From Anaerorhabdus sp. (GTDB lineage Bacteria; Bacillota_I; Bacilli_A; Erysipelotrichales; Erysipelotrichaceae): DNA of 64,000 nt. The notes under the pieces are model-generated. The model did not search any database. It had not been told where the DNA came from and worked only from the letters and a program-made list of their open reading frames with translations. The stretch covers positions 744-64,743 of the forward strand of contig JBKECT010000033.1 in NCBI GenBank assembly GCA_047974855.1, given 5' to 3'. Both the position numbers and the translations under genes were made by a program. Below are positions 1-64,000 of the stretch, in pieces (within the stretch, counting starts at the first letter, position 1; the number at the start of each line of letters is the position of its first letter).

Positions 1-918
1 TATCTTTTTCTTGCATTTTGGACATGTATAATAGTAATACTTTTTCCCAGTCTTAGAAGTTCCATGAGTCCCAAGCAATACGCTTCCACACTTTGCACAT
101 TCTGCCACTTTTAAAAAATAATAATCATGTTCTCTTTGCTTGGGACTCATTTTCAATTGTTTAATCGCATCTAATTGAGTTTGATGATCCACAAGTGGTG
201 GAATGATATTAGAGTACTCTTTTCCTTTATATATTAACATACCAGAGTATTTCATATTGTTTATAATTCTTACTAAACGATCTCTACTTAACCGTATCCC
301 ATAACTCAAAAATATTTCATGCAATAAAATATGGATATCACACCCTTGGGCCACCGATGAAAAAATATATGTAATGATCTCTGATTTATCGATATCAATC
401 ACAATATTTTTTCCTGAGTCTCTTTTGTATCCAAAAGTACATTTTCCACCGCATGGATACCTTCCAGACTCAACAATTTGCATTAAACCATCGTTAGTTC
501 GTTCTATTGCCTTCTCACGCTCAAATTGATTAACTGTCACCTTTACATTCGCACTGAATCTATTTCCTGCAGAAGACATATTTACTTCTTCGTGTAAACA
601 CTTTAGTTCGCACTCCGCACCATTTAATATTCTAAAAAACTGTGCTGTATCAACAATATCTCTGCTTATCCTTGATAAGTCATAGGTTAATACAATCTCG
701 ACCTCCCCTTTTTTAATGTTTTCAATCATTTTCTGCATAGCAGGTCTCTCTAAAGTAGATGCACTTTTTCCATTATCAATATAAAACTTAATTTTTTCTT
801 CTGCACAAAACAAATTGACATAAGATTCAATCTGTCTCCTTTGCATTTCTAAAGATACTCCATCTGTTACTTGTTTTTGTGTAGAAACTCTAATGTATGC
901 TGCAATATTTTTTTTCAT
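1..918 (-). CDS. Large serine recombinase, N-terminal ~306 aa (C-terminus runs off the left edge)
   Basis: Missing from the ORF track because it stays open to base 1. My translation from the ATG at 918: MKKNIAAYIRVSTQKQVTDGVSLEMQ... (resolvase catalytic-Ser motif YIRVST), ...LTYDLSRISRD..., a recombinase domain, then zinc-ribbon-like CAKCGS...YYYYTCPKCKKKI. RBS AGAGGAAG lies upstream. Confidence 0.8.
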   Translation of the reverse strand, partial: MKKNIAAYIRVSTQKQVTDGVSLEMQRRQIESYVNLFCAEEKIKFYIDNGKSASTLERPAMQKMIENIKKGEVEIVLTYDLSRISRDIVDTAQFFRILNGAECELKCLHEEVNMSSAGNRFSANVKVTVNQFEREKAIERTNDGLMQIVESGRYPCGGKCTFGYKRDSGKNIVIDIDKSEIITYIFSSVAQGCDIHILLHEIFLSYGIRLSRDRLVRIINNMKYSGMLIYKGKEYSNIIPPLVDHQTQLDAIKQLKMSPKQREHDYYFLKVAECAKCGSVLLGTHGTSKTGKKYYYYTCPKCKKKI

Positions 919-1036
919 TTTTCTTCCTCTTTTCTAATGATATTATATTTTATTTCACCTCAAATTTATTTAATAAAGCGGCGAGCAAAAGATAAGAGCC
1001 ATTCCTGCGTTTTTAAATAGTGAAGTGAGCTTGCGG

Positions 1037-1059
1037 GGTGTGGTATAATACACCACACC
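1037..1059. promoter_or_regulatory. Operator-like palindrome GGTGTGGT-N7-ACCACACC upstream of the recombinase gene
   Basis: 8-bp perfect arms at 1037-1044 and 1052-1059. The centre overlaps a TGGTATAAT box. The half-site TGTGGTAT recurs at 24437-24444. Confidence 0.35.
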
Positions 1060-1129
1060 TAGAGCAATAAGCAAACTATTTAAAAACAGTGGAGGGGAAT
1101 GTGCGAATTATGTTTGCGAGCCGCCGAAT

Positions 1130-1149
1130 AAAAAAAGCCCCTAAGGGCT
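1130..1149 (-). terminator. Rho-independent terminator after CDS 1148..1525
   Basis: Minus strand reads AGCCC-TTAG-GGGCT followed by TTTTTTT. The hairpin overlaps the stop codon. Confidence 0.5.
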
Positions 1150-1525
1150 ATTTAACTTCACTTGCTTGCTTATACTCGTTTAATAACGTTGCAAAATCGC
1201 TATCCTTACCAGCGTATTTCTCTAGCAACTCCAAGTTTTTAATCACATCTATCTTATCTTTCATGATACGTTCTAGTTGTGCTTTCTGCATTTTCGCTTG
1301 TTTGCGTGCATGCCATTCTGTTAAGTTCATAACGTGGAGTATTTTGTCTACTTCCTTGCCACTCACAAGAGCCGTATACTCACAAACTGGCTCTAGTACT
1401 TTAGCACTAACCACTTCGCCCATATAATTGGAAATAATAACGATACTATTCTTCTCCAATTCTATGGTATGGGATACCAAGTACACTTCTTCACTCTCAA
1501 TTGTTTCTACATTGTAATACTTCAT
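1148..1525 (-). CDS. Hypothetical protein (125 aa)
   Basis: ORF track entry. RBS-like AGAGGTGA precedes the ATG and a terminator follows. No family recognised. Confidence 0.6.
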   Translation of the reverse strand: MKYYNVETIESEEVYLVSHTIELEKNSIVIISNYMGEVVSAKVLEPVCEYTALVSGKEVDKILHVMNLTEWHARKQAKMQKAQLERIMKDKIDVIKNLELLEKYAGKDSDFATLLNEYKQASEVK

Positions 1526-1536
1526 AAATCACCTCT

Positions 1537-1556
1537 ATACTGCAAATATGCAGTAT
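1537..1556. promoter_or_regulatory. Operator-like palindrome ATACTGCA-AATA-TGCAGTAT
   Basis: 8-bp perfect arms immediately upstream of the RBS of CDS 1148..1525. A related palindrome, ACTGCAT-T-ATGCAGT, lies at 24384-24398. Confidence 0.4.
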
Positions 1557-1560
1557 CTTT

Positions 1561-1812
1561 CTAGTGAACCCCTGTTCACGCAAACGAACGGTGCACGGCT
1601 TTAGTTGAATAGGTTAAATCAACCGATTGAGCTTTGTACTTGCAAAGCCCTTGACAGTTCTGTCAAGGGTACAAAGAGAAATCGATAAGTTGATTTGTTC
1701 TATTCAGCAAAGCATAAGCGAAATAAAAGCAAGGGCTTGCTTGTTAGCGTTGCGTACCCTTGCTTTTATGATAGCGACGTGCAAAGGTGAAGCGTGAACA
1801 GGGGTTCTCTAG
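1561..1812. other. About 250-nt GC-enriched multi-hairpin element closed by a ~20-bp helix; candidate single-strand origin (sso) or structured ncRNA
   Basis: Closing helix 1566-1581 with 1792-1807 (16 perfect bp, plus CTAG/CTAG outside it). Internal hairpins: 1648-1656 with 1661-1669, 1632-1638 with 1670-1676, and 1723-1735 with 1757-1769 (13 bp), whose 21-nt loop contains TAGCGT at 1745-1750. No ORF. It lies between a terminator and the next gene. Confidence 0.4.
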
Positions 1813-1835
1813 AATGACCAACCACCCTAAGATAA

Positions 1836-1870
1836 TAAAAAAAGAGAGTGTTGGATTTCCCCAACACTCT
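1836..1870 (-). terminator. Rho-independent terminator after the coupling-protein gene
   Basis: Minus strand reads AGAGTGTTGG-GGAAAT-CCAACACTCT followed by a T-run, 5 nt after the stop at 1875. Confidence 0.7.
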
Positions 1871-1874
1871 GCAG

Positions 1875-3866
1875 TTAAAGATCAGATAAATTTGTATTCT
1901 TTCCTTTAAATTTTTTTGCCCCAACACTATCGAGTTCCCTTTTTCTTTCTTTCATCATCATTGCTTTAATATCAATGATGCTGATTTTTTCAAAAACTGC
2001 TCTCCTTTCAAAATCATAGGTCACCTTCTTAGGTGCAAAACTATATCGATAAAAAGGAGGCAACTTGATCATAAAAGGATCCCACTCATTACTCACTATC
2101 ACAGATCTACCCTTCTCCAAAAGATTTAATCGCCTCTCAGTGATTAAATCACGCTCTTCATACTGCTTTTTCTTCTTGTTATAGTATAGTTCTTTACCAC
2201 ACTCCTTCACAAAGAAATTCTTTGTTTCATCACTTGATGCTCCTAAAAAGATCTTATTAGCATTATTATCGATGATTGTCTCAGTAATGTCATCACCATA
2301 TTTATTTGCTAGTTGAGAGACACTTTGTACAAAAGCTAAAAAGGTGATGTTGTACCCTCTTGAAACTGTATACATACTTACGATCTCCTTAAAAGCGGGT
2401 AAAACTGCAAGTTCATCTAGATAGATTTTATATGGATACTTGAGTTTTTTATTGTGCTGTTGTTCAGCAACCATTACCGCAATCTCATAAAACTGAGTAA
2501 TAAAAGCTGTTACCAATGGATAGAACGTCCCTTTAGAAGACTGAGTCATTAAAAACACAGCTGTCTTTTGATTAAACAGTTTTCGAACATCAACCCCCTT
2601 CGGGCCAGATGTCATATTGACAATATCTTGATTCATCACTAATGATCGTATCTTGTTGTTAAAAACGGCATTCATTGATGCCAAGGTAACTTCTTTCATT
2701 GTCATATATCCAGATAATTTTAACCAACTTGAATCATCTTTTCTTCTATTTTTCATCATGAAACGCTTTAGGGTGTCTTGATCATCGAATAAAGCTTTTA
2801 CAGATAGTATATTGATATTTTCTTCATTCCCTTCTTCAAATAATAATATCAATCCACCTGCAAGCATATCGGCAGAACCCTGCCACCACATTGGTTGCTT
2901 CGCATCTTCTTCATAACATATATTTAACGCGAAGTCAGAAAGTAGCTCTATCGGTTTACTCATATTACAATCTCTAAAAGTTGCTTCTGGATGGACTTCT
3001 CTTTCTTTTTCTAAAATCTCACACCATAAGTCCCAAGCGAGTTTGATTGGATTCCAACAATCGCCCTCCAGCGGGGTATTAAAATCAAAAATTATAACCT
3101 CATAGCCATTATCTTTTAACTTTTGATATGTATTTGCACATAGCTCTTTTTTTGTATCGTGAACAATTATTGACTCTCCAGCATCGATGCTAGAGTTAAT
3201 CATTGTCAGTACAAACGTCATCGACTTCCCACGCCCTGTAGACCCCACGAATAACGTATGAGTGTTTGAAGGAAGATAATATACCTTATTATACTTCCCA
3301 AAAAAGTAACAACTTCTATATGCAAGCAGCGGGGTTCCAGCACAATGATGTTGCTTTCCATTGAAGGAATCCCAAGTCTGCAGCCTATTCCATTTTTTAG
3401 GTTGCGGCCAAAGAAAATGATCCGCAATTTTATTTTGCAGAGTTGCAAATGGATACCACAATTTATCCCATAGACACTCTAATCTAAACCTTGTTACTTC
3501 CCCTTTTGAGTTATAACATACCCTAACACATCCTCTTTTTCTTTTTCTATTTGTCATCCATCTTGTATAGTTTTCTTTTTCATATTGGCTTCTAAACTTA
3601 CGTATATTTGCACCACCAATGCCCATCACTACCAGTATAAGCGATATCATACTCACTAAAAAAAGCATACTCATCGTTACCCCATCTTGTATATACAATT
3701 CAAAATTAAAGTAAGGCATCGATTTATATGCAGCAATTACATCTTCAGATACGTATAGAACATTAAGAACCTGCAATCCTACAAAGAAAACAGTAAAGCA
3801 AGCTATAAGCGACAATATAATTCTAATAACCAAATTGATCCTCCTCTCTATTGTAAAAGTTATCAA
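1875..3866 (-). CDS. virD4: Type IV coupling protein (VirD4/TraG family)
   Basis: N-terminal TM segments, Walker A in LFVGSTGRGKSMTF, Walker-B-like IYLDELAVLP, 663 aa. Directly downstream of the relaxase gene, which it overlaps. Confidence 0.85.
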   Translation of the reverse strand: MITFTIERRINLVIRIILSLIACFTVFFVGLQVLNVLYVSEDVIAAYKSMPYFNFELYIQDGVTMSMLFLVSMISLILVVMGIGGANIRKFRSQYEKENYTRWMTNRKRKRGCVRVCYNSKGEVTRFRLECLWDKLWYPFATLQNKIADHFLWPQPKKWNRLQTWDSFNGKQHHCAGTPLLAYRSCYFFGKYNKVYYLPSNTHTLFVGSTGRGKSMTFVLTMINSSIDAGESIIVHDTKKELCANTYQKLKDNGYEVIIFDFNTPLEGDCWNPIKLAWDLWCEILEKEREVHPEATFRDCNMSKPIELLSDFALNICYEEDAKQPMWWQGSADMLAGGLILLFEEGNEENINILSVKALFDDQDTLKRFMMKNRRKDDSSWLKLSGYMTMKEVTLASMNAVFNNKIRSLVMNQDIVNMTSGPKGVDVRKLFNQKTAVFLMTQSSKGTFYPLVTAFITQFYEIAVMVAEQQHNKKLKYPYKIYLDELAVLPAFKEIVSMYTVSRGYNITFLAFVQSVSQLANKYGDDITETIIDNNANKIFLGASSDETKNFFVKECGKELYYNKKKKQYEERDLITERRLNLLEKGRSVIVSNEWDPFMIKLPPFYRYSFAPKKVTYDFERRAVFEKISIIDIKAMMMKERKRELDSVGAKKFKGKNTNLSDL

Positions 3867-5073
3867 TATCTTGTTGGATTTGTGCTTTCTTCATCCAACT
3901 TACTCTTTTTGTCAATTGACCTAAAGAGAACTCTAACGCAGCAACTCTATGCTTATTTTTTTTATATGACTTTTTATTTTTTATAGCTTTATCAACAGTA
4001 TTGACTTTCGATAGATCCCAGTCCTTTTTAAGCGATAGAATATAGTTGCCTATTTCTTTTTTCAACTTCTTCATTTCTACATCTTCAAAATTGCTATATT
4101 TAGAATTAAGTTTATTTTGTGTTAATTTGTCAAACTCCTGCAGCAAACCCTTAAACTCTTTTGCTTTTTTTTCTATCTGTGGATGCCTTAGAATATCTTC
4201 AGTTATCGAATCAATTCTAGTCCTAAACGATCTCATATTAGAAGATCCATACTGTAACCTTCCACCCACCGTAGACCTATCAATACTTATAAAAAGTCGC
4301 TCGATTTTATTTGAAATTGAATTATCTAGATTTTGTGCAATTGCATCAATCATCGTTTCTTTTAGATCACTTCTAAGTATATCTTTATTCTTAAAGAGCT
4401 CATTTTTATCTACCGATATTCCTTTAATTGCATTCATTCTCTTGTCTGCCTCATTTATAATTAATCCTTTAAAGTACTCCAAATCTTTCGGTTTAAACGT
4501 TCCTTTCCTTCTAGTTTTTTCTTTTTCTAAGAAAACTAAATGCGTATGCGGATGCGATTTGTCGGTATGTACATCAAACCACCAAATCATATTTTTAGGA
4601 TCCATCCCTACACGCTGAAAAAACTTGGGTAAGACTTTTTGGAACACAGCAGCATAGTCTTCATCATTCAAAAGTCCATATTGTTCTGCAGTAAAATAGT
4701 CTTTAAAACTTGTCACAGGTAACCAAGCTAAATCCCCTTCCTTAGAAAAAAACTGTTGAATAGATCGTTTGAAATTTTCTCTTTCATCTTTATCTGATAT
4801 CCACCCACCATTTGTAAATGTCTTTATTTCAACTTCATCATCTCCTCTTGATGAAGTTCTAGAAGTATATCCCAGATATCCATCAATAAACTCCAGTTCA
4901 GATTTTCCAATCTCTTCTTGAATATCATTTCTTGAATCTTGCCGTGCTGTATAGCTACCATATCCTAAAAGAGAATCTGAGTTGACTTCTCCTTTAATTT
5001 TTAGTTTAGTAGGAAACGGTTTCCCGTATTCAACAAACATCATCATATTGACAATATCAGCCATTTTCATCAA
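3823..5073 (-). CDS. Conjugative relaxase
   Basis: His-triad motif VHTDKSHPHTHLV (HxDxxxPHxH). N-terminal Tyr-bearing motifs LGYGSYTARQ and LGYTSRTS. Sits between RHH accessory genes and the coupling-protein gene. Confidence 0.75.
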   Translation of the reverse strand: MMKMADIVNMMMFVEYGKPFPTKLKIKGEVNSDSLLGYGSYTARQDSRNDIQEEIGKSELEFIDGYLGYTSRTSSRGDDEVEIKTFTNGGWISDKDERENFKRSIQQFFSKEGDLAWLPVTSFKDYFTAEQYGLLNDEDYAAVFQKVLPKFFQRVGMDPKNMIWWFDVHTDKSHPHTHLVFLEKEKTRRKGTFKPKDLEYFKGLIINEADKRMNAIKGISVDKNELFKNKDILRSDLKETMIDAIAQNLDNSISNKIERLFISIDRSTVGGRLQYGSSNMRSFRTRIDSITEDILRHPQIEKKAKEFKGLLQEFDKLTQNKLNSKYSNFEDVEMKKLKKEIGNYILSLKKDWDLSKVNTVDKAIKNKKSYKKNKHRVAALEFSLGQLTKRVSWMKKAQIQQDIDNFYNREEDQFGY

Positions 5074-5461
5074 CTACTTTCAATGCTGCTTCAGTATATT
5101 TAAGTGAGTTTTTGATTTTTTCCTTCGCTGTACCTGCATCAGATATATTCGCCATAGATATCAAACACATCTCCAATAGAATAGAAATCACTCTTTGATT
5201 TCTATTTAAATCATTAAACATTATTGCCATCTCTTCTATTTGTTGTTTCATTAATAAAGAGAGTTGATTAAAGATAACCTCTTCGACACGATCAAACTGC
5301 ATTAATAAATAATTTGAATTAATTTTGTTATCGTAAAGACTTTGGACTGCCTCTTCGATCACTTTATTTTCTGAGCTACCCATATACCCTTTTAGTTCGC
5401 TAAGTAATAGTTCACTGTTTTCTGATAGTCTAAATAGTTTACTTTTTTTCTCTGATTTCAT
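5057..5461 (-). CDS. Small relaxosome-accessory-like protein (ribbon-helix-helix-like N-terminus)
   Basis: KLFRLSENSELLLSELKGYM... fits a beta-strand-plus-helix RHH pattern. Position is immediately upstream of the relaxase. Confidence 0.45.
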   Translation of the reverse strand: MKSEKKSKLFRLSENSELLLSELKGYMGSSENKVIEEAVQSLYDNKINSNYLLMQFDRVEEVIFNQLSLLMKQQIEEMAIMFNDLNRNQRVISILLEMCLISMANISDAGTAKEKIKNSLKYTEAALKVVDENG

Positions 5462-5855
5462 ACTCTATCTCCTTTGCCAAATTTGAAAAAATCATTTCTT
5501 TTGATTCATCTTCAAGTTCTTCTGTATCGACTTCGATAAACTCTAGCATGTGATTAATCAACAAAGTATTCGCTTGATTTAATTTATTAGAATGCTGCAA
5601 GGCTAAATTAATTTGCTTAAAGTTTTTTGTATTCTCTGCTTCAAACCGTGTCACTATTTTTTTTAAAAGTTGTTCAATGTATCCTTCTGAAATTGTGTCA
5701 GATTTCATTTTTTCGTGATAGTCATCGATAATAATCTTTATCACATCAGTGTCATTTAGTTTAATATTTTCGTACTCTTTTTTTCGTTGGATTGACTTTT
5801 TTATTTCTCTTAATTTTTCTATGTACTGTTCATTTAGTCGATAGTTTTTTATCAT
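5439..5855 (-). CDS. Small relaxosome-accessory-like or regulatory protein (RHH-like)
   Basis: The ORF track gives 5439..5936. I moved the start to MIKNYRLNEQYIEKLREIK, which has a GGGAGG RBS about 9 nt upstream. The longer form would read through the operator repeats. Confidence 0.45.
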   Translation of the reverse strand: MIKNYRLNEQYIEKLREIKKSIQRKKEYENIKLNDTDVIKIIIDDYHEKMKSDTISEGYIEQLLKKIVTRFEAENTKNFKQINLALQHSNKLNQANTLLINHMLEFIEVDTEELEDESKEMIFSNLAKEIEYEIREKK

Positions 5856-5904
5856 TTTTCTTTTTCCTCCCTTCTTCATATTTGTGTTTTTTGGTGTAAT
5901 ACAA

Positions 5905-5958
5905 AGTGATATCATCCCAAAAATGAGTGATATCACTTTTTCAAAAAAGTGATATCAT
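5905..5958. promoter_or_regulatory. Three AGTGATATCA(Y) palindromic boxes spaced 21-22 bp apart (operator array)
   Basis: Copies at 5905-5915, 5926-5936 and 5948-5958, core GTGATATCAC. Located just upstream of the RHH-relaxase operon. Confidence 0.55.
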
Positions 5959-6003
5959 TGAAAAAGTCTTTTAAAACTGCCCGTTGGGCTGTTTTTCACA
6001 CGG

Positions 6004-6098
6004 AGTGCTTTACACCATGTAAAGCACTTTCCCTTATGCTCGTTATTTTCATTTTTCAACATTTTATTAAAAATCTACAGAAAGCACTATTGTAGATT
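6004..6098. other. Candidate oriT region (two inverted repeats sharing AAAGCACT)
   Basis: IR1 is AGTGCTTTACA-CCA-TGTAAAGCACT at 6004-6028. IR2 is AATCTACA-N11-TGTAGATT at 6072-6098. Non-coding DNA between ssb/ardC and the relaxase operon. Confidence 0.3.
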
Positions 6099-6146
6099 GC
6101 AGTTCTATTTTTCATTTTTTGTTTTCTCCTGTCTTGTTGTTTTTTT

Positions 6147-6179
6147 TCAAAAAATTGCTCGGGGCAACTTGCCCCGAGC
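6147..6179 (-). terminator. Rho-independent terminator built on a copy of the GGGGCAA-N-TTGCCCC palindrome
   Basis: Minus strand reads GCTCGGGGC-AAGTT-GCCCCGAGC followed by AATTTTTT, downstream of CDS 6204..6410. Confidence 0.6.
6161..6175. repeat. GGGGCAACTTGCCCC palindrome (outlying copy)
   Basis: Perfect 7-1-7 palindrome. The only copy followed by a T-run. Confidence 0.9.
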
Positions 6180-6203
6180 TTTGCTAACTATTTTATTTTT
6201 TTA

Positions 6204-6410
6204 CTACACTTGCTGAATTTTTTGTATTAAATCATCATACGACAAATTTTTTTGATGCATCAATTTTTCAAATTCTTTACGCTTCGCTTCACCTATTTGC
6301 TCAATTATTTCTTTCCGAAAATCTTCCAACTCGCTAATTTTTTTTTTCAAATTCCTTATTTGCTCATTGTTTTTATCTAAACTTCTATTTAATTTTTCTA
6401 ACTTATTCAT
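6204..6410 (-). CDS. Small coiled-coil protein (68 aa)
   Basis: ORF track entry. Charged heptad-like sequence. Overlaps the end of ssb. Confidence 0.5.
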   Translation of the reverse strand: MNKLEKLNRSLDKNNEQIRNLKKKISELEDFRKEIIEQIGEAKRKEFEKLMHQKNLSYDDLIQKIQQV

Positions 6411-6753
6411 CTTCTTCTTCCTCCGAGAAAAGGTCCATCTGACCTCCAGTTACTTTATCTGTGACATTTATAAATTCTATATTATCGATAAGTACAAATG
6501 TATTTCTGAATTTTATTTTATCCTTATTGGTATATTCGTTTACTTTGAGTCTACCAAGGATTTCTACAAAATCACCTTTCCCAAGCATTTCTTGAATTAC
6601 TTCTGCAATTCTTCCCCAGGCAACACAGCGAATAAAATCTCTTGCCTTTCCTGATTTACAGATGAGACTGAACTGAACCCCTTTATTATCTTCATTTCCT
6701 ATTACTTCTATATTTGTACAAATTTTTCCTACTAAAATTGCTCTAGCTGACAT
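6403..6753 (-). CDS. ssb: Single-stranded DNA-binding protein
   Basis: OB-fold pattern AILVGKI...DFIRCVAWGRIAEVIQEMLGKGDFVEILGRLKVNEYTNKD and an acidic tail DLFSEEEEDE. Confidence 0.7.
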   Translation of the reverse strand: MSARAILVGKICTNIEVIGNEDNKGVQFSLICKSGKARDFIRCVAWGRIAEVIQEMLGKGDFVEILGRLKVNEYTNKDKIKFRNTFVLIDNIEFINVTDKVTGGQMDLFSEEEEDE

Positions 6754-8716
6754 TTATTTCTTCTCCTCTCTCAATATTTATTTTGGTTTTTTTTAAATCT
6801 TCGTTCCAATCTTTTTCAATTGGCGTATCATAAAAGAATGCCACGCATGGATATTCTTCTTGCATTTTTTCAATGACCATCTTTGTAATCTGTTCTCCAC
6901 TTCTGTCGTTGTCTAACGCTAGTACTATTTCATCTACTTCTTTTTTTCTTTCATTCATATAGTAATATATTGCTAGCTCAACATTAATCGCACTTTGGCA
7001 AGCTAAGTAGTTATACTCTCTTTCTGGATCCTTCAACGATTGATATGACATCGCATCAATCGCACTTTCAAATACCATCAAAACTTTAGAATCTCTATGG
7101 CTATCTGCTACTATACCACAGCTCATTTTAGACCCTGCAGACATCGCTTTGTAATCTCTCTTGATTCCTCGTTTAGAATAAAACAAAGCATCACCACCTG
7201 CATCACGACCAATAAAAACCACATTATTATTTATATCTTGATAAAGAAGTTTCTCATCAATATATTCTTGCACTATTTTTTTATCGATACACCTATCGTT
7301 CACTAAATAGTCTATAACATCTTTATTTGATTCTGCTTCTGCAGGTTTTTCAAGCCTCGGATTTTCTATCTGCTCTGGTAATTTTTTATTTTCAATCTTT
7401 ACTTCACTCAACCTATTTGCTACATAGTAATCTTTTGCTCTCTGAATAGCAGTCTTAACATCTACCTCTTCAAACATCATAATAAAGTCAATTATTGTTC
7501 CGCCACGTCGCTGAGAATACCGAAAAAAGTGATTGTCTTCTGGATAGATTTTACAAGAGTCGTGCCCTTCCACTTCAAATAGCTTCCCTTTTTTTACAAG
7601 TTTAACTCCTGTATTTCTTGCATAATCTACGATTTGAATCGCTTTCTTGACTACTTTCAAGTCCACCTTGTCTGCTTCTGATTTTTGAATAGATTTTCCA
7701 TCGTCTTTTAGTTTACCTGCCTTCAATAAATCAAGTTCCTGTTTTAACTCCTGGAATTCTTCCTGAGAAAGTTTGCTTGGATCGATTTGCATAGTTCTAA
7801 TTTCTTCTAAACGTTTTTCTATCTTCTCTTCTGTTGTAATTTCTTGAATGTTATTTAAATCCATTCTACCAACAATATAGTCTGATGCTTTACTAGCATA
7901 CCCTAACGCTATCCAAAACAGTTCTTTATTCTCTTGCAATCTCTGTGCCCAAGACTGACAATATGCTGTATGATTTTCAATCATTTCACTATTCACTAAA
8001 CCAAATTCTATACCTAATAAAACACTGGTGAACTCTGCTACTAACTCTTCTTCAGCATAATTGTTTATCTTTTGAACACGTTTCTCAACCATCGCCGAAT
8101 GTCCAATTTCATGTAAAAGTGTAGAATTATAATTTGCTTCATCAATAAAATCCCCAGCGGGTGGCATTGTAATCCTATCCAGTTCTGGATAGTATGCAGC
8201 TGCATCAGAAAGCACAACTTCAATCTCTTCAGTCTTTAAATAATTTTCAATTGCAGCTTTGGTATAATGATCTGTAATGTTCATCACTTCTAAATCTAGT
8301 TCTTCAATCTCTTCAATTTGTGATGCGTTAAAAACCGTGAAAAAGTTCATTGTCGCTTTGATATGTTCTTTCTCTTCACGAGTCATGATCTGAAATTCTT
8401 CTTTTGATACAGGTTTTTTCAACATCGTATCATATAGACTATATTTAACTAGTCGTAACCCTGATGCACCTTTTTTTACACGTAAGCCTTTCTTCTTTGC
8501 TTGCTCAAAAGTCATCCATCGTGGATCATTATAACCTCTCGCAATCGAATACAATTCAAGTAACAATTGATTTCTTCCTCTATAATTATTACCAGTCGTA
8601 TAATTGTAGTGTTTGTAATTTGTAGTCCATGTTTTTTTCCATGGGATCCTTTTATTATCCAAAGACTCGATAATCTCTCCCAAAATCTGTTCCTTAATTT
8701 TATCTTTAAAGTTCAT
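6743..8716 (-). CDS. ArdC-like ssDNA-binding domain, zincin metalloprotease and Toprim/primase-like fusion protein
   Basis: N-terminus IPWKKTW...NYRGRNQLLL...DPRWMTFEQAKKKG is ArdC-N-like. HEIGH is a zincin motif. The C-terminus has VFESAIDAMSY and LALDNDRSGEQ, which are Toprim-like. Confidence 0.7.
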   Translation of the reverse strand: MNFKDKIKEQILGEIIESLDNKRIPWKKTWTTNYKHYNYTTGNNYRGRNQLLLELYSIARGYNDPRWMTFEQAKKKGLRVKKGASGLRLVKYSLYDTMLKKPVSKEEFQIMTREEKEHIKATMNFFTVFNASQIEEIEELDLEVMNITDHYTKAAIENYLKTEEIEVVLSDAAAYYPELDRITMPPAGDFIDEANYNSTLLHEIGHSAMVEKRVQKINNYAEEELVAEFTSVLLGIEFGLVNSEMIENHTAYCQSWAQRLQENKELFWIALGYASKASDYIVGRMDLNNIQEITTEEKIEKRLEEIRTMQIDPSKLSQEEFQELKQELDLLKAGKLKDDGKSIQKSEADKVDLKVVKKAIQIVDYARNTGVKLVKKGKLFEVEGHDSCKIYPEDNHFFRYSQRRGGTIIDFIMMFEEVDVKTAIQRAKDYYVANRLSEVKIENKKLPEQIENPRLEKPAEAESNKDVIDYLVNDRCIDKKIVQEYIDEKLLYQDINNNVVFIGRDAGGDALFYSKRGIKRDYKAMSAGSKMSCGIVADSHRDSKVLMVFESAIDAMSYQSLKDPEREYNYLACQSAINVELAIYYYMNERKKEVDEIVLALDNDRSGEQITKMVIEKMQEEYPCVAFFYDTPIEKDWNEDLKKTKINIERGEEINVS

Positions 8717-8785
8717 AATACCCTCCTTTTTTACATTTCAATTCCATAACTTCTATACTTTCTCGTATTTTAAAATATCAAAAAT

Positions 8786-9802
8786 CTAATATTGCGGATT
8801 GTCAAAGTCAATAAAATCTCTGGGATTGACCGTTTTTCCATTCACTTTAAAATTTAAATGCAAGTGACACGCTGTCGATATTCCCGTTGATCCTATAAGT
8901 CCTATATAATCCCCACGAGAAACTAAAGTCCCTACACCTAACGTATACTTATCCGCCATGTGAACATATTTAATCACAATACCATCTCCAGCATCAACGG
9001 TCACAGAATTAGCGATATTTGCTCCATCGGTATGCTGTACTGCAATTACAACACCATCACTTACTGAATAGATTGGAACTCCACAATCATTTGGTTTAGG
9101 AAAAGCCAAATCGATTGCATCGTGCCACATTAGAGTTCCGAAAGGCGAATACCAGCCCATCTCTGCTGTTACATCTGCTTTTGTAGTAAACGGATAAATA
9201 AATCGATCATCTCCATTTACTGATCTTCTGTAGACACCTAATCCATTAAAGTAACTTATAAATTCTGCAAACTCTTCCTGAGTTGCTATTTTAAATATTT
9301 CGTCATAAGTACCTAACTTACTCAGATTATCTACATATTCTTCAACGCTATATAACTCGTACCTCACTTCGATTTCAACGACTTGCTCTCCATACTCATT
9401 CCATACAGGATTTCCATATTCATCAAAGACAAGTTTATACTCAATAATTTCCTTCTTCGCTGCATTAATTAGAGTTAAGATATCCGCTTCTGTTGCTTCT
9501 TCCGTTCCTACTATAACCAACGGTATGAATATGTAGTTTAAAGGCATTGTTATCTGTTTTTCTGCCATAATGTGCGGTAAATATTCTTCATTGAAGAGTT
9601 CTGTTGCCTCTGGTGTTTCAATAAAACTATCAATTAAATCGTATAGTTCAGTAATCTCAATCTCACCTAAAAACGCCTCTTCGAAAAAATCACCTACAAC
9701 ACGAAACGGTGTACCCACCGCCGATATTGCTGCAACGATAGGCATTAGCAACACCGCAGAACCGATAAATATACCACCAAAAAGTATCCCTATCTTTTTC
9801 AT
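8786..9802 (-). CDS. Membrane-anchored M23 peptidase (conjugation-associated cell-wall hydrolase)
   Basis: N-terminal TM segment. C-terminal M23 motifs WHDAIDLAF and GSTGISTACHLHLNFKVNG. Confidence 0.75.
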   Translation of the reverse strand: MKKIGILFGGIFIGSAVLLMPIVAAISAVGTPFRVVGDFFEEAFLGEIEITELYDLIDSFIETPEATELFNEEYLPHIMAEKQITMPLNYIFIPLVIVGTEEATEADILTLINAAKKEIIEYKLVFDEYGNPVWNEYGEQVVEIEVRYELYSVEEYVDNLSKLGTYDEIFKIATQEEFAEFISYFNGLGVYRRSVNGDDRFIYPFTTKADVTAEMGWYSPFGTLMWHDAIDLAFPKPNDCGVPIYSVSDGVVIAVQHTDGANIANSVTVDAGDGIVIKYVHMADKYTLGVGTLVSRGDYIGLIGSTGISTACHLHLNFKVNGKTVNPRDFIDFDNPQY

Positions 9803-9846
9803 CTTTAGTTACTCACCAACTTCCACTTTATTTAATCGTTCACGTT

Positions 9847-10536
9847 CTATATCAGGGATTGGTTCAATAAAAAAGTCTCAAGGACTTCTCCATTGAAACT
9901 CTTTGATATGACATCATGTTTCTCTACGTTCTCCAAAAGTTGATTGTATTTTTCATTTGCTTCTACCTCATCTTCAAATAAATAAAAAGTGGTATCCCAA
10001 AGAATATCATATTCTTTATTCGTGTCATTCCACTCACTGCCTTCAGAAACTATCACTTTATATTTATTATACTCCATAGCCTTAGCTTCAAGTAATTTAA
10101 AGTCGCAACATTTTTTTATAAAAAATTGATTTTTTTCTATAACTACTTTGTTATATACCATATTAGCTGTTGACTTAAGTTTTTCAAAGTTATTGTTACA
10201 ATAGTTAAATTCTTCCTGTAATAATCTTCTGTACTTTAAATCAGTTTCATTTGAGATATCTTTAATCCACGCTTTACCATCTGGAATCGGAAACATAAAA
10301 GAAAATCTAACACTAGAAATAGCTTCTCCATTATTGTTTTCTATCAACTCATTAGTTACTTGTTTTCTATTAAATGATGAAATAGGTGCATAAAATTTCA
10401 TATTATTAATTTCAAAAACAATACCAATTAAGAATTTATTATTTGATAAATATTCTATATTTGGAACCTTACTATCATATTTTTTTAGTTCTTTAACGTA
10501 GTCCAAATCTACATTATAAAACTTTAAGTTGTACAT
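9847..10536 (-). CDS. Type III toxin-antitoxin toxin, ToxN/AbiQ family endoribonuclease, with an extra ~60-aa C-terminal extension
   Basis: LKFYNVDLDYVKELKKYDSKVPN...FLIGIVFEINNMKFYAPISS...FMFPIP...CDFKLLE tracks my recollection of the ToxN/AbiQ sequence. Preceded by a terminator and tandem RNA repeats. Confidence 0.85.
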   Translation of the reverse strand: MYNLKFYNVDLDYVKELKKYDSKVPNIEYLSNNKFLIGIVFEINNMKFYAPISSFNRKQVTNELIENNNGEAISSVRFSFMFPIPDGKAWIKDISNETDLKYRRLLQEEFNYCNNNFEKLKSTANMVYNKVVIEKNQFFIKKCCDFKLLEAKAMEYNKYKVIVSEGSEWNDTNKEYDILWDTTFYLFEDEVEANEKYNQLLENVEKHDVISKSFNGEVLETFLLNQSLI

Positions 10537-10561
10537 AAACTCCCTCCTCTCACAAACAATA

Positions 10562-10590
10562 GAAAAAAAGCACGAATATTCGTGCTTTCT
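10562..10590 (-). terminator. Terminator between the antitoxin repeats and the toxin gene
   Basis: Minus strand reads GCACGAA-TA-TTCGTGC followed by TTTTTTT. Confidence 0.7.
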
Positions 10591-10592
10591 TA

Positions 10593-10676
10593 ATTACAAG
10601 TCGCTCTTTACAGTGGCGAAACACTATCGAATTACCAGTCGCTCATTACAGTGGCGAAACACTATCGAATTACAAC
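10593..10676 (-). ncRNA. ToxI/AntiQ-like antitoxin RNA: 2.2 tandem 38-nt repeats
   Basis: Units at 10593-10630 and 10631-10668 differ at 2 positions by my alignment. A partial third unit is at 10669-10676. Directly upstream (minus strand) of the terminator and toxin gene. Confidence 0.8.
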
Positions 10677-10767
10677 TATAGTATACCATAAAAACGTTGT
10701 AAATCAATAGAAAATATTATTTTTTTATATTTTTTTCCTCCCCCTTAAATCTTTTTGAAAGTTCCGT

Positions 10768-12516
10768 TTATTGATTTCTAATTGGATCCATTTCATAAAG
10801 TTCTTTAGGTGTTGCATACACAGAAATTACCATCTTTTGATTACCTGCAAAAAACAGCCCATCACCCTGCAATATTCTCCTATTGTTTGTATCCAGCAAA
10901 TGCCTTTCCCAATCATTCAATGAAATAAGTTCCGCTAATGAATCAACCGCATGTTTAGATACCCCCATAATTAATTTATACGCTGAGTTATTCATAATCG
11001 CAGTTCCATAGGCTTTCATTTCAACACCGTTTATCAACACCGATGAATTTAGATCTGATGGATCCTGAGAAGCGTAAACAAAAAGATTGTTATATTTTCT
11101 AGACCGCCGTGCATAAGTAGACATTTCTCGTGCTGACTCTCCTTCTAAGATGTATTCCTGCCCTTCATCCATCACCAATGCAGTATCACCTTCTCCAGAG
11201 CAAATTGCCCAAGAATATTTGAACATGATAAAGTTTAAAGCGTTTCTCAACCCCAGATCTTTGTTCTTCAATGATTTCGTTCCAAAACCTAAAAAATTCG
11301 TGTTATTTTTTACGGTTGTGTGTCCATTGAAAAAATGACCATTGCTGACGATCAGAGGTTTAATGTAACTGTTTAATTTAGTTAAAAGTTCTTTACGATA
11401 GTTAGTCTTTTCAATTTCTATTTCCTTGATTAATACATCTCTAAAATCTTCAAGTATTGGATAGTCCTGATTCGTTAGATTTCTAAAATCAGTCGTCGCT
11501 GATATACCCTTCAATGCATAAGTCTTCATTACAAGCTCGTCGATCTCGTTGACTGCTTCAGCAACCTTGTCAACGATATTCCCGTGATAGAGCATCAATA
11601 CCGTCTTAAAGTCATCGATTACGTTAGATATAGATATCGTTGTATTCCAACGAACATCATCAAACTGATCATCTTCATCTGTCGTGATAGGTTTTAAATC
11701 AAAGATATTAATTTGATTGTTGGGTGTACCCCAATTTACAAACTCTCCGCCATACCGCTTAAGCAGATGTACATTCTTATTCTCTGGATCAATCCAAATC
11801 GTTTTTATTTTTTTCTTAATGAAATGCCTAATGAATTTCATCAATGCTGTAGACTTCCCTGACCCCTGAGCTCCAAAAACAACGATATTTCCATTAAGGC
11901 GATTTTGATTTTGACTTTCTCTTCTTTGGTGATTATAGAAAAACGGGTCAATCATTATAATTCCATTGTTGTTTTTTTCGAATCCTAATAGAAATCCATC
12001 TTTATCCATCAGTTTAAGAAAATGATACGGCCACATCGTTGCAAACGCTGTAGTCGTCATAGGGACTCCCAAATTCCAAATCAAATCTTCATGAACTCCA
12101 TGCTTAACAAAAAGCGGTGAATTCAATTTAAAAAGTTCTTCTTGCATCATTGCTAAATCCTTAATTTTGAAGTTCATCTGTGAAAAATCATTTTTCAACT
12201 TCCTACAAGAATCATTTAATTCTTCATAAGTATCTTTGGTGATTGTAATCGTCATAAAAACATCTAATATTCGATCATTACTAGCTACTAATAATTCAAC
12301 ATACTCTTTAAAGTTTTCTAGATCTTTTCTAAGTCTAGCCGCTAAGGTTGGATCGGTCGTTTTATCAAGCTCTTGAGACTTGCGGTGCACTTCCTTTTTC
12401 AACGGTTTAGATAAGTCATAATTTAACTGAGTAGTCTTTACTCTAATTTTCATCGATTTATCTTGCAGACAACTGCTCAGAAACCCAAAGTTAATTCTTT
12501 CAGGGAACTGTGTCAC
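10768..12516 (-). CDS. virB4: VirB4-type conjugation ATPase, C-terminal part (gene appears split or interrupted)
   Basis: Walker A in VVFGAQGSGKSTALMKF. The track start is a GTG. The same frame stays open upstream to an in-frame TAA (12559-12561), with an ATG at 12615. Confidence 0.8.
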   Translation of the reverse strand: MTQFPERINFGFLSSCLQDKSMKIRVKTTQLNYDLSKPLKKEVHRKSQELDKTTDPTLAARLRKDLENFKEYVELLVASNDRILDVFMTITITKDTYEELNDSCRKLKNDFSQMNFKIKDLAMMQEELFKLNSPLFVKHGVHEDLIWNLGVPMTTTAFATMWPYHFLKLMDKDGFLLGFEKNNNGIIMIDPFFYNHQRRESQNQNRLNGNIVVFGAQGSGKSTALMKFIRHFIKKKIKTIWIDPENKNVHLLKRYGGEFVNWGTPNNQINIFDLKPITTDEDDQFDDVRWNTTISISNVIDDFKTVLMLYHGNIVDKVAEAVNEIDELVMKTYALKGISATTDFRNLTNQDYPILEDFRDVLIKEIEIEKTNYRKELLTKLNSYIKPLIVSNGHFFNGHTTVKNNTNFLGFGTKSLKNKDLGLRNALNFIMFKYSWAICSGEGDTALVMDEGQEYILEGESAREMSTYARRSRKYNNLFVYASQDPSDLNSSVLINGVEMKAYGTAIMNNSAYKLIMGVSKHAVDSLAELISLNDWERHLLDTNNRRILQGDGLFFAGNQKMVISVYATPKELYEMDPIRNQ

Positions 12517-12601
12517 TATAAATGTTCTTACGAATTTATCCGCAAGAATTAAATCTTTTTATCTGATCTTAAGTGATGTTGGTGCTGCTAATATTTTATC
12601 T

Positions 12602-13267
12602 TTACTCAACTTCATCACCTCTTTCTACTTCTATTTTTGGTTCTCCTAAAAGTTCAAATTCTCCTGTACTCAAGTATACGTCTAACATTGTCTGACTTTC
12701 AAATTCATATTTAATTAGATTAGAGAAGTCAATTTTATTCATCTGATCCACTTCAAAGCCATTTGAAATAAACAACCTCTTTAGTTCAGCAAAACTGTCA
12801 TTCAATTTTTTTATGTTAGAAGATTTAATCATAATAAAGAAACTCAACTCGTAGATATTTCGCTCTACTTCTTGCATTACTTCCAGATCAAGTAAATGCA
12901 TCTCTTTAATCTGTGGGTTTGTTTCGAACTCTAATTCTTTAGAAATGCGTTCGTATACATCTGTTAACTCGATAGGTGTATATACATATGCATGATAAAG
13001 ATCCACATTAATGCAACTTAGCAAAAACTGAAGAGATTGAACCCATGAATTTTGTACACCTGAAGTATCTAAAAATATGTTTGGTGGAATAATTTTTATA
13101 CCCAACACTCTTTCAGTTCTTCCACCTGATTTTAGATCAACATAGTCTATACCAATCTCTTCGATATCTATCCATTGCAACGTTTTTAGAATCGCTTTTT
13201 TCTTTTTCGTTATTTTTTTTAGTTCTTTCTTATTCTTATTTTTTGTAAATTTCTCCAATACCGCCAT
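12602..13267 (-). CDS. VirB4 N-terminal-domain-like protein (separate ORF)
   Basis: 221 aa. The pattern WIDIEEIGIDYVDLKSGGRTERVLGIKIIPPNIFL resembles N-termini of Gram-positive VirB4 homologues. It ends where an overlapping ATG (12615) begins the next frame. Confidence 0.55.
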   Translation of the reverse strand: MAVLEKFTKNKNKKELKKITKKKKAILKTLQWIDIEEIGIDYVDLKSGGRTERVLGIKIIPPNIFLDTSGVQNSWVQSLQFLLSCINVDLYHAYVYTPIELTDVYERISKELEFETNPQIKEMHLLDLEVMQEVERNIYELSFFIMIKSSNIKKLNDSFAELKRLFISNGFEVDQMNKIDFSNLIKYEFESQTMLDVYLSTGEFELLGEPKIEVERGDEVE

Positions 13268-13547
13268 ATCTGTAGTCTTTCTCCTTTCTTTTAAAGCTAA
13301 TCCAAATCAAAATGTATCTATAAACTGCTTGATATTGTTTAATAGGGATCATAATAACAAACGTTGCACAAACTATACCCACTCCTAAAAACAATACTAA
13401 TGTATTGCTCAGACCGATCGCAAATACAGTTATAAATCCTATAAGACTTACCACAACTAATATTCCAAAATCACTCTTCTTATACAAACCTGCAATATAT
13501 TTACCCGATTTATAGTTCTGAGGAACTACTGCTGTTAATTCTTCCAT
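13236..13547 (-). CDS. Small membrane protein, VirB3/PrgI-like by position
   Basis: 103 aa with two TM segments, immediately upstream of the VirB4 ORFs. Confidence 0.45.
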   Translation of the reverse strand: MEELTAVVPQNYKSGKYIAGLYKKSDFGILVVVSLIGFITVFAIGLSNTLVLFLGVGIVCATFVIMIPIKQYQAVYRYILIWISFKRKEKDYRYGGIGEIYKK

Positions 13548-13548
13548 A

Positions 13549-14922
13549 TCATGCTCCTTTCAAATCTTTCATTGTGTTACGCATTGAATTTAATCCACTA
13601 GATGCTTTTCCCACTGCTTTACCCATAGAGCTATTTGCATAACGATTGGCACTTGCAGCATATAGATGTCCGCTAGTAGCTGTAGCAAATCTCGCTACAG
13701 ACCCTCCAACACCACCTGCCATTGAAGAGCCAACACTAAATGCTCCCGCAACACTGCCAGGTTTTGCTAGCGACTGTCCTGCTGAAATTTTACTAGCAGC
13801 ACCTCCTGCAGCACCTGCAATACCTCCTGCACTACCCGCAGCACTTGATAACGTGCTTATAGAGTTTCCTCCAAGAAAACGTCCAATTCCATAAACACCT
13901 CCACTTGCAGCGGATGCAGCCGTCCCACCAACTGACTTTATAGCACTTCCTGCAACCGCTCCACCAGCTAATGCAGCTCCTCCAATACCACGAGTAACAT
14001 TTGAGATCTGAGATAACTGCTGTAATGTATCACCCGTAGAAGAGTCAATTCCCAAAGTTTTTCCAAGAAACTCACCGCTTCCAAGGGTAAACAAGAATCC
14101 GCCAATCAATATCAGTAATCTTGCAAAAACACTTACATCTCTTACTGCAGTAGACCCTGATAAATTAACCACTATAATTAAACATAAGATTTGAACAAAG
14201 TTACACAGATATATTCCAATAAACTGTTTAAACCACGCTCCACTAACATCACCATCTTTGAAAATAAAACTAGAAAGCGGTATAGGGGCAAATATACCCA
14301 ACACCACTAATCCGAACAACCTTTTAGCTATACCAAGTGCTATAGAGATCATCAATACTGAAGCAGCACCACCTATGATTATTATGACAAATAAATCCAT
14401 CAAATCAGGAAAAAATTTATAGGTTTCATTTAAAAAATCCCCTTCTTTTTCCTTTATGTCAATATCATCTAATGTATAGGTTATATTTTCACCACGGTCA
14501 CCTTCTATATATGTTGAAATAATTGTAGTTGACGGAACTTCACCACTACTAACTCCACCGAAAAGACCCACATTTGATACAAACTGATATCCTGTAGTGT
14601 TTACTGCACCAATTAGAAGCGGAAATGCAGCGGTAATTGCAATAACAACGCCAGTCCTAACAAATATACTTCCAATATGAAATTTTTCCATTGCCTCTTC
14701 ATCAAAATAAGCTTTTATTGCTCTTGCTGATACCCGATAAATAATTAAAAATCCCAGGAAAAGAGAAATCGCACCCCACACATCCCAGACATAACTTTCG
14801 CCAAAAAAATTAACGCTAATAATTTCCTCAATAAGTGAATAACACATATCCATAAGCCACAATAAAGCGGATCCTAGACCCCAGAAAAGTCCACGGATAA
14901 TATTATTAACCCACTCCCACAT
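13549..14922 (-). CDS. Polytopic membrane protein, VirB6/TrbL-like, with a Gly/Ala/Ser-rich C-terminal tail
   Basis: 457 aa with at least 6 predicted TM segments. Position is within the T4SS block. Confidence 0.45.
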   Translation of the reverse strand: MWEWVNNIIRGLFWGLGSALLWLMDMCYSLIEEIISVNFFGESYVWDVWGAISLFLGFLIIYRVSARAIKAYFDEEAMEKFHIGSIFVRTGVVIAITAAFPLLIGAVNTTGYQFVSNVGLFGGVSSGEVPSTTIISTYIEGDRGENITYTLDDIDIKEKEGDFLNETYKFFPDLMDLFVIIIIGGAASVLMISIALGIAKRLFGLVVLGIFAPIPLSSFIFKDGDVSGAWFKQFIGIYLCNFVQILCLIIVVNLSGSTAVRDVSVFARLLILIGGFLFTLGSGEFLGKTLGIDSSTGDTLQQLSQISNVTRGIGGAALAGGAVAGSAIKSVGGTAASAASGGVYGIGRFLGGNSISTLSSAAGSAGGIAGAAGGAASKISAGQSLAKPGSVAGAFSVGSSMAGGVGGSVARFATATSGHLYAASANRYANSSMGKAVGKASSGLNSMRNTMKDLKGA

Positions 14923-14941
14923 CTTTAATCACTCTCCTTCT

Positions 14942-15208
14942 CTATAAACCAAATGCTTTAATGATTTGCGGAGCAAGTACAATGATCAAACCAACAATCA
15001 ATATCTTACCCACTCTTTTAATCCATTCTTTCCAACTTCTTTCATCTTCTTCTGTAGTAGCGATGTACTTATAACTTTGCCAAGCAATTACTACCGCAAG
15101 CACAATCGCTAGACTCATGGTCATTAAATTGTACATACTTTCTAAATACGGTGACAGCAAATTAAAGATTGCTGTCTCATCAATTCCACCTTCTCTTAAT
15201 ATTCTCAT
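14942..15208 (-). CDS. Small two-TM membrane protein
   Basis: 88 aa. Preceded by the conserved 47-nt leader. Confidence 0.55.
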   Translation of the reverse strand: MRILREGGIDETAIFNLLSPYLESMYNLMTMSLAIVLAVVIAWQSYKYIATTEEDERSWKEWIKRVGKILIVGLIIVLAPQIIKAFGL

Positions 15209-15256
15209 TTTTTCTCCTCCTGCAGACTTGCTGCTTCCTTTGGGGCAACTTGCCCC
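15209..15256 (-). promoter_or_regulatory. Conserved leader, class A, copy 1
   Basis: Minus strand reads GGGGCAAGTTGCCCCAAAGGAAGCAGCAAGTCTGCAGGAGGAGAAAA, then ATG. Confidence 0.8.
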
Positions 15257-15259
15257 AGA

Positions 15260-15631
15260 CTAAAATTCAATTGTTACACTTTTACTTTTTTTATGATCTA
15301 AATCTATTCCAAATCTTTCATTGACCATCCCTGCACATTCTTCTGTAGCAGTCAGTTTCTTGATAAACATTAACTCTTCAGCGATCGCCATATTTTCTTC
15401 ATCAAGATGAGCTAGCAATCCCCATTCAACTTCATCATATGTATCTAATGATGCTACAGTAATTAAGGATCTATATCCAGATGAAGAAATATTACCTCCA
15501 CGTTCAATATCAGATTTTAAACTTAAGTTTTGTTTTAATATTTCAATAGATTGATCATCTAATGAATTTAACATTTCTCTACTATTTTCTATACTTACAA
15601 TATCTTTTATTTCGTATCTTTCATTTTTCAT
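15260..15631 (-). CDS. Hypothetical protein (123 aa)
   Basis: ORF track entry. RBS GAGGAG upstream. Confidence 0.55.
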   Translation of the reverse strand: MKNERYEIKDIVSIENSREMLNSLDDQSIEILKQNLSLKSDIERGGNISSSGYRSLITVASLDTYDEVEWGLLAHLDEENMAIAEELMFIKKLTATEECAGMVNERFGIDLDHKKSKSVTIEF

Positions 15632-15755
15632 TTTTATCTCCTCTTTCTTTTTTTAATAAAGTACATTTTTCGCTTTTACAACATGAATCACAAAACATCA
15701 TAGAACACCCTTTCTCTTCTTCAATATCATAATCCTCAAGCCTATCCTCAATCAT
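15621..15755 (-). CDS. Small Cys-rich acidic peptide (44 aa), below the ORF-track size cutoff
   Basis: My translation: MIEDRLEDYDIEEEKGCSMMFCDSCCKSEKCTLLKKERGDKNEK. Preceded by class A leader copy 2. Its end overlaps the next start. Confidence 0.4.
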   Translation of the reverse strand: MIEDRLEDYDIEEEKGCSMMFCDSCCKSEKCTLLKKERGDKNEK

Positions 15756-15757
15756 AA

Positions 15758-15805
15758 TTTTTCTCCTCCTGCAGACTTGCTGCTTCCTTTGGGGCAACTT
15801 GCCCC
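15758..15805 (-). promoter_or_regulatory. Conserved leader, class A, copy 2
   Basis: Same 44-nt core as copy 1, ending at the ATG at 15755. Confidence 0.8.
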
Positions 15806-15926
15806 AATAAAAAAAAAGCTACGGTTCTATTCCGTAACTTAACGCTATAATACAAAAAAGAGGAAACCCTCTTTTTTAAGTCTTTATTTAATAACGTGAC
15901 CTACGTTGTGTCAATAGCATTTATCT

Positions 15927-18326
15927 TCATTCACCCCTCATAACAGGGATTTTAATAATCTGGTTAATACGATAATTATTGAATATTTCAATCCCATAAT
16001 CTGCTTCTGGTATGACAATACTACAACCATCGCCTTCGATAAAATACCCCCCTGGTGCTCTTGTTTCGCAAATACGATACTCGTGACCATATATAAGATC
16101 AGGACTATAGATAGTCCCTTGAGACACATATGTTTCGTAACTCTCAAATGTTGGATCTAAAACCAACTCTCCGCTTTCTTCTTCTGTAGAAACTCTTTCA
16201 ACAATATATTTCCCATCAGGTAAATATTTGATAAGTTCACCGCTCTCTCCTAACGTGTATAGATAGCTTACTTCAACTTCATCCTCTGTATCAAGTGATA
16301 CTCTATATTGTTCTCCAAGTTCTCCTTGAAGTATTAATGCACCAGTGATGTACTCACCAATAAATTCAGTTGTTGGTTCTTCCCAACTCTCTAATTCATC
16401 TTCAGTAAGTTCACCCCTCATCCGCTCAACTTCATAGTCTTTATAAATTTTTTCAATGGTAAAGGCCGCCCCTGAAAGTAAGATCGTTTGCGATTCATTT
16501 TGCTTGTACAACTTCAAAGCTAATCGTCTTCTTTTGTTTGAAAGAGTATCTGTAGAAAAACTAACCCCCTCACCTAGATCCATCGATACCACCTTACAAG
16601 CCTCTTCAGGAAGATCATAACCATCTGGTGCATTTACCTCACAGACTTCATACGTTCTGCCGTGTTTTAGTGGCATATTAGCCCATCCTACGAGCTCTTC
16701 TTCACTTAATAAGGTGAAAGTTCCAATTGGACTTTTTAGGCTGCTAGCGTCGTCTAAAACACGGTAAAAATAGCTTTGGCTTTCTCCTTCTGGGGCAACT
16801 TGCCCCAAAGCAGAAAGATCTAGCTCATTGAGAATTACTAATCCATTTTCATCAGTTTCTATTTCCATCACTTCTTCAAAATTCTCGTTTATCGAGATTT
16901 CTATTTTCCCTTGATAAGCCTGGCTATTATCAACTAAATCATACACTCTTATATATTGATTTCCTGTTATAACATCGAACTCATAGATATCTCCATCGAT
17001 ATCCATCAACGGAATAGTTTCTTCTTCGTCTTCCCAAAGCAAATTTCCATCTTCATCAACTGCTTGAACTTCTTCAGCTTCTGTTATATCAGTGACGCTA
17101 AATACAGCACCATCTAATAAGATTTCATTCCATTCTTCATCTATCTTAAAGTACTGAAGATCTACTTGCTGCAGATTATTCATAATAGAAATTTCTGTTG
17201 TTTCATTTAGTGCTATCTCAACTTCATAGATCCCTGGATTAATTACGTAGCCGTTCACCGTTTCAACTTCTCTTACATAGTAAGTCCCTGCAGGTAAAGT
17301 ATCCTCAATTAATATCTCTCCATCTTCATCAGTACTATATGTTCCAATAACATCATTAAATTCTTCATCGAATGCTACTTCAAATTGATGCCCTGATCCT
17401 GCCGCTAATCCATACTCATCTACTTTAATAATCTCTAGATTTCCTGTAGACATTTTAATATTTAAAGCATAAGAACTCCGTGGGTCTGAATAACCAATTG
17501 AAGCTACCGTTTGTGCTCCAGGAAGTGTCCAGACCACCCCAATCCAACTTGGGTCATTTGTACCAGGAGAAGAAATATCAATTTTTCCATTCTTATCAAA
17601 ATTCAAATCTTCAATGATCACAGTCAAATCATTTCCATTTTTTGAACAACTAACACCATTTGGGCACCCAACGTTATATTTATTCAAAACACCATTCGTA
17701 TCGGTAATCGTTTTCCCAACTTGAAATTCCAATTCTAAAGTTTGGTTGTGAAAACTTGGTGGTGTACCAAAACTATTGATATTTGCCTCTATTTGATTAA
17801 TCTGACTATCCACATTTACATTTGGAGTAATCCAATATCCTAATTCTCTCCAAATTAAGATTTGAGAAGCAATATAGTAATCGTCACTTCCATATTGTTG
17901 ATATCCAAAACGAACCACTTTCCATATTCGCCACTGTGTTTCCCAACCTAAATAATTCCAATCATTTGATTGATTATATTCCATACCAAGCCCAGCTGCT
18001 ACAGTAGGGTCTAAACAAAAAACAACTTGACCATCTATAGACATCATTGACAACCAATGTACTCCATTGTCATATTCAGCAAGTTTCTTCACTCTTACAA
18101 GTTGCGATCTAGTCTTATCACTTACTTCACCATTATAATAAGCTTGAAATTCTTCAACACTCATTAACTCTTGTGGTTCACTCCAGTAATCAAAATAATC
18201 TTCATTCTCTTCAATTAATTGACTCCCTTCTTCATTTTCTATTTCTTCAGCAATTACTGTTGAAATCATTGATAAAACCATACAAAAAGCCAGTAGAATT
18301 CTACTAGCACTTATTTTTTTATTCAT
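15927..18326 (-). CDS. Secreted surface adhesin with a thioester-domain-like N-terminal region and repeated SpaA/Cna-B-like domains
   Basis: Signal peptide present. VVFCLDP plus ASQILIWRE resembles the thioester Cys and TQxxIW motifs. Repeats of the type V(N/A)(G/P)(Y/D)GY... are present. No LPXTG-type sorting signal at the C-terminus. Confidence 0.65.
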   Translation of the reverse strand: MNKKISASRILLAFCMVLSMISTVIAEEIENEEGSQLIEENEDYFDYWSEPQELMSVEEFQAYYNGEVSDKTRSQLVRVKKLAEYDNGVHWLSMMSIDGQVVFCLDPTVAAGLGMEYNQSNDWNYLGWETQWRIWKVVRFGYQQYGSDDYYIASQILIWRELGYWITPNVNVDSQINQIEANINSFGTPPSFHNQTLELEFQVGKTITDTNGVLNKYNVGCPNGVSCSKNGNDLTVIIEDLNFDKNGKIDISSPGTNDPSWIGVVWTLPGAQTVASIGYSDPRSSYALNIKMSTGNLEIIKVDEYGLAAGSGHQFEVAFDEEFNDVIGTYSTDEDGEILIEDTLPAGTYYVREVETVNGYVINPGIYEVEIALNETTEISIMNNLQQVDLQYFKIDEEWNEILLDGAVFSVTDITEAEEVQAVDEDGNLLWEDEEETIPLMDIDGDIYEFDVITGNQYIRVYDLVDNSQAYQGKIEISINENFEEVMEIETDENGLVILNELDLSALGQVAPEGESQSYFYRVLDDASSLKSPIGTFTLLSEEELVGWANMPLKHGRTYEVCEVNAPDGYDLPEEACKVVSMDLGEGVSFSTDTLSNKRRRLALKLYKQNESQTILLSGAAFTIEKIYKDYEVERMRGELTEDELESWEEPTTEFIGEYITGALILQGELGEQYRVSLDTEDEVEVSYLYTLGESGELIKYLPDGKYIVERVSTEEESGELVLDPTFESYETYVSQGTIYSPDLIYGHEYRICETRAPGGYFIEGDGCSIVIPEADYGIEIFNNYRINQIIKIPVMRGE

Positions 18327-18341
18327 TTAATTTTCCTCTTT

Positions 18342-19211
18342 TCATTCATAGTGTAATATTAAATCATGACCTCCTGGTAGTCCCATATTATTGCTGATTC
18401 CAGAACAACTATATCCAACAGCGTGATTTGAATTTAATAATTCATTACCTTTATTTGTGCAAATATCTCCACTTCCTTCTCCTAAAAAACGCTCATACAC
18501 TTCATTACCTTTAGGTCTTATAATAGCATCACATGGTAAGTTCTTGTCATAAACAGCGTTCGGACAAGCATAAGCAGTTTCACTTCCTGAAGATCCACCT
18601 TCTGGGGCAACTTGCCACGAAGAGCCTGAGTTATTAGACCCTGTGCTTCCACTTCCTGAATTTCCAACATTTGGATTGGCGACCGTTACAAACGTAAAGT
18701 CATAAAACGCCTCATATCCATTCTCATCCACTACATAATACTGAAGTGGATATCTTCCAACTTTCTTACTATTCCAATCACCTAAAACTTCTACTTCTAA
18801 TTCATTTCCTAAATAATCAGTTGCGGTAATTTTTTCAAAGCTATAACTCGTTCCTGCAATTACTGTAAACTCTTGCGCAGCACCATTTATTGTAGGATTC
18901 ATATTAACTACATTAACTTTTACTAATCTTTCAATCTTGTCATCTTCATAAGTAACAGTCCATATCGCATCGATAGTTCCTTCTACACTTGTATCAATAT
19001 CTGGATAATGCAACTCTCCATTAAACGATCCTATAATACTGTGCGGATCGAAATCTTGTCCTAGTGCTATCGTTATCTCCTCAGATACCAATTCGAGCTC
19101 TAAATTAAATTCTACAACAACTGGTGTAGGTGTTTGTTCAGTCTCAGTTGTACCTGATGAGCAACCTACAAGTACTAACACCATAAAACTTACTGTAAAT
19201 TTTTTCAACAT
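18342..19211 (-). CDS. Lipoprotein with Ig-like domains, a Ser/Gly linker and a Cys-rich C-terminal domain
   Basis: Lipobox LVGCSS. Paralogous to CDS 21892..22791. Confidence 0.7.
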   Translation of the reverse strand: MLKKFTVSFMVLVLVGCSSGTTETEQTPTPVVVEFNLELELVSEEITIALGQDFDPHSIIGSFNGELHYPDIDTSVEGTIDAIWTVTYEDDKIERLVKVNVVNMNPTINGAAQEFTVIAGTSYSFEKITATDYLGNELEVEVLGDWNSKKVGRYPLQYYVVDENGYEAFYDFTFVTVANPNVGNSGSGSTGSNNSGSSWQVAPEGGSSGSETAYACPNAVYDKNLPCDAIIRPKGNEVYERFLGEGSGDICTNKGNELLNSNHAVGYSCSGISNNMGLPGGHDLILHYE

Positions 19212-19253
19212 AATTTTCTCCTTTCCACCCTTGGGGCAAATTGCCCCAACTTC

Positions 19254-19415
19254 TTATTCTGCCTCATCCATTAACTTCTTTAGTTCTTTCTCAATCAATT
19301 TTAAACCATCTTCTGAATCTTCCTCAAGAATTTTTTCAAGTTGAGGTAATAGTAGAAAATCTTCATCCATTCCATAAACTTCTAGCAATTCTTTTGCCTT
19401 ATCTCTTAAACTCAT
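19254..19415 (-). CDS. Small acidic protein (53 aa), below the ORF-track size cutoff
   Basis: My translation: MSLRDKAKELLEVYGMDEDFLLLPQLEKILEEDSEDGLKLIEKELKKLMDEAE. A class B leader and AAAGGAG RBS lie upstream. Confidence 0.45.
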   Translation of the reverse strand: MSLRDKAKELLEVYGMDEDFLLLPQLEKILEEDSEDGLKLIEKELKKLMDEAE

Positions 19416-19474
19416 AGCTCTATTCTCCTTTCTACCCTTGGGGCAAATTGCCCCAAATTAATATTTTGTATCCT

Positions 19475-19963
19475 CTAATTCATCTGTCCAACTTTATTCT
19501 TTAGTTCTTCATTTTCTTTCTTGAGATCAGAAATTGTCTTGCTTTGATTTTGTATTTCTGATTCCAAGTTATTAATCGCACCCAAAACCTGATCTAATTC
19601 AGATGGTTGCTGTTGTAATTCTTGAACACCATCATTCACATTTTCATCGAACTCGGATAATGAATTTTCTTCATTAGCATACTCATTCACTCCAAATAGA
19701 TTTTCTACCCATCCTTTTATGAAACCAAGAAAAAGAAATGCTCCGCCAGAGACAGCCGTAAACATCGCTAAACCTTTCAAATAGCTAAGAAATGTCTCCC
19801 AATCGAAAGATCCCCAATTCAAAATCCAATCCGCTGCAAATGTCAAAATAAAATAACAAGCTCCTAAAGCAAATATTCCTCCACCAAAGTAAGTAAATAA
19901 ATAGAGAAGCCCTAACCCAATCGATATGATACCATTTAGAACTATATAAAGAAATCTCTTCAT
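19475..19963 (-). CDS. Membrane protein with a C-terminal coiled coil
   Basis: Start moved to MKRFLYIV with an AAGGAGG RBS. The longer track ORF reads through the palindrome leader. Confidence 0.6.
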   Translation of the reverse strand: MKRFLYIVLNGIISIGLGLLYLFTYFGGGIFALGACYFILTFAADWILNWGSFDWETFLSYLKGLAMFTAVSGGAFLFLGFIKGWVENLFGVNEYANEENSLSEFDENVNDGVQELQQQPSELDQVLGAINNLESEIQNQSKTISDLKKENEELKNKVGQMN

Positions 19964-20055
19964 TCTTCCTCCTTCGCGGGGCAAGTTGCCCCAGCTCTTA
20001 TTAATATTATACATTATACCTTATTTCGGATAAAATATATGTCAAAAATAATTAA

Positions 20056-20334
20056 CTACTTCTCCAATACAAGATTTTTTTCCAAACCGTCCTTCCATGA
20101 AAAATTTAATTTTTCATTTTGTTGCAATCCACTTACTATTCCTCTAACTGCCTTCACACCATCTCCTATCTCATTTTTCTTTAATATGAACTCATAATGA
20201 TCTTGGGTATCAATATTTTTTATATAGATTTCCACTTCTTTCACATTATCTAAAAAATTATCGAATACATGCATAGCACTAATCCGACAATTATCTGGCA
20301 TATTCTTTTCTAATCTTTCTTTAAATTTATTCAT
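20056..20334 (-). CDS. Hypothetical protein (92 aa)
   Basis: ORF track entry. Preceded by class A leader copy 3. Confidence 0.55.
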   Translation of the reverse strand: MNKFKERLEKNMPDNCRISAMHVFDNFLDNVKEVEIYIKNIDTQDHYEFILKKNEIGDGVKAVRGIVSGLQQNEKLNFSWKDGLEKNLVLEK

Positions 20335-20382
20335 TTTTTCTCCTCCTGCAGACTTGCTGCTTCCTTTGGGGCAAATTGCCCC
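20335..20382 (-). promoter_or_regulatory. Conserved leader, class A, copy 3
   Basis: Same core sequence. The central N of the palindrome is T on the minus strand. Confidence 0.8.
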
Positions 20383-20385
20383 AAA

Positions 20386-21090
20386 CTATTTTTTCTTTGC
20401 TATAACGATAAATCTTGAATTTTCTTCTGCTACATCACAAGTAACTAATGTAACTAATTTTGATGTATCATCAACATCAGCAGCACCATATTGAATAAAT
20501 GCTCTATCTAAAAATTCATTGATCATCTGTTCCATTTCTCCTGATCTAAACTCTTGTTGATAATAACCAAGCCATAAATTATTTTCCTGCGTTAAATCGA
20601 CTTCTGCAATTCCTATCATTTGATATTCTACTTCACCATCTTCACTGATGATCCTAAATGTTGAGTCACTATCTTCAACTAACTCAGCAATGAAAGAAAA
20701 CATATTGTCATTCTTCGATGAAGCATGACCTTGAATAATCACATTACTAGATAATAGATTGCTTGTTTCGTCAACAAACGGCGTGCCCATCGAATCATAA
20801 TCACCATAGATATCTGTCCTAAAATATGCTTCATTATTTCCTGGATTCATAATCGGCAACTGAAGATCCTTATAAGCGAATATTGCAACAATATCCTCAT
20901 TGATCCTTTGGTATTCTTCTAGGGTTTCAATAATTTCTTCATTTATCTCTGGGGCAACTTGCCCCGAATTATAAAGTATATTTGCTCCATCTAATCCATC
21001 TGGATGCATACTGTAAGTAACGATAACCGTTACTATAACAGTTAGAAAAATAATAACTATAAATATACCTATCACAATTTTTTTCAACAT
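20386..21090 (-). CDS. srtB: Sortase (class B-like)
   Basis: N-terminal TM segment, VIIQGHAS (His), LVTLVTCD (TLxTC Cys) and RFIVIAKK (Arg). Confidence 0.8.
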   Translation of the reverse strand: MLKKIVIGIFIVIIFLTVIVTVIVTYSMHPDGLDGANILYNSGQVAPEINEEIIETLEEYQRINEDIVAIFAYKDLQLPIMNPGNNEAYFRTDIYGDYDSMGTPFVDETSNLLSSNVIIQGHASSKNDNMFSFIAELVEDSDSTFRIISEDGEVEYQMIGIAEVDLTQENNLWLGYYQQEFRSGEMEQMINEFLDRAFIQYGAADVDDTSKLVTLVTCDVAEENSRFIVIAKKK

Positions 21091-21138
21091 AACTTACTCC
21101 TTTCCACTCTTTGGGGCAAGTTGCCCCAAAGAAAAAGA

Positions 21139-21657
21139 TTATAGTTCTTCACTATAATCTAGCTCAATCATTAAATCATTATAAATCTTCTGAACATCAT
21201 TGAATATAAGCCTGCTATATCCATTAAAAACAAGCTTTTGTACTTCCTTTGCATTTTTTATGATATCTTTTTCATCAATTTTAGATACCCTGACTTCTAT
21301 CTCTACATCCTTCTCCATATAAATACAATCAATATATCTACTTGTAATTGGAAACATATTTTGAATAAGAAAAGCTCTTTTCTGTCCTAGTACTTCACTA
21401 AATCGAATTGTATTACATTTAGGATTTTTATTCCCCTTTTGTTTTTGTCTTAAAATTTTATGCTGAACAATACTCTCATACTTTTCAACTCGTGAAGAAA
21501 TTGGAACACACCAATATATATCTGAATTATTTTTATCTTGAAAAGCATAAAAACAAGGTCTCTTATTTCCATTACCTTTATTTTTCATTAGACTTCCATC
21601 CAAATCATATTTTATAAAGAACTCTTCCCTAATAAAGAAGAAAACGCCTTTATCCAT
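21139..21657 (-). CDS. Second type III TA toxin candidate (ToxN-superfamily, CptN-like)
   Basis: RPCFYAF...IYWCVPISSR echoes the FYAPISS motif of the first toxin. Architecture is repeats, hairpin with T-run, RBS, gene. Confidence 0.6.
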   Translation of the reverse strand: MDKGVFFFIREEFFIKYDLDGSLMKNKGNGNKRPCFYAFQDKNNSDIYWCVPISSRVEKYESIVQHKILRQKQKGNKNPKCNTIRFSEVLGQKRAFLIQNMFPITSRYIDCIYMEKDVEIEVRVSKIDEKDIIKNAKEVQKLVFNGYSRLIFNDVQKIYNDLMIELDYSEEL

Positions 21658-21677
21658 TTGTAATTATCCTCCCTTAT

Positions 21678-21715
21678 AAAAAAGTAGGAGCCCCGTGTTT
21701 ACCAAAGTTCCTACT
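21678..21715 (-). terminator. Weak hairpin plus T-run between the repeats and the toxin gene
   Basis: Minus strand reads AGTAGGA-N19-TCCTACT followed by TTTTT, then the GGGAGG RBS. Confidence 0.35.
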
Positions 21716-21718
21716 AAT

Positions 21719-21825
21719 CATTTGTACCCGATTATTTATTTTAACTCCGCTATCGGGAAGCGGAGATACATTTGTACCCGATTATTTATTTTAGCTCCGC
21801 TATCGGGAAGCGGAGATACATTTGA
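21719..21825 (-). ncRNA. Candidate type III antitoxin RNA: 2.1 tandem 50-nt repeats
   Basis: Units at 21719-21768 and 21769-21818 differ at 1 position. Each carries the hairpin CTCCGC-N9-GCGGAG. A partial third unit follows. Confidence 0.65.
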
Positions 21826-21891
21826 GGGACTATTCCCTTACCAAAAGTATATGTGTATGCCAACGATTTGTCAATAAAATTCATATGCAAA

Positions 21892-22791
21892 TTATTCTAC
21901 AACTTCAACAACACAGCTTGCTGACTGTCCATCGTCTGTATAGTAATTAACCGTATATCTACCTGGAACTGACAAATTCACTGCAGAATAGTCTACACTT
22001 ATCGCAGCACTTGCATTCACACCACTAGAGAGTTTAAAAGAAAGATCTCCTAGCGAACTATTTACTTTAATCGTTATATTTTTTACGCCACTTAGAAATG
22101 GACTGTTATTCTCTGGGACAACTTGCCCCGAGGATCCCGAGCTGTTAGACCCTGTACTCCCACTTCCTGAAGAACCACTCTCTGGGGCAACTTGCCCCGA
22201 AGAGTTTGAGTTATTATTTGTTGCTGGTGTAGTGACAATTACCTCAACAATCTCTTTCTCTTTCTCAACAACTTTGATTGTAGTGCTTTTTTCAAGCTTA
22301 TTTCCTGATGTGTCAAATACTTGAATAAAGATGCTATAATTTCCAACTTCTTCTAAATTTACATCACCTAAGATCTTTATTTCGACTTCAGAAAAATTAT
22401 CTTCAGCAGCTATTTCGTTAACTAAATTAAAATACAAATTTCCAACTTCTACTTTATACTCGCTTTTGATATCAGCATTTGGTGCTGTTGTATCCGTGAT
22501 TTCAACTTCTGTATAGATCTTCTTTCCATTAACACTGTATTCAACTTCAAATACACCTAGAGCACTATATTCAGCATCTGAGCAAATTATTTTTACATCA
22601 TCTAGAAGAATGTTTCTATTTTCGATTTGAGTTTCTTCAATACTAATCCCATTCACCGATTCAATAAAACCACATGCATCAATAAATGTATTAATCTCAA
22701 CAACTTCTTTGAATACAACATCTACTGACGATTTTTGGCATCCTGTCAAAATAAATAAAGATACTATTAAACTCGCTATAAATTTTTTCAT
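21892..22791 (-). CDS. Lipoprotein with Ig-like domains and a Ser/Gly linker
   Basis: Lipobox LTGCQK. The linker carries two palindrome copies. Confidence 0.7.
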   Translation of the reverse strand: MKKFIASLIVSLFILTGCQKSSVDVVFKEVVEINTFIDACGFIESVNGISIEETQIENRNILLDDVKIICSDAEYSALGVFEVEYSVNGKKIYTEVEITDTTAPNADIKSEYKVEVGNLYFNLVNEIAAEDNFSEVEIKILGDVNLEEVGNYSIFIQVFDTSGNKLEKSTTIKVVEKEKEIVEVIVTTPATNNNSNSSGQVAPESGSSGSGSTGSNSSGSSGQVVPENNSPFLSGVKNITIKVNSSLGDLSFKLSSGVNASAAISVDYSAVNLSVPGRYTVNYYTDDGQSASCVVEVVE

Positions 22792-22795
22792 TTAA

Positions 22796-23533
22796 TCACC
22801 CATTTCCACTGTTTGGGGCAAGTTGCCCCAAGCGGTCAATAATATCATCAATATCTTCTTCTATTAATGTGTAATCTGCAATCTCAACATCTTCCGTTGA
22901 GATTAAAAACTTTTTGAATGCCTTTATTTTCTTTGAAAAAGTGTCTGCCGGCGATACTTTTGTTTTTTCTGGGGCAACTTGCCCAGAAGTACTTTTATTC
23001 TCTTCCGCCAGAATATTTTTCGTTGTTCCATCACTAATACCTGTCAAAGCACAAATCCACTCTCGCTGTCTGCCAGGCGGCTTTTCGCCACGTTCTACAA
23101 GTTCTTGATATAACTGACTAGCTTCTTTAACGATTTCAAGTCTTTGCTCTGTTGTGAATTGTCTGTATGAATTACTTCTCATAAGAGAAATTTTATCTAA
23201 AATTATATCTCCTGACAGAGCAATTTTGATCGATGGAACTTCACCATCTAGATGCCTGCCTAGAAAATAAACTTCTTTCCCCAGACTAAATAGTTGCCGT
23301 AAAGCAGCAACTCTTCGGTGACCTGTATGAATTAATACTTGCCCATCTTCTTCAGTAATCAAAATCGGTTGCATCAAACCACCCTCAGCAATGCTCTCCG
23401 CAAGTTCATCTATATCAGTTATTTCATAGATATTTTTTTCGTTGGATTTCAAATCTTCTATACTTATGTATTTAATTTTTGCACTTGTATTTTTAAATGA
23501 CTCATTATTGAGCATATCATTCAATATATTCAT
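22796..23533 (-). CDS. ParB/Srx-domain protein (ParB-like partition or regulatory protein)
   Basis: PILITEEDGQVLIHTGHRRVAAL is the ParB N-terminal GxxR box. Start overlaps the parA stop (TAATG). Confidence 0.7.
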   Translation of the reverse strand: MNILNDMLNNESFKNTSAKIKYISIEDLKSNEKNIYEITDIDELAESIAEGGLMQPILITEEDGQVLIHTGHRRVAALRQLFSLGKEVYFLGRHLDGEVPSIKIALSGDIILDKISLMRSNSYRQFTTEQRLEIVKEASQLYQELVERGEKPPGRQREWICALTGISDGTTKNILAEENKSTSGQVAPEKTKVSPADTFSKKIKAFKKFLISTEDVEIADYTLIEEDIDDIIDRLGQLAPNSGNG

Positions 23534-24333
23534 TATACACTAACCTCCTTTCTACCCCTGGGGCAATTTACCCCAAACATCTCTTCTACTAACAATCGAT
23601 AATCTTCTCCTACATTTGCTTTGATATTATTTATAACTGGTAGTTGTGTATATCCTGCTTCTGTAATTGGTTTAGATTGATTTCTTATTTGAGTATTTAG
23701 TAATTTCCCTGGGGCAATTTGCCCCAAGTCCTCAATAAGAGCTTTATCCAAGTTGTTTCTATTTTTCATCGTCACTAAGATCTGGTAATCAACATCCATA
23801 TCATACTTCTCGTTCATATCTTCAATAAAGCTAATTGTAGTAACAAATCCATCTGTTGCTCCTTTATCTATTTTAATTGGAATAAGTATATTCCCTTGCC
23901 TATTCTTACAAGCGTATATTGCATTTGTTGTCATGATACCTAGTGAAGGATTGCAATCCACAATAATAAGATCATACTTTTCTTTCACTTCCTGGATAAT
24001 CTTTAACAGGCGGTTGTGTTGGGCTTTTCTAACATCAATCAATATCGATGTTTCAATCACAAACAAATCTAATCTACTCGGTAATAAATCAAATCCATGA
24101 GGTGTTTTTATAATTGCCTCTTTTGTCATTGTAGGATCGATTAAACAATCTACCACTGTCATTTCATCTTTAGAATATGAATGATCCATCAACATTGCAG
24201 TAGAATTTGCTTGTCCATCCAAATCCACCAACAATACCCTCTTTCCTTTTTTAGCTGCACCAGCAGCTAGATTTATGCTCGTTGTTGTTTTTCCAACACC
24301 GCCCTTAATATTCAATACGCTAATTACTTTCAT
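23533..24333 (-). CDS. parA: ParA/Soj-family ATPase
   Basis: MKVISVLNIKGGVGKTTT is the deviant Walker A. Start moved from 24432 to 24333, with a GGAGGAG RBS in the leader. Confidence 0.85.
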   Translation of the reverse strand: MKVISVLNIKGGVGKTTTSINLAAGAAKKGKRVLLVDLDGQANSTAMLMDHSYSKDEMTVVDCLIDPTMTKEAIIKTPHGFDLLPSRLDLFVIETSILIDVRKAQHNRLLKIIQEVKEKYDLIIVDCNPSLGIMTTNAIYACKNRQGNILIPIKIDKGATDGFVTTISFIEDMNEKYDMDVDYQILVTMKNRNNLDKALIEDLGQIAPGKLLNTQIRNQSKPITEAGYTQLPVINNIKANVGEDYRLLVEEMFGVNCPRGRKEVSV

Positions 24334-24380
24334 TTTTCTCCTCCTGCAGACTTGCTGCTTCCTTTGGGGCAAATTGCCCC
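24334..24380 (-). promoter_or_regulatory. Conserved leader, class A, copy 4
   Basis: Same 44-nt core immediately upstream of the parA ATG. Confidence 0.8.
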
Positions 24381-24383
24381 AAA

Positions 24384-24444
24384 ACTGCATTATGCAGTAT
24401 TCAAAGCAGAAAAATTCTGCTCTCAATACCACATAATGTGGTAT
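24384..24444. promoter_or_regulatory. Three consecutive short palindromes upstream of the parA leader
   Basis: ACTGCAT-T-ATGCAGT at 24384-24398, AGCAGAA-AAA-TTCTGCT at 24405-24421, and ATACCACA-TAA-TGTGGTAT at 24426-24444. Confidence 0.45.
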
Positions 24445-24737
24445 TATCTCATCAACTGCATGCCTGCCATAGGTTTAACCTCTCCCCTTTTCTTTCGTGT
24501 AGGAAGCTCAACGTATTGAAGTCTCATTATCACAAAGAACATCATCGCAAATACAGTTCGCATCTATACCTTGTTAGCCATGCTTTATCGCAAGCGAGCA
24601 ATCTAACTGGGCTCTTTTCTTTGTGTTTCGTAATTGATAAGTTATTTAATTTTCAAAGATCATAAAATTCTATATAGCTAACATGCTTTCGCATGGAAAG
24701 CCCATAAGGGTATCTTTGGGGCAAGTTGCCCCAGAAT

Positions 24738-25778
24738 TTATAAAACCTGTGCTAACTCCTGTAAATCTTTTGTGAATTTCTGCTTCAATTTCTTCAAGTT
24801 CTCTTCAGCATCATCGCAGCGAGTGCCTTGAATTTTATAAACTGTCTCATCCTCCCCCAAAAAGAAACCAGATTTAAATATATGTCGATATATCTCAAAC
24901 GTTTTCTTCACCAATAAGTACTTTCTACGATCAACAATAAAATCATTTGGATCATTACCACTTTTGATATCACGCCAATCAGCATTCCTTACCGCCTCCT
25001 GCAGCAAAAGATTCAGCTCATTTTGTATGTTCTGAATTAATGAATTATTCCCAATTATTAATCTTCTTTCGAATCGATTATATGCCTTCTTTAAATTCAA
25101 TCTATGAATTACTAATCCATTGACTAGCTTCTCTTTTAGAACGCTTAAACTCTGAGTATAAAAATCTTTAAAAGTATTTATAAACGATTCAAAATCATTG
25201 TCATTATAGACAAACTTCCTAGACTTTCTATTTTTAAAACCTGATGTGTTAATTATTGCATTTCCATTTGCATCACGCTTTAAAGAACCCTTTTCTGCAA
25301 TAAGCTCTGCATCTGGATGATCTGCAGCACAAAAGGATTTTGTTTTTATATTTCGATAAATGTTTTTAATATATTTAACTTCATGTTCATCGATCCATTC
25401 ACGATCACAAAAATATACAACCAGCCATTGTACTTTCTTTTGTTTACGTAGATAACTGATACACTTCAAACCTTTTTCTTCCTGGATAACATATCTACAA
25501 AATCTAGCAGATATCTTCATCAATTCATTACGTGAATATCCCCTTTGAGGCAATAAAAGATTTAGTTTAACTCCATAAATTCTTGATTTTTTTTCACTTG
25601 AATACTTCTTTGATTTTTCTAAAGTAATGTATTGATCAATAAATTCCTTTCTATTTGAAATATTAGAATATACAATTGTACTTGGAATTATTGTATTTAG
25701 AAACTCAGGATCTCTTACTTTTTCAAATTCTAAAAAACTTTGATGTTGTTTTCGCTCGTTGTCATAAAGTATGCTCAT
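24738..25778 (-). CDS. Hypothetical protein (346 aa), first gene of the element's gene train
   Basis: ORF track entry with an AGGAGG RBS. No catalytic motif recognised. A replication or regulatory role is only guessed from its position next to parA. Confidence 0.6.
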   Translation of the reverse strand: MSILYDNERKQHQSFLEFEKVRDPEFLNTIIPSTIVYSNISNRKEFIDQYITLEKSKKYSSEKKSRIYGVKLNLLLPQRGYSRNELMKISARFCRYVIQEEKGLKCISYLRKQKKVQWLVVYFCDREWIDEHEVKYIKNIYRNIKTKSFCAADHPDAELIAEKGSLKRDANGNAIINTSGFKNRKSRKFVYNDNDFESFINTFKDFYTQSLSVLKEKLVNGLVIHRLNLKKAYNRFERRLIIGNNSLIQNIQNELNLLLQEAVRNADWRDIKSGNDPNDFIVDRRKYLLVKKTFEIYRHIFKSGFFLGEDETVYKIQGTRCDDAEENLKKLKQKFTKDLQELAQVL

Positions 25779-25923
25779 AATATCCTCCTATTCAACTTTG
25801 AGTGCCCCATATCCATATATACACAACTTCGCTAATACTTAGCGTAACTTGTCTAGATATATTGACTTTTTCAAATTTGAACGGGTTCGAATATTGAAAT
25901 CCTTTCCCACCATGTAATTAAGC

Positions 25924-25958
25924 AAAACCAGCTTATCATTTGATATGCTGGTTTTTTT
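25924..25958. terminator. Bidirectional hairpin terminator
   Basis: AAAACCAGC-N14-GCTGGTTTT flanked by an A-run and a T-run, downstream of the ABC operon. Confidence 0.6.
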
Positions 25959-25998
25959 ACAAAGTATTAAGCTCTCATGACTCACTTTCTATTCATAT

Positions 25999-26706
25999 CT
26001 ATTTTTGTGTAGAATCAACCTTTAGATAATCTCTAATTTCACCATTTTCTAATTTTTTAACAATATCAAAATTATAGTTAATCCTATCTAAGTTATGAGT
26101 AATTAAAATTAGTGTTTTTTTATTTTCAATCGCATAATTAATCATAAAGTGGATCACTTCATCAGACAACTCTGGATTCAAAGAAGAAGTAGGTTCATCT
26201 AATAATAAAACTTCCGGTTGATTGACTAGTGCTCGTGCAATTGCTACCCTTTGCTTTTGTCCTCCAGAGAGATTCATTACAAGTTTATTTAATAAACCTT
26301 CTATTTTAACAACTTTTGCAATTTCATGAATTGCGTTTTTTCTATCCTTTCGTTTCATTTTTTTTGAGTACAGCAATGGAATTAATATATTTTCATATAC
26401 TGTTTCTTCTTCAACTAGCATATAATCCTGGAATACATACCCAAACATTTCATTACGTAATTTTGCAATTTCAGATGTACTGAATGACTTATAGTTTGTA
26501 TTTCTAATTTCATACTCCCCCTCAAATTTTCCATCTAAAAGCCCAACAATGTTTAATAAAGTTGTTTTCCCAATTCCTGACTCACCAATAATTGCTACTA
26601 AATTCCCTTCATCTATATCAATATTAGCTTTTGTAAAAACTGTAGTTTCCGATTCTGTTCCCTTACTATAAACTTTATTAATCCCTTTTAAACTCAGTAA
26701 TGTCAT
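25999..26706 (-). CDS. ABC transporter ATP-binding protein (MacB/LolD-like)
   Basis: Walker A GESGIGKTT, signature LSGGQKQR, Walker B LLLDEPT. Confidence 0.9.
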   Translation of the reverse strand: MTLLSLKGINKVYSKGTESETTVFTKANIDIDEGNLVAIIGESGIGKTTLLNIVGLLDGKFEGEYEIRNTNYKSFSTSEIAKLRNEMFGYVFQDYMLVEEETVYENILIPLLYSKKMKRKDRKNAIHEIAKVVKIEGLLNKLVMNLSGGQKQRVAIARALVNQPEVLLLDEPTSSLNPELSDEVIHFMINYAIENKKTLILITHNLDRINYNFDIVKKLENGEIRDYLKVDSTQK

Positions 26707-26707
26707 T

Positions 26708-27736
26708 TTACAAGTCTCCTTTCAAATTCTCTAGTAAATTTTTTCTCTTTAAAATAAACCAAAGTAATATCTCAAACATACAAAACATGACAATTAGAGA
26801 AACTGTTCCGATAATAAATATCAAATTGAAGATAAATTTATTAAGATACATAAAGATCCAAAAATTCATTACTAACCCTATGCCTAAGAATATACTGCTT
26901 CTGATAAATATATCTTTTATTGTAGCTCCACATATCAAATGAATCATATACTCTTTATAAAGTTTTCTTATTTGGCTAGTATATATAATATACGTAGCTA
27001 AAATAGCAACAACAATACAAAGAGCGACAATAACATAAATATATTTCAGAATAAACCCTAATTGATCATTCCATTTGTTTTCTTTCACAAAATATGGAGT
27101 TCCATCAAAAATATTAATGAATTCATTTTTAATACCTCCATCAATTTCTATTTTAGAAAATTCTGCATTTTCAATCAGTTCTATAACTTCAGTATAATAA
27201 TCAACTTCAATCCATTTCTCAAAATTATTGGTTTGAAGAATAATTATAGTTTTAATTTCTTCAAATTCAATAATTTCTTGAATATCTATATCTTCTCTAT
27301 TTTTAAATTCATATTCTAATTCCTCTGGGAATGTTTTCTCACCCTGAATCCTTAATTTTGTTTTTTCAGTTGTATATATTGTCGTTTTTTCGTTCTCTAA
27401 ATAATTTTTATATTTACTACCAACAAGAACTAGCACCCTCTCATCTAAAGCCCTATACAAACTATGAGGATTAAAATATGATCCCCCTGTCCCTTGAAAC
27501 AAATCATATAATTCAGTAACAATCTCTTCATTCATCCCCATATTCATCTCAGTCAATTCAGCACTAAACATCGGGTAATGTGTATTTTTATTTTTTGAAT
27601 TCAATAATTCACTAACTATAGATTGTGTTGATGAAATCGAAAGAATGAGTAGCGAAAAAGTCATTAAAAGAAAAGAAAGAAAAACTTTTTTATTATTCCA
27701 AATATCTTTAATTCCTAAATTTAAATTTTCAATCAT
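26708..27736 (-). CDS. FtsX-like/DUF1430-like ABC permease subunit
   Basis: N-terminal TM segment, a large extracytoplasmic domain and a C-terminal TM bundle. Start overlaps the upstream gene by 4 nt. Confidence 0.6.
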   Translation of the reverse strand: MIENLNLGIKDIWNNKKVFLSFLLMTFSLLILSISSTQSIVSELLNSKNKNTHYPMFSAELTEMNMGMNEEIVTELYDLFQGTGGSYFNPHSLYRALDERVLVLVGSKYKNYLENEKTTIYTTEKTKLRIQGEKTFPEELEYEFKNREDIDIQEIIEFEEIKTIIILQTNNFEKWIEVDYYTEVIELIENAEFSKIEIDGGIKNEFINIFDGTPYFVKENKWNDQLGFILKYIYVIVALCIVVAILATYIIYTSQIRKLYKEYMIHLICGATIKDIFIRSSIFLGIGLVMNFWIFMYLNKFIFNLIFIIGTVSLIVMFCMFEILLWFILKRKNLLENLKGDL

Positions 27737-28761
27737 GCTAATCCACCTCTTTTTTTACTTTCTGTCATCAAAATCAAAAAATTAATTGAGAAAACTAGCG
27801 TATTTAGAATCAAAAAGAAACTTTGAATTTTTAAAAATGTTATTAGATCAATATAGTTAGCCTTTACCACTAAATCTAAGTATGGAATCGTCAATGCCAT
27901 CAAAAAGCTACCTAGTACTGTACCTACTATTATTTTCATTATTGTCTGCAAGTATATTTTTAATGGAGTAGCACCCAAAACTTGATGAATTCTAAATTCA
28001 CTTAAGTATGCTGCTCTTGAAATAAACACCGTTACACAGTAAATTAACAATGTTGCAAGAAATGTTTGAAGAATATGTTTTTGATAAGGACGACCATTCA
28101 TAGCACTAATTATACCTTCAATAATTAAAGGAGCTGTATATTTTTTATTCATTTTTTTAAATCCTGCATTATTAAGTATTACTTCAAGTTGATTTAACTG
28201 ATTTAAATCATAACTATCTACATACACTCTGCTAATGTCTTTTCCCTGAATTGCATATAAATTTTTAAATATCATTGTCTCTTGTGGCATATTATAAACA
28301 TATAGACAATGTATAACATCATCTACTTTAAATACAGCCTTAGTATTATTTATTTCATCTTGTGTCATTCCCCTTGCAAAATCACAAAAATTAATTCCAA
28401 TTGCGACATTATTTCTATTTTTATAATCCTCTTCAGAAAAATATCGATACTGGTTAATTCCAGTAATTTTCGATGAACGATTATAATACCACAATCGCAA
28501 ATCAAAAACACCAATAACTCTAGGATCTTGAGTTATTGAAAAAATAGTGACTTTCTTATATTCTTCCACATTTATAAGATTTAACCAATCTATATCAGTA
28601 TTCTCTACTCGATAAAATTCTACATAATTTTCACTAAGTTCAAAAGGAGTTCTTTCCTCAAACACAAGATCACCAAAGAAATAGTTTATTGAAAAAACTG
28701 AAATAATATTGATAAAAAAGAATAAAACTACCAAAGGCCATGCCTTTTTAATTTTGATCAT
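27733..28761 (-). CDS. FtsX-like/DUF1430-like ABC permease subunit
   Basis: Same architecture as the preceding subunit. HQVLGATPLKIY is FtsX-like. Confidence 0.6.
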   Translation of the reverse strand: MIKIKKAWPLVVLFFFINIISVFSINYFFGDLVFEERTPFELSENYVEFYRVENTDIDWLNLINVEEYKKVTIFSITQDPRVIGVFDLRLWYYNRSSKITGINQYRYFSEEDYKNRNNVAIGINFCDFARGMTQDEINNTKAVFKVDDVIHCLYVYNMPQETMIFKNLYAIQGKDISRVYVDSYDLNQLNQLEVILNNAGFKKMNKKYTAPLIIEGIISAMNGRPYQKHILQTFLATLLIYCVTVFISRAAYLSEFRIHQVLGATPLKIYLQTIMKIIVGTVLGSFLMALTIPYLDLVVKANYIDLITFLKIQSFFLILNTLVFSINFLILMTESKKRGGLA

Positions 28762-28808
28762 ATTTTTCTTCGAAATGAAAAAAGAGGCAGAGATTTTTAA
28801 TGATTTAT

Positions 28809-29204
28809 TTAAGGCTTTGTAGGACTTTGGGATGAAACGCCATATAATTCATAGCTATACCAAGCCCGTGTTGCTTGTCCGTTATTCCACTTATCTTCTG
28901 CACGAACATAAGCTCTCCTTGAAACAGTATCATTTGCATTTGAAGCCCACGCAGTTGCAAAGTATCTAGTTCCTTGAACATCATAGGTTATCCTAGTCCA
29001 TCTAAATCCAGCTCCTCCGATTCGATCACTACCTCGTACAGCTGCTTCCCCATCATAAACATAAGCAAAGTAGCTATCTCCATGAGTCGATTTTACATAA
29101 GTCCCATCGGAGTGCCAAAATAATATTGTCGTTCCTGCGTAAACATTTGTTGCAAAAAACATCGCGATAATTAGAAACAGTAATGATTTAATTGTTTTTT
29201 TCAT
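28809..29204 (-). CDS. Small secreted protein, candidate bacteriocin (context resembles lactococcin-972-type loci)
   Basis: Signal peptide ending VYA/GT. Mature part is ~107 aa, rich in aromatics, Gly and Arg. First gene of an operon with two DUF1430/FtsX-like proteins and an ABC ATPase. Confidence 0.35.
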   Translation of the reverse strand: MKKTIKSLLFLIIAMFFATNVYAGTTILFWHSDGTYVKSTHGDSYFAYVYDGEAAVRGSDRIGGAGFRWTRITYDVQGTRYFATAWASNANDTVSRRAYVRAEDKWNNGQATRAWYSYELYGVSSQSPTKP

Positions 29205-29337
29205 TTCTTTTCTCCTCTCTCAATTTTTTGTTATCTCTAGCCTCTGATTTATAGAACACCCTTTTAACTCTAGGTGCATCTAGCTTTTATATTATTATTT
29301 TAATATAATGCGATTGAAATCACAATGATAGTTTGCT

Positions 29338-29351
29338 GTTTTATATAGATT
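29338..29351. repeat. Target-site duplication, left copy (GTTTTATATAGATT)
   Basis: Identical 14-mer at 30805-30818, abutting the opposite inverted repeat. Confidence 0.75.
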
Positions 29352-30804
29352 CCTGAATTCTAAAAGTAAATTCCGTTTTTAATAAAAAACAGCAATAACT
29401 CTAATAAACCCTATGATAGTATAAAAGTGTTTCCTGCAGAAGTGAGGAGGAACAATTATGAAACAGTGGAAACATTTATCTTTTGATTAAAGAAAAATGA
29501 TCTCGCATATGCTTTCTAAGCATTACAAGTTGGTGGAGATGGCTGATTTACTTCAAATTGACCCATCATCAATTTCTAAAGAAATCAAAAGGAATCGTAG
29601 TCTTATAAAAAAAGGAAAAATGAAGTCCTCAATGTGTAAGCGTACACTTCGATTTCCTCATGTTTGCAATGGGTGCGCTAAGAAATATAATTCATGTCCT
29701 TTCACTCAGTTTAACTACGATTCAAAAAAAGCACAGGATGCAGCTAACTATCGCTTAGTAAGCTCACGTCAAGGGCTTAATATGACTGAGGAAGAATTCA
29801 GCCATCTGAATGAAACTATTCATGCGGGTGTCCTTGATGGTCAATCCATCTATCACATTGTAAAAAGTCATCCAGATATTGAGATGTCTGTCTCTAATGT
29901 CTACCGACTTATTAATACTCAACAACTCAAAACAAAGCGGCTGGATTTACCTTACGCTGTACGCTATAAGAAACGGAAGAAACTCAACCAGTATGAATAC
30001 AAAGAGAACAATAGAATTGATCGGAGCCATCGGAAGTATATTGATTTTTTAGCTTTTAAGTTTAATCACCCTGGACATTTTCATGTCCAGATGGACTTCT
30101 TGGGTACGATTAGGACAGACAAAAAGAGCATCTTAACTTTGACCATACCCGATCTTCATTACGCAATGCTCTTTTTAGTGGAGTCTCCAAACAGCAAGAA
30201 GATTATTGATATCTTCAACCAATTAGAGGCCTCGCTTACAATAGCCGTATTCACTAAGGTATTTCCTTTTATTCTGACAGATCGAGACCCTTGTTTTTCT
30301 CAATTTGATCAAGTCGAAACCTCAGTGAAATCCGGTGATAGAAGAACTCATCTTTTCTACTGCAATTCTTTCAACTCAAGTCAAAAAGCAAATGTTGAAC
30401 AAATGAACAAGCAGTTACGTAAGTTCTTCCCTAAAGGAAAATCTATCGATCACCTTACACGTGAAGATGTCAAAGATATTAATATCATCATTAATCAATC
30501 ACGAGTAGCTTCATTAGCGGGTGCCTCACCCAATGAAGCGTTCGCTAAGTTATTTGGTGAAAAGACATTGGATATCCTTACTACTATTCTAATCTAATTT
30601 AAACAAACTAACAATACTGCAGGAAACAATAAAACAGCAATAACTCTAAGAAACGGTAATAACTACTGTTTTTCAGTGCGGTTAAAATTTAATTTATCTC
30701 ATCAAATTCTATATCTTATTGCCGTTTTGGGTATTTAAAATATGACTTTACTCTTGGAATTATGTCATCTCTCCATAAAACGGAATTTACTTTTAGAATT
30801 CAGG
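29352..30804 (+). mobile_element. IS30-family insertion sequence (1453 bp)
   Basis: Perfect 28-bp terminal inverted repeats CCTGAATTCTAAAAGTAAATTCCGTTTT at 29352-29379 and, inverted, at 30777-30804. Flanked by a 14-bp direct repeat. Encodes an IS30-type transposase. Confidence 0.85.
29497..30597 (+). CDS. IS30-family transposase (5' end interrupted by an in-frame TAA)
   Basis: HTH region LLQIDPSSISKEIKRN. An upstream in-frame ATG at 29458 with an AGGAGG RBS gives MKQWKHLSFD, then TAA (29488), then RKMISHML.... The track ORF restarts at M14. Confidence 0.8.
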   Translation: MISHMLSKHYKLVEMADLLQIDPSSISKEIKRNRSLIKKGKMKSSMCKRTLRFPHVCNGCAKKYNSCPFTQFNYDSKKAQDAANYRLVSSRQGLNMTEEEFSHLNETIHAGVLDGQSIYHIVKSHPDIEMSVSNVYRLINTQQLKTKRLDLPYAVRYKKRKKLNQYEYKENNRIDRSHRKYIDFLAFKFNHPGHFHVQMDFLGTIRTDKKSILTLTIPDLHYAMLFLVESPNSKKIIDIFNQLEASLTIAVFTKVFPFILTDRDPCFSQFDQVETSVKSGDRRTHLFYCNSFNSSQKANVEQMNKQLRKFFPKGKSIDHLTREDVKDINIIINQSRVASLAGASPNEAFAKLFGEKTLDILTTILI

Positions 30805-30818
30805 GTTTTATATAGATT
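30805..30818. repeat. Target-site duplication, right copy
   Basis: GTTTTATATAGATT, identical to 29338-29351. Confidence 0.75.
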
Positions 30819-30929
30819 AATATATTTATTTAAGAAAAAATGTTATGAATTGCCTTTTTTATATTTAAATAGTTTCATTTTTTCTTCTCAAAGATATGCT
30901 ATGATAGAAAGAGAAAATGAGGTATATCT

Positions 30930-31358
30930 ATGATTATTTTTAAATTTTACAAAGGAAAAGAAAACTATGATGACTGCTTCTATGTAAGAAATGAGGTCTT
31001 TGTAATTGAGCAAGGATTCAGTCTTGAAATAGAACAAGATGAAATTGATAATACTTGTACACACATTGTTTTCTATGCTGATAATCAACCTATTGCAACA
31101 GGTCGCTCTTTTATTAATGACCATGGAGATTATACTCTTGGAAGGATTTGTGTTCTTCCATCTTATCGCGGTGATGGACTTGGAGCAAGAGTTATTCAAA
31201 CTCTTGAATTAAAAGCAAAAGAAGAAGGAGCATCAAAAACTCACCTAGGTGCACAAATTCAAGCGATTGATTTCTATAAACGACTTGGATATAAAGAGGT
31301 TGGTGAAGTCTATTATGAAGAAGGATGTCCTCATATTCATATGATTAAATCAATTTAA
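30930..31358 (+). CDS. GNAT-family N-acetyltransferase
   Basis: RICVLPSYRGDGLGARVIQ is acetyl-CoA-binding motif A. 142 aa. Confidence 0.8.
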   Translation: MIIFKFYKGKENYDDCFYVRNEVFVIEQGFSLEIEQDEIDNTCTHIVFYADNQPIATGRSFINDHGDYTLGRICVLPSYRGDGLGARVIQTLELKAKEEGASKTHLGAQIQAIDFYKRLGYKEVGEVYYEEGCPHIHMIKSI

Positions 31359-31747
31359 AAAGATGATTTTATCTTTTTATACCTTTACATTTTTAAATTT
31401 GATATACCTGTACATATTTTTCCAAGAATAATTTTATTTGCTCTAGCTTAATCAATTTTTATTTATATTTACATAAAGAGGGAATAATCGGATACAATAA
31501 TTTTTTTGTGAATACACACCCTATTTTTTCTCCTTCAGAAAATTTTTTAGTTAAAAATACTATTCATATTTTATTAGATATTTTCATTTTTGCATCATTG
31601 TTATCGTAGTTCTCTACATTATTAACCCAAAAGCAAAAAAGAAACACTAATGTATAGGAAATTCCCAAATAAAAAGATGCATAATCCTGTGCTATGAACC
31701 CACTTTTCCGGACTAAATAAAATTAGTTTGGAAAGGTGGGTTTTAAT

Positions 31748-32221
31748 ATGACACAATATGATATAGAATATAAGAAAAAGGTTCTAGCGTATCTAGATAA
31801 GAATGGCATTAGTGCAGCTTGTAGAAAATTTGGACATAGTAAGTCTGTTATCTATCGTTGGAAGCGGAAAGAAAAGACGGTGGGATTTGTGAGAAAGAAA
31901 AACAAAACATATACATTAAATGAAAAGTTAGATATTTTAAACTACTACTGGAAAAATGGTACTACAGAAACAGAAAGTAAATATGACATCAATAATTCAG
32001 TGATTTTTAAGTTGGAAAGACTATTCAAAGAGTATGGAACAGAAGCTTTAAGTTATGATGGTAGAGGAAGACGGCCTAATTCATTAGGGAGTAAAAAAGA
32101 TATTAATACAGATAAGGATTTGCTAGAAGAAAATCAAATGTTGAAAATGGAAAATGAATATTTAAAAAAGCTAGACACCTTGGTTCAAGAACGGGAAGAG
32201 CGAGAACTAAAGAAAAAGTAA
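31748..32221 (+). CDS. IS3-family transposase OrfA (HTH)
   Basis: Start moved to ATG 31748, which follows a GAAAGGTGG RBS. Ends ...ERELKKK with stop, in a GAAAAAG context. Confidence 0.8.
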   Translation: MTQYDIEYKKKVLAYLDKNGISAACRKFGHSKSVIYRWKRKEKTVGFVRKKNKTYTLNEKLDILNYYWKNGTTETESKYDINNSVIFKLERLFKEYGTEALSYDGRGRRPNSLGSKKDINTDKDLLEENQMLKMENEYLKKLDTLVQEREERELKKK

Positions 32222-32271
32222 GAATTGTATATGAGCTAAGGCAAGAATATTCATACCCACTATTACAATTA

Positions 32272-33057
32272 TTGAAGATATCAAATCTAGCTAAATCAAC
32301 GTATTATGACAATATACAGGCTATGAATAGAGAAGATAAAGATCTTTGGCTAAAAGATAAAGGAATATATGGATATAGACGTATGACAATAGCGATGAAC
32401 TTAGATGAAGACATAATTCAAAGGTATGGAGCAGTAAACCATAAGCGTGTTAGACGTCTAATGATTATATTGGGATTAAAATCAAAAGTAAGAGTCAAGA
32501 AATATAAGTCATATAAAGGTGAAGTAGGAAAAGTAGCTCCAAACATTCTTAATAGAGACTTTTGTACAACAAGTACAAATCAAAAATATGTAAGTGACAT
32601 AACAGAGTTTAAGATAGCGGGTACAAAGGTATATTTATCACCATTAATTGATATTCACACAAGTGAAGTAGTGAGTTATTCATATGGTAGAACACCAAAT
32701 GTAGAGTTAGTAATGAAAATGTTAGATAAAGGATTACCAAATAGTACATACAATGATTTGTTGATTCATACAGATCAAGGTTTTCAATATCAAAATATAC
32801 GATTTATTGAACACTTAAAATCAAAAGTTGTAGTACAAAGTATGTCGCGTAGAGGAAACTGCTATGATAATGCAATGGCAGAGAATTTCTTTTCACATTT
32901 AAAAGCAGAGTTTTACAAAATAAATAAGTTTAAGTCAGTGAAAGAGTTTAGTAAAAAGTTAGAAGATTACATAGAATATTACAATACTAAAAGAATAGTA
33001 ACGAAACTAAAAATGCCCCCGACACAATATCGAGAGCAAAATTTAGTAATTATTTAA
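32272..33057 (+). CDS. IS3-family transposase OrfB (DDE), normally made as an OrfAB fusion by -1 frameshift
   Basis: HTDQGFQY and NCYDNAMAENFF motifs. The orfB frame is open from about 32213 (..KKVRIVYELRQEYSYPLLQLLKIS..), which is -1 relative to orfA. Confidence 0.8.
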   Translation: MKISNLAKSTYYDNIQAMNREDKDLWLKDKGIYGYRRMTIAMNLDEDIIQRYGAVNHKRVRRLMIILGLKSKVRVKKYKSYKGEVGKVAPNILNRDFCTTSTNQKYVSDITEFKIAGTKVYLSPLIDIHTSEVVSYSYGRTPNVELVMKMLDKGLPNSTYNDLLIHTDQGFQYQNIRFIEHLKSKVVVQSMSRRGNCYDNAMAENFFSHLKAEFYKINKFKSVKEFSKKLEDYIEYYNTKRIVTKLKMPPTQYREQNLVII

Positions 33058-33156
33058 TTTGAAAATTTATTCCGGAAAACCGGGTTCAGTACACAGGAGT
33101 GTTCTTTTTTTTATTTGAAATTAGTTAAACTTATACTGTCATAAGGAGGACAGTAT

Positions 33157-34452
33157 ATGATCAGAAATAACACTAATTCAAAAATTACAGATTCATCAGA
33201 TGAAAGGAATATTGCAATTTACTGCAGAGTATCCACACGTGATCAAGCTGAATTTGGATATTCAGTTCGTGATCAAGAAAGCAAGATAGGAAAATATCTA
33301 GACTATATCGAAGATATACCTGATAAGTGTAGAGCACTTTATAAGGATGAAGGACAATCTGCAAAAAATCTTAAAAGAAAAGAATTCACTCGCTTAATGG
33401 ACGATATTAAAAAGAATCAAATTAAAGCAGTTATTATTCATAACATGGATTGGTTAACAAGAAGAATGAAAGACTTTATCGAGCTTATTGAGTTATTCGA
33501 AAAGCACGACGTCGAGCTGATCAGCTTAAGAGAGAAAATAGAGACAAACAGTGCAATGGGAAGGTTTTTGGTTAACTTCATAGTTCTCATTGCTCAATGG
33601 GAAAGAGAGACTATCAGTGAGAGAACCATTCGAGGATTAGATCGCTCAGCTATCGAAGGAAATTACTCAGTTGGAGGGAACAGGTTACCCTATGGTTATA
33701 AAAAGAAAAATAAAAAACTCATTATCGATGAAAAAGAGGCCAATATCGTGCAATGGATTTTTAATAGTATAGAGAACAGTCGATACAACCTAACCATAAT
33801 AGCTTATGATTTAAATAAGAGAAAAGTCAAATCATCCTCCTGGGAAAAGTGGACAGATAGTATAGTTAAAAGTATTCTCACAAATTCCATTTATTATGGT
33901 ACGTTCAAGAACTCGCGAATTTCACTAAGCAATCACTCTCCTGCTATTGTATCTGCAGACCAATTCTATAGAGTTCAAGATATTTTGAAAAAACGTTCAA
34001 GAACACCAAAACATTTTTATACATTTGCATCTCTTTTAATTTGTGGTGAGTGTGGTGAACACTTGGTTGTAGAATCTGCTCAAAGCAAAGGGAGAACATA
34101 TTTATATTATCGATGCAGGAAGTGCAAAAAACGTATTTCTGAAAAGAAACTAAATAATAGCATTTCATCTGATCTAGCAAAAATTTATAGCGAAAATTCA
34201 CCAGAGCTCAAAAGCTTTTTAAGGAAGGAGAAAAGAATCCACCTACAGAATAAAACTATACATTTATTCAATGGTAATATCGAAGACTGCTCTAGTAGCT
34301 TATTCAACGTAGAAGAACTAGACTCTATTAAATCCCACTGTCTAAATAATTGGACAAAGTTCACACCATATGAGAAAAGGAGTGCATTATTGAAAATAAT
34401 AAAATCAATTCAAATAACTGACTTCGATACAATTCAATGTATAATCACATGA
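33157..34452 (+). CDS. Large serine recombinase
   Basis: IAIYCRVSTRDQ is the catalytic Ser motif. A recombinase domain follows, then zinc ribbon CGECGEHL...YYRCRKCKKRI. Confidence 0.85.
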   Translation: MIRNNTNSKITDSSDERNIAIYCRVSTRDQAEFGYSVRDQESKIGKYLDYIEDIPDKCRALYKDEGQSAKNLKRKEFTRLMDDIKKNQIKAVIIHNMDWLTRRMKDFIELIELFEKHDVELISLREKIETNSAMGRFLVNFIVLIAQWERETISERTIRGLDRSAIEGNYSVGGNRLPYGYKKKNKKLIIDEKEANIVQWIFNSIENSRYNLTIIAYDLNKRKVKSSSWEKWTDSIVKSILTNSIYYGTFKNSRISLSNHSPAIVSADQFYRVQDILKKRSRTPKHFYTFASLLICGECGEHLVVESAQSKGRTYLYYRCRKCKKRISEKKLNNSISSDLAKIYSENSPELKSFLRKEKRIHLQNKTIHLFNGNIEDCSSSLFNVEELDSIKSHCLNNWTKFTPYEKRSALLKIIKSIQITDFDTIQCIIT

Positions 34453-34717
34453 TTATTATCATATACCTCAGTTCAATATTGGAAAGGAATGGAAAATCCT
34501 ATATACTATAGTATATAGGAGGAACTTTTATGACAGATCAGGAATACAATTTTATAAATGAAACACTCGAAAAACACTTACAGAAACATCTTGAGAAAGC
34601 AAAAAATCAAGAAGAAAAAGACAGAATAAATGAAAACTTTAAAAAAATCGTAATGATTCAATATCAGCCCTTCTCGATAAATTAGCATACGATAGAACCA
34701 CTCATCTTCATAAAATT

Positions 34718-35554
34718 ATGCATAGCGAAGTAATGAAATCACGCGCTCATGACCTTGAGTTTCTAGCAATCAATGAGCAAGTTTGGGGTAATGCATTTGT
34801 AGCATCTGAAGCAATGTACCTTATGATTTTGGATATAACAGGACACTGCCTTAAATATGCTAATACTCTTTCTCAAGAAGAAAGACTAGAGAAATATTTT
34901 ACATTTACAACTATACAGCAGCCTCATGCTCGTGCAATGCAGCAATTTCTTGAAATTATTACTTTGATGAGAAATGGCTTTACAGACTGTGCTTATGCTC
35001 GTTGGCGCTCTTTATATGAAATATCTGTAATTGCTTCGTTTATTGTTAATCAAGGAGAGAAAGTAGCTGAGGCTTTTATAGATTCCATAGCTACTGAAAA
35101 GCAATATGAATGGGCTAAATCTAGTGGTCTTTTCAGCAAATCTAAACGTGTAACGTTCAACGACATAAGAAAGCATAGTGATATCCAATCCTCTTTGTAT
35201 GATCAATATTCTTTAGCCAGTAAGCTTATTCATGCTTCTTCAGATGGAACTTTTTCAAGGTTTGGATCACCTAATGATAGTGAGGACATCCTGATTGGTA
35301 GATCTGATTATGGAATTACTACCCCTGCAGAGCACTCCGCAATCTCTCTTGTTCAAATTACCTCAATACTACTCGAAATATTTCCTTCAGATTTAAATTC
35401 TGTCTCAGAAAAATATATTGTCAATTGGATTCAAGTTATTAGAGAATCTTATTTTAAAATTCACGATGAAGCCTTTCCTAAAGAAGAGAAACTTTGGAAG
35501 GATGGAATGGTAAGCTTCCTAAATAATGAATTTGAAAAAGCAGAAGAAGAGTAA
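34718..35554 (+). CDS. Hypothetical protein; probably the 3' part of a 34530..35554 gene broken by a frameshift in an A7 run
   Basis: The frame upstream of 34718 is open back to the A-run at 34641-34647. ORF 34530..34685 enters that run in the adjacent frame. Confidence 0.6.
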   Translation: MHSEVMKSRAHDLEFLAINEQVWGNAFVASEAMYLMILDITGHCLKYANTLSQEERLEKYFTFTTIQQPHARAMQQFLEIITLMRNGFTDCAYARWRSLYEISVIASFIVNQGEKVAEAFIDSIATEKQYEWAKSSGLFSKSKRVTFNDIRKHSDIQSSLYDQYSLASKLIHASSDGTFSRFGSPNDSEDILIGRSDYGITTPAEHSAISLVQITSILLEIFPSDLNSVSEKYIVNWIQVIRESYFKIHDEAFPKEEKLWKDGMVSFLNNEFEKAEEE

Positions 35555-35902
35555 TTAATTTAAATTTTCCTTTTACGGAAATTTAAAATTATGCTACCAT
35601 AGATTTATCAAATGGTAGATTGATTTATCCCTTGAAGTTTCGTTTTATTACGAGACCTCGCACCATGATGTATTGATGAAATAGCATATGATTTTAAAGG
35701 CAACTTTAGAATACGATGCTGTTTTTTTATTGATAAATAAGCAAGTATTCATCATTCTTTGAAAAGTGAATATATAGTGCTTATAAAAAATCGTAAACAA
35801 TTCATAAATTCTTTTATTTTTCTTAAACAATTTGGATATAAAATTAAAAAGAGCTGATCAAACCTTTGTTTGTCAACTCTCTAAACTTTAACTCTCTTTT
35901 TG

Positions 35903-37225
35903 TTATTGTGGCCTGTTTTTACTCATGTGCGTTAAGTATTTAGCATGCGCTTCAAATAGTTTTTCATACACAATTTTATTTTTTTCATCTGACCGAGTTA
36001 ATGGACAAAGGTTCGCTGCAAGCAATCCTTTGTTGTAATCTCCTTCATATGCCGCTTCACATGTTGCAAGCTCAAACGCTTTAATTGATTGATATAATCC
36101 TCTTACAGTTTCCGGAATCATCGTAATTCTTTCTAGCGGTTTAGGACCATCTTTAGTAATGCGACAACTGATTTCTATCGTATCTGTTGCATCCAAGTTC
36201 TTTATGTGTCCATCATTTAAAACGTTTACTACATGGATACGCCCTTCATCATTATGTAATGATGCTAGTACATCGCACGCAACATCTGAGTAATGAGCAC
36301 CACCACGTTTTGATAATTCTTCTGGTTTTTCTTTTAAATTCAAATCTTTATATTTTTCAAATAACTGTGCTTCGTATTCCATAACTTCTTCCGCACGTGT
36401 TTTATTATTTTTGAATTTTTCCATTTGTTCAATTACCATTTCCTCATACTTATAATAGTAGCGGTGGTAGGGACAAAGGAATAATCCTAACGTTTTTACA
36501 AATGTTTTTTCCCAAGGAATCGCATGAACATTAGCTGGAGTATTTTGTGTTTCCTCAGTATACAGCTTTAATGCACGGTCTGTTACATCTTCACCTTTTA
36601 AATAAACTTTTGTTCCCCAAACCATGTGATTTAACCCAATCATATCCATTTCCACATCTTCAACATCTGCTTCTAGTTGCTTAGCTGTTTCTGCTTTCAT
36701 TCCATAAGGAACATTGCATACTCCGATGAAACGTTTAAAGTCTGTGTATTTAGCAACCGCTTGTGTAACCATTCCAGATGGATTAGTAAAATTGACGATC
36801 CAAGCATCAGGTGCTAGTGCTTGTACATCTTTAACAATATCCAAGATAACAGGGATTGTTCTAAGTCCTTTAAACATCCCACCTAATCCATTTGTTTCTT
36901 GACCTAATAAACCATATTCATTAGGGATTCTTTCATCTTTTTTTCGTGCATCTAGAAACCCCACTCTAAATTGTGTTGTTACAAAATTTGCATCTTTAAT
37001 AGCAGCTTGACGGTCCATTGTAATAACAACTTTAGTTGGAAGCCCTGCTTTTTCAAACATCCGTTGTGCCAATGCCCCAACAATTTCCACTTTTTCTCTT
37101 CCCTCTTCAATATCAACAAGCCAAAGCTCATCAATGGGAAACCGGTCAAAACGTTTTATAAATCCCTCTACTAGTTCTGGTGTATAGGATGACCCTCCAC
37201 CAATTGTTGCTACTTTTAATCCCAT
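35903..37225 (-). CDS. celF: 6-phospho-beta-glucosidase, glycoside hydrolase family 4
   Basis: MGLKVATIGGGSSYTPELVEGF is the NAD-binding N-terminus typical of GH4 CelF/LicH/ChbF. 440 aa. Confidence 0.85.
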   Translation of the reverse strand: MGLKVATIGGGSSYTPELVEGFIKRFDRFPIDELWLVDIEEGREKVEIVGALAQRMFEKAGLPTKVVITMDRQAAIKDANFVTTQFRVGFLDARKKDERIPNEYGLLGQETNGLGGMFKGLRTIPVILDIVKDVQALAPDAWIVNFTNPSGMVTQAVAKYTDFKRFIGVCNVPYGMKAETAKQLEADVEDVEMDMIGLNHMVWGTKVYLKGEDVTDRALKLYTEETQNTPANVHAIPWEKTFVKTLGLFLCPYHRYYYKYEEMVIEQMEKFKNNKTRAEEVMEYEAQLFEKYKDLNLKEKPEELSKRGGAHYSDVACDVLASLHNDEGRIHVVNVLNDGHIKNLDATDTIEISCRITKDGPKPLERITMIPETVRGLYQSIKAFELATCEAAYEGDYNKGLLAANLCPLTRSDEKNKIVYEKLFEAHAKYLTHMSKNRPQ

Positions 37226-37289
37226 ATTTTATCCTCTTTCTATTTTCAATAAAAATGAACACTCAAAAAATGACTGTTCACATAATTTC

Positions 37290-37601
37290 TTATTGGTTGA
37301 ATTCTTTATATAATTCCAAAGCACTTTCTAAAACTTTAGGTCCATTTACTAGCCCATAATCTTGCATATTGATTACCATAACTGGTTTTGTAGGTAATTT
37401 TTCTTTGATTGATTTTTCTCTGAATTTGATTTGAGGTCCTAGTAGTACAACATCAGCCTCTACACCCTTTTCAGCCGCTTTTGCTTCTGCAAATGCTTCA
37501 ATTTCTAAATCTGTCATTCCTTGCTCTTCCGCTGCCTTTTTCATTTTTGTTACCAATAATGAAGTAGACATTCCTGCTGAACAAAATAAATAAATTTTCA
37601 T
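37290..37601 (-). CDS. PTS lactose/cellobiose-family EIIB
   Basis: MKIYLFCSAGMSTSLLV contains the active-site Cys. Confidence 0.85.
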   Translation of the reverse strand: MKIYLFCSAGMSTSLLVTKMKKAAEEQGMTDLEIEAFAEAKAAEKGVEADVVLLGPQIKFREKSIKEKLPTKPVMVINMQDYGLVNGPKVLESALELYKEFNQ

Positions 37602-37633
37602 GGATAATTCCTCCTCTTTCTATTTTTATTATA

Positions 37634-38347
37634 CTACAAATTTATGTTCTGATACGTAATTAATTCAACTTTTTTATCTGCTATGAGAGTTTTGACCTCA
37701 TCCGATAATAAAGTATCTAACTCATCCTTTCTTTGGATAGCATAGCTTGTCGCATTCACAAGCCCATTATCCACAAAGGCAGGGTGACACATCACCTCAA
37801 CGATATCTCCCTGAGCAATTATTTTCTTTAGTTGATCAACAGTGATATCCTCTTTATAGAAAGTTTCATCAAACAAAACTTTCTCTCCATACGGGGTATT
37901 GTAGCCGCGGACCTGCAACTGAAATTCATCTGCTAGTTTTAGTACCACCTGTTTTGCTTTCTCTTCCATATGAATGTGGTGATGAGAATCAATATGGGTT
38001 GGCTTTCCCCCTGTTTTTTCGATAAATAAGCTAATTTGAGTTCTCCACTCCTCTTCTAATTCTTTTTCATTAATTTCAACTGCTGCATCAAACATCTTCA
38101 CTTTATCAAAAGTTCCATCACTTTTCACCAAACTTGGTGCATCTGTTAGCGGCTTAAACATAGTTGCCACTAAGTGAATTCCTACTGCCAAGTCATAGCG
38201 GTTCATTAAGTCTATCGCATGCTCTATTGCTGGAGCATTCATCATCATAGTAGTGCTTGTTAGTATCCCATTTCTAAAACACTCCAAAATGCCATAATTA
38301 ACTCCCTTTGATAATCCAAAGTCATCTGCATTAACAATTAACTTCAT
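37634..38347 (-). CDS. chbG: ChbG/YdjC-family carbohydrate deacetylase
   Basis: MKLIVNADDFGLSKGVNYGI... and HIDSHHHIH. Confidence 0.85.
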   Translation of the reverse strand: MKLIVNADDFGLSKGVNYGILECFRNGILTSTTMMMNAPAIEHAIDLMNRYDLAVGIHLVATMFKPLTDAPSLVKSDGTFDKVKMFDAAVEINEKELEEEWRTQISLFIEKTGGKPTHIDSHHHIHMEEKAKQVVLKLADEFQLQVRGYNTPYGEKVLFDETFYKEDITVDQLKKIIAQGDIVEVMCHPAFVDNGLVNATSYAIQRKDELDTLLSDEVKTLIADKKVELITYQNINL

Positions 38348-38349
38348 TT

Positions 38350-38679
38350 TTACTCACCTGTTTGGACTTTTTGATACAGCTTAACAAATTCGGTTGCCAT
38401 CAATTCGATGACTTCAGTTGTTAAGAGTTGATCTTCTGCATGCATCAGCATTAATGAAAACGGCAAGTCTTCACCGTTTGCTTCCTTTGTAACAAATTTG
38501 AAGTGGTGATGATGAGCCTCTGCCATCATCGATCTTCCTTCTTCAATTTTTTCTAATGCTTCATTTATTTTTCCTTCTTTTGAAAGTTCAATAGCTTCCA
38601 TATATGAACTTTTTGCTCCTCCAACAGTTGCAATCATTTGAAAAGCAGCCATTTGCATTTCTTCTTTAACGTTTGTCAT
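38350..38679 (-). CDS. PTS lactose/cellobiose-family EIIA
   Basis: 109 aa helical protein with the AEAHHHH..F motif region. Confidence 0.8.
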   Translation of the reverse strand: MTNVKEEMQMAAFQMIATVGGAKSSYMEAIELSKEGKINEALEKIEEGRSMMAEAHHHHFKFVTKEANGEDLPFSLMLMHAEDQLLTTEVIELMATEFVKLYQKVQTGE

Positions 38680-38721
38680 GTCTTTCTCCTTTTTATTAAT
38701 TATAGCACATTAAATTATGCT

Positions 38722-39393
38722 TTAAAGCGTCATTTCTATTTTCTTTTTCTTAGGATTAATATACGATTTCACCACCGCATAGATTTTTCCTTCTCTTGTA
38801 TGAATCGTGCTATCTATTCGCACTATAGCAACGCCGATGTCAACCTTTAATAAATTAGAATATTGAATGGGAACCACCATTGGTACAAAAACTTGGTGAA
38901 TTGCTCCGTGGTTTATTGCCGCACTAAGTTTTAATATTTCACGTACATCCAACATTCCATTTTTATTAATCATGTGTCGAGCAATGTAGATTTCATCCAA
39001 ACTCTCAGGTTCTCCATCACTGAAGTTTAACCTTGAAATTTGAACAACTAAGTCTTCTTCTCTAATATCTAATTTTTTTACTATTTCTTGATCACTCAAT
39101 TTAATATTAAAGTAGATAATTTTATACTCTTTATCATCGGAAAATATTTCTATTCCCTGCTGCGTGATAACCTTTTTATGTAATTTTTGGTCTGCAACGA
39201 ATGTCCCTATATTCTGAATCCGGTACAAAATTCCTTCTTCAACCAAAAGCTCAATCGCTTTTCTTACAGTCATTCTACTCACTGCATATTTCTTTTCTAG
39301 CTCTCGCTCCGATAAAATTGGAGTGTTGGCATCTTGTGTTTCAATTTCTTGGCGTAGAATGCTCATGATTTCTTGGTACACAGGCTTTGCCAT
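38722..39393 (-). CDS. GntR-family (HutC-subfamily) transcriptional regulator
   Basis: N-terminal wHTH LSERELEKKYAVSRMTVRKAIELL plus a UTRA-like C-terminus. Confidence 0.85.
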   Translation of the reverse strand: MAKPVYQEIMSILRQEIETQDANTPILSERELEKKYAVSRMTVRKAIELLVEEGILYRIQNIGTFVADQKLHKKVITQQGIEIFSDDKEYKIIYFNIKLSDQEIVKKLDIREEDLVVQISRLNFSDGEPESLDEIYIARHMINKNGMLDVREILKLSAAINHGAIHQVFVPMVVPIQYSNLLKVDIGVAIVRIDSTIHTREGKIYAVVKSYINPKKKKIEMTL

Positions 39394-39417
39394 TTTTATC
39401 CCCCTCTAACTAGAATA

Positions 39418-39861
39418 TTACTCTGCTTGACTATGATACTTAATATAGGTCTCTATTTGTCGCAGCCTTTTCTCCATTTTCTTTTTACTACTTCTACTAT
39501 AAAAAAACATCACCAACTTATGATTAGCTTGATTTATCCCTTTATCACTTATAAACTCTTCTTCATATATGACGCGTGTTCCATCTTCTTCATCTTCTAA
39601 ATCATAGCACATCGTCGTCACTCCACGATCGCTTTTCACAGTGGCTTTATATCGTTCATTTTCTTTTAATTCCACTATCTTTATAGTACACTTACTTTCT
39701 TGTTTCATCTTTCCTGAAAGCATTTTTTTGTACTTGTATCCACTTTGAATTTCCTCTTCTTTAACATTTGGATGAACTTCTCTTACATCTTCTAGTAACG
39801 CTTGCTTTAAAGCGTCATAAAAGGCTGTACGTTTTACATCTAAATAAACATCTACTTTCAT
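39418..39861 (-). CDS. Small cytoplasmic protein often linked to cellobiose PTS operons (DUF3284-like)
   Basis: 147 aa. The family assignment is from memory of context and is tentative. Confidence 0.45.
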   Translation of the reverse strand: MKVDVYLDVKRTAFYDALKQALLEDVREVHPNVKEEEIQSGYKYKKMLSGKMKQESKCTIKIVELKENERYKATVKSDRGVTTMCYDLEDEEDGTRVIYEEEFISDKGINQANHKLVMFFYSRSSKKKMEKRLRQIETYIKYHSQAE

Positions 39862-40031
39862 TTACCCTTACCTCGTTTCTTTTTGAGGACTATTAAAAAC
39901 ATACCCAGTACTGTGAAAAATAGGCCACCTGCAATCATCAGTGTGTAATTAGCTGATCCAGGGGCTGTCATTATCATATATAGTCCAAATCCAATGATAA
40001 ATATCTCCCATAAATAATTTTTATCTTGCAT
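39858..40031 (-). CDS. Small membrane protein (57 aa), below the ORF-track size cutoff
   Basis: My translation: MQDKNYLWEIFIIGFGLYMIMTAPGSANYTLMIAGGLFFTVLGMFLIVLKKKRGKGK. ATGA overlap with the next gene. Confidence 0.45.
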   Translation of the reverse strand: MQDKNYLWEIFIIGFGLYMIMTAPGSANYTLMIAGGLFFTVLGMFLIVLKKKRGKGK

Positions 40032-40126
40032 TATTCTTGTCCTTCCATTTTATATAACTATTGTACTCTTTTACATAAAAATAAGCAAAGTGAAATTCAC
40101 CTTGCTTATTTATTTTCATCATTCAA

Positions 40127-41419
40127 TTAAGCATCTTTATTGGCTAATTTAACGAATATTGCCCAAATCACTGTGGCAAGTGCTAAGTTGAGTAATGCAA
40201 GAACTGCTGCTGTAATACTTCCACCTGTCGCAAGGAACGCAGAAATTACTGGAGGTGTCACCCAAGGTACTGATAAGATTACCGGCGGAACAAGTCCATA
40301 ATATGTAGCAGCATAAGCTATAGCTGTTAATATTGGTGAAATGAATACAAACGGAATAAAGTACATAGGACTTAGCACAATTGGAAGTCCAAAAATAACC
40401 GGTTCATTAATATTAAATACACCCATTGGAGCAGCTAATTTTGCAACAGCTTTCTCCCCATCTTTTTTACTAAGGAATAGGATTGCAATGATTAAGGCTA
40501 AAGTACACCCTGAACCACCCAAGAATACAAAGGCATCAAATGATCCTTTTGTCCATAAGTGGAATCCATCAGCTGCTCTTCCTGCAGTTTGATAAAGTGT
40601 TTGGTTTTCAAGTAACATTGTTCCATACACACCTTCAATTACCGGTCCAAGTACGTTAACTCCATGAAGTCCAAAGAACCAAAACAGTCCAACAAGAAGT
40701 GATGTAAGAAGGACAATAGGTAATCCTGCCGCAACATTCATAAATGGTGATTGTAGATAGTAAGAGATTAAATCTCCAATTGCTGATGCTCCTAGCCATG
40801 ACGCATTAGCGCTAACTACATAAGCTACAATCCCCCAAACATAAATCGCAACTGTTCCAGGAATAATTGCTGCAAATGCTTTTGATACTGCTGGTGGTAC
40901 AGACTCTGGTAATTTAATTGTAATGTTTCTTTTTGTTAGTGCAATATAAATCATTGTTGCAATTCCACCAACGATTAATGCTGTGAAAAGTCCAGCCGCA
41001 TTCGTATAAGCGTAAGGGATATTCCCCCATGTTCCTTCAATCCCTTGTGGTGTAACCGCGATTAATGAAGCAAATGAAATTAATGCACCCGCAATAGGAT
41101 TTACATCATACGCTTTGCTCAAGTGATATCCAAATGAAAATGCGAATGCCAGCGAGAACATTGCGATAGTTCCCCACCATACGTTTCCATTGATTGAAAT
41201 AAGCCATCCAAACATTTCTGGAATAGCTGGTACATTGAAAAGCCCATCTGCCCATAAATCTCTAAAAAATACGTTTAGTAACACCGCAAATGATCCCGCC
41301 ATTGTAAGTGGCATAATTGCGATGAATGAATCACGGATTGCCACTAAGTGCTTTTGTGATCCAATTTTTGCTGCTACCGGAACAAACTTTCGTTCCATCC
41401 ATTCATAAAACTTTCCCAT
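40127..41419 (-). CDS. PTS cellobiose-family EIIC permease
   Basis: Start moved to MGKFYEWMERKFVP, which has an AGGGG RBS. Polytopic membrane protein. Confidence 0.85.
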   Translation of the reverse strand: MGKFYEWMERKFVPVAAKIGSQKHLVAIRDSFIAIMPLTMAGSFAVLLNVFFRDLWADGLFNVPAIPEMFGWLISINGNVWWGTIAMFSLAFAFSFGYHLSKAYDVNPIAGALISFASLIAVTPQGIEGTWGNIPYAYTNAAGLFTALIVGGIATMIYIALTKRNITIKLPESVPPAVSKAFAAIIPGTVAIYVWGIVAYVVSANASWLGASAIGDLISYYLQSPFMNVAAGLPIVLLTSLLVGLFWFFGLHGVNVLGPVIEGVYGTMLLENQTLYQTAGRAADGFHLWTKGSFDAFVFLGGSGCTLALIIAILFLSKKDGEKAVAKLAAPMGVFNINEPVIFGLPIVLSPMYFIPFVFISPILTAIAYAATYYGLVPPVILSVPWVTPPVISAFLATGGSITAAVLALLNLALATVIWAIFVKLANKDA

Positions 41420-41511
41420 TAAAATTCCCCTTTCTACATTATTAATTTTAATGTCGGGAGTATTCTCTCCCAAGCTCATGCGAGCATACAGCTAGGTTTT
41501 ATCCACGCTTT

Positions 41512-41525
41512 GTGGTATATACCAC
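41512..41525. promoter_or_regulatory. GTGGTATATACCAC palindrome, candidate HutC/GntR operator
   Basis: Perfect 14-bp palindrome about 90 nt upstream of the EIIC start, fitting the GT-N-AC logic of GntR operators. Confidence 0.5.
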
Positions 41526-41603
41526 TTGTATAAATTAACTATATCATAAAAAAAAAGAATTGCAAGCCCTTTCTTTTTTTGTTGTCATTTTCAAGTGTTT
41601 GTT

Positions 41604-41828
41604 CTATTTTATTTCCACATTGAAGTAAAACGCACTACCCAACTTTTCTTTAATGGCCTCCTTTAAAATCTTTGCTCCTGCCACTTCATCTTCATGAGTA
41701 TCCTCAAAGTAGAGTTTCATCCCATCTTCTTTTATAAAGGTAAACCGGTGTGTATCATCCCCAACATTAGGAGCAAGTGCCTTAACATCTTCCCGTTTTA
41801 GGGGCATATTTACAATAATCATTTTCAT
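41604..41828 (-). CDS. Hypothetical protein (74 aa)
   Basis: ORF track entry only. Confidence 0.45.
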   Translation of the reverse strand: MKMIIVNMPLKREDVKALAPNVGDDTHRFTFIKEDGMKLYFEDTHEDEVAGAKILKEAIKEKLGSAFYFNVEIK

Positions 41829-41931
41829 TCCTCCATTTTTCTAAGAGTTATTATAGCACAACACACTTATTTTTAAAGAATTAAGGCGTTCTCCCTTTCC
41901 TCTCAGATATACATTTATCTCCTCTTATGGT

Positions 41932-42504
41932 ATGATGAAACTGGTGATGACGATGAAAGTAAAATGTGAAAAGTGTAAACAAATTCTCAATAAAGATATT
42001 GCAAAAGCATTTGAAGAATACCACGTAGGGCATTTGGAGTGCAGTGAGTGTAGAAAGAAAAATCCTCGCTATATTAGTGAGAGCGATCTGCTTATGTTTT
42101 TTGCTTGTAGCGCAACCTTGTACACGCTAGCAGTTATAGCAATTTATTTCTTATTTGCAGTTAGCTCAACTATTAATCCACTAATTGTCCTCTCTGGTAT
42201 TTTTTGTTTATTTATCCTGATGTACTTTTTATCAAAATATATTACGTATTATATTTATATTATGGCACCTTTTAAAAAAGGATGGCAAAACATAAAGCTG
42301 AATGAAGATGCTGAGGGCATTGCAAAGCGAATGAAATGGCAATTTATTATGTTTTTATTAGTAGCTCTAACACTTGGGTCTCAGCCGAATCTAATTATGT
42401 ATTGTTTCCTACTCTTAATTTCATTCATTATCCTTGTAAGTATCAAAATTAGATTAGCATTGAGAAATGAAAAAGCTCAACTTCAAAAAAACAACACTCT
42501 GTAG
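41932..42504 (+). CDS. Membrane protein with an N-terminal zinc-ribbon-like motif
   Basis: CEKC...CSEC followed by 4 TM segments. Confidence 0.55.
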   Translation: MMKLVMTMKVKCEKCKQILNKDIAKAFEEYHVGHLECSECRKKNPRYISESDLLMFFACSATLYTLAVIAIYFLFAVSSTINPLIVLSGIFCLFILMYFLSKYITYYIYIMAPFKKGWQNIKLNEDAEGIAKRMKWQFIMFLLVALTLGSQPNLIMYCFLLLISFIILVSIKIRLALRNEKAQLQKNNTL

Positions 42505-42508
42505 AGTG

Positions 42509-43504
42509 TTATTTTTTAACTGTATATTTTCGAATATCCAACGCTACCGCAACAATAATAACAAATCCTTGAGCAATAAATTGATACGATGTATCCACAC
42601 CTAAGAATTGCAATGATGTTTTCATTAACTCAAATACTAGGACCCCTAATAAAATTCCTTGAACTTTACCAATTCCTCCTGTTGTTGATACCCCACCAAT
42701 TGTACAGGCTGCAATGGCTTCCAACTCATATCCTAGTCCTAAGTTAACTGATGCTCCTCCAGATTTAGCGGCCAAAAGAAACCCAGCAAACCCATACATT
42801 AATCCAGCAAGAGTATAAATGCGAAGTTTGGTTGCCGTTGTGTTTACCCCAGATACTTCTGCGGCACTTTCATTTCCACCAATCGCATACATATATTTCC
42901 CATGTCGAGTTTTATTATATAAAATCCAAAATAGGACACCCATAACAATCGCTATAACAAGCAACCACTTAAACGTATAGGCTGAAGATATCTCAATCCC
43001 ACCTGATGCCAATTGTGTGAAATCTCTTCTCAACCCTCCAATTGGGTCTGCCCCTGAATAGATTAGATTAATTCCATAAACTATTGTTTGCATCCCTAAG
43101 GTCGCTAAAAACGCCGGGACTTTTAAATAAGATACAACTATTCCATTCACTAAACCAAACAGTGCTGTTACTAATATAACAATTCCAAACACCAACATTA
43201 ATGGTAACTGAGGAAGATTTTGGAAAAACATATCTGTATAATCTGCACGTTGCAACAAGGTGCACGCAAGAACTCCGCCCAATCCAACTAATCGACCCGC
43301 AGACAAGTCTGTCCCTTTTGTAATTAAGCATCCACTAACCCCAAGGGCAATCAAGAAACGTGGCGCTATGTTTGAGGTGATATTATTAAAATTACTTAGT
43401 GTAAAAAAGTTGTCTTGAGTAATTCCTACAAACAGCACCAAAAGGAACAATAATATAACAATTGCGTTGTTGCTTAAAAAATCTTTTATTCTTTTTATTT
43501 CCAT
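42509..43504 (-). CDS. mglC: Galactose/methyl-galactoside ABC transporter permease
   Basis: Polytopic permease in an mglB-mglA-mglC arrangement. Confidence 0.8.
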   Translation of the reverse strand: MEIKRIKDFLSNNAIVILLFLLVLFVGITQDNFFTLSNFNNITSNIAPRFLIALGVSGCLITKGTDLSAGRLVGLGGVLACTLLQRADYTDMFFQNLPQLPLMLVFGIVILVTALFGLVNGIVVSYLKVPAFLATLGMQTIVYGINLIYSGADPIGGLRRDFTQLASGGIEISSAYTFKWLLVIAIVMGVLFWILYNKTRHGKYMYAIGGNESAAEVSGVNTTATKLRIYTLAGLMYGFAGFLLAAKSGGASVNLGLGYELEAIAACTIGGVSTTGGIGKVQGILLGVLVFELMKTSLQFLGVDTSYQFIAQGFVIIVAVALDIRKYTVKK

Positions 43505-43518
43505 ATTTTTCTACTCCC

Positions 43519-45027
43519 TTACATATATCTTGTGGCAAGATTCATTACATTTTCTTGGGTTGCTTCTGAACCATCTAAAATTCCTGCAAGTCTTGCATCA
43601 CTCATTACCATAACACGATCACTCATTCCTAGCAACTCTGGCATTTCAGATGAAATCATAATAATTGATTTCCCCTGTTTTGCAAGGTTTGCTATAAGTG
43701 TATAAATTTCATACTTTGCCCCAACATCAATTCCACGTGTTGGTTCATCCAAAATTAGTACATCAGGATCATTAGCTAACCATCTTCCAATAATTACCTT
43801 TTGTTGGTTCCCGCCAGATAGTGATTGTATTTGTGTTTTAGAACTTGGAGTCTTAATACTCATTTTGTTAATATTGTCTTGTACAAGTCGCTCTAATTTT
43901 CTATTGTTTAATATAACCTTAGCGTTAAGATATTTATCCAATGATGCGATTCCAACGTTATCTGAAATAGATAAAACTCCAAATATTCCTGTTGCTCGGC
44001 GATCTTCTGTCAACAAAGCAATTCCCTTCTTTATCGCATCTTGTGGTCGTCTAATTTTTAAAACTTCCCCATTATACGTTATTGTTCCGGTTGATATTTG
44101 ACGAATACCAAAAATAGCCTCCATTAACTCTGTTCTCTGTGCTCCTACCAATCCTCCAACACCCAATATTTCTCCTTTTCTCAAATCGAAGTTAATATTT
44201 TTAAATGATCTTGGATTGATTGATGTAAAATCTCTTATCTCTAAGCACACGTCGCCTGGAGTATTTTCTCTAAGTGGAAAACGATTTGTTAATTCTCTTC
44301 CCACCATTTTCTTAATGATAAGATCTGTTGTTAATTCACTTGATGGCCAAGTACCAACATAAGCTCCATCTCGCATGATAGTCACTTCATCTGAAATTTT
44401 TAAAATTTCTTCCATCTTATGAGAAATATAAATAATCGATACTCCATTAGCTTTTAGCTTGCTGATAATATCGAATAATCCTTCTACTTCATTTTCAGTT
44501 AGTGATGATGTTGGCTCATCCATAATGACCACTTTAGCATTAACCGATACTGCTTTAGCAATTTCTACAGATTGCATATTAGAAACTGATAAATCAGAAA
44601 GTTTCATTTTTGGATTAAATTTCATATTCACTTCATTTAATAATGCTTTAGTATCAGCGTACATCTTTCCATGATCGATTATTTTTAGTGGCCCAATATT
44701 TTTTGTTGGATACCTACCGCAGAATATATTTTCTGCTATGCTTCTATCAAGAATAGGTTGTTGTTCTTGCTGTACCATTGCAATTCCACGCATCAAAGCA
44801 TCATGTGGATTTTTAATGTCGACTTCTTGACCATCAAAAATTATTTCTCCACCATCTTTTTTATAAATCCCAAATAAGCATTTCATTAATGTTGATTTCC
44901 CAGCTCCATTCTCACCCATTAAGGCATGAACAGTTCCAGGTCTAACATTAAGATTGACACCATCTAGTGCTTTGACACCTGGGAAGCTTTTACTTATATT
45001 TTTCATTTGCAAAATATAATCACTCAT
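43519..45027 (-). CDS. mglA: Sugar ABC transporter ATP-binding protein (tandem ABC domains)
   Basis: GENGAGKST and LSGGNQQKV motifs. 502 aa with a duplicated cassette. Confidence 0.85.
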   Translation of the reverse strand: MSDYILQMKNISKSFPGVKALDGVNLNVRPGTVHALMGENGAGKSTLMKCLFGIYKKDGGEIIFDGQEVDIKNPHDALMRGIAMVQQEQQPILDRSIAENIFCGRYPTKNIGPLKIIDHGKMYADTKALLNEVNMKFNPKMKLSDLSVSNMQSVEIAKAVSVNAKVVIMDEPTSSLTENEVEGLFDIISKLKANGVSIIYISHKMEEILKISDEVTIMRDGAYVGTWPSSELTTDLIIKKMVGRELTNRFPLRENTPGDVCLEIRDFTSINPRSFKNINFDLRKGEILGVGGLVGAQRTELMEAIFGIRQISTGTITYNGEVLKIRRPQDAIKKGIALLTEDRRATGIFGVLSISDNVGIASLDKYLNAKVILNNRKLERLVQDNINKMSIKTPSSKTQIQSLSGGNQQKVIIGRWLANDPDVLILDEPTRGIDVGAKYEIYTLIANLAKQGKSIIMISSEMPELLGMSDRVMVMSDARLAGILDGSEATQENVMNLATRYM

Positions 45028-45111
45028 TGTTTTTCCTCCTAGACATCTTTTCTTTAAAAATTAAGTGTGCACTAAGGCACACTTAATTATTTTTTGTTAT
45101 GTGTTAGTTTT

Positions 45112-46137
45112 CTATTTAAATTCTGCTGCATTTGCTGCAGTAACTTTAACATAGTCTACCCAGTAATATGTTTCAAGTGTTTCTCCGTTAACTGCTTTGA
45201 TTGCAGCATCAACAGCTTGGTGAGATTGCCCAACATGGTCATTCAATACAGTACCAGTCATTCCACCTGTTGAAACTAAGTCAACCGCTTCAGCAAGAGC
45301 ATCAACTCCAACTAAGTAGATATCTTCTCCAACTGTACGTCCTGCAGCCGCAATTGCTTGAGCAGCTCCTAAAGCCATTCCGTCATTATTACAGAAAACA
45401 ACTTCGATTTGATCTCCATATTTTGTTAAAGCGTTTGCAACAATTTCTTGCCCTTTTGCTTGATCCCAGTCTCCGCGTTGTTCATCAAGTTTTTCAACTG
45501 TGTTTCCTGACGTTTCAGTGTATTGAGAAATTGAGAATTCTGTACGGTATTTTGCATCTACATTTTCTGGATCTCCTACAACCATTACATATTGAAGAAC
45601 TCCATCCCCATTTAAATCTCCCTTGTTTTCAAGTTCAGCAATAATTTCTCCTTGGAATTTACCTGATTGACGAGCATCAGCCCCAACATAAGTGTACATT
45701 CCTTCGTAGTCTGTACCATCATATAGTGCCATATCCTCTTCAGAAGGTTCACGGTTAATGAAGATACATGGAATGTTTGCTTCATTACATTTGTCAATTA
45801 CTGTTGATGCAGATGTAGATTGAACCAAGTTAATGATAAGAACATCATAACCTTGTACGATAAAGTTATCGATTTGATTTGTTTGTTCTGCTTGGTCATT
45901 TTTACCATCTTGGATTGTTACATTGTACTTCACTTCATCAGTGCTTAATGAGTCAAAATAAGATTGAATTTCATTGCGGTAAAGAGTCATGAAGTTGTCA
46001 TCAAATTTATAGATTGATACTCCAACATTAACCTCCTTTACATCTCCTGTTGAATCTGGTGTTTCACTTGGAGTTGATGTGCTTGAGCACCCAACTAGTA
46101 CCATTGCGGCAATTAATAAAGATATAAGTTTTTTCAT
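45112..46137 (-). CDS. mglB: Galactose/glucose-binding lipoprotein
   Basis: Start moved to MKKLISLLIAAMVLVGCSS (lipobox) with a GGAGG RBS. GVSIYKFDDNFMTLYRNEI is MglB-like. Confidence 0.8.
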   Translation of the reverse strand: MKKLISLLIAAMVLVGCSSTSTPSETPDSTGDVKEVNVGVSIYKFDDNFMTLYRNEIQSYFDSLSTDEVKYNVTIQDGKNDQAEQTNQIDNFIVQGYDVLIINLVQSTSASTVIDKCNEANIPCIFINREPSEEDMALYDGTDYEGMYTYVGADARQSGKFQGEIIAELENKGDLNGDGVLQYVMVVGDPENVDAKYRTEFSISQYTETSGNTVEKLDEQRGDWDQAKGQEIVANALTKYGDQIEVVFCNNDGMALGAAQAIAAAGRTVGEDIYLVGVDALAEAVDLVSTGGMTGTVLNDHVGQSHQAVDAAIKAVNGETLETYYWVDYVKVTAANAAEFK

Positions 46138-46167
46138 TTTCCCTCCTCGGTATACTTCTGTTTGTTT

Positions 46168-46182
46168 TGTATACGCTTTCAT
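46168..46182 (-). promoter_or_regulatory. Candidate cre (CcpA) site
   Basis: Minus strand reads ATGAAAGCGTATACA, which fits WTGNAANCGNWNNCW. About 30 nt upstream of the mglB start. Confidence 0.45.
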
Positions 46183-46240
46183 CATAACGCTATTATTTTT
46201 TTCAGTCAATAAACAAGAACTTTTTTCCTCCATTTGTTTC

Positions 46241-46255
46241 TTTGTTTAGTAAAAC
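46241..46255. promoter_or_regulatory. TTTGTTTAGTAAAAC box (candidate LacI-family operator)
   Basis: Related boxes at 46326-46342 and 49877-49893. Confidence 0.4.
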
Positions 46256-46325
46256 TTTTGATGTATTCCCATTCAATTGAACTATTTTTTCTTTTAAATA
46301 TCCCAAAATACAAAATATTGACCAT

Positions 46326-46342
46326 TTTGTTTACTAAACAAA
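46326..46342. promoter_or_regulatory. TTTGTTTA-C-TAAACAAA perfect palindrome (candidate LacI-family operator)
   Basis: 8-1-8 palindrome in the divergent mglB/lacI-type intergenic region. Confidence 0.45.
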
Positions 46343-46393
46343 TTGACAATTTCCACATTCTAGGCTAAATTAAAAGAAAAGGGAGATAATCTT

Positions 46394-47422
46394 ATGGCAA
46401 CGATTCGAGATGTAGCAAAAATAGCTAATGTATCCATTTCAACGGTATCTAGGGTATTGAATTATGATCCCTCTTTAAATGTCCCAGAAACAACCAAGCA
46501 ACTCGTCTTTGATGCCGTTTTAAAACTTGGCTATGTAAAAAAAGAAGTTAAAACCAAAAACCTTTACCTCCGCTACCGTGTCGGCATTGTCCAATGGCAT
46601 ACCAACGAAAAGGAATTACAAGACCCCTTCTATCATTCCATTCGCATTGGCATCGAATCTACTCTCCATAACCACAGCATTGAAATTATTCGTGCTTTCA
46701 AAAATGATCAAGACTATTTTGAAAAACTTAAAGGACTTGATGGGATCATCTGTGTTGGAAAATTCAGTAAGACAGAGATCGCTGAATTTAGAAAGATTAC
46801 AGATAAAATTATCTTCATTGATATGTTCATGAATAAAATCTATGTCAATACGATTGTCATGGATACTCAAAACGCTATGAAAGATGCCGTTGAGTACCTA
46901 GTTTCACTGAACCACAAAAAAATTGGATTTCTAGGTGGTGTTGAATACACCTCTGATGGACTTCAATATCTTGATCAGCGTCTCCCCTATTTTGAAAAAT
47001 ATTGCACACATCATCACATTGAGTATCTGCCCTACATCCATAAAGGAACATTTTCAGCCGATTCTGGTTACGATATGATGAAGTCACTCTTAGCCAGTGC
47101 AAAACTTCCTACCGCAGTATTCTGTGCTAATGATCCCATCGCTTTTGGTGCACTTAGTGCCTTAAGCGAGGCTGGATTAAATGTTCCTGATGACATCTCT
47201 ATCATTGCTTTCAACAACGATCCAGCATCCGCCTATACCACGCCTCCTCTCACAACGATTAATGTTCCTTCTGAAAAAATGGGAGAATTGAGCGCACACT
47301 TGCTGGTTATGTTTTTTAAACAAAAAAAGATTTATCCGATGACCTCCATGATCCCATGCGAGCTAATTATTCGCCAATCTTGTGGGAAAGCCAAAGAGTC
47401 TCTTCATAAACAAAAAACATAG
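46394..47422 (+). CDS. LacI-family transcriptional regulator
   Basis: MATIRDVAKIANVSISTVSRVLN is the HTH. A periplasmic-binding-fold C-terminus follows. Confidence 0.9.
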   Translation: MATIRDVAKIANVSISTVSRVLNYDPSLNVPETTKQLVFDAVLKLGYVKKEVKTKNLYLRYRVGIVQWHTNEKELQDPFYHSIRIGIESTLHNHSIEIIRAFKNDQDYFEKLKGLDGIICVGKFSKTEIAEFRKITDKIIFIDMFMNKIYVNTIVMDTQNAMKDAVEYLVSLNHKKIGFLGGVEYTSDGLQYLDQRLPYFEKYCTHHHIEYLPYIHKGTFSADSGYDMMKSLLASAKLPTAVFCANDPIAFGALSALSEAGLNVPDDISIIAFNNDPASAYTTPPLTTINVPSEKMGELSAHLLVMFFKQKKIYPMTSMIPCELIIRQSCGKAKESLHKQKT

Positions 47423-47457
47423 GTCCTGTGGACTCTATGTTTTTTTATACTTCATAA

Positions 47458-48729
47458 CTAAATTATTTTATAGCCACCTACAGGACGAATTGATAGCACA
47501 AAGCACGACCCTGCTCCATAAATCAATTCCATTTGCTGGCGATAGCTTTCTAGTTTCTCCTTAGGAACAAAAGCTTGAATGGTTCCTGCTAATCCTCCAC
47601 CGTGAACACGGTATGCTCCTTGATGATGCAAGATTTCATCAGATACCGCCAACGCTACTGACAATGCCTGTTTCTCAACATCCTTTGGGCTATAGACATT
47701 TTGAAGATACATATATGAAGAGTTCCCAGATTCAATAATTAATTTTTTAAATGTTGGCATATCATTTTCTTTTAATGCCTTTACTTGATTTAGTACCCGA
47801 TCTGTTTCTTCAAAAAAATGAAAGGCACGTAACACGGCACGATCTGAAACAACTTCTCGAAGACGAAAGATATTCTTCAAAAACTCTTCTTTTGTGCATT
47901 GTGAAAGAACTTCTTTTCCCAATGCTTTTGCTACATCTTTCATCTCTTTTGGCATCAAGCTGTATTCATCCGATAAATCTGCATGACTTCCTTTAGTATC
48001 AATTAAACATATCGCATAATCGGAATGAGCAAAATCAAACTGAACTTGTTCCACTACCGGATTAGCTTTATCTTTAAAATCAATGAATACAAATCCACCT
48101 ACCGAACATGCCATTTGATCTAATAACCCACATGGTTTCATAAAATAATTATTTTCTGCATATTGCCCAATCTTTGCAATCTCAATAGAATTAATTTCAC
48201 CATTATTATATAGGTTAGATAAGATCGTCCCAATCAACACTTCAAATGCTGCACTGGATGATATCCCCGATCCCTTTAAAACATGGCTATGGCTCACAGC
48301 TTTAAATCCACCAATTTGATAACCCAACTCCTTAAAGCGTGCTAAGGTTCCTCTTATCAGAGCCTCAGAAGTAAACTTTTCATCTTCTCTAATTTCTAAT
48401 TCATCTACTCTTATTGGATTGACTTCAAATCCTTCTGCATAATATTCACATGTTTTTTCACTCATTACCACAACTGCTGCAATATCCATATTGACACTCG
48501 CCGCAAGGACTCTTCCTTGCTGATGATCGGTATGATTGCCACCAATTTCTGTCCTGCCTGGTGCACAAATCAAATGAGCATCGCAATCAGAAAATTTTTC
48601 AAGCGCTTGATCTAACAGCTTTTCATACCGTTTCTTTTCCCCTTGAATCACATCACTGCAGCAAATCATTTCTAATGTCTTATCGAATTCCCCTTGCATC
48701 AGCTTACTCTTAATTTCACTAATTTTCAT
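47458..48729 (-). CDS. galK: Galactokinase-family GHMP sugar kinase
   Basis: APGRTEIGGNHTDHQQG is the galactokinase signature region. GSGISSSAA is the GHMP motif. Confidence 0.75.
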   Translation of the reverse strand: MKISEIKSKLMQGEFDKTLEMICCSDVIQGEKKRYEKLLDQALEKFSDCDAHLICAPGRTEIGGNHTDHQQGRVLAASVNMDIAAVVVMSEKTCEYYAEGFEVNPIRVDELEIREDEKFTSEALIRGTLARFKELGYQIGGFKAVSHSHVLKGSGISSSAAFEVLIGTILSNLYNNGEINSIEIAKIGQYAENNYFMKPCGLLDQMACSVGGFVFIDFKDKANPVVEQVQFDFAHSDYAICLIDTKGSHADLSDEYSLMPKEMKDVAKALGKEVLSQCTKEEFLKNIFRLREVVSDRAVLRAFHFFEETDRVLNQVKALKENDMPTFKKLIIESGNSSYMYLQNVYSPKDVEKQALSVALAVSDEILHHQGAYRVHGGGLAGTIQAFVPKEKLESYRQQMELIYGAGSCFVLSIRPVGGYKII

Positions 48730-49750
48730 GGCTTCCTCCTATTTGAAATCTAAACTCTGTTATGTGGTGCAACTCTTCCCCTTTTTTTAAAATTGGCTTC
48801 CTATTATTTTTTGTTTGAATCGCATTGGGATAATATTGTGTTTCAAAACAAACAGAACTTCGCCTTGGAAACTTTCCTCCCCATTTACCACTTTTTGACA
48901 TCCCATCCAAAAAATTAGCAGAATATAAGTGCATACCAGGGCAATCTGAGTATAGAATCATTTTTACTTCTTTTCCCTGGCACTCCACAAATTTTCTAAA
49001 CCCTGTTCCACGCACAAGAAAGTGATGATCATAGCCATTCCCATGCTTTAGCTGGACTTCATCTTTGTCGATATCTTGTCCTAATGCTTTCAATCGTGTG
49101 AAATCAAATGCAGTTCCTTTAACTTCCACTACCTCATCTTGCGTACATCCTCTTTCATCTATGCTTGCAAAATAATCAGCTTCTATTTTAATTTTATGCT
49201 CTAGTGCCGAGTTACTTGACACTCCATCTAAATTAAAGAAGGCATGATTGGTTATATTGAATAAAGTATCTTGATCTGACTTCCCTTCATACTCGAAACT
49301 AAATCCATCTTCCAATAACGAATAAATCACCTTCACCTCTAAATTACCTGGGTATCCTTCTTCTCCATTTTGGCTAAAATAGGTACAACTGAGTTTATTT
49401 TTTTGATCTTCTATTATCCATATTTTTTGATCAAATCCTTTTTCTCCACCATGAAGTGAGTTCCCATTATTATTTTTTGCCAACTGAAACTTTACTCCAT
49501 TAAGTATAAATTCCCCCTTGCCAATTCGGTTGCATACTCTTCCTATGGTTTGTCCCATATACTGAACTTCATTTTGATATCCTGTAACACCGGTAAACCC
49601 TTGCACTACATCGATTCCATTTCCTTTAAGTGTTGCCGATACCAACGTTGCTCCATAGTCACTTACCTCTATTTTGATAAATTCATTCTCTATGGAATAA
49701 AGAGAAGTCTCTTTCCCCTCATTTGTTTTTCCAAATGGTTTTACACCCAT
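48719..49750 (-). CDS. galM: Aldose 1-epimerase
   Basis: Start moved to MGVKPFGK after an AAAGGAG RBS. GNSLHGG and NHAFFNL motifs. Confidence 0.8.
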   Translation of the reverse strand: MGVKPFGKTNEGKETSLYSIENEFIKIEVSDYGATLVSATLKGNGIDVVQGFTGVTGYQNEVQYMGQTIGRVCNRIGKGEFILNGVKFQLAKNNNGNSLHGGEKGFDQKIWIIEDQKNKLSCTYFSQNGEEGYPGNLEVKVIYSLLEDGFSFEYEGKSDQDTLFNITNHAFFNLDGVSSNSALEHKIKIEADYFASIDERGCTQDEVVEVKGTAFDFTRLKALGQDIDKDEVQLKHGNGYDHHFLVRGTGFRKFVECQGKEVKMILYSDCPGMHLYSANFLDGMSKSGKWGGKFPRRSSVCFETQYYPNAIQTKNNRKPILKKGEELHHITEFRFQIGGSHEN

Positions 49751-49876
49751 ACTCTTTTCTCCTTTCATTTTCAATCATCTTTTCTTACACTTTTTATACC
49801 ATTTTATTTTCTATTTCAGTATATCACTTACCCTATTCAAAAGTAAGTTCTACTTCTTTTTTTCAAAGTCTTTATT

Positions 49877-49893
49877 TGTGTTTAGTAAAACAC
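49877..49893. promoter_or_regulatory. TGTGTTTAGTAAAACAC box (candidate LacI-family operator)
   Basis: Lies between the divergent galM and agaZ-like genes. Same core as 46241-46255. Confidence 0.4.
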
Positions 49894-49992
49894 CCATAAC
49901 ATCATTAAAAAATGCAAGAAACTTCACACTTTATCTAATTCTTTTGCACTTGAAATGTGATACATTAAATATATTAGAAATGGAGATCGGTC

Positions 49993-51303
49993 ATGAAAAA
50001 TCATCCTTTATTTAATTTATTGAATCAATCGGAGTATCCAGTTGGAATTTATTCTGCTTGTACTGCCAATCCTCTTGTATTAGAAGCTTGCATGGAGAAG
50101 GCACTACAAACAAACTCTCCTCTTCTTATTGAAGCAACTGCAAATCAAGTAGATCATCATGGAGGATACACCGGAATGACTCCAAAAGATTTCTATCAGT
50201 TTATTGAGTCGCTTGCAAAAAAGCACTCCCTGAGTATGAATCAAATTGTACTGGGTGGTGACCACCTAGGTCCATTAACATTTGCCCATCTTCCAGAAAG
50301 TGAAGCGATGGAAGAAGCCAAGACTGTTGTTAGAGATTATGTTCTTGCAGGATTTACTAAGATTCATATTGATACCAGCATGAAACTTCTTGATGATCCA
50401 GAATATTTAACCGATGATATTATTGCATCGCGTGGCGCCATTTTAGCTCAAGTTGCTGAAGAAGCTTATCAAACTTTACTAAAAAGCAATCCCCAAGCAA
50501 TCCATCCTGTCTACATCGTAGGAAGTGAAGTTCCAATCCCCGGCGGTGCACAAGCAACAACTTCCGAGCTTCAAGTCACTCGCCCTGAAGACTTCAAAGC
50601 TACTCTCAATTCTTTTAAAACTCATTTTGAAAACTTAGGACTGCAAAAAAGCTGGCAATATGTTATCGCAATTGTAGTTCAACCAGGAATTGAAGAAAAG
50701 GATAGTGGTTGCACAGACTACAACCCCAGCAAAGCGGTTGCATTAATGTCGGCTTTGCGTGATGAAAATTCCTTAGTTTTTGAAGGACATTCTTCTGACT
50801 ATCAAACAAAAGAAGCTCTTCGTCAGCTCGTGCAAGATGGCGTTCGTATTTTAAAGGTTGGTCCAGGATTAACTTTCGCATTAAGAGAAGCTCTATTTTC
50901 TCTAGCTCATATAGAAAAAGAAATTTTCCATCATCAGCTAGAAAAACAAAGTCACTTTATTGAGGCATTAGATGATGAAATGCTTAAAAGTCCAAAATAT
51001 TGGGAAAAGTATTATCATGGAACAGATAGTGAGATTGCATTAAAAAGGAAATACTCTTTCTCTGATCGTTGTCGCTACTATCTTCCAACCGAACCCATGC
51101 AAAAAGCGCAAGAAAAATTAATTCAAAACCTAGCACAATCTGAAATACCTTTAAATCTGCTGAGTCAATTCATGCCAATTCAATATCGTAAGGTACGTCA
51201 AAAAGTATTGGCTAATCACCCATTAGCGCTAATTAAAGATTATATAGGGCTAACTATTGATGATTACCTTGATGCAACGATGCAAACTAAATTAATGAAA
51301 TAA
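49993..51303 (+). CDS. Tagatose-bisphosphate aldolase non-catalytic subunit family (AgaZ/GatZ/KbaZ)
   Basis: GIYSACTANPLVLEA...LLIEATANQVDHHGGYTGMTPKDF matches the family N-terminus. Confidence 0.8.
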   Translation: MKNHPLFNLLNQSEYPVGIYSACTANPLVLEACMEKALQTNSPLLIEATANQVDHHGGYTGMTPKDFYQFIESLAKKHSLSMNQIVLGGDHLGPLTFAHLPESEAMEEAKTVVRDYVLAGFTKIHIDTSMKLLDDPEYLTDDIIASRGAILAQVAEEAYQTLLKSNPQAIHPVYIVGSEVPIPGGAQATTSELQVTRPEDFKATLNSFKTHFENLGLQKSWQYVIAIVVQPGIEEKDSGCTDYNPSKAVALMSALRDENSLVFEGHSSDYQTKEALRQLVQDGVRILKVGPGLTFALREALFSLAHIEKEIFHHQLEKQSHFIEALDDEMLKSPKYWEKYYHGTDSEIALKRKYSFSDRCRYYLPTEPMQKAQEKLIQNLAQSEIPLNLLSQFMPIQYRKVRQKVLANHPLALIKDYIGLTIDDYLDATMQTKLMK

Positions 51304-51327
51304 ACCATTCGCATATGCGAACGGTTT

Positions 51328-51660
51328 TTAAAATACAACTGTCAATAACATCTTAAATGATTCTTCCGCATATACCGCGTGTGGTTTTTTAGCAGGCATG
51401 ACTAGTGTTTCCCCAGCATGTAAAAGATACTCTCTCCCATCCACTGTGAACTTCCCTGTACCCTCTAATACAAGAACTAGCGCATCTCCGTCTGATCCAT
51501 GAGTTCCAATTTCTTCTCCTTTAAAAAATGCAAATAAAGTAATACTCACTTTATCATTTTGAGCTAATGTTTTGCTTACAATCTGTCCTTTTTGAACACT
51601 TACTTCTTCTTTAAGATTAAGGACCTCTTCATGATCCATATTTTTAATCAAGTTCATCAC
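51328..51660 (-). CDS. Cupin-domain protein
   Basis: 110 aa. GTHGSDGDALVLVLEG...AGETLVMPAKKPHAV are the cupin motifs. Confidence 0.7.
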   Translation of the reverse strand: MMNLIKNMDHEEVLNLKEEVSVQKGQIVSKTLAQNDKVSITLFAFFKGEEIGTHGSDGDALVLVLEGTGKFTVDGREYLLHAGETLVMPAKKPHAVYAEESFKMLLTVVF

Positions 51661-51777
51661 CCATTCCTCCTTTTTATTAACATATCATCTTCTCTTTCAT
51701 TTTACTGTTGCTAAAGCAACACAAAAAGGAGGTTGGTTACAACCCCCTAAACTCATACTCTCCCTCGATATAACAAC

Positions 51778-51963
51778 CTATTTATTGTTTCTCGAAACTC
51801 TTACAATTACGTCCGAAAATGACGGTACTGCCATGCAAATTACTGAACTAATTATAGCGATATAAGCATTTATTACTCCCCGATCATAAAGCCACTTTGT
51901 TGCTAAAATAATTATAAGTCCAACAACATAGCATAAAGCCCGAACCTTATCGTTTCTATTCAC
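51778..51963 (-). CDS. Small two-TM membrane protein (61 aa)
   Basis: Overlaps the end of the upstream secreted-protein gene by 8 nt. Confidence 0.5.
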   Translation of the reverse strand: MNRNDKVRALCYVVGLIIILATKWLYDRGVINAYIAIISSVICMAVPSFSDVIVRVSRNNK

Positions 51964-52450
51964 GAACTAACCTATATTCCCAATATCCAGTATTACAAGC
52001 AGATGAATGCATCGGGGTGCATCCAGGAATTCTACCTGAAATAAACCTTCCTGTTACTTCATATCTCACATTGTTTGATGGAGTCTTCAACGAATCTAAC
52101 AAAATTCTACATAAATCATGTCCTGAGAAATAAGCAATCGTTCCGCATCCGCTTGTCACTTTCCAAACTATACCTATCAAAGTCCACATTATTCCTCTTG
52201 TATTTGTATTTCTTAATAGTCCATCACTTAGCTCTCCGTTAAAATCTCGAACTACTACATCTCCATTTTCTAGATACAGCACCTCTACTTCTTCTTCAAA
52301 ACTAATTTCTTCATTTTCCATTTCAATAGGAACGTAGAGTCTCGGATAAAATTCCAGATTAGAACTTTCAGCCTCTGCCTGAATTGGCAAAATAACTATT
52401 GAAAAAATTAAAACTGAACTTAGTACTGTTTGAACTATTTTTTTAATCAT
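51956..52450 (-). CDS. Secreted protein with a Cys-containing C-terminal domain
   Basis: Signal peptide ending IQAEAE, an acidic pro-like region, then a C-terminal ~90 aa with 4 Cys. Confidence 0.55.
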   Translation of the reverse strand: MIKKIVQTVLSSVLIFSIVILPIQAEAESSNLEFYPRLYVPIEMENEEISFEEEVEVLYLENGDVVVRDFNGELSDGLLRNTNTRGIMWTLIGIVWKVTSGCGTIAYFSGHDLCRILLDSLKTPSNNVRYEVTGRFISGRIPGCTPMHSSACNTGYWEYRLVRE

Positions 52451-52749
52451 TTCAATCCCCCCTTATATGTTTATTATAGTGCTCCATCTCAAAAAAAAAA
52501 AGACTTATAACCAATTTGTTTTTGTGATATAATAGGGGAATAAAGTACATTCATATTTTTTCATAAAAGACAACTGCATCAAATGATAATATTCTGTCTT
52601 GGAAAGATTCAATGATTTTGAAGAATTCTTGTGGTTTTTTATTTCTAAATGCATCTAGTATTTTTTGATAATATTCGTAAGTTTTTCTTACAGTTAGATC
52701 AATTTGGAGAAAATACTTGACACTAAGGTATCCTATCCCAGTGTTGACA

Positions 52750-52777
52750 CAAAAAAAGACTACTGCTAAAGTAGTCT
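52750..52777 (-). terminator. Rho-independent terminator after the PTS IID gene
   Basis: Minus strand reads AGACTACT-TTAGC-AGTAGTCT followed by TTTTTTT. Confidence 0.7.
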
Positions 52778-52799
52778 TAAAGATTTTTCAACCTTTTGA

Positions 52800-53654
52800 T
52801 TAATACCATTGGATGAATGGAGTATAATCTCCTGCCCAAATTCCGAAGAATGCTCCAACGATTCCGATTACAAGAAGTAACAGAATACATTTTACTGGAG
52901 TCCAGTTTCTTTTCTTAATTAGGAAGAATAACATTAATGTCATCGCTAGTGGAATTAATTGTGGAAGAATTCCATTAAGGATATCTTGAATTACAATTGG
53001 CGCTTCCCCATTTGCGATAACAACTTTAGTTGAAGTTGCTCCATAAGCTGAAGTTAAAGCTCCTACAATGATAACTCCTAAAATTCCTGCAGCACGAGTA
53101 AACTCTTTTGCATTTTTAGTAAGAATATCAATCGCACCAGTACCAAGGTCATAAGACCAGTACATGAGCCAGTAACGAATTGCAAATTGCACCGCATTAA
53201 ATACTAATAAGAAAATGATTGGTGCTGCAATATTTCCATCAATTGCCATATTGGCAGTAATTCCTGCAGTAATTGGAACCAACGTGAACCAGAAAATTGC
53301 ATCTCCAATCCCACCTAATGGACCCATTGCTGCTACACGAACAGAACGAATCATTCCAATATCAGACTTTTGTTGTTCTAGAGAAAGAATAATCCCCATA
53401 ACAAACGTTACTAAGAATGGGTGAGTATTAAAGAACTCTAAGTTATGACCCATTGATGTTGCTAAATCATCTTCATCTTTATGAATTTCTTGTAATCCTG
53501 GAAGAATTCCATATAACCATCCTGCAGCTTGCATTCTTTCATAGTTAAATGATCCTTGTAGGAATAAAGATCTCCATACCATTTTATTTAATACTTTTTT
53601 ACTCAGCGGTTTTGCCGGAGTAAGATCTTTGTATTTATTTACATTAGATTCCAT
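52800..53654 (-). CDS. PTS mannose-family EIID
   Basis: Start moved to MESNVNKY after a GGAGG RBS. WRSLFLQGSFNYERMQAAGW is typical of IID. Confidence 0.85.
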   Translation of the reverse strand: MESNVNKYKDLTPAKPLSKKVLNKMVWRSLFLQGSFNYERMQAAGWLYGILPGLQEIHKDEDDLATSMGHNLEFFNTHPFLVTFVMGIILSLEQQKSDIGMIRSVRVAAMGPLGGIGDAIFWFTLVPITAGITANMAIDGNIAAPIIFLLVFNAVQFAIRYWLMYWSYDLGTGAIDILTKNAKEFTRAAGILGVIIVGALTSAYGATSTKVVIANGEAPIVIQDILNGILPQLIPLAMTLMLFFLIKKRNWTPVKCILLLLVIGIVGAFFGIWAGDYTPFIQWY

Positions 53655-54435
53655 CAGACATACCTCCACTTCCCTTTGCTTCACGAATTCTAACATTCAT
53701 TTGGAAATCGTAAATAGCGATTGCTGCTCCAATGAATGCAATAAGCAGTAGCGCTTGTCCTCCAAGCCCTGCTGCGGACATCATTGTTGCTAATGCAAAT
53801 CCAGCGAAATAAAATCCCCACATATCGTTTGATAGCATAATTTTCATTAAGATTGCAAACCCAACATAACGCATCATTCCACCAGCAGCAGATAATCCAC
53901 CCATAATCCAGCTGAATTCTTCATTAAGTTTTACTAACTGTTCTCCTAGTGCAGCTCCTCCAACACATCCAAGTAATACTGCCACTACAAACAACAATCC
54001 TAGTACTGTCATTGCAAAATAGTTTAAACCTTCAATTCCTCTAGGATTTGCTTCTTTTGCATATTTGTCAGCTTGAGACATTAATGGTGACATGATTGTA
54101 AAAATCAAAGTAACTCCATATTGTCCTAAAAGCGCAAATGGAATTGCTAACCCTAAAGCCGCTTCAGGCGTAACCCCTAATTGTACCGCGAATACTGTCG
54201 CCATGATTCCACCAATAACCGCATTTGGTGGCTGCGCACCTCCAACTGGCATACTACCGATTTGAATCAATTGATACGATCCACCAACGATCAGTCCAGT
54301 TTGAATATCTCCTAAAATAGCTCCAATAACTGGTCCCATAACAATTGGTTGATATAGTGATTCTAAAAAATTAAATTGGTCAATTGCTGCGATAAATGTT
54401 ACAACAGCAATCAATACTAATTGAATAAATCCCAT
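53644..54435 (-). CDS. PTS mannose-family EIIC
   Basis: Polytopic membrane protein of 263 aa, located between IIB and IID. Confidence 0.85.
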   Translation of the reverse strand: MGFIQLVLIAVVTFIAAIDQFNFLESLYQPIVMGPVIGAILGDIQTGLIVGGSYQLIQIGSMPVGGAQPPNAVIGGIMATVFAVQLGVTPEAALGLAIPFALLGQYGVTLIFTIMSPLMSQADKYAKEANPRGIEGLNYFAMTVLGLLFVVAVLLGCVGGAALGEQLVKLNEEFSWIMGGLSAAGGMMRYVGFAILMKIMLSNDMWGFYFAGFALATMMSAAGLGGQALLLIAFIGAAIAIYDFQMNVRIREAKGSGGMSDGI

Positions 54436-54453
54436 TCTATTCTTCCTCCTTTC

Positions 54454-54930
54454 TTATTTGAAGAGTTTTTCGACATCTTCAGAAGATTCCGTTGGAACTT
54501 TTCTGATTTCTAGTGTGACTCCTAATTCTTTCAGTTTTTTAAATGCAGCAACATCTTTGTCATCCACAGCCACCGTAGTCGCCACTTGGCGTTTTCCGTC
54601 AGCCATGTGCATGTTCCCGATATTTACTTTCTTGATTGGAACGCCGCCTTCAACAAGTTTCAACACATCTGTTGGCGTCTCACAAACAATAAAAATTAAC
54701 TGTGATTCTGATGCCTTATGAATTGTTGAAATTGTTTTTTCTAAACTCCAATAGCGAGTTTGTGCATATCCTGGTGCCGCCATATCCATCAACCCCTGAC
54801 GAACTGTATTCTCGGAGACTTCATCATTTGCAACCAAAATTAGATTCGCTCCTATAGAACTGCACCATTGTGTTGCTACTTGACCATGAATGAGCCGATT
54901 ATCAATTCTGGTTAAAACAATATTTGCCAC
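54454..54930 (-). CDS. PTS mannose-family EIIB
   Basis: LTRIDNRLIHGQV contains the phospho-His motif. Confidence 0.85.
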   Translation of the reverse strand: MANIVLTRIDNRLIHGQVATQWCSSIGANLILVANDEVSENTVRQGLMDMAAPGYAQTRYWSLEKTISTIHKASESQLIFIVCETPTDVLKLVEGGVPIKKVNIGNMHMADGKRQVATTVAVDDKDVAAFKKLKELGVTLEIRKVPTESSEDVEKLFK

Positions 54931-55093
54931 AATACCCCTCTCCTTTCTTGGACCTATCTACAGCTTATAGGTAGTCCTTTATAGTAATATTATACACCAT
55001 GTGTTGCTTATAAATTTACATTTTTTAAGTTTTGCCTTATAATTTTTAATAGGAAGTAATTTTTTGCTAGTATTTTATGCAAGGAGGTATAGC

Positions 55094-56251
55094 ATGTTAA
55101 ATAAAACTACAGGGTCAGCCTTTTTGAAGTATGGTAAGTCTAGTTCGGTCTTTAAAAATAAGAAAGATTTAGCATGTTTCCACAAGACCGTTTCCGGTCA
55201 CGGCTTTACATCTCTAACTAGCTATTCAACTCATTGCTATATTGAGGCCAGTATCGAATCGATGGCTGCGGTTGCCATTCAAAATACACACCATGAGATC
55301 GAGCTGTTTGTTCTTCACGATAGCATTCGCATTAATAAAAATATCCCCTTTGTTATTTTCCCATTAGGACAATCTTTAATCTATTCAATCTATGTTCCCC
55401 AAAACGCTAATGCAACAATCCACAACCTATACAAACCTTTTGTCTATGATACAATTAAACCAAAACTTATGGTTTCAGAAATTTATGCTTACTACTATAA
55501 CGTTAAGTCACCAGATTATCATTTTAAAGGAGAAACCCATTCTCACTTTGAACTTACCTTTGTTGATAACGGAAGTCTTTTAACTTCTGCTGATGCTAAT
55601 CAGTTTCTTTTAAACTCCTACGATTTACTTTTCTATGGGCCTAACCAATTTCACGATCAGCGTGTCGAAGGAAATAAACCATGTAGTTACTTAACCGTTA
55701 TTTTTGATTTGATGAGCGAAGATTGTCCCGTTTTACTTAATCGAATTTTCAACTGTTCACGTAATGAATATCGTGTTCTAAACAACTTTATCCAAGCTTC
55801 TTCATCGAATACCACCTATGGAAAAGATTTTATGATTAACTACCTCCAAGAGCTTATCCTACTATTACTTCAAGGCGGTGAAAGCAAAAAAGCAGCTAAC
55901 CCTATTCAACAACACTTCGAAAGTGAACTAGTCGAGGAAATCACCTCCTTTATTCGTGATAACCTTTATCAAGTCATTACAGTTGAAAATATCTGTACTA
56001 AATTTTCTGTTAGCCGCTCCACACTACAACAACTTTTTAAAAATAATCTCAATGTCGCACCTAAAAAATACATCAATGATTTAAAACTAGAAAAAAGTAA
56101 ACTCCTTATCAAGGAGGGAAAATCAACCATTAGTGAAATATCTTCTTTACTTGGATTTAGTTCCATTCATTACTTTTCCAGAAAGTTTACTCAAACCTAC
56201 CAAATCACGCCTAGTGATTATGCAAAAAAAATATATCATGAATATCAATAA
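55094..56251 (+). CDS. AraC-family transcriptional regulator
   Basis: Start moved to MLNKTTG after an AGGAGG RBS. The C-terminal dual HTH ends ...GFSSIHYFSRKFTQ. Confidence 0.85.
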   Translation: MLNKTTGSAFLKYGKSSSVFKNKKDLACFHKTVSGHGFTSLTSYSTHCYIEASIESMAAVAIQNTHHEIELFVLHDSIRINKNIPFVIFPLGQSLIYSIYVPQNANATIHNLYKPFVYDTIKPKLMVSEIYAYYYNVKSPDYHFKGETHSHFELTFVDNGSLLTSADANQFLLNSYDLLFYGPNQFHDQRVEGNKPCSYLTVIFDLMSEDCPVLLNRIFNCSRNEYRVLNNFIQASSSNTTYGKDFMINYLQELILLLLQGGESKKAANPIQQHFESELVEEITSFIRDNLYQVITVENICTKFSVSRSTLQQLFKNNLNVAPKKYINDLKLEKSKLLIKEGKSTISEISSLLGFSSIHYFSRKFTQTYQITPSDYAKKIYHEYQ

Positions 56252-56272
56252 AAAAGCAGATCACTCTGCTTT

Positions 56273-56704
56273 TTAAATTCCTTCTTCTACTTCTTCTTCT
56301 TTTCTTTCAACAAATTCATATTTTAATATCTGATCTTTACCTGCTGTAATTCCTTGTTGAATAATCAGCTGCACATCGTCGATAAAGTTTCTAGACATCA
56401 CACATTCAATCAACATTCCCAAGTTTGTCCCACCAAGAACTGTAATCTTTTTTGATTCCTCTAAAGAGATTTCAACCGCTGTCTTAAATGGTGACCCACC
56501 TACTAAATCACTAAATACCAAAACGGTTTCACACGCTTCTAACTTAGAAATAGCTGTTTTCAAATTTGATCTTAAATCTTCCACACCATCACTTTCAACA
56601 AAATCAACTGTCTCATAGTTTTCTTGTTGTCCTGTAATCAAGTGTAACGCACTACTTACTCCTGTCGCAAAATTACCATGCCCTGTAACAATTATTCCAA
56701 TCAT
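56273..56704 (-). CDS. PTS mannose-family EIIA
   Basis: MIGIIVTGHGNFATG contains the phospho-His region. Confidence 0.8.
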   Translation of the reverse strand: MIGIIVTGHGNFATGVSSALHLITGQQENYETVDFVESDGVEDLRSNLKTAISKLEACETVLVFSDLVGGSPFKTAVEISLEESKKITVLGGTNLGMLIECVMSRNFIDDVQLIIQQGITAGKDQILKYEFVERKEEEVEEGI

Positions 56705-56706
56705 TT

Positions 56707-57897
56707 TTATTCTCCTTCTTTTTCAAATGGATAGAGAACAACCCCTTGAACCACGCGATTAACCTCACCTGTAGGACATGGGTTGTCTGGCGTAATCCCC
56801 AATGATATCGATTTAAATAACGCAATCAATTGAGCAACACATATTGCCGGTAACCCCACCAACAAAGATTGAGTTAATGGCAATTCAAATTGTATCACAT
56901 CATCTACAAGCCCTTCAATATCAATGCATTTTTTATTCCCTACGACAAGAATTTTATTAGCTTTTCTTTGATGACTCATCTCTTTAATTAAATCTAATTC
57001 ATATTGACGGCGATAACTGTTTTCACTCAAATAAACAACCGTCAGGGTTTGATCATCCACAATAGACTTTGGTCCGTGCCTGAATCCCATCGGTGTATCA
57101 AACATTGTTACCACTTTACCAGCTGTTAATTCTAGCATTTTTAACGCAGATTCTTGGCTAATCCCCTTTAATCCTTCTGCACCTAAATAGACAATTCTAT
57201 TAAACGCAAACGCATTGACCATTTTCTCAATTTTTGTATAATCATTTTTAAGTAAGTTCTCTGTGTAGTCCGCTATTGTTTTTATTTCTTTTTCTATCAC
57301 ATCAATGACATCCAAGTTAAAACACATCAGTGCCGCTAAGTACATATTTGAAAAGCTTGAGGTCATCGCAAAAGACTGATCATGCGTTTTCTCAGACAAG
57401 CAAATAGAACAGCAATTCTCCTTCACTGTGGCTCTTTTTGCCATCGCACCATTTGGATTGCAAGTAATTAACAAATGCGTTGTAGATGAGCTAATCGCGT
57501 CGGCCGCTTCCACTGCACCTATCGACTCCGGTGAATTACCTGAGCGTCCAAAACTAACAATTAACGTTTCTTTTGTTGGGTCGACATAATTTTCTGGTGC
57601 CACAATCATGTCTGTTGTTCCACAAGCTTGCACATTACAAAGCACTTTTGAGTTTATTTCACTCGCTAATGCTCTTCCAACAAACTCACTTGTTCCAGCT
57701 CCCATAAAAATAACTTGCGTATCCTTTTGATTCAAGAAAATTTTCATTTTCTCTTGAAGCTCAAACTTCATCTTTTTTATTTGGCTCACTGTCTCTATCC
57801 AAGTTTGAGGTTGTTGATCAATTTCCACGGCTGTGAAAATCCCTTTCATTTCCTTTAGTATTGACTCACTATATCCAAAATGCTGTTTTTCGCTCAT
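56707..57897 (-). CDS. agaS: SIS-domain sugar-phosphate isomerase/deaminase (AgaS-like)
   Basis: Two SIS domains, ~396 aa, adjacent to an aga-type PTS. Confidence 0.75.
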   Translation of the reverse strand: MSEKQHFGYSESILKEMKGIFTAVEIDQQPQTWIETVSQIKKMKFELQEKMKIFLNQKDTQVIFMGAGTSEFVGRALASEINSKVLCNVQACGTTDMIVAPENYVDPTKETLIVSFGRSGNSPESIGAVEAADAISSSTTHLLITCNPNGAMAKRATVKENCCSICLSEKTHDQSFAMTSSFSNMYLAALMCFNLDVIDVIEKEIKTIADYTENLLKNDYTKIEKMVNAFAFNRIVYLGAEGLKGISQESALKMLELTAGKVVTMFDTPMGFRHGPKSIVDDQTLTVVYLSENSYRRQYELDLIKEMSHQRKANKILVVGNKKCIDIEGLVDDVIQFELPLTQSLLVGLPAICVAQLIALFKSISLGITPDNPCPTGEVNRVVQGVVLYPFEKEGE

Positions 57898-58048
57898 TTG
57901 TCAGCCTCCTTCTTTCCTTTATTTTTCTCATTATAACAAGTCAACGGTGAAGTTCAACCTTTTTACCAAAAGCAATAATTTTTTTATTAAAAAGTATAAC
58001 TATCCTTGCCTGTTTTGTAGTAAAATATAAATATAAGGAGAATTAACT

Positions 58049-58579
58049 ATGGCTCAAAAAAAGACTGCTCGCCCCCTTTCAGGATACAACTTATATCAAG
58101 ATGACCGTGGAAGAAATATTTTATACATCAAACGTAAAGAACTAGGCTACCTCATCCAAGAAAAAGATGAAAGCAAATACTTCTTTTATAAAAATCGTTT
58201 CATGTATGTTTTTGTTGCGATTATTTTAGGATTAAACTTCTCTATCCCACCTTTAGTTTGCGTTGGTGTAGGAATTGTTGCGTTGGGATTAATGGAATAT
58301 CAATATCGCTTTAAATTTTTGCCAACACTAACTCAAATCACCAACTTCAAACCCGATAAAAAGAGAACCTTTATCAGTTCAATTCAAGAAAGCCACGATA
58401 AAGGAAGAATCTTACTGTTGGCTGTTCTTTATATTCTATTAGCTATCCTATTGTTCCTAAACGCAAGAGAACTTAATTTGTCAACACCAATCTTTATTGC
58501 TAATTGCATTCTATCCTTAGGATCGGCTACCTTAGGCACTATCCACCTCATTGCATTTGCAACTTTAAAAAAGAAATAG
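58049..58579 (+). CDS. Membrane protein of unknown function
   Basis: ORF track entry with 4 TM segments. Confidence 0.55.
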   Translation: MAQKKTARPLSGYNLYQDDRGRNILYIKRKELGYLIQEKDESKYFFYKNRFMYVFVAIILGLNFSIPPLVCVGVGIVALGLMEYQYRFKFLPTLTQITNFKPDKKRTFISSIQESHDKGRILLLAVLYILLAILLFLNARELNLSTPIFIANCILSLGSATLGTIHLIAFATLKKK

Positions 58580-58600
58580 GGATTTCAATCACGTCGAATT

Positions 58601-58636
58601 AAGAAAGGATAATAAGTAAACTTATTATCCTTTCTT
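58601..58636. terminator. 16-bp perfect hairpin between convergent genes
   Basis: AAGAAAGGATAATAAG-TAAA-CTTATTATCCTTTCTT. No strong T-run. Confidence 0.45.
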
Positions 58637-58641
58637 GTTAT

Positions 58642-59571
58642 CTAAAATAACTTCAACTGTCCATCAAAATAAGATATTTGCTTGGACTCTTTTATAATGT
58701 CATCTTTCTCAAGTTCGCCTATCAACAAAGGTGATGTTTTATTGTGTTTGGTGATATTTTCGCTCACAATTTTCATATCATAATTTGCATAGCAATACAA
58801 ACACCCATGATTACAGGTGTTGTACATGCCTATATCATTACCTAAAAGACAATCACACGCACTTCTTGACGATTTTCTACTTTTAGGTATATCCAATGTG
58901 CAATTTATTGCTTTTTCTATAATCGGCTTTGTCATACATCCTGAAATATTAACACCAAGTTTCCCTAATTCTTTATTTTCGCAACAAGTATATATCTCTA
59001 AATTGTTTGCATTAGCAATCTCAACAAACTTTTCAACTAAATATTTTTGATCTAACTCATTTACGGAATTTATACCTTTAAAGTTTCTAGTTGTATTTCC
59101 ATATAAATCAATGAAACTAATTACACAGAATTGTATATGGCTCCTTAATTGTGCCACCATAGCGCTAAATTGTTCAATATGAAAGTCAATAGTATATTGT
59201 TCACTCAAAAATATTGGATCATATCTCCACCCGACAGCATTACTTCCAACTTCTTTTGAAAGTTCAATTGTTGCTTCTAGTACATCTTGAACATTAGGAA
59301 CATTGGGTTCTATTTCTTTCCCATAGGGTGTTATAGTCACAAACCAAAATTGCCTAAAATTTTTTATCTCATTTAATCTTTTTAACATTGGTTTAGGATT
59401 TTTAGTGCAGAAACACATCACATCCACAACATCTGGTGATAATCTGTATTTTATAACTTGGGATCTATAATATGGATTTCTAACCAATACATACCCTTCT
59501 TTAATTCTATTATAAAACCACTCGCTGTAATATGCAGGGATATCTGTTCTGTTTCCTGTATTAATAATCAT
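58642..59571 (-). CDS. DUF1848-family protein
   Basis: NRTDIPAYYSEWFYNRIKEGYVLVRNP...CTKNPKPM...GWRYDPIF matches my recollection of this family. Confidence 0.65.
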   Translation of the reverse strand: MIINTGNRTDIPAYYSEWFYNRIKEGYVLVRNPYYRSQVIKYRLSPDVVDVMCFCTKNPKPMLKRLNEIKNFRQFWFVTITPYGKEIEPNVPNVQDVLEATIELSKEVGSNAVGWRYDPIFLSEQYTIDFHIEQFSAMVAQLRSHIQFCVISFIDLYGNTTRNFKGINSVNELDQKYLVEKFVEIANANNLEIYTCCENKELGKLGVNISGCMTKPIIEKAINCTLDIPKSRKSSRSACDCLLGNDIGMYNTCNHGCLYCYANYDMKIVSENITKHNKTSPLLIGELEKDDIIKESKQISYFDGQLKLF

Positions 59572-59747
59572 GTTATATCCCCCTTGAAATTAACTATTAA
59601 TTTTACTTATATCTTACTTCTCTTAATTGTCTATCTTTTTATTAATTCAATTGTTATAAAAATCTTGAAAGGCGCTACTACTCTGCGTTTCAAGACTTTT
59701 ATCTATTTATGCTCTAGTCCTACCCAACCCTTTTGGACTCATTCCAT

Positions 59748-61271
59748 CTATTTAAGAAGTTCTATCGCTTTTTGAAGTTGTGTATCTTTCTCATCATTTA
59801 ATCGCCATTCGCTAATCACCGCTGACTTTAATACGGACATAACTTCAGGATTTAACTCATCTGTCGTATCCAGTTGGTGCTCAGTCTTAAATTGAATTAA
59901 AGCACTCTGTGTAGATTGATCAAAATATCCATCCACTCTTGCAACATTAAACCCTAAGAAATCTAAAGCTAACTGCATACTTTTCACTTCATCACTAACT
60001 GAATCATAGTGATAAGAAAAATCTTCTTCACCACTAAACCACTCGTAGAATACTTCATGGTCTTTCACTTCTACATCAGGTGCAATCCCGACTCCATGAA
60101 TTGATTCGCCAGATGGTGATAGCCATTCTGATGTTGTGTACTTCAGTGCCGATCCATCTCTAAATGGTATTGTTATTTGCACTGTTCCTTTTCCATAGGA
60201 TGTTGTTCCAACGATTGTTACGTCTTCTCGTTGTTCTCTTAATGCTATGGCCAACACTTCAGATGCACTGGCTGTATTTTCATTAATCAATACCACTATG
60301 CCATTAATATTGGTGTATAAATCTCCTAATGCAGTTGCTGGCGAGAGACTTCCATCACTGTACTTTTGCTGAATCGCAACTTCACCTTTTCCAATAAAGT
60401 ATCCCGCTAAATGAAGATATGTATCCAAATATCCCCCGCCATTATCACGCAAGTCAATAATTAGCTTGGTCATACCCTGTTCCGTTAAGCTATCTAAGTT
60501 ATCTTGCACTTCTTGTGCTGTTGTATCTCCAAAGCTAGAGATTTCTAAATATCCAATACTACTATCAATCATCTCTCCATAAGCTGTTCCTGATACTTCA
60601 TCACGAGTTATGCTTAACTCCACAAGTTCTCCCTGTCTCATAAATTCAATGACCACGACTGTTCCTTTTTCACCACGAACACGATCTCGAATTGTATCTG
60701 TATCCATATTTTCAACTAAATCGCCATCCACTGAATAAAAAATATCTCCCGCTTGAACTCCTGCTTGTTCAGCTGGTGAGTTACGAAACACTCTTTCCAC
60801 AATGTACCCTTCTTCAAGGTCTAAATATTGAACTCCTATCCCAACAAAATTGCTATTAATTGATTGGGTAAATGTTTCCAATTCTTCTGCTGAAAAATAC
60901 TCGGTATGTAAGTCTGCTTCATTGGTAGTCATCCCATATAAAGCTTGATCTATTAATTGATCCCTGCCATTTTCAAGGCTATCTGAAAAATACCAATCAT
61001 TTTCCATAATGTCTAATGCCTCTTCAATTTTACTTGACTGTCCTCCCGTTGTTGTTCCGGTTGTTCCAGATGAGTTTCTAGTTCCTCTTCCTGCGATATA
61101 ACCCACAAAAAACAAAGATAGCATAGTCAAAATAGCCAGAATTGCTATGAATACATCATTCAACTTTCTTTTTTTTACTTGCTTTTGTTCTTCTATTTCA
61201 TCAGGCCACTGGTGTCTTTCTAATTTCACTCTTACCTTTTTTTCTTCATTTTCATTTGTCATGATTTTCAC
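59748..61271 (-). CDS. S41 C-terminal processing peptidase with PDZ and peptidoglycan-binding domains
   Basis: DLRDNGGG, NENTASASE and YGKGTVQ motifs. The C-terminus LALDFLGF..DGYFDQST is PG_binding_1-like. Confidence 0.85.
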   Translation of the reverse strand: MKIMTNENEEKKVRVKLERHQWPDEIEEQKQVKKRKLNDVFIAILAILTMLSLFFVGYIAGRGTRNSSGTTGTTTGGQSSKIEEALDIMENDWYFSDSLENGRDQLIDQALYGMTTNEADLHTEYFSAEELETFTQSINSNFVGIGVQYLDLEEGYIVERVFRNSPAEQAGVQAGDIFYSVDGDLVENMDTDTIRDRVRGEKGTVVVIEFMRQGELVELSITRDEVSGTAYGEMIDSSIGYLEISSFGDTTAQEVQDNLDSLTEQGMTKLIIDLRDNGGGYLDTYLHLAGYFIGKGEVAIQQKYSDGSLSPATALGDLYTNINGIVVLINENTASASEVLAIALREQREDVTIVGTTSYGKGTVQITIPFRDGSALKYTTSEWLSPSGESIHGVGIAPDVEVKDHEVFYEWFSGEEDFSYHYDSVSDEVKSMQLALDFLGFNVARVDGYFDQSTQSALIQFKTEHQLDTTDELNPEVMSVLKSAVISEWRLNDEKDTQLQKAIELLK

Positions 61272-61331
61272 CTCTATAATTTCCTTTTCTATTTTACCAC
61301 ATTTAATAAAAAAACGAGTATTTTTTACTCG

Positions 61332-62729
61332 TTATTCAAACACCGACTCTGGTCGTACCCTGCATGGCGCACTCACCTTATCACAAGTTTTAGCTAAAGC
61401 TGCACTTCCCCAACCAGCTCCAAAGGATAAATCCCCATTCCATGACTGGACATAGCTATTAATACTCATTGTTCCCAACTTGATAACTTCAACATGGGTA
61501 TGCACTCCAGTAGAGTTACCTGAGCTACCCATCTGTCCAATCGTGTCCCCCGCATCCACAATTGTCCCTTGTGAAATTGGAGTTCCTTGTAACAAGTGAA
61601 TATATTTTACAGCATATAACGTACCACTAATGTTCGTTAATAGATAAACTTGGTTTCCTCCTCCTGTGCTTCCCCCTTGAGCAGAACCACAAGAGCTTCC
61701 AATATAGCCATATGGGCATCCATCCACACTCTTTAAAATATAACCGTTCCCAGCTGCACGAATATTTGTTCCACTACTTGCAGCATAATCCACACCTAAA
61801 TGAACTCCTCCTCCAAAGCTTGCGGGATAATTCCAAGTTCCTGCTGTAATTCTTCCACCTATAATCGGCCTTGTAAACCCTGAAGAGTTTGGAATTTCAT
61901 TTAAGTTCTCACTTATCGACTGTGCTAGCTGCTTTAAACTTTCATAATCAGCTGCTATTGTGTTTCCTAATGCTTCTAAGTCCGCTTCTTGCTTCAAAGC
62001 TTCTTCTTTAGCAATATTTGCTTCAGCACGAAGTAAAATAATTTGGTCTTGTTTTGATTTAATCTCGGCTTTATGCACTTCTAACTCTACTTTTGATGCT
62101 TCTAATTCTTCTTTTTCAACACTTAATTCCGCTACTAACGTCTGTAGTTCAACACGTGTTCTTTCATCATAATTAGCAATATCATTTAGCCCATTGCTTC
62201 GTCGAACTAAATCATTCAAATCTTTTGAACCCATAATAATATCCAAATAGTTATTAAGTCTCATTGATGACTGACTTTCAACCATACGGTTTTTAATTGT
62301 TTCACGAAGAGCGCTAATTGCCGCCTCTTTTTCGGTAATCTCTAACTCCTTTGCTGCAATGGTGGATTCCATAACTGAAATATTTTCATTAATTTCAGCA
62401 ATTTCTTCTCCAATACCAGCGATTGTCGCATCATAACTGCGAATCTTTTGGGTATATTCTTGAATGTTTGCAGCAATTACTTCACGTTGTGCTTCTAAAT
62501 CATCAAGTTGTTCTTTTAAGTCAGCCGATTGATTACTCACATATTGCAAAAAAGCTGTACAAAGATCTTGTTCATCTTCCGTTAACTCTGATGTTGGTTT
62601 TGAACACAGCAATGTGTATTCTGTTTTATTCTCCTCGAAGTCTTCATCATCTGCTAAGACTGGTGTAATAAATCCTGTCACCATCAGTAGACTTAATGTT
62701 ATACTAACTACTTTCTTCATCGTTTCCAC
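61332..62729 (-). CDS. Secreted coiled-coil M23 peptidase (PcsB/EnvC-like)
   Basis: Signal peptide and a long coiled coil. M23 motifs HLGVDYAA and GNSTGVHTHVEV. Adjacent to ftsEX. Confidence 0.8.
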   Translation of the reverse strand: METMKKVVSITLSLLMVTGFITPVLADDEDFEENKTEYTLLCSKPTSELTEDEQDLCTAFLQYVSNQSADLKEQLDDLEAQREVIAANIQEYTQKIRSYDATIAGIGEEIAEINENISVMESTIAAKELEITEKEAAISALRETIKNRMVESQSSMRLNNYLDIIMGSKDLNDLVRRSNGLNDIANYDERTRVELQTLVAELSVEKEELEASKVELEVHKAEIKSKQDQIILLRAEANIAKEEALKQEADLEALGNTIAADYESLKQLAQSISENLNEIPNSSGFTRPIIGGRITAGTWNYPASFGGGVHLGVDYAASSGTNIRAAGNGYILKSVDGCPYGYIGSSCGSAQGGSTGGGNQVYLLTNISGTLYAVKYIHLLQGTPISQGTIVDAGDTIGQMGSSGNSTGVHTHVEVIKLGTMSINSYVQSWNGDLSFGAGWGSAALAKTCDKVSAPCRVRPESVFE

Positions 62730-63643
62730 CTCAAATATTTTGTCACCGACAAAAAGCTTCCTAATAGTCCCACTAACATCCCAACTGTAAGCAAAATTAA
62801 AGAGACTTGTAATACAAATGGATGTGGAGCTATCAATTCAAACATATTGGAAATTAGTACTCCTCCTGTTGTTTGATAAAGATAAATATATAAGAAAATC
62901 GTTAAAAGAATTGGAATAATCGCTCCCAGTGCTCCAATAATGACTCCCTCCACCATAAATGGAGCTCTTATAAATCCGTTTTTTGCTCCAACATTTCGCA
63001 TAATTGAAATTTCATCTGCTCGAGCTAGAATAGTTAATTTAATGGTATTTTGAATTAAGAAAATTGCCAACAAGCTCAATGCTATAACCAACATAAATCC
63101 ACCATTTCTAACAGAGTCCAACGCTTGTACTAACAGGACAGCACTCTCTCCTCCATAGTTAGTTTCATATACCCCTTCAATCGCACGAATTGCTGCCGCT
63201 AAAGTTTCTAAGTTTTCACCACTTTCAACTTGAACATAGTACGCATGATGCATTGGGTTATCTTCCCGATATCCTTCAAATAACGCTCGCTCTTCTTCTT
63301 TTTCAAACAAGTTAATATAAGCATCTAATTCTTCATCTTTGGTATAGAATTGAACTGTTTCAACTTCTGCCAAATCCATAATTGCTAAGCCGATTCGGTC
63401 AATATTTTCTTGCGATTCATAACTATAGTCAATTAAAACTGAGATCTGAATCTTCCCTTCAATGTTATTGGTCATTGATGCGACATTCGCAGTAAAGATT
63501 GCAAAAATACTTATAATAATCAAGGTGATGGTTACCGCCATCGCACTAGATAGTGACATTGCCGCATGGCGTCCAACACCAAAAAATCCTTCTTTTATAT
63601 GTCGTAGAAATCTATTTAACATGGTGTGCATATCCTCCTTCAT
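62717..63643 (-). CDS. ftsX: Cell-division ABC transporter permease FtsX
   Basis: MLNRFLRHIKEGFFGVGRH is a typical FtsX N-terminus, with 4 TM segments. The true start may be the ATG at 63622. Confidence 0.85.
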   Translation of the reverse strand: MKEDMHTMLNRFLRHIKEGFFGVGRHAAMSLSSAMAVTITLIIISIFAIFTANVASMTNNIEGKIQISVLIDYSYESQENIDRIGLAIMDLAEVETVQFYTKDEELDAYINLFEKEEERALFEGYREDNPMHHAYYVQVESGENLETLAAAIRAIEGVYETNYGGESAVLLVQALDSVRNGGFMLVIALSLLAIFLIQNTIKLTILARADEISIMRNVGAKNGFIRAPFMVEGVIIGALGAIIPILLTIFLYIYLYQTTGGVLISNMFELIAPHPFVLQVSLILLTVGMLVGLLGSFLSVTKYLRWKR

Positions 63644-64000
63644 CTAAATCTGCAGCAATATGCCCATCTTCTAAAACTATGGTTCTCTTACGGAATTCAT
63701 TAACCAGTGCATCATCATGGGTTACCATAACAATCGTTGTGTCTTCTTCTCGATTAATTTTTTCTAGCAACATCATAATCTCTGATGATTTCCCTGGATC
63801 TAAATTCCCTGTCGGCTCATCCGCAATAAGCACTCGTGGTTTATTTGCAATTGCTCTTGCAATCGCCACCCGTTGTTGCTGACCACCTGATAATTCGCTT
63901 GGAAAAGAGTTTCCTTTATCACTAAGTCCAACCAAACGCAAAACTTCACGAACTCTTTTCCGTGTTGTCGTTTTATTCATATCAATAACTTCTAAAGCAT
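63612..64000 (-). CDS. ftsE: Cell-division ATP-binding protein FtsE (C-terminal part; start beyond the right edge)
   Basis: LSGGQQQRVAIARA signature and VLIADEPTGNLD Walker B. The frame stays open to base 64000. Confidence 0.85.
   Translation of the reverse strand, partial: ALEVIDMNKTTTRKRVREVLRLVGLSDKGNSFPSELSGGQQQRVAIARAIANKPRVLIADEPTGNLDPGKSSEIMMLLEKINREEDTTIVMVTHDDALVNEFRKRTIVLEDGHIAADLDEGGYAHHVK

Follow-up and report, generated by a model that had tools for sequence, protein, structure and literature searches.

Dispersed palindromes beside the parAB genes of an Anaerorhabdus ICE are probably docking sites of its ParB-like protein

Why should a mobile element carry the same short palindrome 19 times? 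The question is raised by a 64-kb stretch of DNA (the window) from a MAG of Anaerorhabdus, a gut Firmicute, in which an ICE extends from beyond the first position to about 34.5 kb. A serine recombinase gene lies at 33157-34452 and is followed by housekeeping genes, and every gene between 1 and 29 kb is on the minus strand. A sequence-only reading of the window had proposed three roles for the palindrome, unranked: an array that serves the element's ParB-like/ParA pair as operator or centromere, similar to that of KorB; intercistronic RNA hairpins; or hairpins used by a Toprim-domain primase. The first of these gained support in our analysis and the other two did not. From sequence comparison, we consider it likely that the ParB-family protein encoded by the ICE at 22796-23533 recognises TTGGGGCAA-N-TTGCCCCAA as its own site, parS-like or operator-like, in double-stranded DNA.

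Results

A scan of the window allowing at most one mismatch returned 19 copies of GGGGCAANTTGCCCC, 15 perfect and four with a single mismatch, in exact agreement with the sequence-only reading in number and position (Table 1). Each has a 7-1-7 layout of odd length, 15-19 bp with a central unpaired base. Dinucleotide-preserving shuffles gave no match in 100 of 100 trials, and the earlier view that the motif is selected and not an effect of composition holds (19 copies against none expected by chance), with the minor correction that the local G+C, put at about 30%, is 31-37%. Because a search tolerating three mismatches adds just two weak matches (11197 and 14285; 0.52 expected), the sites are either near-perfect or absent. 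No decayed or degenerate copies were seen in this mismatch-tolerant scan of the window, and half-sites occur almost only within full palindromes, the exceptions being three isolated ones. The palindromes are under strong purifying selection.

Eighteen of the copies lie between 15242 and 24732 and the remaining one at 6161. There is no copy from 25 to 64 kb of the window and none in its chromosomal part, so that all 19 are inside the ICE and the earlier description of the motif as element-restricted stands. The spacers within the T4SS core, on the same strand and 44-85 nt long, are likewise free of copies. On the gene strand, 11 of the 19 copies are followed 14-35 nt downstream by a start codon with a Shine-Dalgarno (SD) sequence and an ORF of at least 40 codons; nine of these are wholly in spacers, and the other two (22815 and 23560) share bases with the final codons of parB and parA, respectively. 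Seven copies are deep within ORFs. Read on the gene strand, the copy at 6161 alone has the form of an intrinsic terminator.

Table 1. Palindromes and associated features of the ICE (window coordinates)
Feature	Position	Strand	Remarks
ParB-like protein, 245 aa	22796..23533	-	N-terminal ParB/CTPase-fold domain with GHRR, then predicted HTH; proposed palindrome binder
Predicted HTH of ParB-like protein	helices 156-164 and 168-182		REWICALTGISDGTTKNILAE
ParA-type Walker ATPase, 266 aa from MKVISVLN	23533..24333	-	PF13614, 6.7e-42
~345-aa conserved protein, unknown family	24738..25778	-	always directly upstream of parA
parA leader between two palindromes	24381..24717	-	blocks nearly identical to L165
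Palindrome GGGGCAAGTTGCCCC	24718..24732	.	upstream edge of parA leader, 5 nt past stop of ~345-aa gene; no start codon close by; ortholog L165:8592
Palindrome	24366..24380	.	parA ATG 32 nt downstream; within ~50-nt cassette of site, leader and SD
Palindrome inside parA	23711..23725	.	read LGQIAPG; orthologous sites L165:9821, L208:5166
One-mismatch palindrome	23560..23574	.	last parA codons; parB ATG 26 nt downstream
One-mismatch palindrome inside parB	22971..22985	.	read SGQVAPE, just past HTH; orthologous sites L165:10552, L208:5885
Palindrome	22815..22829	.	last parB codons; lipoprotein ATG 23 nt downstream; promoter-like hexamer pair ends 9 nt upstream
Palindrome, intragenic	22184..22198	.	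Ser/Gly linker of Ig-like lipoprotein; read SGQVAPE
One-mismatch palindrome, intragenic	22115..22129	.	Ser/Gly linker of Ig-like lipoprotein; read SGQVVPE
Palindrome, intergenic	21113..21127	.	sortase ATG 22 nt downstream; 10/12 promoter-like element ends 10 nt upstream
Palindrome inside sortase gene	20951..20965	.	read SGQVAPE
Palindrome, intergenic	20368..20382	.	ATG of 92-aa gene 33 nt downstream; cassette type 1
Palindrome, intergenic	19978..19992	.	ATG of 162-aa membrane/coiled-coil gene 14 nt downstream
Palindrome, intergenic	19440..19454	.	ATG of 53-aa ORF 24 nt downstream; cassette type 2
Palindrome, intergenic	19233..19247	.	ATG of 289-aa lipoprotein 21 nt downstream; cassette type 2
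One-mismatch palindrome, intragenic	18604..18618	.	linker of 289-aa lipoprotein; read SWQVAPE
Palindrome inside SpaA/thioester adhesin	16792..16806	.	read LGQVAPE; ortholog L165:16210
Palindrome, intergenic	15791..15805	.	past terminator behind adhesin gene; small ORF 35 nt downstream; cassette type 1
Palindrome, intergenic	15242..15256	.	pilin-like (TrbC/VirB2) gene 33 nt downstream; cassette type 1
Outlying palindrome	6161..6175	.	inside longer stem GCTC...GAGC, then T-run (intrinsic terminator); end of T4SS gene block, upstream of relaxase operon

When 185,579 species genomes were scanned with a 19-mer, 44 loci were returned, mostly in MAGs of Solobacterium, Erysipelotrichaceae and Lachnospiraceae. 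In many of them the palindrome is unchanged while the proteins homologous to the element's conjugation and par products are 23-40% identical, and the palindrome is identical in distantly related elements whose proteins are 25-60% identical. In the two closest relatives the palindromes occupy matching positions. Locus L165, whose ParB is 62% identical, has nine, several of them at orthologous positions in the parA leader, parA, the parA/parB junction, parB, the lipoprotein linker and the adhesin, and none in 7 kb of its chromosomal flank; L208 has six across the equivalent stretch from parA to the sortase gene. The sequence-only reading had named host-wide, REP-like spread and absence from close homologues as outcomes that would count against it. 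We checked for both, and the motif is missing from the chromosomal flanks and present in the close homologues.

Among the palindromes of the window, four cassettes of about 50 nt are nearly identical and five are of a second type, a pattern suggestive of gene conversion or copying inside the element, which would fit a REP/MITE-like selfish mini-palindrome, recently spread and functionless for its host element. We regard this explanation as extremely unlikely, since orthologous positions are kept where DNA identity is only about 70%, copies sit in frame inside genes, and neither degenerate relics nor, among the roughly 40 window ORFs scanned, a RAYT-like transposase was found; the constancy across far more distant elements and the absence from chromosomal flanks argue against it as well.

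A set of 39 metagenomic loci was collected through ParB homology. Wherever the ParB is 34% or more identical to that of the window, the locus has one to nine palindromes, the 2.2-kb contig L168 excepted; all lie downstream of the parB match, and none was found upstream of it over up to 10 kb. The arrays start within or right behind parA/parB. Two members with a class-A-like helix, L166 (3.8 kb) and L168, have no palindrome in the DNA at hand, and a third, L217, has no class site in 21 kb, with one symmetric variant only, GGTGCAAnTTGCACC, 6 kb away. The cargo varies: L203 is an island with a tyrosine integrase and a type I R-M system and L215 one with Tad-pilus genes, and in both the palindromes still adjoin parB. 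The palindromes are anchored to parAB. Intragenic copies are read as GQxAP in low-GC elements and as LGANCPK in L149, L157 and L164; the use of two frames implies that it is the DNA that is held constant and not the peptide.

These same islands bear on the primase hairpins of the sequence-only reading. The ICE encodes a primase-like ArdC-CHC2-Toprim fusion protein (6743-8716) and an SSB, and the palindrome can fold as a hairpin on either strand, so that it might act in the transferred single strand, as a priming site for the fusion protein or as a single-strand promoter after conjugative entry. However, L203 and L215 keep their parB-adjacent palindromes although their flanks, as far as available, contain neither a T4SS nor a relaxase nor a primase, which leaves the proposal unsupported. 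The palindromes also cluster at parAB and not at the relaxase/oriT end, and the correspondence between half-site and ParB helix described below would be left unexplained; we judge such a role very unlikely.

In about eight further ParB-like lineages a different palindrome is found in the same place, with a site in parB or at most about 50 nt past its stop codon, and the half-site changes along with the predicted recognition helix. The helix SDGTVK goes with the half-site GGGGCAA, ISDGT[TV]K and YSDGSVK with GGGGCAAnTTGCCCC, FADGSVK with GGGGCAAAATGCCCC, VTDRT[VI]Q (TDRTVQ) with GTGGAAAn(n)TTTCCAC, and ISQRTV, ISERVIQ and FSARSIQ with GTGGCAAn(n)TTGCCAC; FTNNYVK (TNNYVK; half-site GGGTTGA) goes with GGGTTGAaTCAACCC and YSERAVQ with CGGGTAATTACCCG. 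At the level of sequence, the palindrome co-varies with the predicted ParB-like recognition helix, a covariation that is phylogenetically confounded because any co-inherited DNA-binding protein co-varies too and the loci were gathered via ParB homology.

Tightly linked genes are inseparable by covariation, and the sites could thus be operators of another co-inherited DNA-binding protein, either an unrecognised small regulator or the protein of about 345 aa whose gene is kept directly upstream of parA in the window, L165, L208, L210, L215 and L188. This alternative seems improbable to us. L214, L216 and the class B/C loci yielded no member of the family, and L216 has a RepA_N protein in its place while its palindromes still adjoin parB. 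The protein of about 345 aa is presumably a replication or maintenance protein, and replication initiators usually bind iterons. In the family of the ParB-like protein, no block is more conserved than the HTH, and it differs exactly where the half-sites differ.

The third role to be weighed is that of an RNA element, in which intercistronic 5' hairpins, UUGGGGCA-ANU-UGCCCCAA (about -12 kcal/mol), would serve processing, protection from 5' exonucleases, or the tuning of translation or termination. The stem is stable, and a start codon with an SD sequence follows 12-54 nt behind 11 of the 19 window sites and most of those in relatives. Position -9 is T in 91% of sites and +9 is G in 52%, which gives a U-G pair in the sense RNA only, and a T-run stands behind about 8% of sites, the one at 6161 being a clean terminator. 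This strand bias and the sites that double as terminators make an added RNA-level role possible. A primary one is disfavoured, because the T-run is missing from about 92% of sites and the distance to the start codon is not fixed. In addition, the sequence and not the pairing alone is kept unchanged between elements whose proteins share 25-40% identity; compensatory drift is not seen inside a class, and the mismatched copies include non-pairing changes. Some sites of L121 stand behind stop codons and precede 450-550 nt without ORFs, seven window copies are deep in ORFs, and the array is regional, as the bare spacers of the T4SS core illustrate. The purine-rich 3' flank is accounted for by SD sequences and Glu codons, and hairpins would not predict half-site changes that follow the ParB-like helix. 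With an invariant sequence, variable spacing, and sites that are intragenic or have no gene behind them, intercistronic hairpins are unsupported as the main role, and we hold this explanation to be unlikely.

The ParB-like protein itself fits the role of binder. Its AlphaFold model (pLDDT 80.9) matches ParB, Noc and KorB structures in Foldseek over 157-172 columns with probability 1.0, ParB and Noc giving the best matches and 8qa8 and 8qa9 representing KorB. Other observations count against it. Pfam ParB_N scores 25.8 bits, just under the cut-off of 26.3, and its HTH has no detectable sequence homology to those of solved ParB-family structures. As read from the sequence, the protein has no match to the ParA-binding consensus given in PMC12704722, (L/F/I)G(K/R)G(L/F/I), and its Box III has diverged, which makes CTP-dependence uncertain.

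Discussion

If the palindromes are docking sites of the ParB-like protein, a dimer would recognise both 7-bp half-sites through its HTH and then, by analogy with ParB, Noc, KorB and BisD, might load as a nucleotide-dependent clamp and spread over the stretch of about 10 kb between the parA leader and the pilin gene. With ParA and the Rep-like protein of about 345 aa, it would form a maintenance and partition module of the excised element, and the bound protein would very probably also modulate, as KorB does, how the co-directional operon for conjugation and surface proteins is transcribed. The array may serve partition, KorB-like regulation or some balance of the two. The position of palindromes just upstream of ribosome-binding sites would be due mainly to the tight packing of the operon, in which only short intercistronic spacers leave DNA free. 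Where there is no spacer, the palindrome would be written into tolerant protein linkers, as GQ[VIL]AP or, in relatives, as LGANCP.

Systems of this kind, a ParB-family protein with its docking sites, are already known, and what is new here is most likely a very dense version. KorB is both a centromere-binding protein and a global repressor, acting as a CTP-dependent sliding clamp, and its operator OB is an odd-length palindrome (PMC11790492). As in IncP-1 RK2 (IncC/ParA), the ParB-family gene adjoins a ParA homologue on a conjugative element, and the sites (6-1-6 in OB, 7-1-7 here) are multiple, dispersed and odd-length, some near promoters and others distant or intragenic. However, the element studied here is a Gram-positive ICE and not a Gram-negative plasmid, we found the ParB-like protein to share no sequence similarity with the DNA-binding domain of KorB and identified no partner of the KorA/TrbA type, and the sites lie within one co-directional operon, mostly in intercistronic spacers. 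RK2 has 12 OB sites in about 60 kb, and 18 sites in 9.5 kb is far above that density.

The ICEclc protein BisD, from Pseudomonas, is likewise a ParB-like protein of an ICE; its site bisS, GAGCTATCCCCnGGGGATAGCTC, is an odd-length palindrome (11-n-11) inside ICEclc genes, from which it spreads in a CTP-dependent way and controls transfer genes (PMC12409273). BisD has only two bisS sites and an extra activator domain and is an activator together with BisC, whereas the protein described here is a minimal one of 245 aa, with an adjacent ParA, up to 18 sites and no sign of activation. ParABS and Noc/NBS systems share with the ICE a ParA-ParB pair, an N-terminal CTPase fold with GxxR, an HTH, and palindromes clustered near the par genes and often in coding sequence. 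Yet TTGGGGCAAGTTGCCCCAA is unrelated to TGTTNCACGTGAAACA and differs in its length of 15-19 bp with an unpaired central base, the consensus N-terminal ParA-binding motif is absent, and chromosomal parS sets are typically far less dense than this array. With REP/BIME elements and intrinsic terminators the palindromes share their short G+C-rich form and their place in operon spacers; they differ in being element-restricted, partly intragenic and invariant across distant relatives, in mostly lacking a T-run, and in covarying with a DNA-binding helix.

Promoter-like hexamer pairs end 3-16 nt upstream of six of 41 sites, against a background of 2.9%. This is a weak hint of operator positions, and the enrichment may simply reflect AT-rich gene ends. 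In the parA leader, we also note a sub-threshold pemK-RNA-like motif at 24467-24530.

Distribution of the palindrome within the element

Every gene in 1-29 kb lies on the minus strand, hereafter the gene strand. A large serine recombinase is followed by sugar-metabolism and cell-wall genes, from which it is clear that the element is an ICE and that 35-64 kb belongs to the chromosome. The sequence-only reading had counted 19 copies of the palindrome GGGGCAANTTGCCCC (15 perfect and 4 with one mismatch), and a search allowing at most one mismatch recovered exactly this set. No match occurred in 100 dinucleotide-preserving shuffles of the window, allowing three mismatches added only two weak matches in the window, and half-sites outside full palindromes are very rare there. 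That copies are either near-perfect or absent is the signature of purifying selection, not of recent decay. Local G+C around the sites is 31-37%, and 8 of the 19 fall inside 2.6 kb around parAB, the genes for ParA and the ParB-like protein. On the gene strand the consensus extends to TT-GGGGCAA-N-TTGCCCC-AA, with T at position -8 in 88% and A at position +8 in 86% of 118 distinct sites of the family.

Eleven window copies are followed, 14-35 nt downstream on the gene strand, by a start codon preceded by a Shine-Dalgarno (SD) sequence; nine of these copies are confined to short spacers, and the remaining two extend over the final codons of parB and parA. The copy at 24718, in the leader of parA, has no nearby start codon, and seven are deep inside open reading frames, where they are translated as G-Q-[VIL]-A-P. 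Half of the sites clustered in 15242-24732 (9/18) lie wholly within the non-coding ~13% of that stretch. Two families of near-identical units, each joining a palindrome, a leader and an SD sequence, stand before unrelated genes, which points to gene conversion or cassette copying within the element.

Coordinates of features in the window and in related loci from other genomes and metagenomes (genes numbered in gene-strand order; empty cells, no entry)
Feature	Order	Position	Strand	Remarks
Large serine recombinase		33157-34452		then sugar-metabolism and cell-wall genes
~345-aa protein	1	24738-25778	-	no Pfam/NCBIfam match
parA leader		24381-24717	-	L165: 8607-8952
ParA	2	23533-24333	-	Walker-type; PF13614, 6.7e-42
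ParB-like protein	3	22796-23533	-	245 aa
Ig-like lipoprotein	4	21892-22791	-	
CptIN type III toxin module	5	21139-21892	-	toxin NF047359, 3.8e-47, no Pfam match; 50-nt x2.1 tandem repeat (21719-21824) and 11/12 sigma-70-like promoter (21874-21846) upstream of toxin
Sortase and small genes	6			
Second Ig-like lipoprotein	7	18342-19211	-	
SpaA/thioester adhesin	8			
Pilin-like protein	9			
VirB6-like and VirB4-like proteins	10			
221-aa ORF		12602-13267	-	upstream of VirB4-like ATPase; NF045975, 2.5e-5
ToxN (ToxIN-type type III toxin-antitoxin module)	11	9847-10768	-	toxin PF13958, 8e-35; 38-nt x2.2 tandem repeat (10592-10675), promoter-like element (10703-10675) and terminator (10591-10564) upstream of ToxN
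M23 peptidase	12			
ArdC-primase fusion	13	6743-8716	-	657 aa
SSB	14	6403-6753	-	
Single palindrome with T-run	15	6161		
MobL relaxase and coupling protein	16			
Clustered palindromes		15242-24732		18 copies
Cassette family 1		15191-15262, 15740-15811, 20317-20388, 24315-24386		four near-identical ~50-nt units
Cassette family 2		19197-19247 and four others		near-identical ~50-nt units
L217 symmetric variant		17152-17168		6 kb downstream of parB
L217 Thoeris ThsA/ThsB		12273-13915		
L203 defence cargo		1460-4414, 13507-18902		
Bracketed non-coding regions		L195: 10742-10993; L199: 4596-4861; L203: 10704-10959		also in L200 and L201

Relatives carrying the same palindrome

We scanned one genome per species with a 19-mer, chosen because the bare 15-mer gave only single chance matches among the matches listed in viral contigs. 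The scan returned 44 loci, many of them multi-copy; most come from MAGs of Solobacterium, Erysipelotrichaceae and Lachnospiraceae. Many encode homologues of the relaxase, the VirB4-like and VirB6-like proteins, the ArdC-primase, ParA and the ParB-like protein that are only 23-40% identical, and the palindrome is unchanged in these loci even though DNA similarity to the window was seen in one locus only. The related locus L165, whose ParB is 62% identical, has 9 sites, several of them orthologous in position, and the 7 kb of chromosomal genes next to it are free of sites; the motif is accordingly present in, not absent from, close homologues of the element. Its restriction to the element, claimed from the window alone, extends to these relatives, as we found no site in the window's 29 kb of chromosome or in the flanks of L165, L172-L174, L188 and others, and the motif is therefore not a host-wide REP. 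The genome-wide extragenic spread of a REP/BIME element is likewise at odds with seven intragenic sites, and no RAYT transposase was seen among the ORFs scanned. A megablast of 15-25 kb against PLSDB gave no match, and tblastn of the ParB-like protein against plasmids gave only uninformative matches, 27-29% identical, in Lactococcus and Clostridium.

We consider it unlikely that the palindromes act primarily as RNA hairpins or as hairpins in single-stranded DNA. Within a class the sequence itself is invariant, not just the pairing, and the single-mismatch copies include changes that do not pair. Only the copy at 6161 had been described as followed by a T-run, and indeed 1 of the 19 window sites qualifies as an intrinsic terminator on the gene strand; a G+C-rich hairpin with a T-run occurs at 10 of the 118 family sites, so that the site set as a whole is not one of intrinsic terminators. 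Rfam at its gathering threshold gave no match in the window. The distance from site to start codon varies (12-54 nt), some sites come after stop codons and before long ORF-free stretches, and the T4SS core has spacers of 44-85 nt with no site in them, so that the array is regional. Intragenic sites in relatives of 46-48% G+C use another frame (LGANCPK), which indicates that the nucleotides are conserved and not the peptide. Sites just upstream of ribosome-binding sites are explained by DNA-level selection, which in a tightly packed operon would place them there. Given a U-G bias at positions -9/+9 and the occasional use of sites as terminators, there may also be a secondary effect at the RNA level.

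Three further candidates were rejected. A CsrA-type or other translational operator disagrees with the variable spacing to the SD sequence and the lack of a fixed SD overlap. For an integron attC-like role the sites are too short and some are intragenic, and no recombinase was found other than the serine recombinase that lies at the element end. A mobile 18-bp unit inserted in frame, on the pattern of Rickettsia RPEs, does not fit, because the ParA site replaces residues instead of adding them and is orthologously conserved, and because relatives read their sites in a different frame.

The ParB-like protein and its partner

The ParB-like protein is 100% identical to an annotated protein of an Anaerorhabdus sp. 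MAG. Its match to PF02195 (1.1e-5) scores 25.8 bits against a Pfam cut-off of 26.3, and the matches to TIGR00180 and TIGR04285 are also sub-threshold. In sequence profiles, GHRR at residues 71-74 aligns with GERR of Helicobacter pylori ParB and Noc, giving the GxxR nucleotide-binding motif of a ParB N-terminal domain, and G71 and R74 are invariant across 30 family members. An AlphaFold model built on a 3-sequence alignment (pLDDT 53.6) was discarded; the AF2 rerun with 30 sequences reached a pLDDT of 80.9, with residues 21-180 mostly above 85. Its best Foldseek matches were 7bnk, 7nfu, 6sdk, 6t1f and 8qa8 (probability 1.0, 157-172 aligned columns), and the predicted fold has the N-terminal domain and helix-turn-helix (HTH) of solved ParB, Noc and KorB structures. 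The modelled protein comprises only these two domains and two C-terminal helices, and profile searches gave no match to an extra domain. The predicted HTH is the most conserved block of the family. The adjacent ParA is kept with the ParB-like protein in all related loci. The ParA-binding motif of ParB N-termini, (L/F/I)G(K/R)G(L/F/I) (PMC12704722), is absent in its consensus form from the N-terminus MNILNDMLNNESFKNTSAKIKY.

Site type and recognition helix

A metagenome scan seeded with an alignment of ParB-like proteins yielded 39 loci. All those whose ParB shares 34% identity or more with that of the window, except the 2.2-kb contig L168, have 1-9 copies of the palindrome, every copy downstream of the parB match and none in up to 10 kb upstream. 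The first copy in Solobacterium-type loci lies ~25 nt past the parB stop codon, and in relatives with sites the nearest one is in parA or parB or shortly past the parB stop. More distant ParB homologues have a different 7-1-7 palindrome in the same place: (AAC)GTGGAAAnTTTCCAC(GTT) in L195, L196, L199, L200 and L201, with a 7-2-7 form in L194, and (AAC)GTGGCAAnTTGCCAC(GTT) in L202 and L203. The HTH also differs by class (...TGISDGTVKN..., ...MGVTDRTVQN... and ...MGISQRTV.N...). An exhaustive HMMER search (E<1e-10) gave 418 clusters at 50% identity.

Recognition helices and palindromes in further loci
Locus	Helix	Sites
L208	ISDGTVK	six GGGGCAA sites
L215	YSDGSVK	two GGGGCAA sites, adjoining Tad-pilus genes
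L209	FADGSVK	GGGGCAAAATGCCCC x2
L210	ISERVIQ	GTGGCAAnTTGCCAC x3
L216	FSARSIQ	GTGGCAAGATTGCCAC x3
L211	FTNNYVK	GGGTTGAATCAACCC
L214	YSERAVQ	CGGGTAATTACCCG x2

At least five site types are each correlated with their own helix sequence. Since the site changes as the recognition helix changes, this correlation suggests that site specificity resides in the HTH; the covariation of helix and half-site is phylogenetically confounded. L166, L168 and above all L217 depart from this pattern, having a helix like that of the GGGGCAA class but no GGGGCAA site in the DNA available. L217 (21 kb; a 350-aa protein with helix DGTVG) has a single symmetric variant 6 kb downstream of parB, GGTGCAAnTTGCACC (CGGTGCAACTTGCACCG at 17152-17168). 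L217 may represent a further specificity class or be a true exception.

The L203 island contains a tyrosine integrase and a type I R-M system, with no T4SS in view, which implies that it is parAB, not the conjugation machinery, the primase or the relaxase, that the palindromes accompany. Of the three roles proposed in the sequence-only reading, an array for the ParB-like/ParA pair is thus the one retained, on the sites at parAB and the pairing of site with helix; the RNA and single-stranded DNA roles are not retained as primary ones, given the invariant sequence and the sites without a T4SS.

Proposed role and comparison with known systems

We infer that the ParB-like protein docks on each palindrome as a dimer. 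By analogy with ParB, Noc, KorB and BisD, the protein would load as a nucleotide-dependent clamp and coat the parA-to-pilin stretch, and, joined by ParA and the conserved Rep-like protein of ~345 aa, would constitute a maintenance module of the excised ICE. This system probably also modulates the operon that holds the sites; the need for a nucleotide and the relative weight of partition and regulation are, like binding, what we infer. Promoter-like elements end 3-16 nt upstream of 6 of 41 sites against a background of 2.9%, in a weak and composition-sensitive consensus scan by which promoter-like matches overall are fewer than in shuffles.

A broader reading, which we hold to be rather improbable, makes the array an operon-wide control device of Gram-positive ICEs, beyond a centromere. 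Sites at almost all junctions between cistrons of the surface-protein and mating-pair operon, and some inside its ORFs, would serve to load a minimal ParB-like clamp, and the whole ~10-kb transcription unit would be silenced or gated by a roadblock or by KorB-like occlusion of internal promoters. The same palindromes would supply a 5' RNA hairpin to each cistron, and discrete helix/half-site classes (DG with GGGG, xR with GTGG, etc.) would keep co-resident elements orthogonal as an incompatibility code.

ParB-family CTP switches do more than segregate DNA, as KorB, BisD, VirB and Noc illustrate. The closest known systems to the proposed maintenance array are KorB/OB (PMC11790492), BisD/bisS of ICEclc (PMC12409273), canonical ParB/parS and Noc/NBS, which have in common with it the protein fold, a ParA partner and palindromic sites of odd length, some of which can be intragenic. 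The window system differs from them in its site sequence, in lacking a known partner or activator domain, in its Gram-positive ICE setting, and in the density and placement of sites, 18 in 9.5 kb and at nearly every intercistronic junction. The canonical parS, TGTTNCACGTGAAACA, bears no resemblance to the window site. Likeness to KorB is at the fold level only, KorB being absent among the sequence-profile matches against the PDB, and no gene like KorA, which with TrbA is a clamp-locking partner, was recognised among the ORFs scanned. The 245-aa protein also lacks the C-terminal activator domain and BisC partner of a BisD-type activator. Literature searches found no paper for the palindrome strings and, for ParB, ICEs and Gram-positives, nothing describing this ParB-like family.

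If confirmed, the system would represent a widespread, uncharacterised ParB-like clade (the 418 clusters) on mobile elements of gut, oral and rumen Firmicutes, and a natural helix/half-site series for studying the evolution of ParB specificity and the orthogonality of co-resident elements. It would also be a case of extreme DNA-level selection, with a 15-19-bp site in almost every intercistronic spacer and in protein linkers. In metagenomes the palindrome serves as a sharp sequence marker by which such ICEs can be located and their limits set.

Other features of the element and its relatives

The element carries two type III toxin-antitoxin modules. The gap upstream of the CptIN toxin is the sole spacer longer than 200 nt in 15-25 kb without a palindrome, and the CptIN module is therefore probably an inserted cargo unit. 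The 657-aa protein fuses an ArdC N-terminal ssDNA-binding domain, a zincin peptidase, a CHC2 zinc finger, DUF3991 and Toprim, combining anti-restriction with primase, and the short SSB gene directly adjoins it. The two Ig-like lipoproteins are paralogous, and their common Ser/Gly-rich linker, GSGSTGSN(N)SGSS(G/W)QVAPE, holds three intragenic palindromes. The weak NF045975 match (Mycoplasma ICE VirB4 family) of the 221-aa ORF hints that the T4SS is akin to those of Mollicutes ICEs.

At least six related elements conserve the ~345-aa protein, encoded immediately ahead of parA, and a RepA_N initiator in the same slot of L216 suggests that it belongs to an unrecognised replication-initiator family. 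The parA leader is bounded by two sites, and its blocks are nearly identical in the window and L165 where coding DNA is only ~70% identical. A pemK-RNA match scores below threshold in each of the two leaders (25.5 and 24.5 bits, against a gathering score of 34.8). The leader may be a regulatory RNA, or it may act as a promoter region or an origin.

Defence cargo accompanies related modules: L203 carries a TOTE-system AEP/helicase/PLD protein and its type I R-M system, and the L217 island carries Thoeris ThsA/ThsB. In the distant ParB-like classes two palindromes bracket a ~240-290-nt non-coding region containing a conserved inverted repeat (GGAAATGTTTACA...TGTAAACATTTCC), repeated TGTTTAC/GTATAC motifs and a terminator-like hairpin, after which comes a gene starting M..K....SFRF whose product is RHH-like by eye, with no Pfam match in L203. 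The bracketed DNA may serve as a promoter/operator region, encode an sRNA or be an oriT.

Follow-up and report, generated by a model that had tools for sequence, protein, structure and literature searches.

The palindrome and its genomic context

What is being conserved where one short palindrome recurs both in untranslated leaders and, read as a near-constant peptide, inside genes for an adhesin, lipoproteins, a sortase and ParA- and ParB-like proteins, and what recognises it? The 64-kb stretch of DNA analysed here (the window), from an Erysipelotrichaceae bacterium, carries the integrated conjugative element to which these genes belong. When the whole 64 kb was scanned with GGGGCAANTTGCCCC (usual form TTGGGGCAANTTGCCCCAA), nineteen matches could be distinguished, fifteen exact and four with one mismatch, while 0.05 were expected from dinucleotide-preserving shuffles. 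All lie within positions 6161-24732, with no match in the remaining ~45 kb of the stretch, flanking chromosome included. They extend over 18.5 kb, seventeen of them inside 9.5 kb beginning at parAB, and the sites of related elements are likewise confined to the element. This density, and the placement of sites before almost every cistron, are unusual. No enrichment at the sites was found in a promoter scan.

Leaders and intergenic spacers contain ten of the nineteen copies, all exact. Copies in untranslated leaders had been noted when the sequence was read on its own; some of those recovered here (6161, 15242, 15791, 24366 and 24718) fall beyond the coordinates considered then. The leader copies occur at 15242-15256 (33 nt upstream of the ATG of an 88-aa gene; 14942-15208, minus strand), 19233-19247 (21 nt ahead of the start codon of lipoprotein 1), 19440-19454 (24 nt upstream of a 53-aa ORF), 19978-19992 (14 nt upstream of a membrane/coiled-coil protein gene, with its true start at ~19963), 20368-20382 (33 nt upstream of a 92-aa gene; 20056-20334, minus strand), 21113-21127 (22 nt before the start codon of the sortase gene) and 24366-24380 (32 nt ahead of the start codon of parA at 24333). 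A further copy (15791-15805) is intergenic, downstream of the adhesin stop codon, while that at 24718-24732 follows the stop codon of a Rep-like gene (24738-25778, minus strand) at a distance of 5 nt. Four copies (15242, 15791, 20368 and 24366) are contained in a repeated leader cassette of ~50 nt. The intergenic copy at 6161-6175, downstream of an SSB-like gene (6403-6753, minus strand), resembles a terminator because its stem is extended to 11 bp (GCTCGGGGCAA/TTGCCCCGAGC) and a T-run comes after it on the coding strand.

The remaining copies are translated, and all nine that the sequence-only reading had named were found at their positions. They occur in the genes for a TED/SpaA adhesin (15927-18326, minus strand; copy at 16792-16806, exact, ALGQVAPEGE), lipoprotein 1 (18342-19211, minus strand; 18604-18618, one mismatch, SSWQVAPEGG in a Ser/Gly linker), a sortase (20386-21090, minus strand; 20951-20965, exact, NSGQVAPEIN, past the membrane anchor) and lipoprotein 2 (21892-22791, minus strand; 22115-22129, one mismatch, SSGQVVPENN, and 22184-22198, exact, SSGQVAPESG). 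The ParB-like gene incorporates a copy at 22971-22985 (one mismatch, TSGQVAPEKT), in a linker predicted to be disordered (residues 185-194; pLDDT <50) between the helix-turn-helix (HTH) and the C-terminal helices, and another in its final codons (22815-22829, exact, RLGQLAPNSG). In parA, a copy occurs at 23711-23725 (exact, DLGQIAPGKL) and a second in the last 14 codons (23560-23574, one mismatch), where it is read in another frame as FGVNCP. This last copy, 26 nt ahead of the start codon of parB, does also serve that gene as its leader, a role that had been ascribed to it alone; the copy at the end of parB likewise forms the leader of lipoprotein 2, 23 nt upstream of the start codon.

The other eight translated copies share the frame xxG GGG CAA NTT GCC CCx and are read G-Q-(V/I/L)-(A/V)-P, in agreement with the earlier description. 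Use of a single frame holds for these eight but is not an absolute rule, since the deep-intragenic unique sites of related elements are read as GQxAP (35/50), GAxCP (11/50) and WG(K/N)LP (4/50), some of the minority-frame sites being possible artefacts of ORF calling. Similarly, the host proteins are as described, but to call them six unrelated proteins overstates their independence, because the Ser/Gly linkers of the two lipoproteins, site included, are paralogous and the flanks of the 18604 and 22115 copies are homologous.

Constraint at the DNA level

The site is a real, element-confined and strand-symmetric feature that is conserved at the nucleotide level. All seven GQ(V/I/L)(A/V)P peptides in the genes of the element are encoded by GGG-CAA-NTT-GCC/GTC, while GCC accounts for only 16 of the 358 alanine codons of the element (4.5 %). 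On the basis of its own codon usage, the probability of GGG CAA GTT GCC given GQVA is 0.002 per site. In a comparison with a 62 %-identical relative (L001), identical residues share their codon in 22 of 23 motif codons, third positions included, and in 890/1668 (53 %) outside the motif; the central base alone differs within the motif, giving V or I. The adhesin copy at 16792 is conserved at the orthologous position (SLGQIAPED), as are those at 22971 in the ParB-like gene, 23560 (FGATCP) and 23711 (GQVAP) in parA, and 24718 near the Rep-like gene (at 8592 in L001). Site positions are orthologous between diverged elements, with unconserved flanks. Where the palindrome is missing the peptide is missing also, as in the L001 sortase (lacking the 20951 copy) and lipoprotein 1 and, in elements more distantly related, in ParA and ParB. 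One distant ParA has NQIIPSK, in ungapped alignment, at the position of the 23711 copy, which implies that the site arose by substitution rather than insertion.

A functional GQVAPE peptide, or a recently spread mobile mini-element, would account for the recurrence of the peptide in the Ser/Gly linkers of exported proteins and for the two evidently duplicated lipoprotein linkers. It is a very improbable explanation, however, considering that ten copies are untranslated and one is read in another frame (GVNCP), that the cytoplasmic ParA and ParB are among the hosts, that codon use is fixed contrary to the codon bias of the element, that synonymous sites are kept at orthologous positions between unrelated flanks, and that ParA shows no indel against its site-less homologue. 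The copies are not a mobile mini-element, and as far as sequence can show this explanation is refuted. Codon choice, synonymous sites and site-less orthologues instead support selection on the DNA rather than on the peptide, as had been proposed from the sequence alone: a 19-base palindrome is kept intact both ahead of many genes and within them, where it has to be encoded as G-Q-(V/I/L)-A-P.

The site type tracks the ParB recognition helix

The candidate binder is a ParB-family protein of 245 aa (22796-23533, minus strand), with the gene for a ParA-type Walker ATPase (266 aa from MKVISVLNIKGGVGKTT; 23533-24333, minus strand) immediately upstream. It includes an N-terminal ParB domain with G71-x-x-R74 and N121/R124, a HTH with the recognition helix TGISDGTTK, and a C-terminal helical part. 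Its match to Pfam ParB_N (E=1e-5; score 25.8) is just below the gathering cut-off of 26.3. In an alignment of eighteen ParB sequences the GxxR and N..R residues are invariant and the recognition helix is the best-conserved block. A fold search with the AlphaFold model (pLDDT 78.5) matched ParB, Noc and KorB structures over the N-terminal and DNA-binding domains, which identifies it as a ParB with two domains.

The palindrome is shared by a large family of conjugative elements of the gut, the proteins of which are only 22-40 % identical. The sequence is extremely constant across this family, its unique sites comprising 187 perfect copies, 27 with one mismatch and four with two. Between the window and the clade-B elements, the proteins near the sites that are common to both are only ParA, ParB, SSB and a 22 %-identical Rep-like protein. 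Loci with the helix TGISDGT(T/V)K contain GGGGCAAnTTGCCCC (type 1; 103 type-1 against five type-2 sites in 27 loci), although these counts are biased because the type-1 loci of the metagenome scan were retrieved via the site itself, only the window, L001/L004 and the type-2 and type-3 loci being unbiased. The helix TGI(K/S)EHY(V/I)K occurs with GGGGCGwwwCGCCCC (type 2; 50 type-2 against two type-1 sites in eight loci) and TGIAEHACK with GTGGGCGwwwCGCCCAC (type 3; five sites in one locus). Helix and site are both kept among same-type ParBs down to 31-41 % identity, yet both differ between the type-3 ParB and a type-2 ParB to which it is 41 % identical. An exception is the 3.8-kb contig L002, which contains no site although its ParB, 44 % identical, has the type-1 helix; all other type-1 loci have a site ~25-230 bp past the parB stop codon.

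Two elements, L134 and L157, are similar in their Rep-like (74 %), XRE-family (69-92 %), SSB (87 %) and adhesin (59 %) proteins and dissimilar in ParA (38 %) and ParB (30 %), with a change of the sites near parAB from type 1 to type 2. The pair represents a natural swap of a parAB cassette that switches the site type. Two small genes just downstream of parB in L134 also lack a match in L157 and travel with the cassette; no counterpart of these was found in the window. Across the elements compared, the site type tracks the ParB recognition helix, a correlative relationship.

A putative ParB site and its alternatives

The palindrome TTGGGGCAA-N-TTGCCCCAA is probably (at roughly 60 %) an operator or centromere (parS-type) site of the ParB-family protein of the element. 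A ParB dimer would recognise the double-stranded palindrome. Many copies would sit just ahead of ribosome-binding sites because the short intergenic spacers leave little free room, while the others would have arisen by point substitutions where proteins tolerate them, in linkers or at termini, with G-Q-V/I/L-A-P as the least harmful of the possible readings. By analogy with the CTP-dependent clamps of ParB, KorB and BisD, we infer that ParB may load at the sites and coat the part of the transfer region from parAB to the adhesin. Such coating would serve segregation of the excised element, and would probably also exert global control, through silencing or activation, over the long transfer operon.

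The functional form could instead be a hairpin, in the mRNA or the transferred single strand, bound by a sequence-specific RNA- or ssDNA-binding factor; it might serve to stabilise or process transcripts, to insulate translation, or to let the ArdC primase prime synthesis of the complementary strand in the recipient. Half of the unique sites directly abut the Shine-Dalgarno sequence, 10-35 nt ahead of a start codon; the predicted RNA hairpins reach -12.8 to -22.1 kcal/mol (z-scores -2.5 to -3.75); positions 6 and 10 remain paired when A/T in type 1 becomes G/C in type 2; and the 6161 copy resembles a true terminator. This is nevertheless unlikely. Only one paired, compensatory double change occurs among the 218 unique sites and no covariation was found in the flanks outside the conserved 19-mer, while the would-be loop and loop-closing positions (A6, A7, T9 and T10) are invariant in 110/110 leader sites. 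With the sites aligned to the direction of the genes, A (45) and T (58) occupy the centre about equally often, as do AAA and TTT in the type-2 site, which is difficult to reconcile with an RNA loop; the lack of strand preference fits one double-stranded sequence used in either orientation. Furthermore, processing sites within coding regions would cut mRNAs, an Rfam search returned no matches, a U-run follows the stem at 6161 alone, and the site type follows the parAB cassette.

It is more doubtful still that the palindrome is a double-stranded operator of another protein of the element, such as a small regulator beside parB, an XRE-type repressor or the Rep-like protein, with ParB merely co-inherited. 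The two small ORFs downstream of parB do differ in the L134/L157 swap, and XRE-family genes are present in many relatives. However, the XRE and Rep-like proteins remain highly similar across the switch in site type, and the window and L001 have no detectable clade-B small genes or XRE gene, yet carry the identical type-1 site. Among conserved HTH proteins, only ParB, with its conserved recognition helix, occurs in every site-bearing element.

The position close to start codons and the stability of the RNA hairpins are superfluous to the ParB model, and leave room for an additional or alternative role of the sites at the RNA level.

Comparison with known systems

Similar to REP and MITE palindromic repeats, the sites are short, GC-rich, mostly intergenic and present in many copies. 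They differ from these in being 15-19 bp copies without element ends that occur in frame within genes and recur at orthologous positions between diverged elements, with a sequence that co-varies with ParB; no association of the copies with a RAYT or transposase was seen.

The putative site belongs to a known kind, which includes parS, the KorB operator OB and the Noc sites. BisD of the Pseudomonas element ICEclc is a CTP-binding ParB-like protein that binds parS-like sites on the ICE, spreads over ~50 kb and controls transfer-competence promoters; it has an extra activator domain and BisC as its partner, and loads at only two bisS sites (PMC12409273). The protein of the window also belongs to an integrative conjugative element, but is a minimal ParB of 245 aa with nineteen sites, and the lineages are unrelated. 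KorB is a CTP-dependent sliding clamp that effects long-range gene silencing, and its OB core is the palindrome TTTAGCGGCTAAA (PMC11790492). As in KorB/OB of the IncP plasmid RK2, a ParB-family gene lies beside that of a ParA-type ATPase on a conjugative element, and the site is a perfect palindrome of odd length whose central base is free, dispersed rather than clustered in a single centromere; the window protein falls among KorB, ParB and Noc structures in the fold search. It is only ~14-16 % identical to KorB, however, no KorA- or TrbA-like partner was identified in the window element, and its gene is carried by a Gram-positive ICE, not by an IncP plasmid. The sites are also denser (17 in 9.5 kb), and precede ribosome-binding sites in an apparent long operon or lie inside coding sequence, rather than mainly at promoters.

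With Spo0J/parS and Noc/NBS of the Firmicutes the window protein shares the architecture of an N-terminal CTPase domain and a HTH, and it is ParB and Noc that it matches best in both sequence and structure. The sites of ParB and Noc are palindromes of 14-16 bp (parS, TGTTNCACGTGAAACA), often inside genes, where they impose the same DNA-level constraint on coding sequence. Unlike parS, the window palindrome is element-borne, element-confined and different in sequence, and, unlike parS and NBS, its copies are packed gene by gene with a pronounced preference of reading frame. The sequence-only reading had regarded nucleic-acid-level selection on coding sequence as uncommon, but for ParB-type sites it is not rare: the first parS of Bacillus subtilis was located inside spo0J, and L165 provides a further instance here. 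What is seen here is accordingly a variant of a phenomenon already known.

Dispersed palindromes in a conjugative element

A search of the window with the pattern GGGGCAANTTGCCCC, allowing up to two mismatches, gave nineteen matches, of which fifteen are exact and four carry one mismatch, against 0.05 expected from dinucleotide-preserving shuffles. All fall within 6161-24732, where every gene is on the minus strand, and they are dispersed over 18.5 kb rather than gathered in one centromere-like cluster, with six of the nineteen inside or flanking parAB. Palindrome density in the window element reaches 17 copies in 9.5 kb, and the elements of relatives hold five to seventeen copies over 6-13 kb. 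No copy was found in the chromosomal flanks of the element, either in the window or in relatives. Ten copies are found in leaders or between genes, typically 14-33 nt 5' of a start codon. Four of the ten belong to a near-identical leader cassette of ~50 nt (TTGGGGCAAnTTGCCCCAAAGGAAGCAGCAAGTCTGCAGGAGGAGAAAAA-ATG) ahead of four unrelated genes (15207-15260, 15756-15809, 20333-20386 and 24331-24384), which also holds a second small hairpin, GCAG..CTGC. Another leader type (..CCCCAAGGGTGGAAAGGAG) is present four or five times. These near-identical and recurring leaders suggest that leaders have been copied between genes. In the copy at 6161 (window 6150-6190) the stem extends to 11 bp, GCTCGGGGCAA/TTGCCCCGAGC, and a T-run comes next on the coding strand; this copy probably also acts as an intrinsic terminator downstream of the SSB-like gene.

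The palindrome-bearing stretch is part of a conjugative element from a low-GC Firmicute. The transfer genes of this element encode a T4 coupling protein, a MobL relaxase, an ArdC-primase, an SSB, an M23 peptidase, and VirB4-like and TrbL/VirB6-like proteins, its surface genes a TED/SpaA adhesin, a sortase and two Ig-like lipoproteins, and further genes two type III toxin-antitoxin loci, ParA, a ParB_N protein and a Rep-like protein. The element is integrated, as shown by the sugar-metabolism genes that follow a large serine recombinase (33157-34452, plus strand). Like the recombinase, an IS30-family transposase (29497-30597, plus strand) lies between the transfer region and the chromosomal sugar-metabolism genes, and 29497-34452 probably marks the integrase end of the integrative conjugative element (ICE). 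An ABC transporter (25999-28761) forms cargo. The first toxin-antitoxin locus comprises ToxN (9847-10536, minus strand) and a 38-nt tandem repeat of 2.2 units (10592-10675), and the second a CptIN-family toxin (21139-21657, minus strand; NCBIfam E=4e-47) with a 50-nt repeat of 2.1 units (21719-21824) and a sigma-70-like promoter at 21874-21846 scoring 11/12. A ParB identical to that of the window is annotated in an Anaerorhabdus sp. MAG, and the nearest relative, the L001/L004 element of an Erysipelotrichaceae MAG (ParB identity 62 %), adjoins housekeeping genes within a 221-kb contig. Megablast of 12 kb against a plasmid database gave no match and tblastn with ParB gave only matches of <30 % identity, in Lactococcus and Clostridium plasmids; close annotated relatives are lacking.

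Conservation of the palindrome within coding sequences

The sequence-only reading had proposed that one DNA palindrome is imposed on the coding sequence of six unrelated proteins. All nine copies that it listed are in place and give the peptides reported, eight of them in one shared frame, xxG-GGG-CAA-NTT-GCC-CCx, read as G-Q-(V/I/L)-(A/V)-P. The ninth (23560), within the final 14 codons of parA, gives FGVNCP in another frame and, as with the copy at 22815, the terminal codons that hold it also serve as the leader of the next gene. The six hosts are not six independent cases: the Ser/Gly linkers of the two lipoproteins, site included, are homologous, and their sites are therefore not independent acquisitions.

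Constraint at the DNA level is supported by codon use, synonymous conservation, orthologues without the site and an ungapped ParA alignment. All seven GQ(V/I/L)(A/V)P peptides in the 23 genes of the element are written with the palindrome codons, although just 16 of the 358 Ala codons are GCC and 17 % of the Gly codons are GGG, and the probability of GGG-CAA-GTT-GCC given GQVA is 0.002 per site. L001 holds ten copies in 12 kb, with sites at orthologous positions in the adhesin, ParA (both copies), the ParB linker and lipoprotein 2 and after the Rep-like gene, and at these sites only the central base differs from the window, giving a V/I switch. In a comparison of eight orthologous gene pairs, the codon is the same for 22/23 identical residues in the motif and for 890/1668 (53 %) outside it. 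Where the L001 orthologue is without the site (sortase, lipoprotein 1 and the ParB C-terminus) it is also without the peptide, and more distant ParA and ParB proteins have neither. A protein-level motif can be rejected on these grounds, the codons being fixed against usage bias and synonymous sites conserved. So can a mobile mini-element of the REP/MITE kind, considering the orthologous positions in L001, the unrelated flanks and the ParA site, where a 41 %-identical homologue aligns without gaps and has NQIIPSK, which argues that the site was made by substitution and not by insertion. The conditions under which the sequence-only reading would have been refuted came out in its favour, and selection on the nucleic acid is supported. 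The palindrome would provide a clear example, open to measurement, of protein sequence constrained by a DNA-binding site, through fixed rare codons, a preferred frame and placement in linkers.

The ParB protein and its recognition helix

The candidate binder is a 245-aa protein encoded at 22796-23533 (minus strand). It matches Pfam ParB_N with E=1.1e-5 (25.8 bits, just under the 26.3 cut-off), and gives partial NCBIfam matches to parB_part and Noc. G71, R74, N121 and R124, which form a GxxR patch and an N..R, ENLxR-like box, are invariant in eighteen homologues. Its predicted structure (AlphaFold2; pLDDT 78.5, with residues 20-180 above 85) retrieves ParB, Noc and KorB in Foldseek (E 2e-7 to 1e-5 over 160-235 columns), with matches that cover the predicted N-terminal and HTH DNA-binding domains, while the internal site of parB maps to a predicted disordered linker. 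Directly upstream lies parA (23533-24333), the end of which abuts the parB start, and its product is a ParA-type Walker ATPase (AAA_31, E=7e-42, and also CbiA/ParA). Membership of the ParB family is thus supported, while that of the KorB or BisD subfamily is not.

Homologues of ParB were collected through protein-sequence searches, without reference to the site, and palindromes of any kind that recur were then sought in their loci; the type-1 loci from metagenomes were chosen via the site itself. Three pairs of recognition helix and palindrome were distinguished. The helix TGISDGT(T/V)K accompanies GGGGCAAnTTGCCCC (type 1) in the window and its relatives, TGI(K/S)EHY(V/I)K accompanies GGGGCGwwwCGCCCC (type 2; up to 15 exact copies per locus, none expected) in L134, L085, L159-L163 and L166, and TGIAEHACK accompanies GTGGGCGwwwCGCCCAC (type 3; five copies) in L164. 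When pooled, the helix-1 loci hold 103 type-1 versus five type-2 sites among the matches listed, these loci being partly picked by site, the helix-2 loci two type-1 versus 50 type-2 sites, and the helix-3 locus five type-3 sites. ParBs of the same type retain both helix and site down to 31-41 % identity, and the type-3 ParB is 41 % identical to a type-2 ParB, yet differs from it in both. The variant sites likewise occur ahead of start codons and inside a 2220-aa adhesin gene, where they are mostly read G-G-E-T-P. The exception is L002 (1-3784), a 3.8-kb contig of a Coprobacillus MAG, which encodes ParA and a ParB with a type-1 helix and has no GC-rich palindrome.

The clade-B loci L134 and L157 differ in site type around parAB. 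They are alike in Rep-like protein (74 % identity), XRE (69-92 %), SSB (87 %) and adhesin (59 %), but not in ParA (38 %) and ParB (30 %), and two small genes beside parB also change. L134 (1-14283) is, relative to L157, a natural chimera in which the parAB cassette was exchanged between otherwise 59-92 % identical elements. Turnover is incomplete in L134, with an old-type site at 2116, near the adhesin, and a hybrid half-site, GGGGCAAAACGCCCC, at 9974; L157 has one type-2 site at 11975. Alignments of orthologous intergenic DNA of the two loci were uninformative on in-place site conversion, the flanks being too diverged. Near the sites, the window and the clade-B elements share only ParA, ParB, SSB and a weakly similar Rep-like protein. 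The helix-site pairing and the cassette swap together provide correlative support for the ParB recognition helix setting site specificity.

The features of a ParABS system found here thus include a ParB N-domain, an HTH and fold, an adjacent ParA, replicon-specific palindromes and, correlatively and with L002 excepted, a specificity that follows the helix. We put at roughly 0.6 the probability that the palindrome serves as a ParB operator or centromere site. If ParB does bind, the three helix/palindrome pairs, the cassette swap with partial turnover and the hybrid half-sites would make up a natural experiment in which the evolution of ParB specificity is directly testable.

Two other arrangements were observed among these loci. 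In the type-2 locus L163, sites are paired 37-38 bp apart ahead of three genes (9168-9219, 10816-10868 and 20185-20237), with a conserved spacer between them (..caa[t/c]a...a..tttacttg), and may form a promoter/operator module. The prophage-like L165 (1605-14505) encodes an unrelated 447-aa ParB_N protein and has six copies of GTGTCAGnnnCTGACAC, two of them inside that parB, and is an independent example of intragenic ParB-type sites.

Other candidate binders and a possible role in RNA

The Rep-like and XRE proteins are 69-92 % identical across the switch in site type and were rejected, as was a host factor, for which the chromosomal flanks, here and in relatives, offer no site. An added role of the palindromes in RNA is possible, and the sequences are predicted to fold into stable hairpins; however, only one compensatory double change occurs among 218 unique sites and 110/110 leader sites show no variation at the loop and loop-closing positions of the predicted hairpin, both among the matches listed, and no covariation was found beyond the conserved 19-mer. 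With each site turned to the direction of its gene, A (45 sites) and T (58 sites) are about equally frequent at the centre among the matches listed. An Rfam gathering scan of 1-30 kb of the window gave no match, and as a U-run follows only the copy at 6161, a terminator can be rejected for every other copy. The palindromes as a set thus lack the compensatory changes, U-run and known RNA family of a structured RNA or terminator. A strand-symmetric, sequence-invariant site with 2-fold symmetry is what a dimeric protein binding double-stranded DNA would require.

Distribution and placement of the sites

An exact search with the 19-mer found at least 120 loci in metagenome contigs, as well as two multi-copy IMG/VR contigs. 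Among the matches listed, the loci encode the same kind of conjugation proteins, with 22-40 % identity to those of the window, and the sites in unique contexts comprise 187 perfect, 27 one-mismatch and four two-mismatch copies, about half of them 10-35 nt 5' of a start codon. Scans with the ParB alignment retrieved nothing from metagenomes, and from viral sequences only the two contigs already known. Elements of this kind are common in human-gut and rumen metagenomes, and the 19-mer provides a practical marker with which to find and type this ICE family.

Among the matches listed, the GQxAP frame is used by 35 of 50 unique sites deep inside genes, with independent hosts that include a VirB6-like C-terminus (SPLGQIAPSQ) and a 343-aa protein (GSGQIAPSTS). 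The remaining two frames would read WG(K/N)LPQ or GAxCP, and the preference is most simply explained by the peptide that a linker tolerates. The palindromes ahead of ribosome-binding sites lie within an apparent operon. A promoter-like scan showed no enrichment, with 38 matches versus 52.7 expected. The regular placement of the palindromes could simply result from how little free DNA the spacers of ~50 nt offer. Palindromes of chromosomal parS and Noc sites are often intragenic. In the literature library searched, no paper with the 15-mer was found, and nothing specific on intragenic parS in Gram-positive conjugative elements. The element family, the density of 17 sites in 9.5 kb, the cistron-by-cistron placement, the reading-frame solution and the three matched specificity classes are new.

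Proposed mechanism and comparison with known clamp systems

A broader model, offered tentatively and less probable than the operator or centromere role itself, is that these elements form a large, undescribed ICE family of gut Firmicutes with at least three helix/site classes, in which a minimal ParB/KorB-like CTP clamp would load onto 10-20 operator palindromes, set before nearly every cistron and also in frame within long ORFs. The whole ~20-kb transfer operon would then be coated and switched as one unit. Exchange of the parAB cassette followed by site-by-site conversion might generate a natural code of incompatibility or immunity among elements that share a host.

KorB of RK2 is the nearest functional analogue: a CTP-dependent clamp with dispersed, odd-centred OB palindromes that exerts long-range silencing (PMC11790492). 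Dispersed copies are shared with the window element, but no partner of the KorA or TrbA kind was identified in the latter. BisD, the ParB-like clamp of ICEclc, acts with bisS to control ICE transfer genes, and has an extra activator domain, a partner, BisC, and few (two) loading sites (PMC12409273). In contrast, the window protein has 245 aa and no extra domain, with nineteen sites rather than two. If ParB binds the palindrome, the system would be a Gram-positive equivalent of KorB and BisD, clamp regulators that have only recently been understood.
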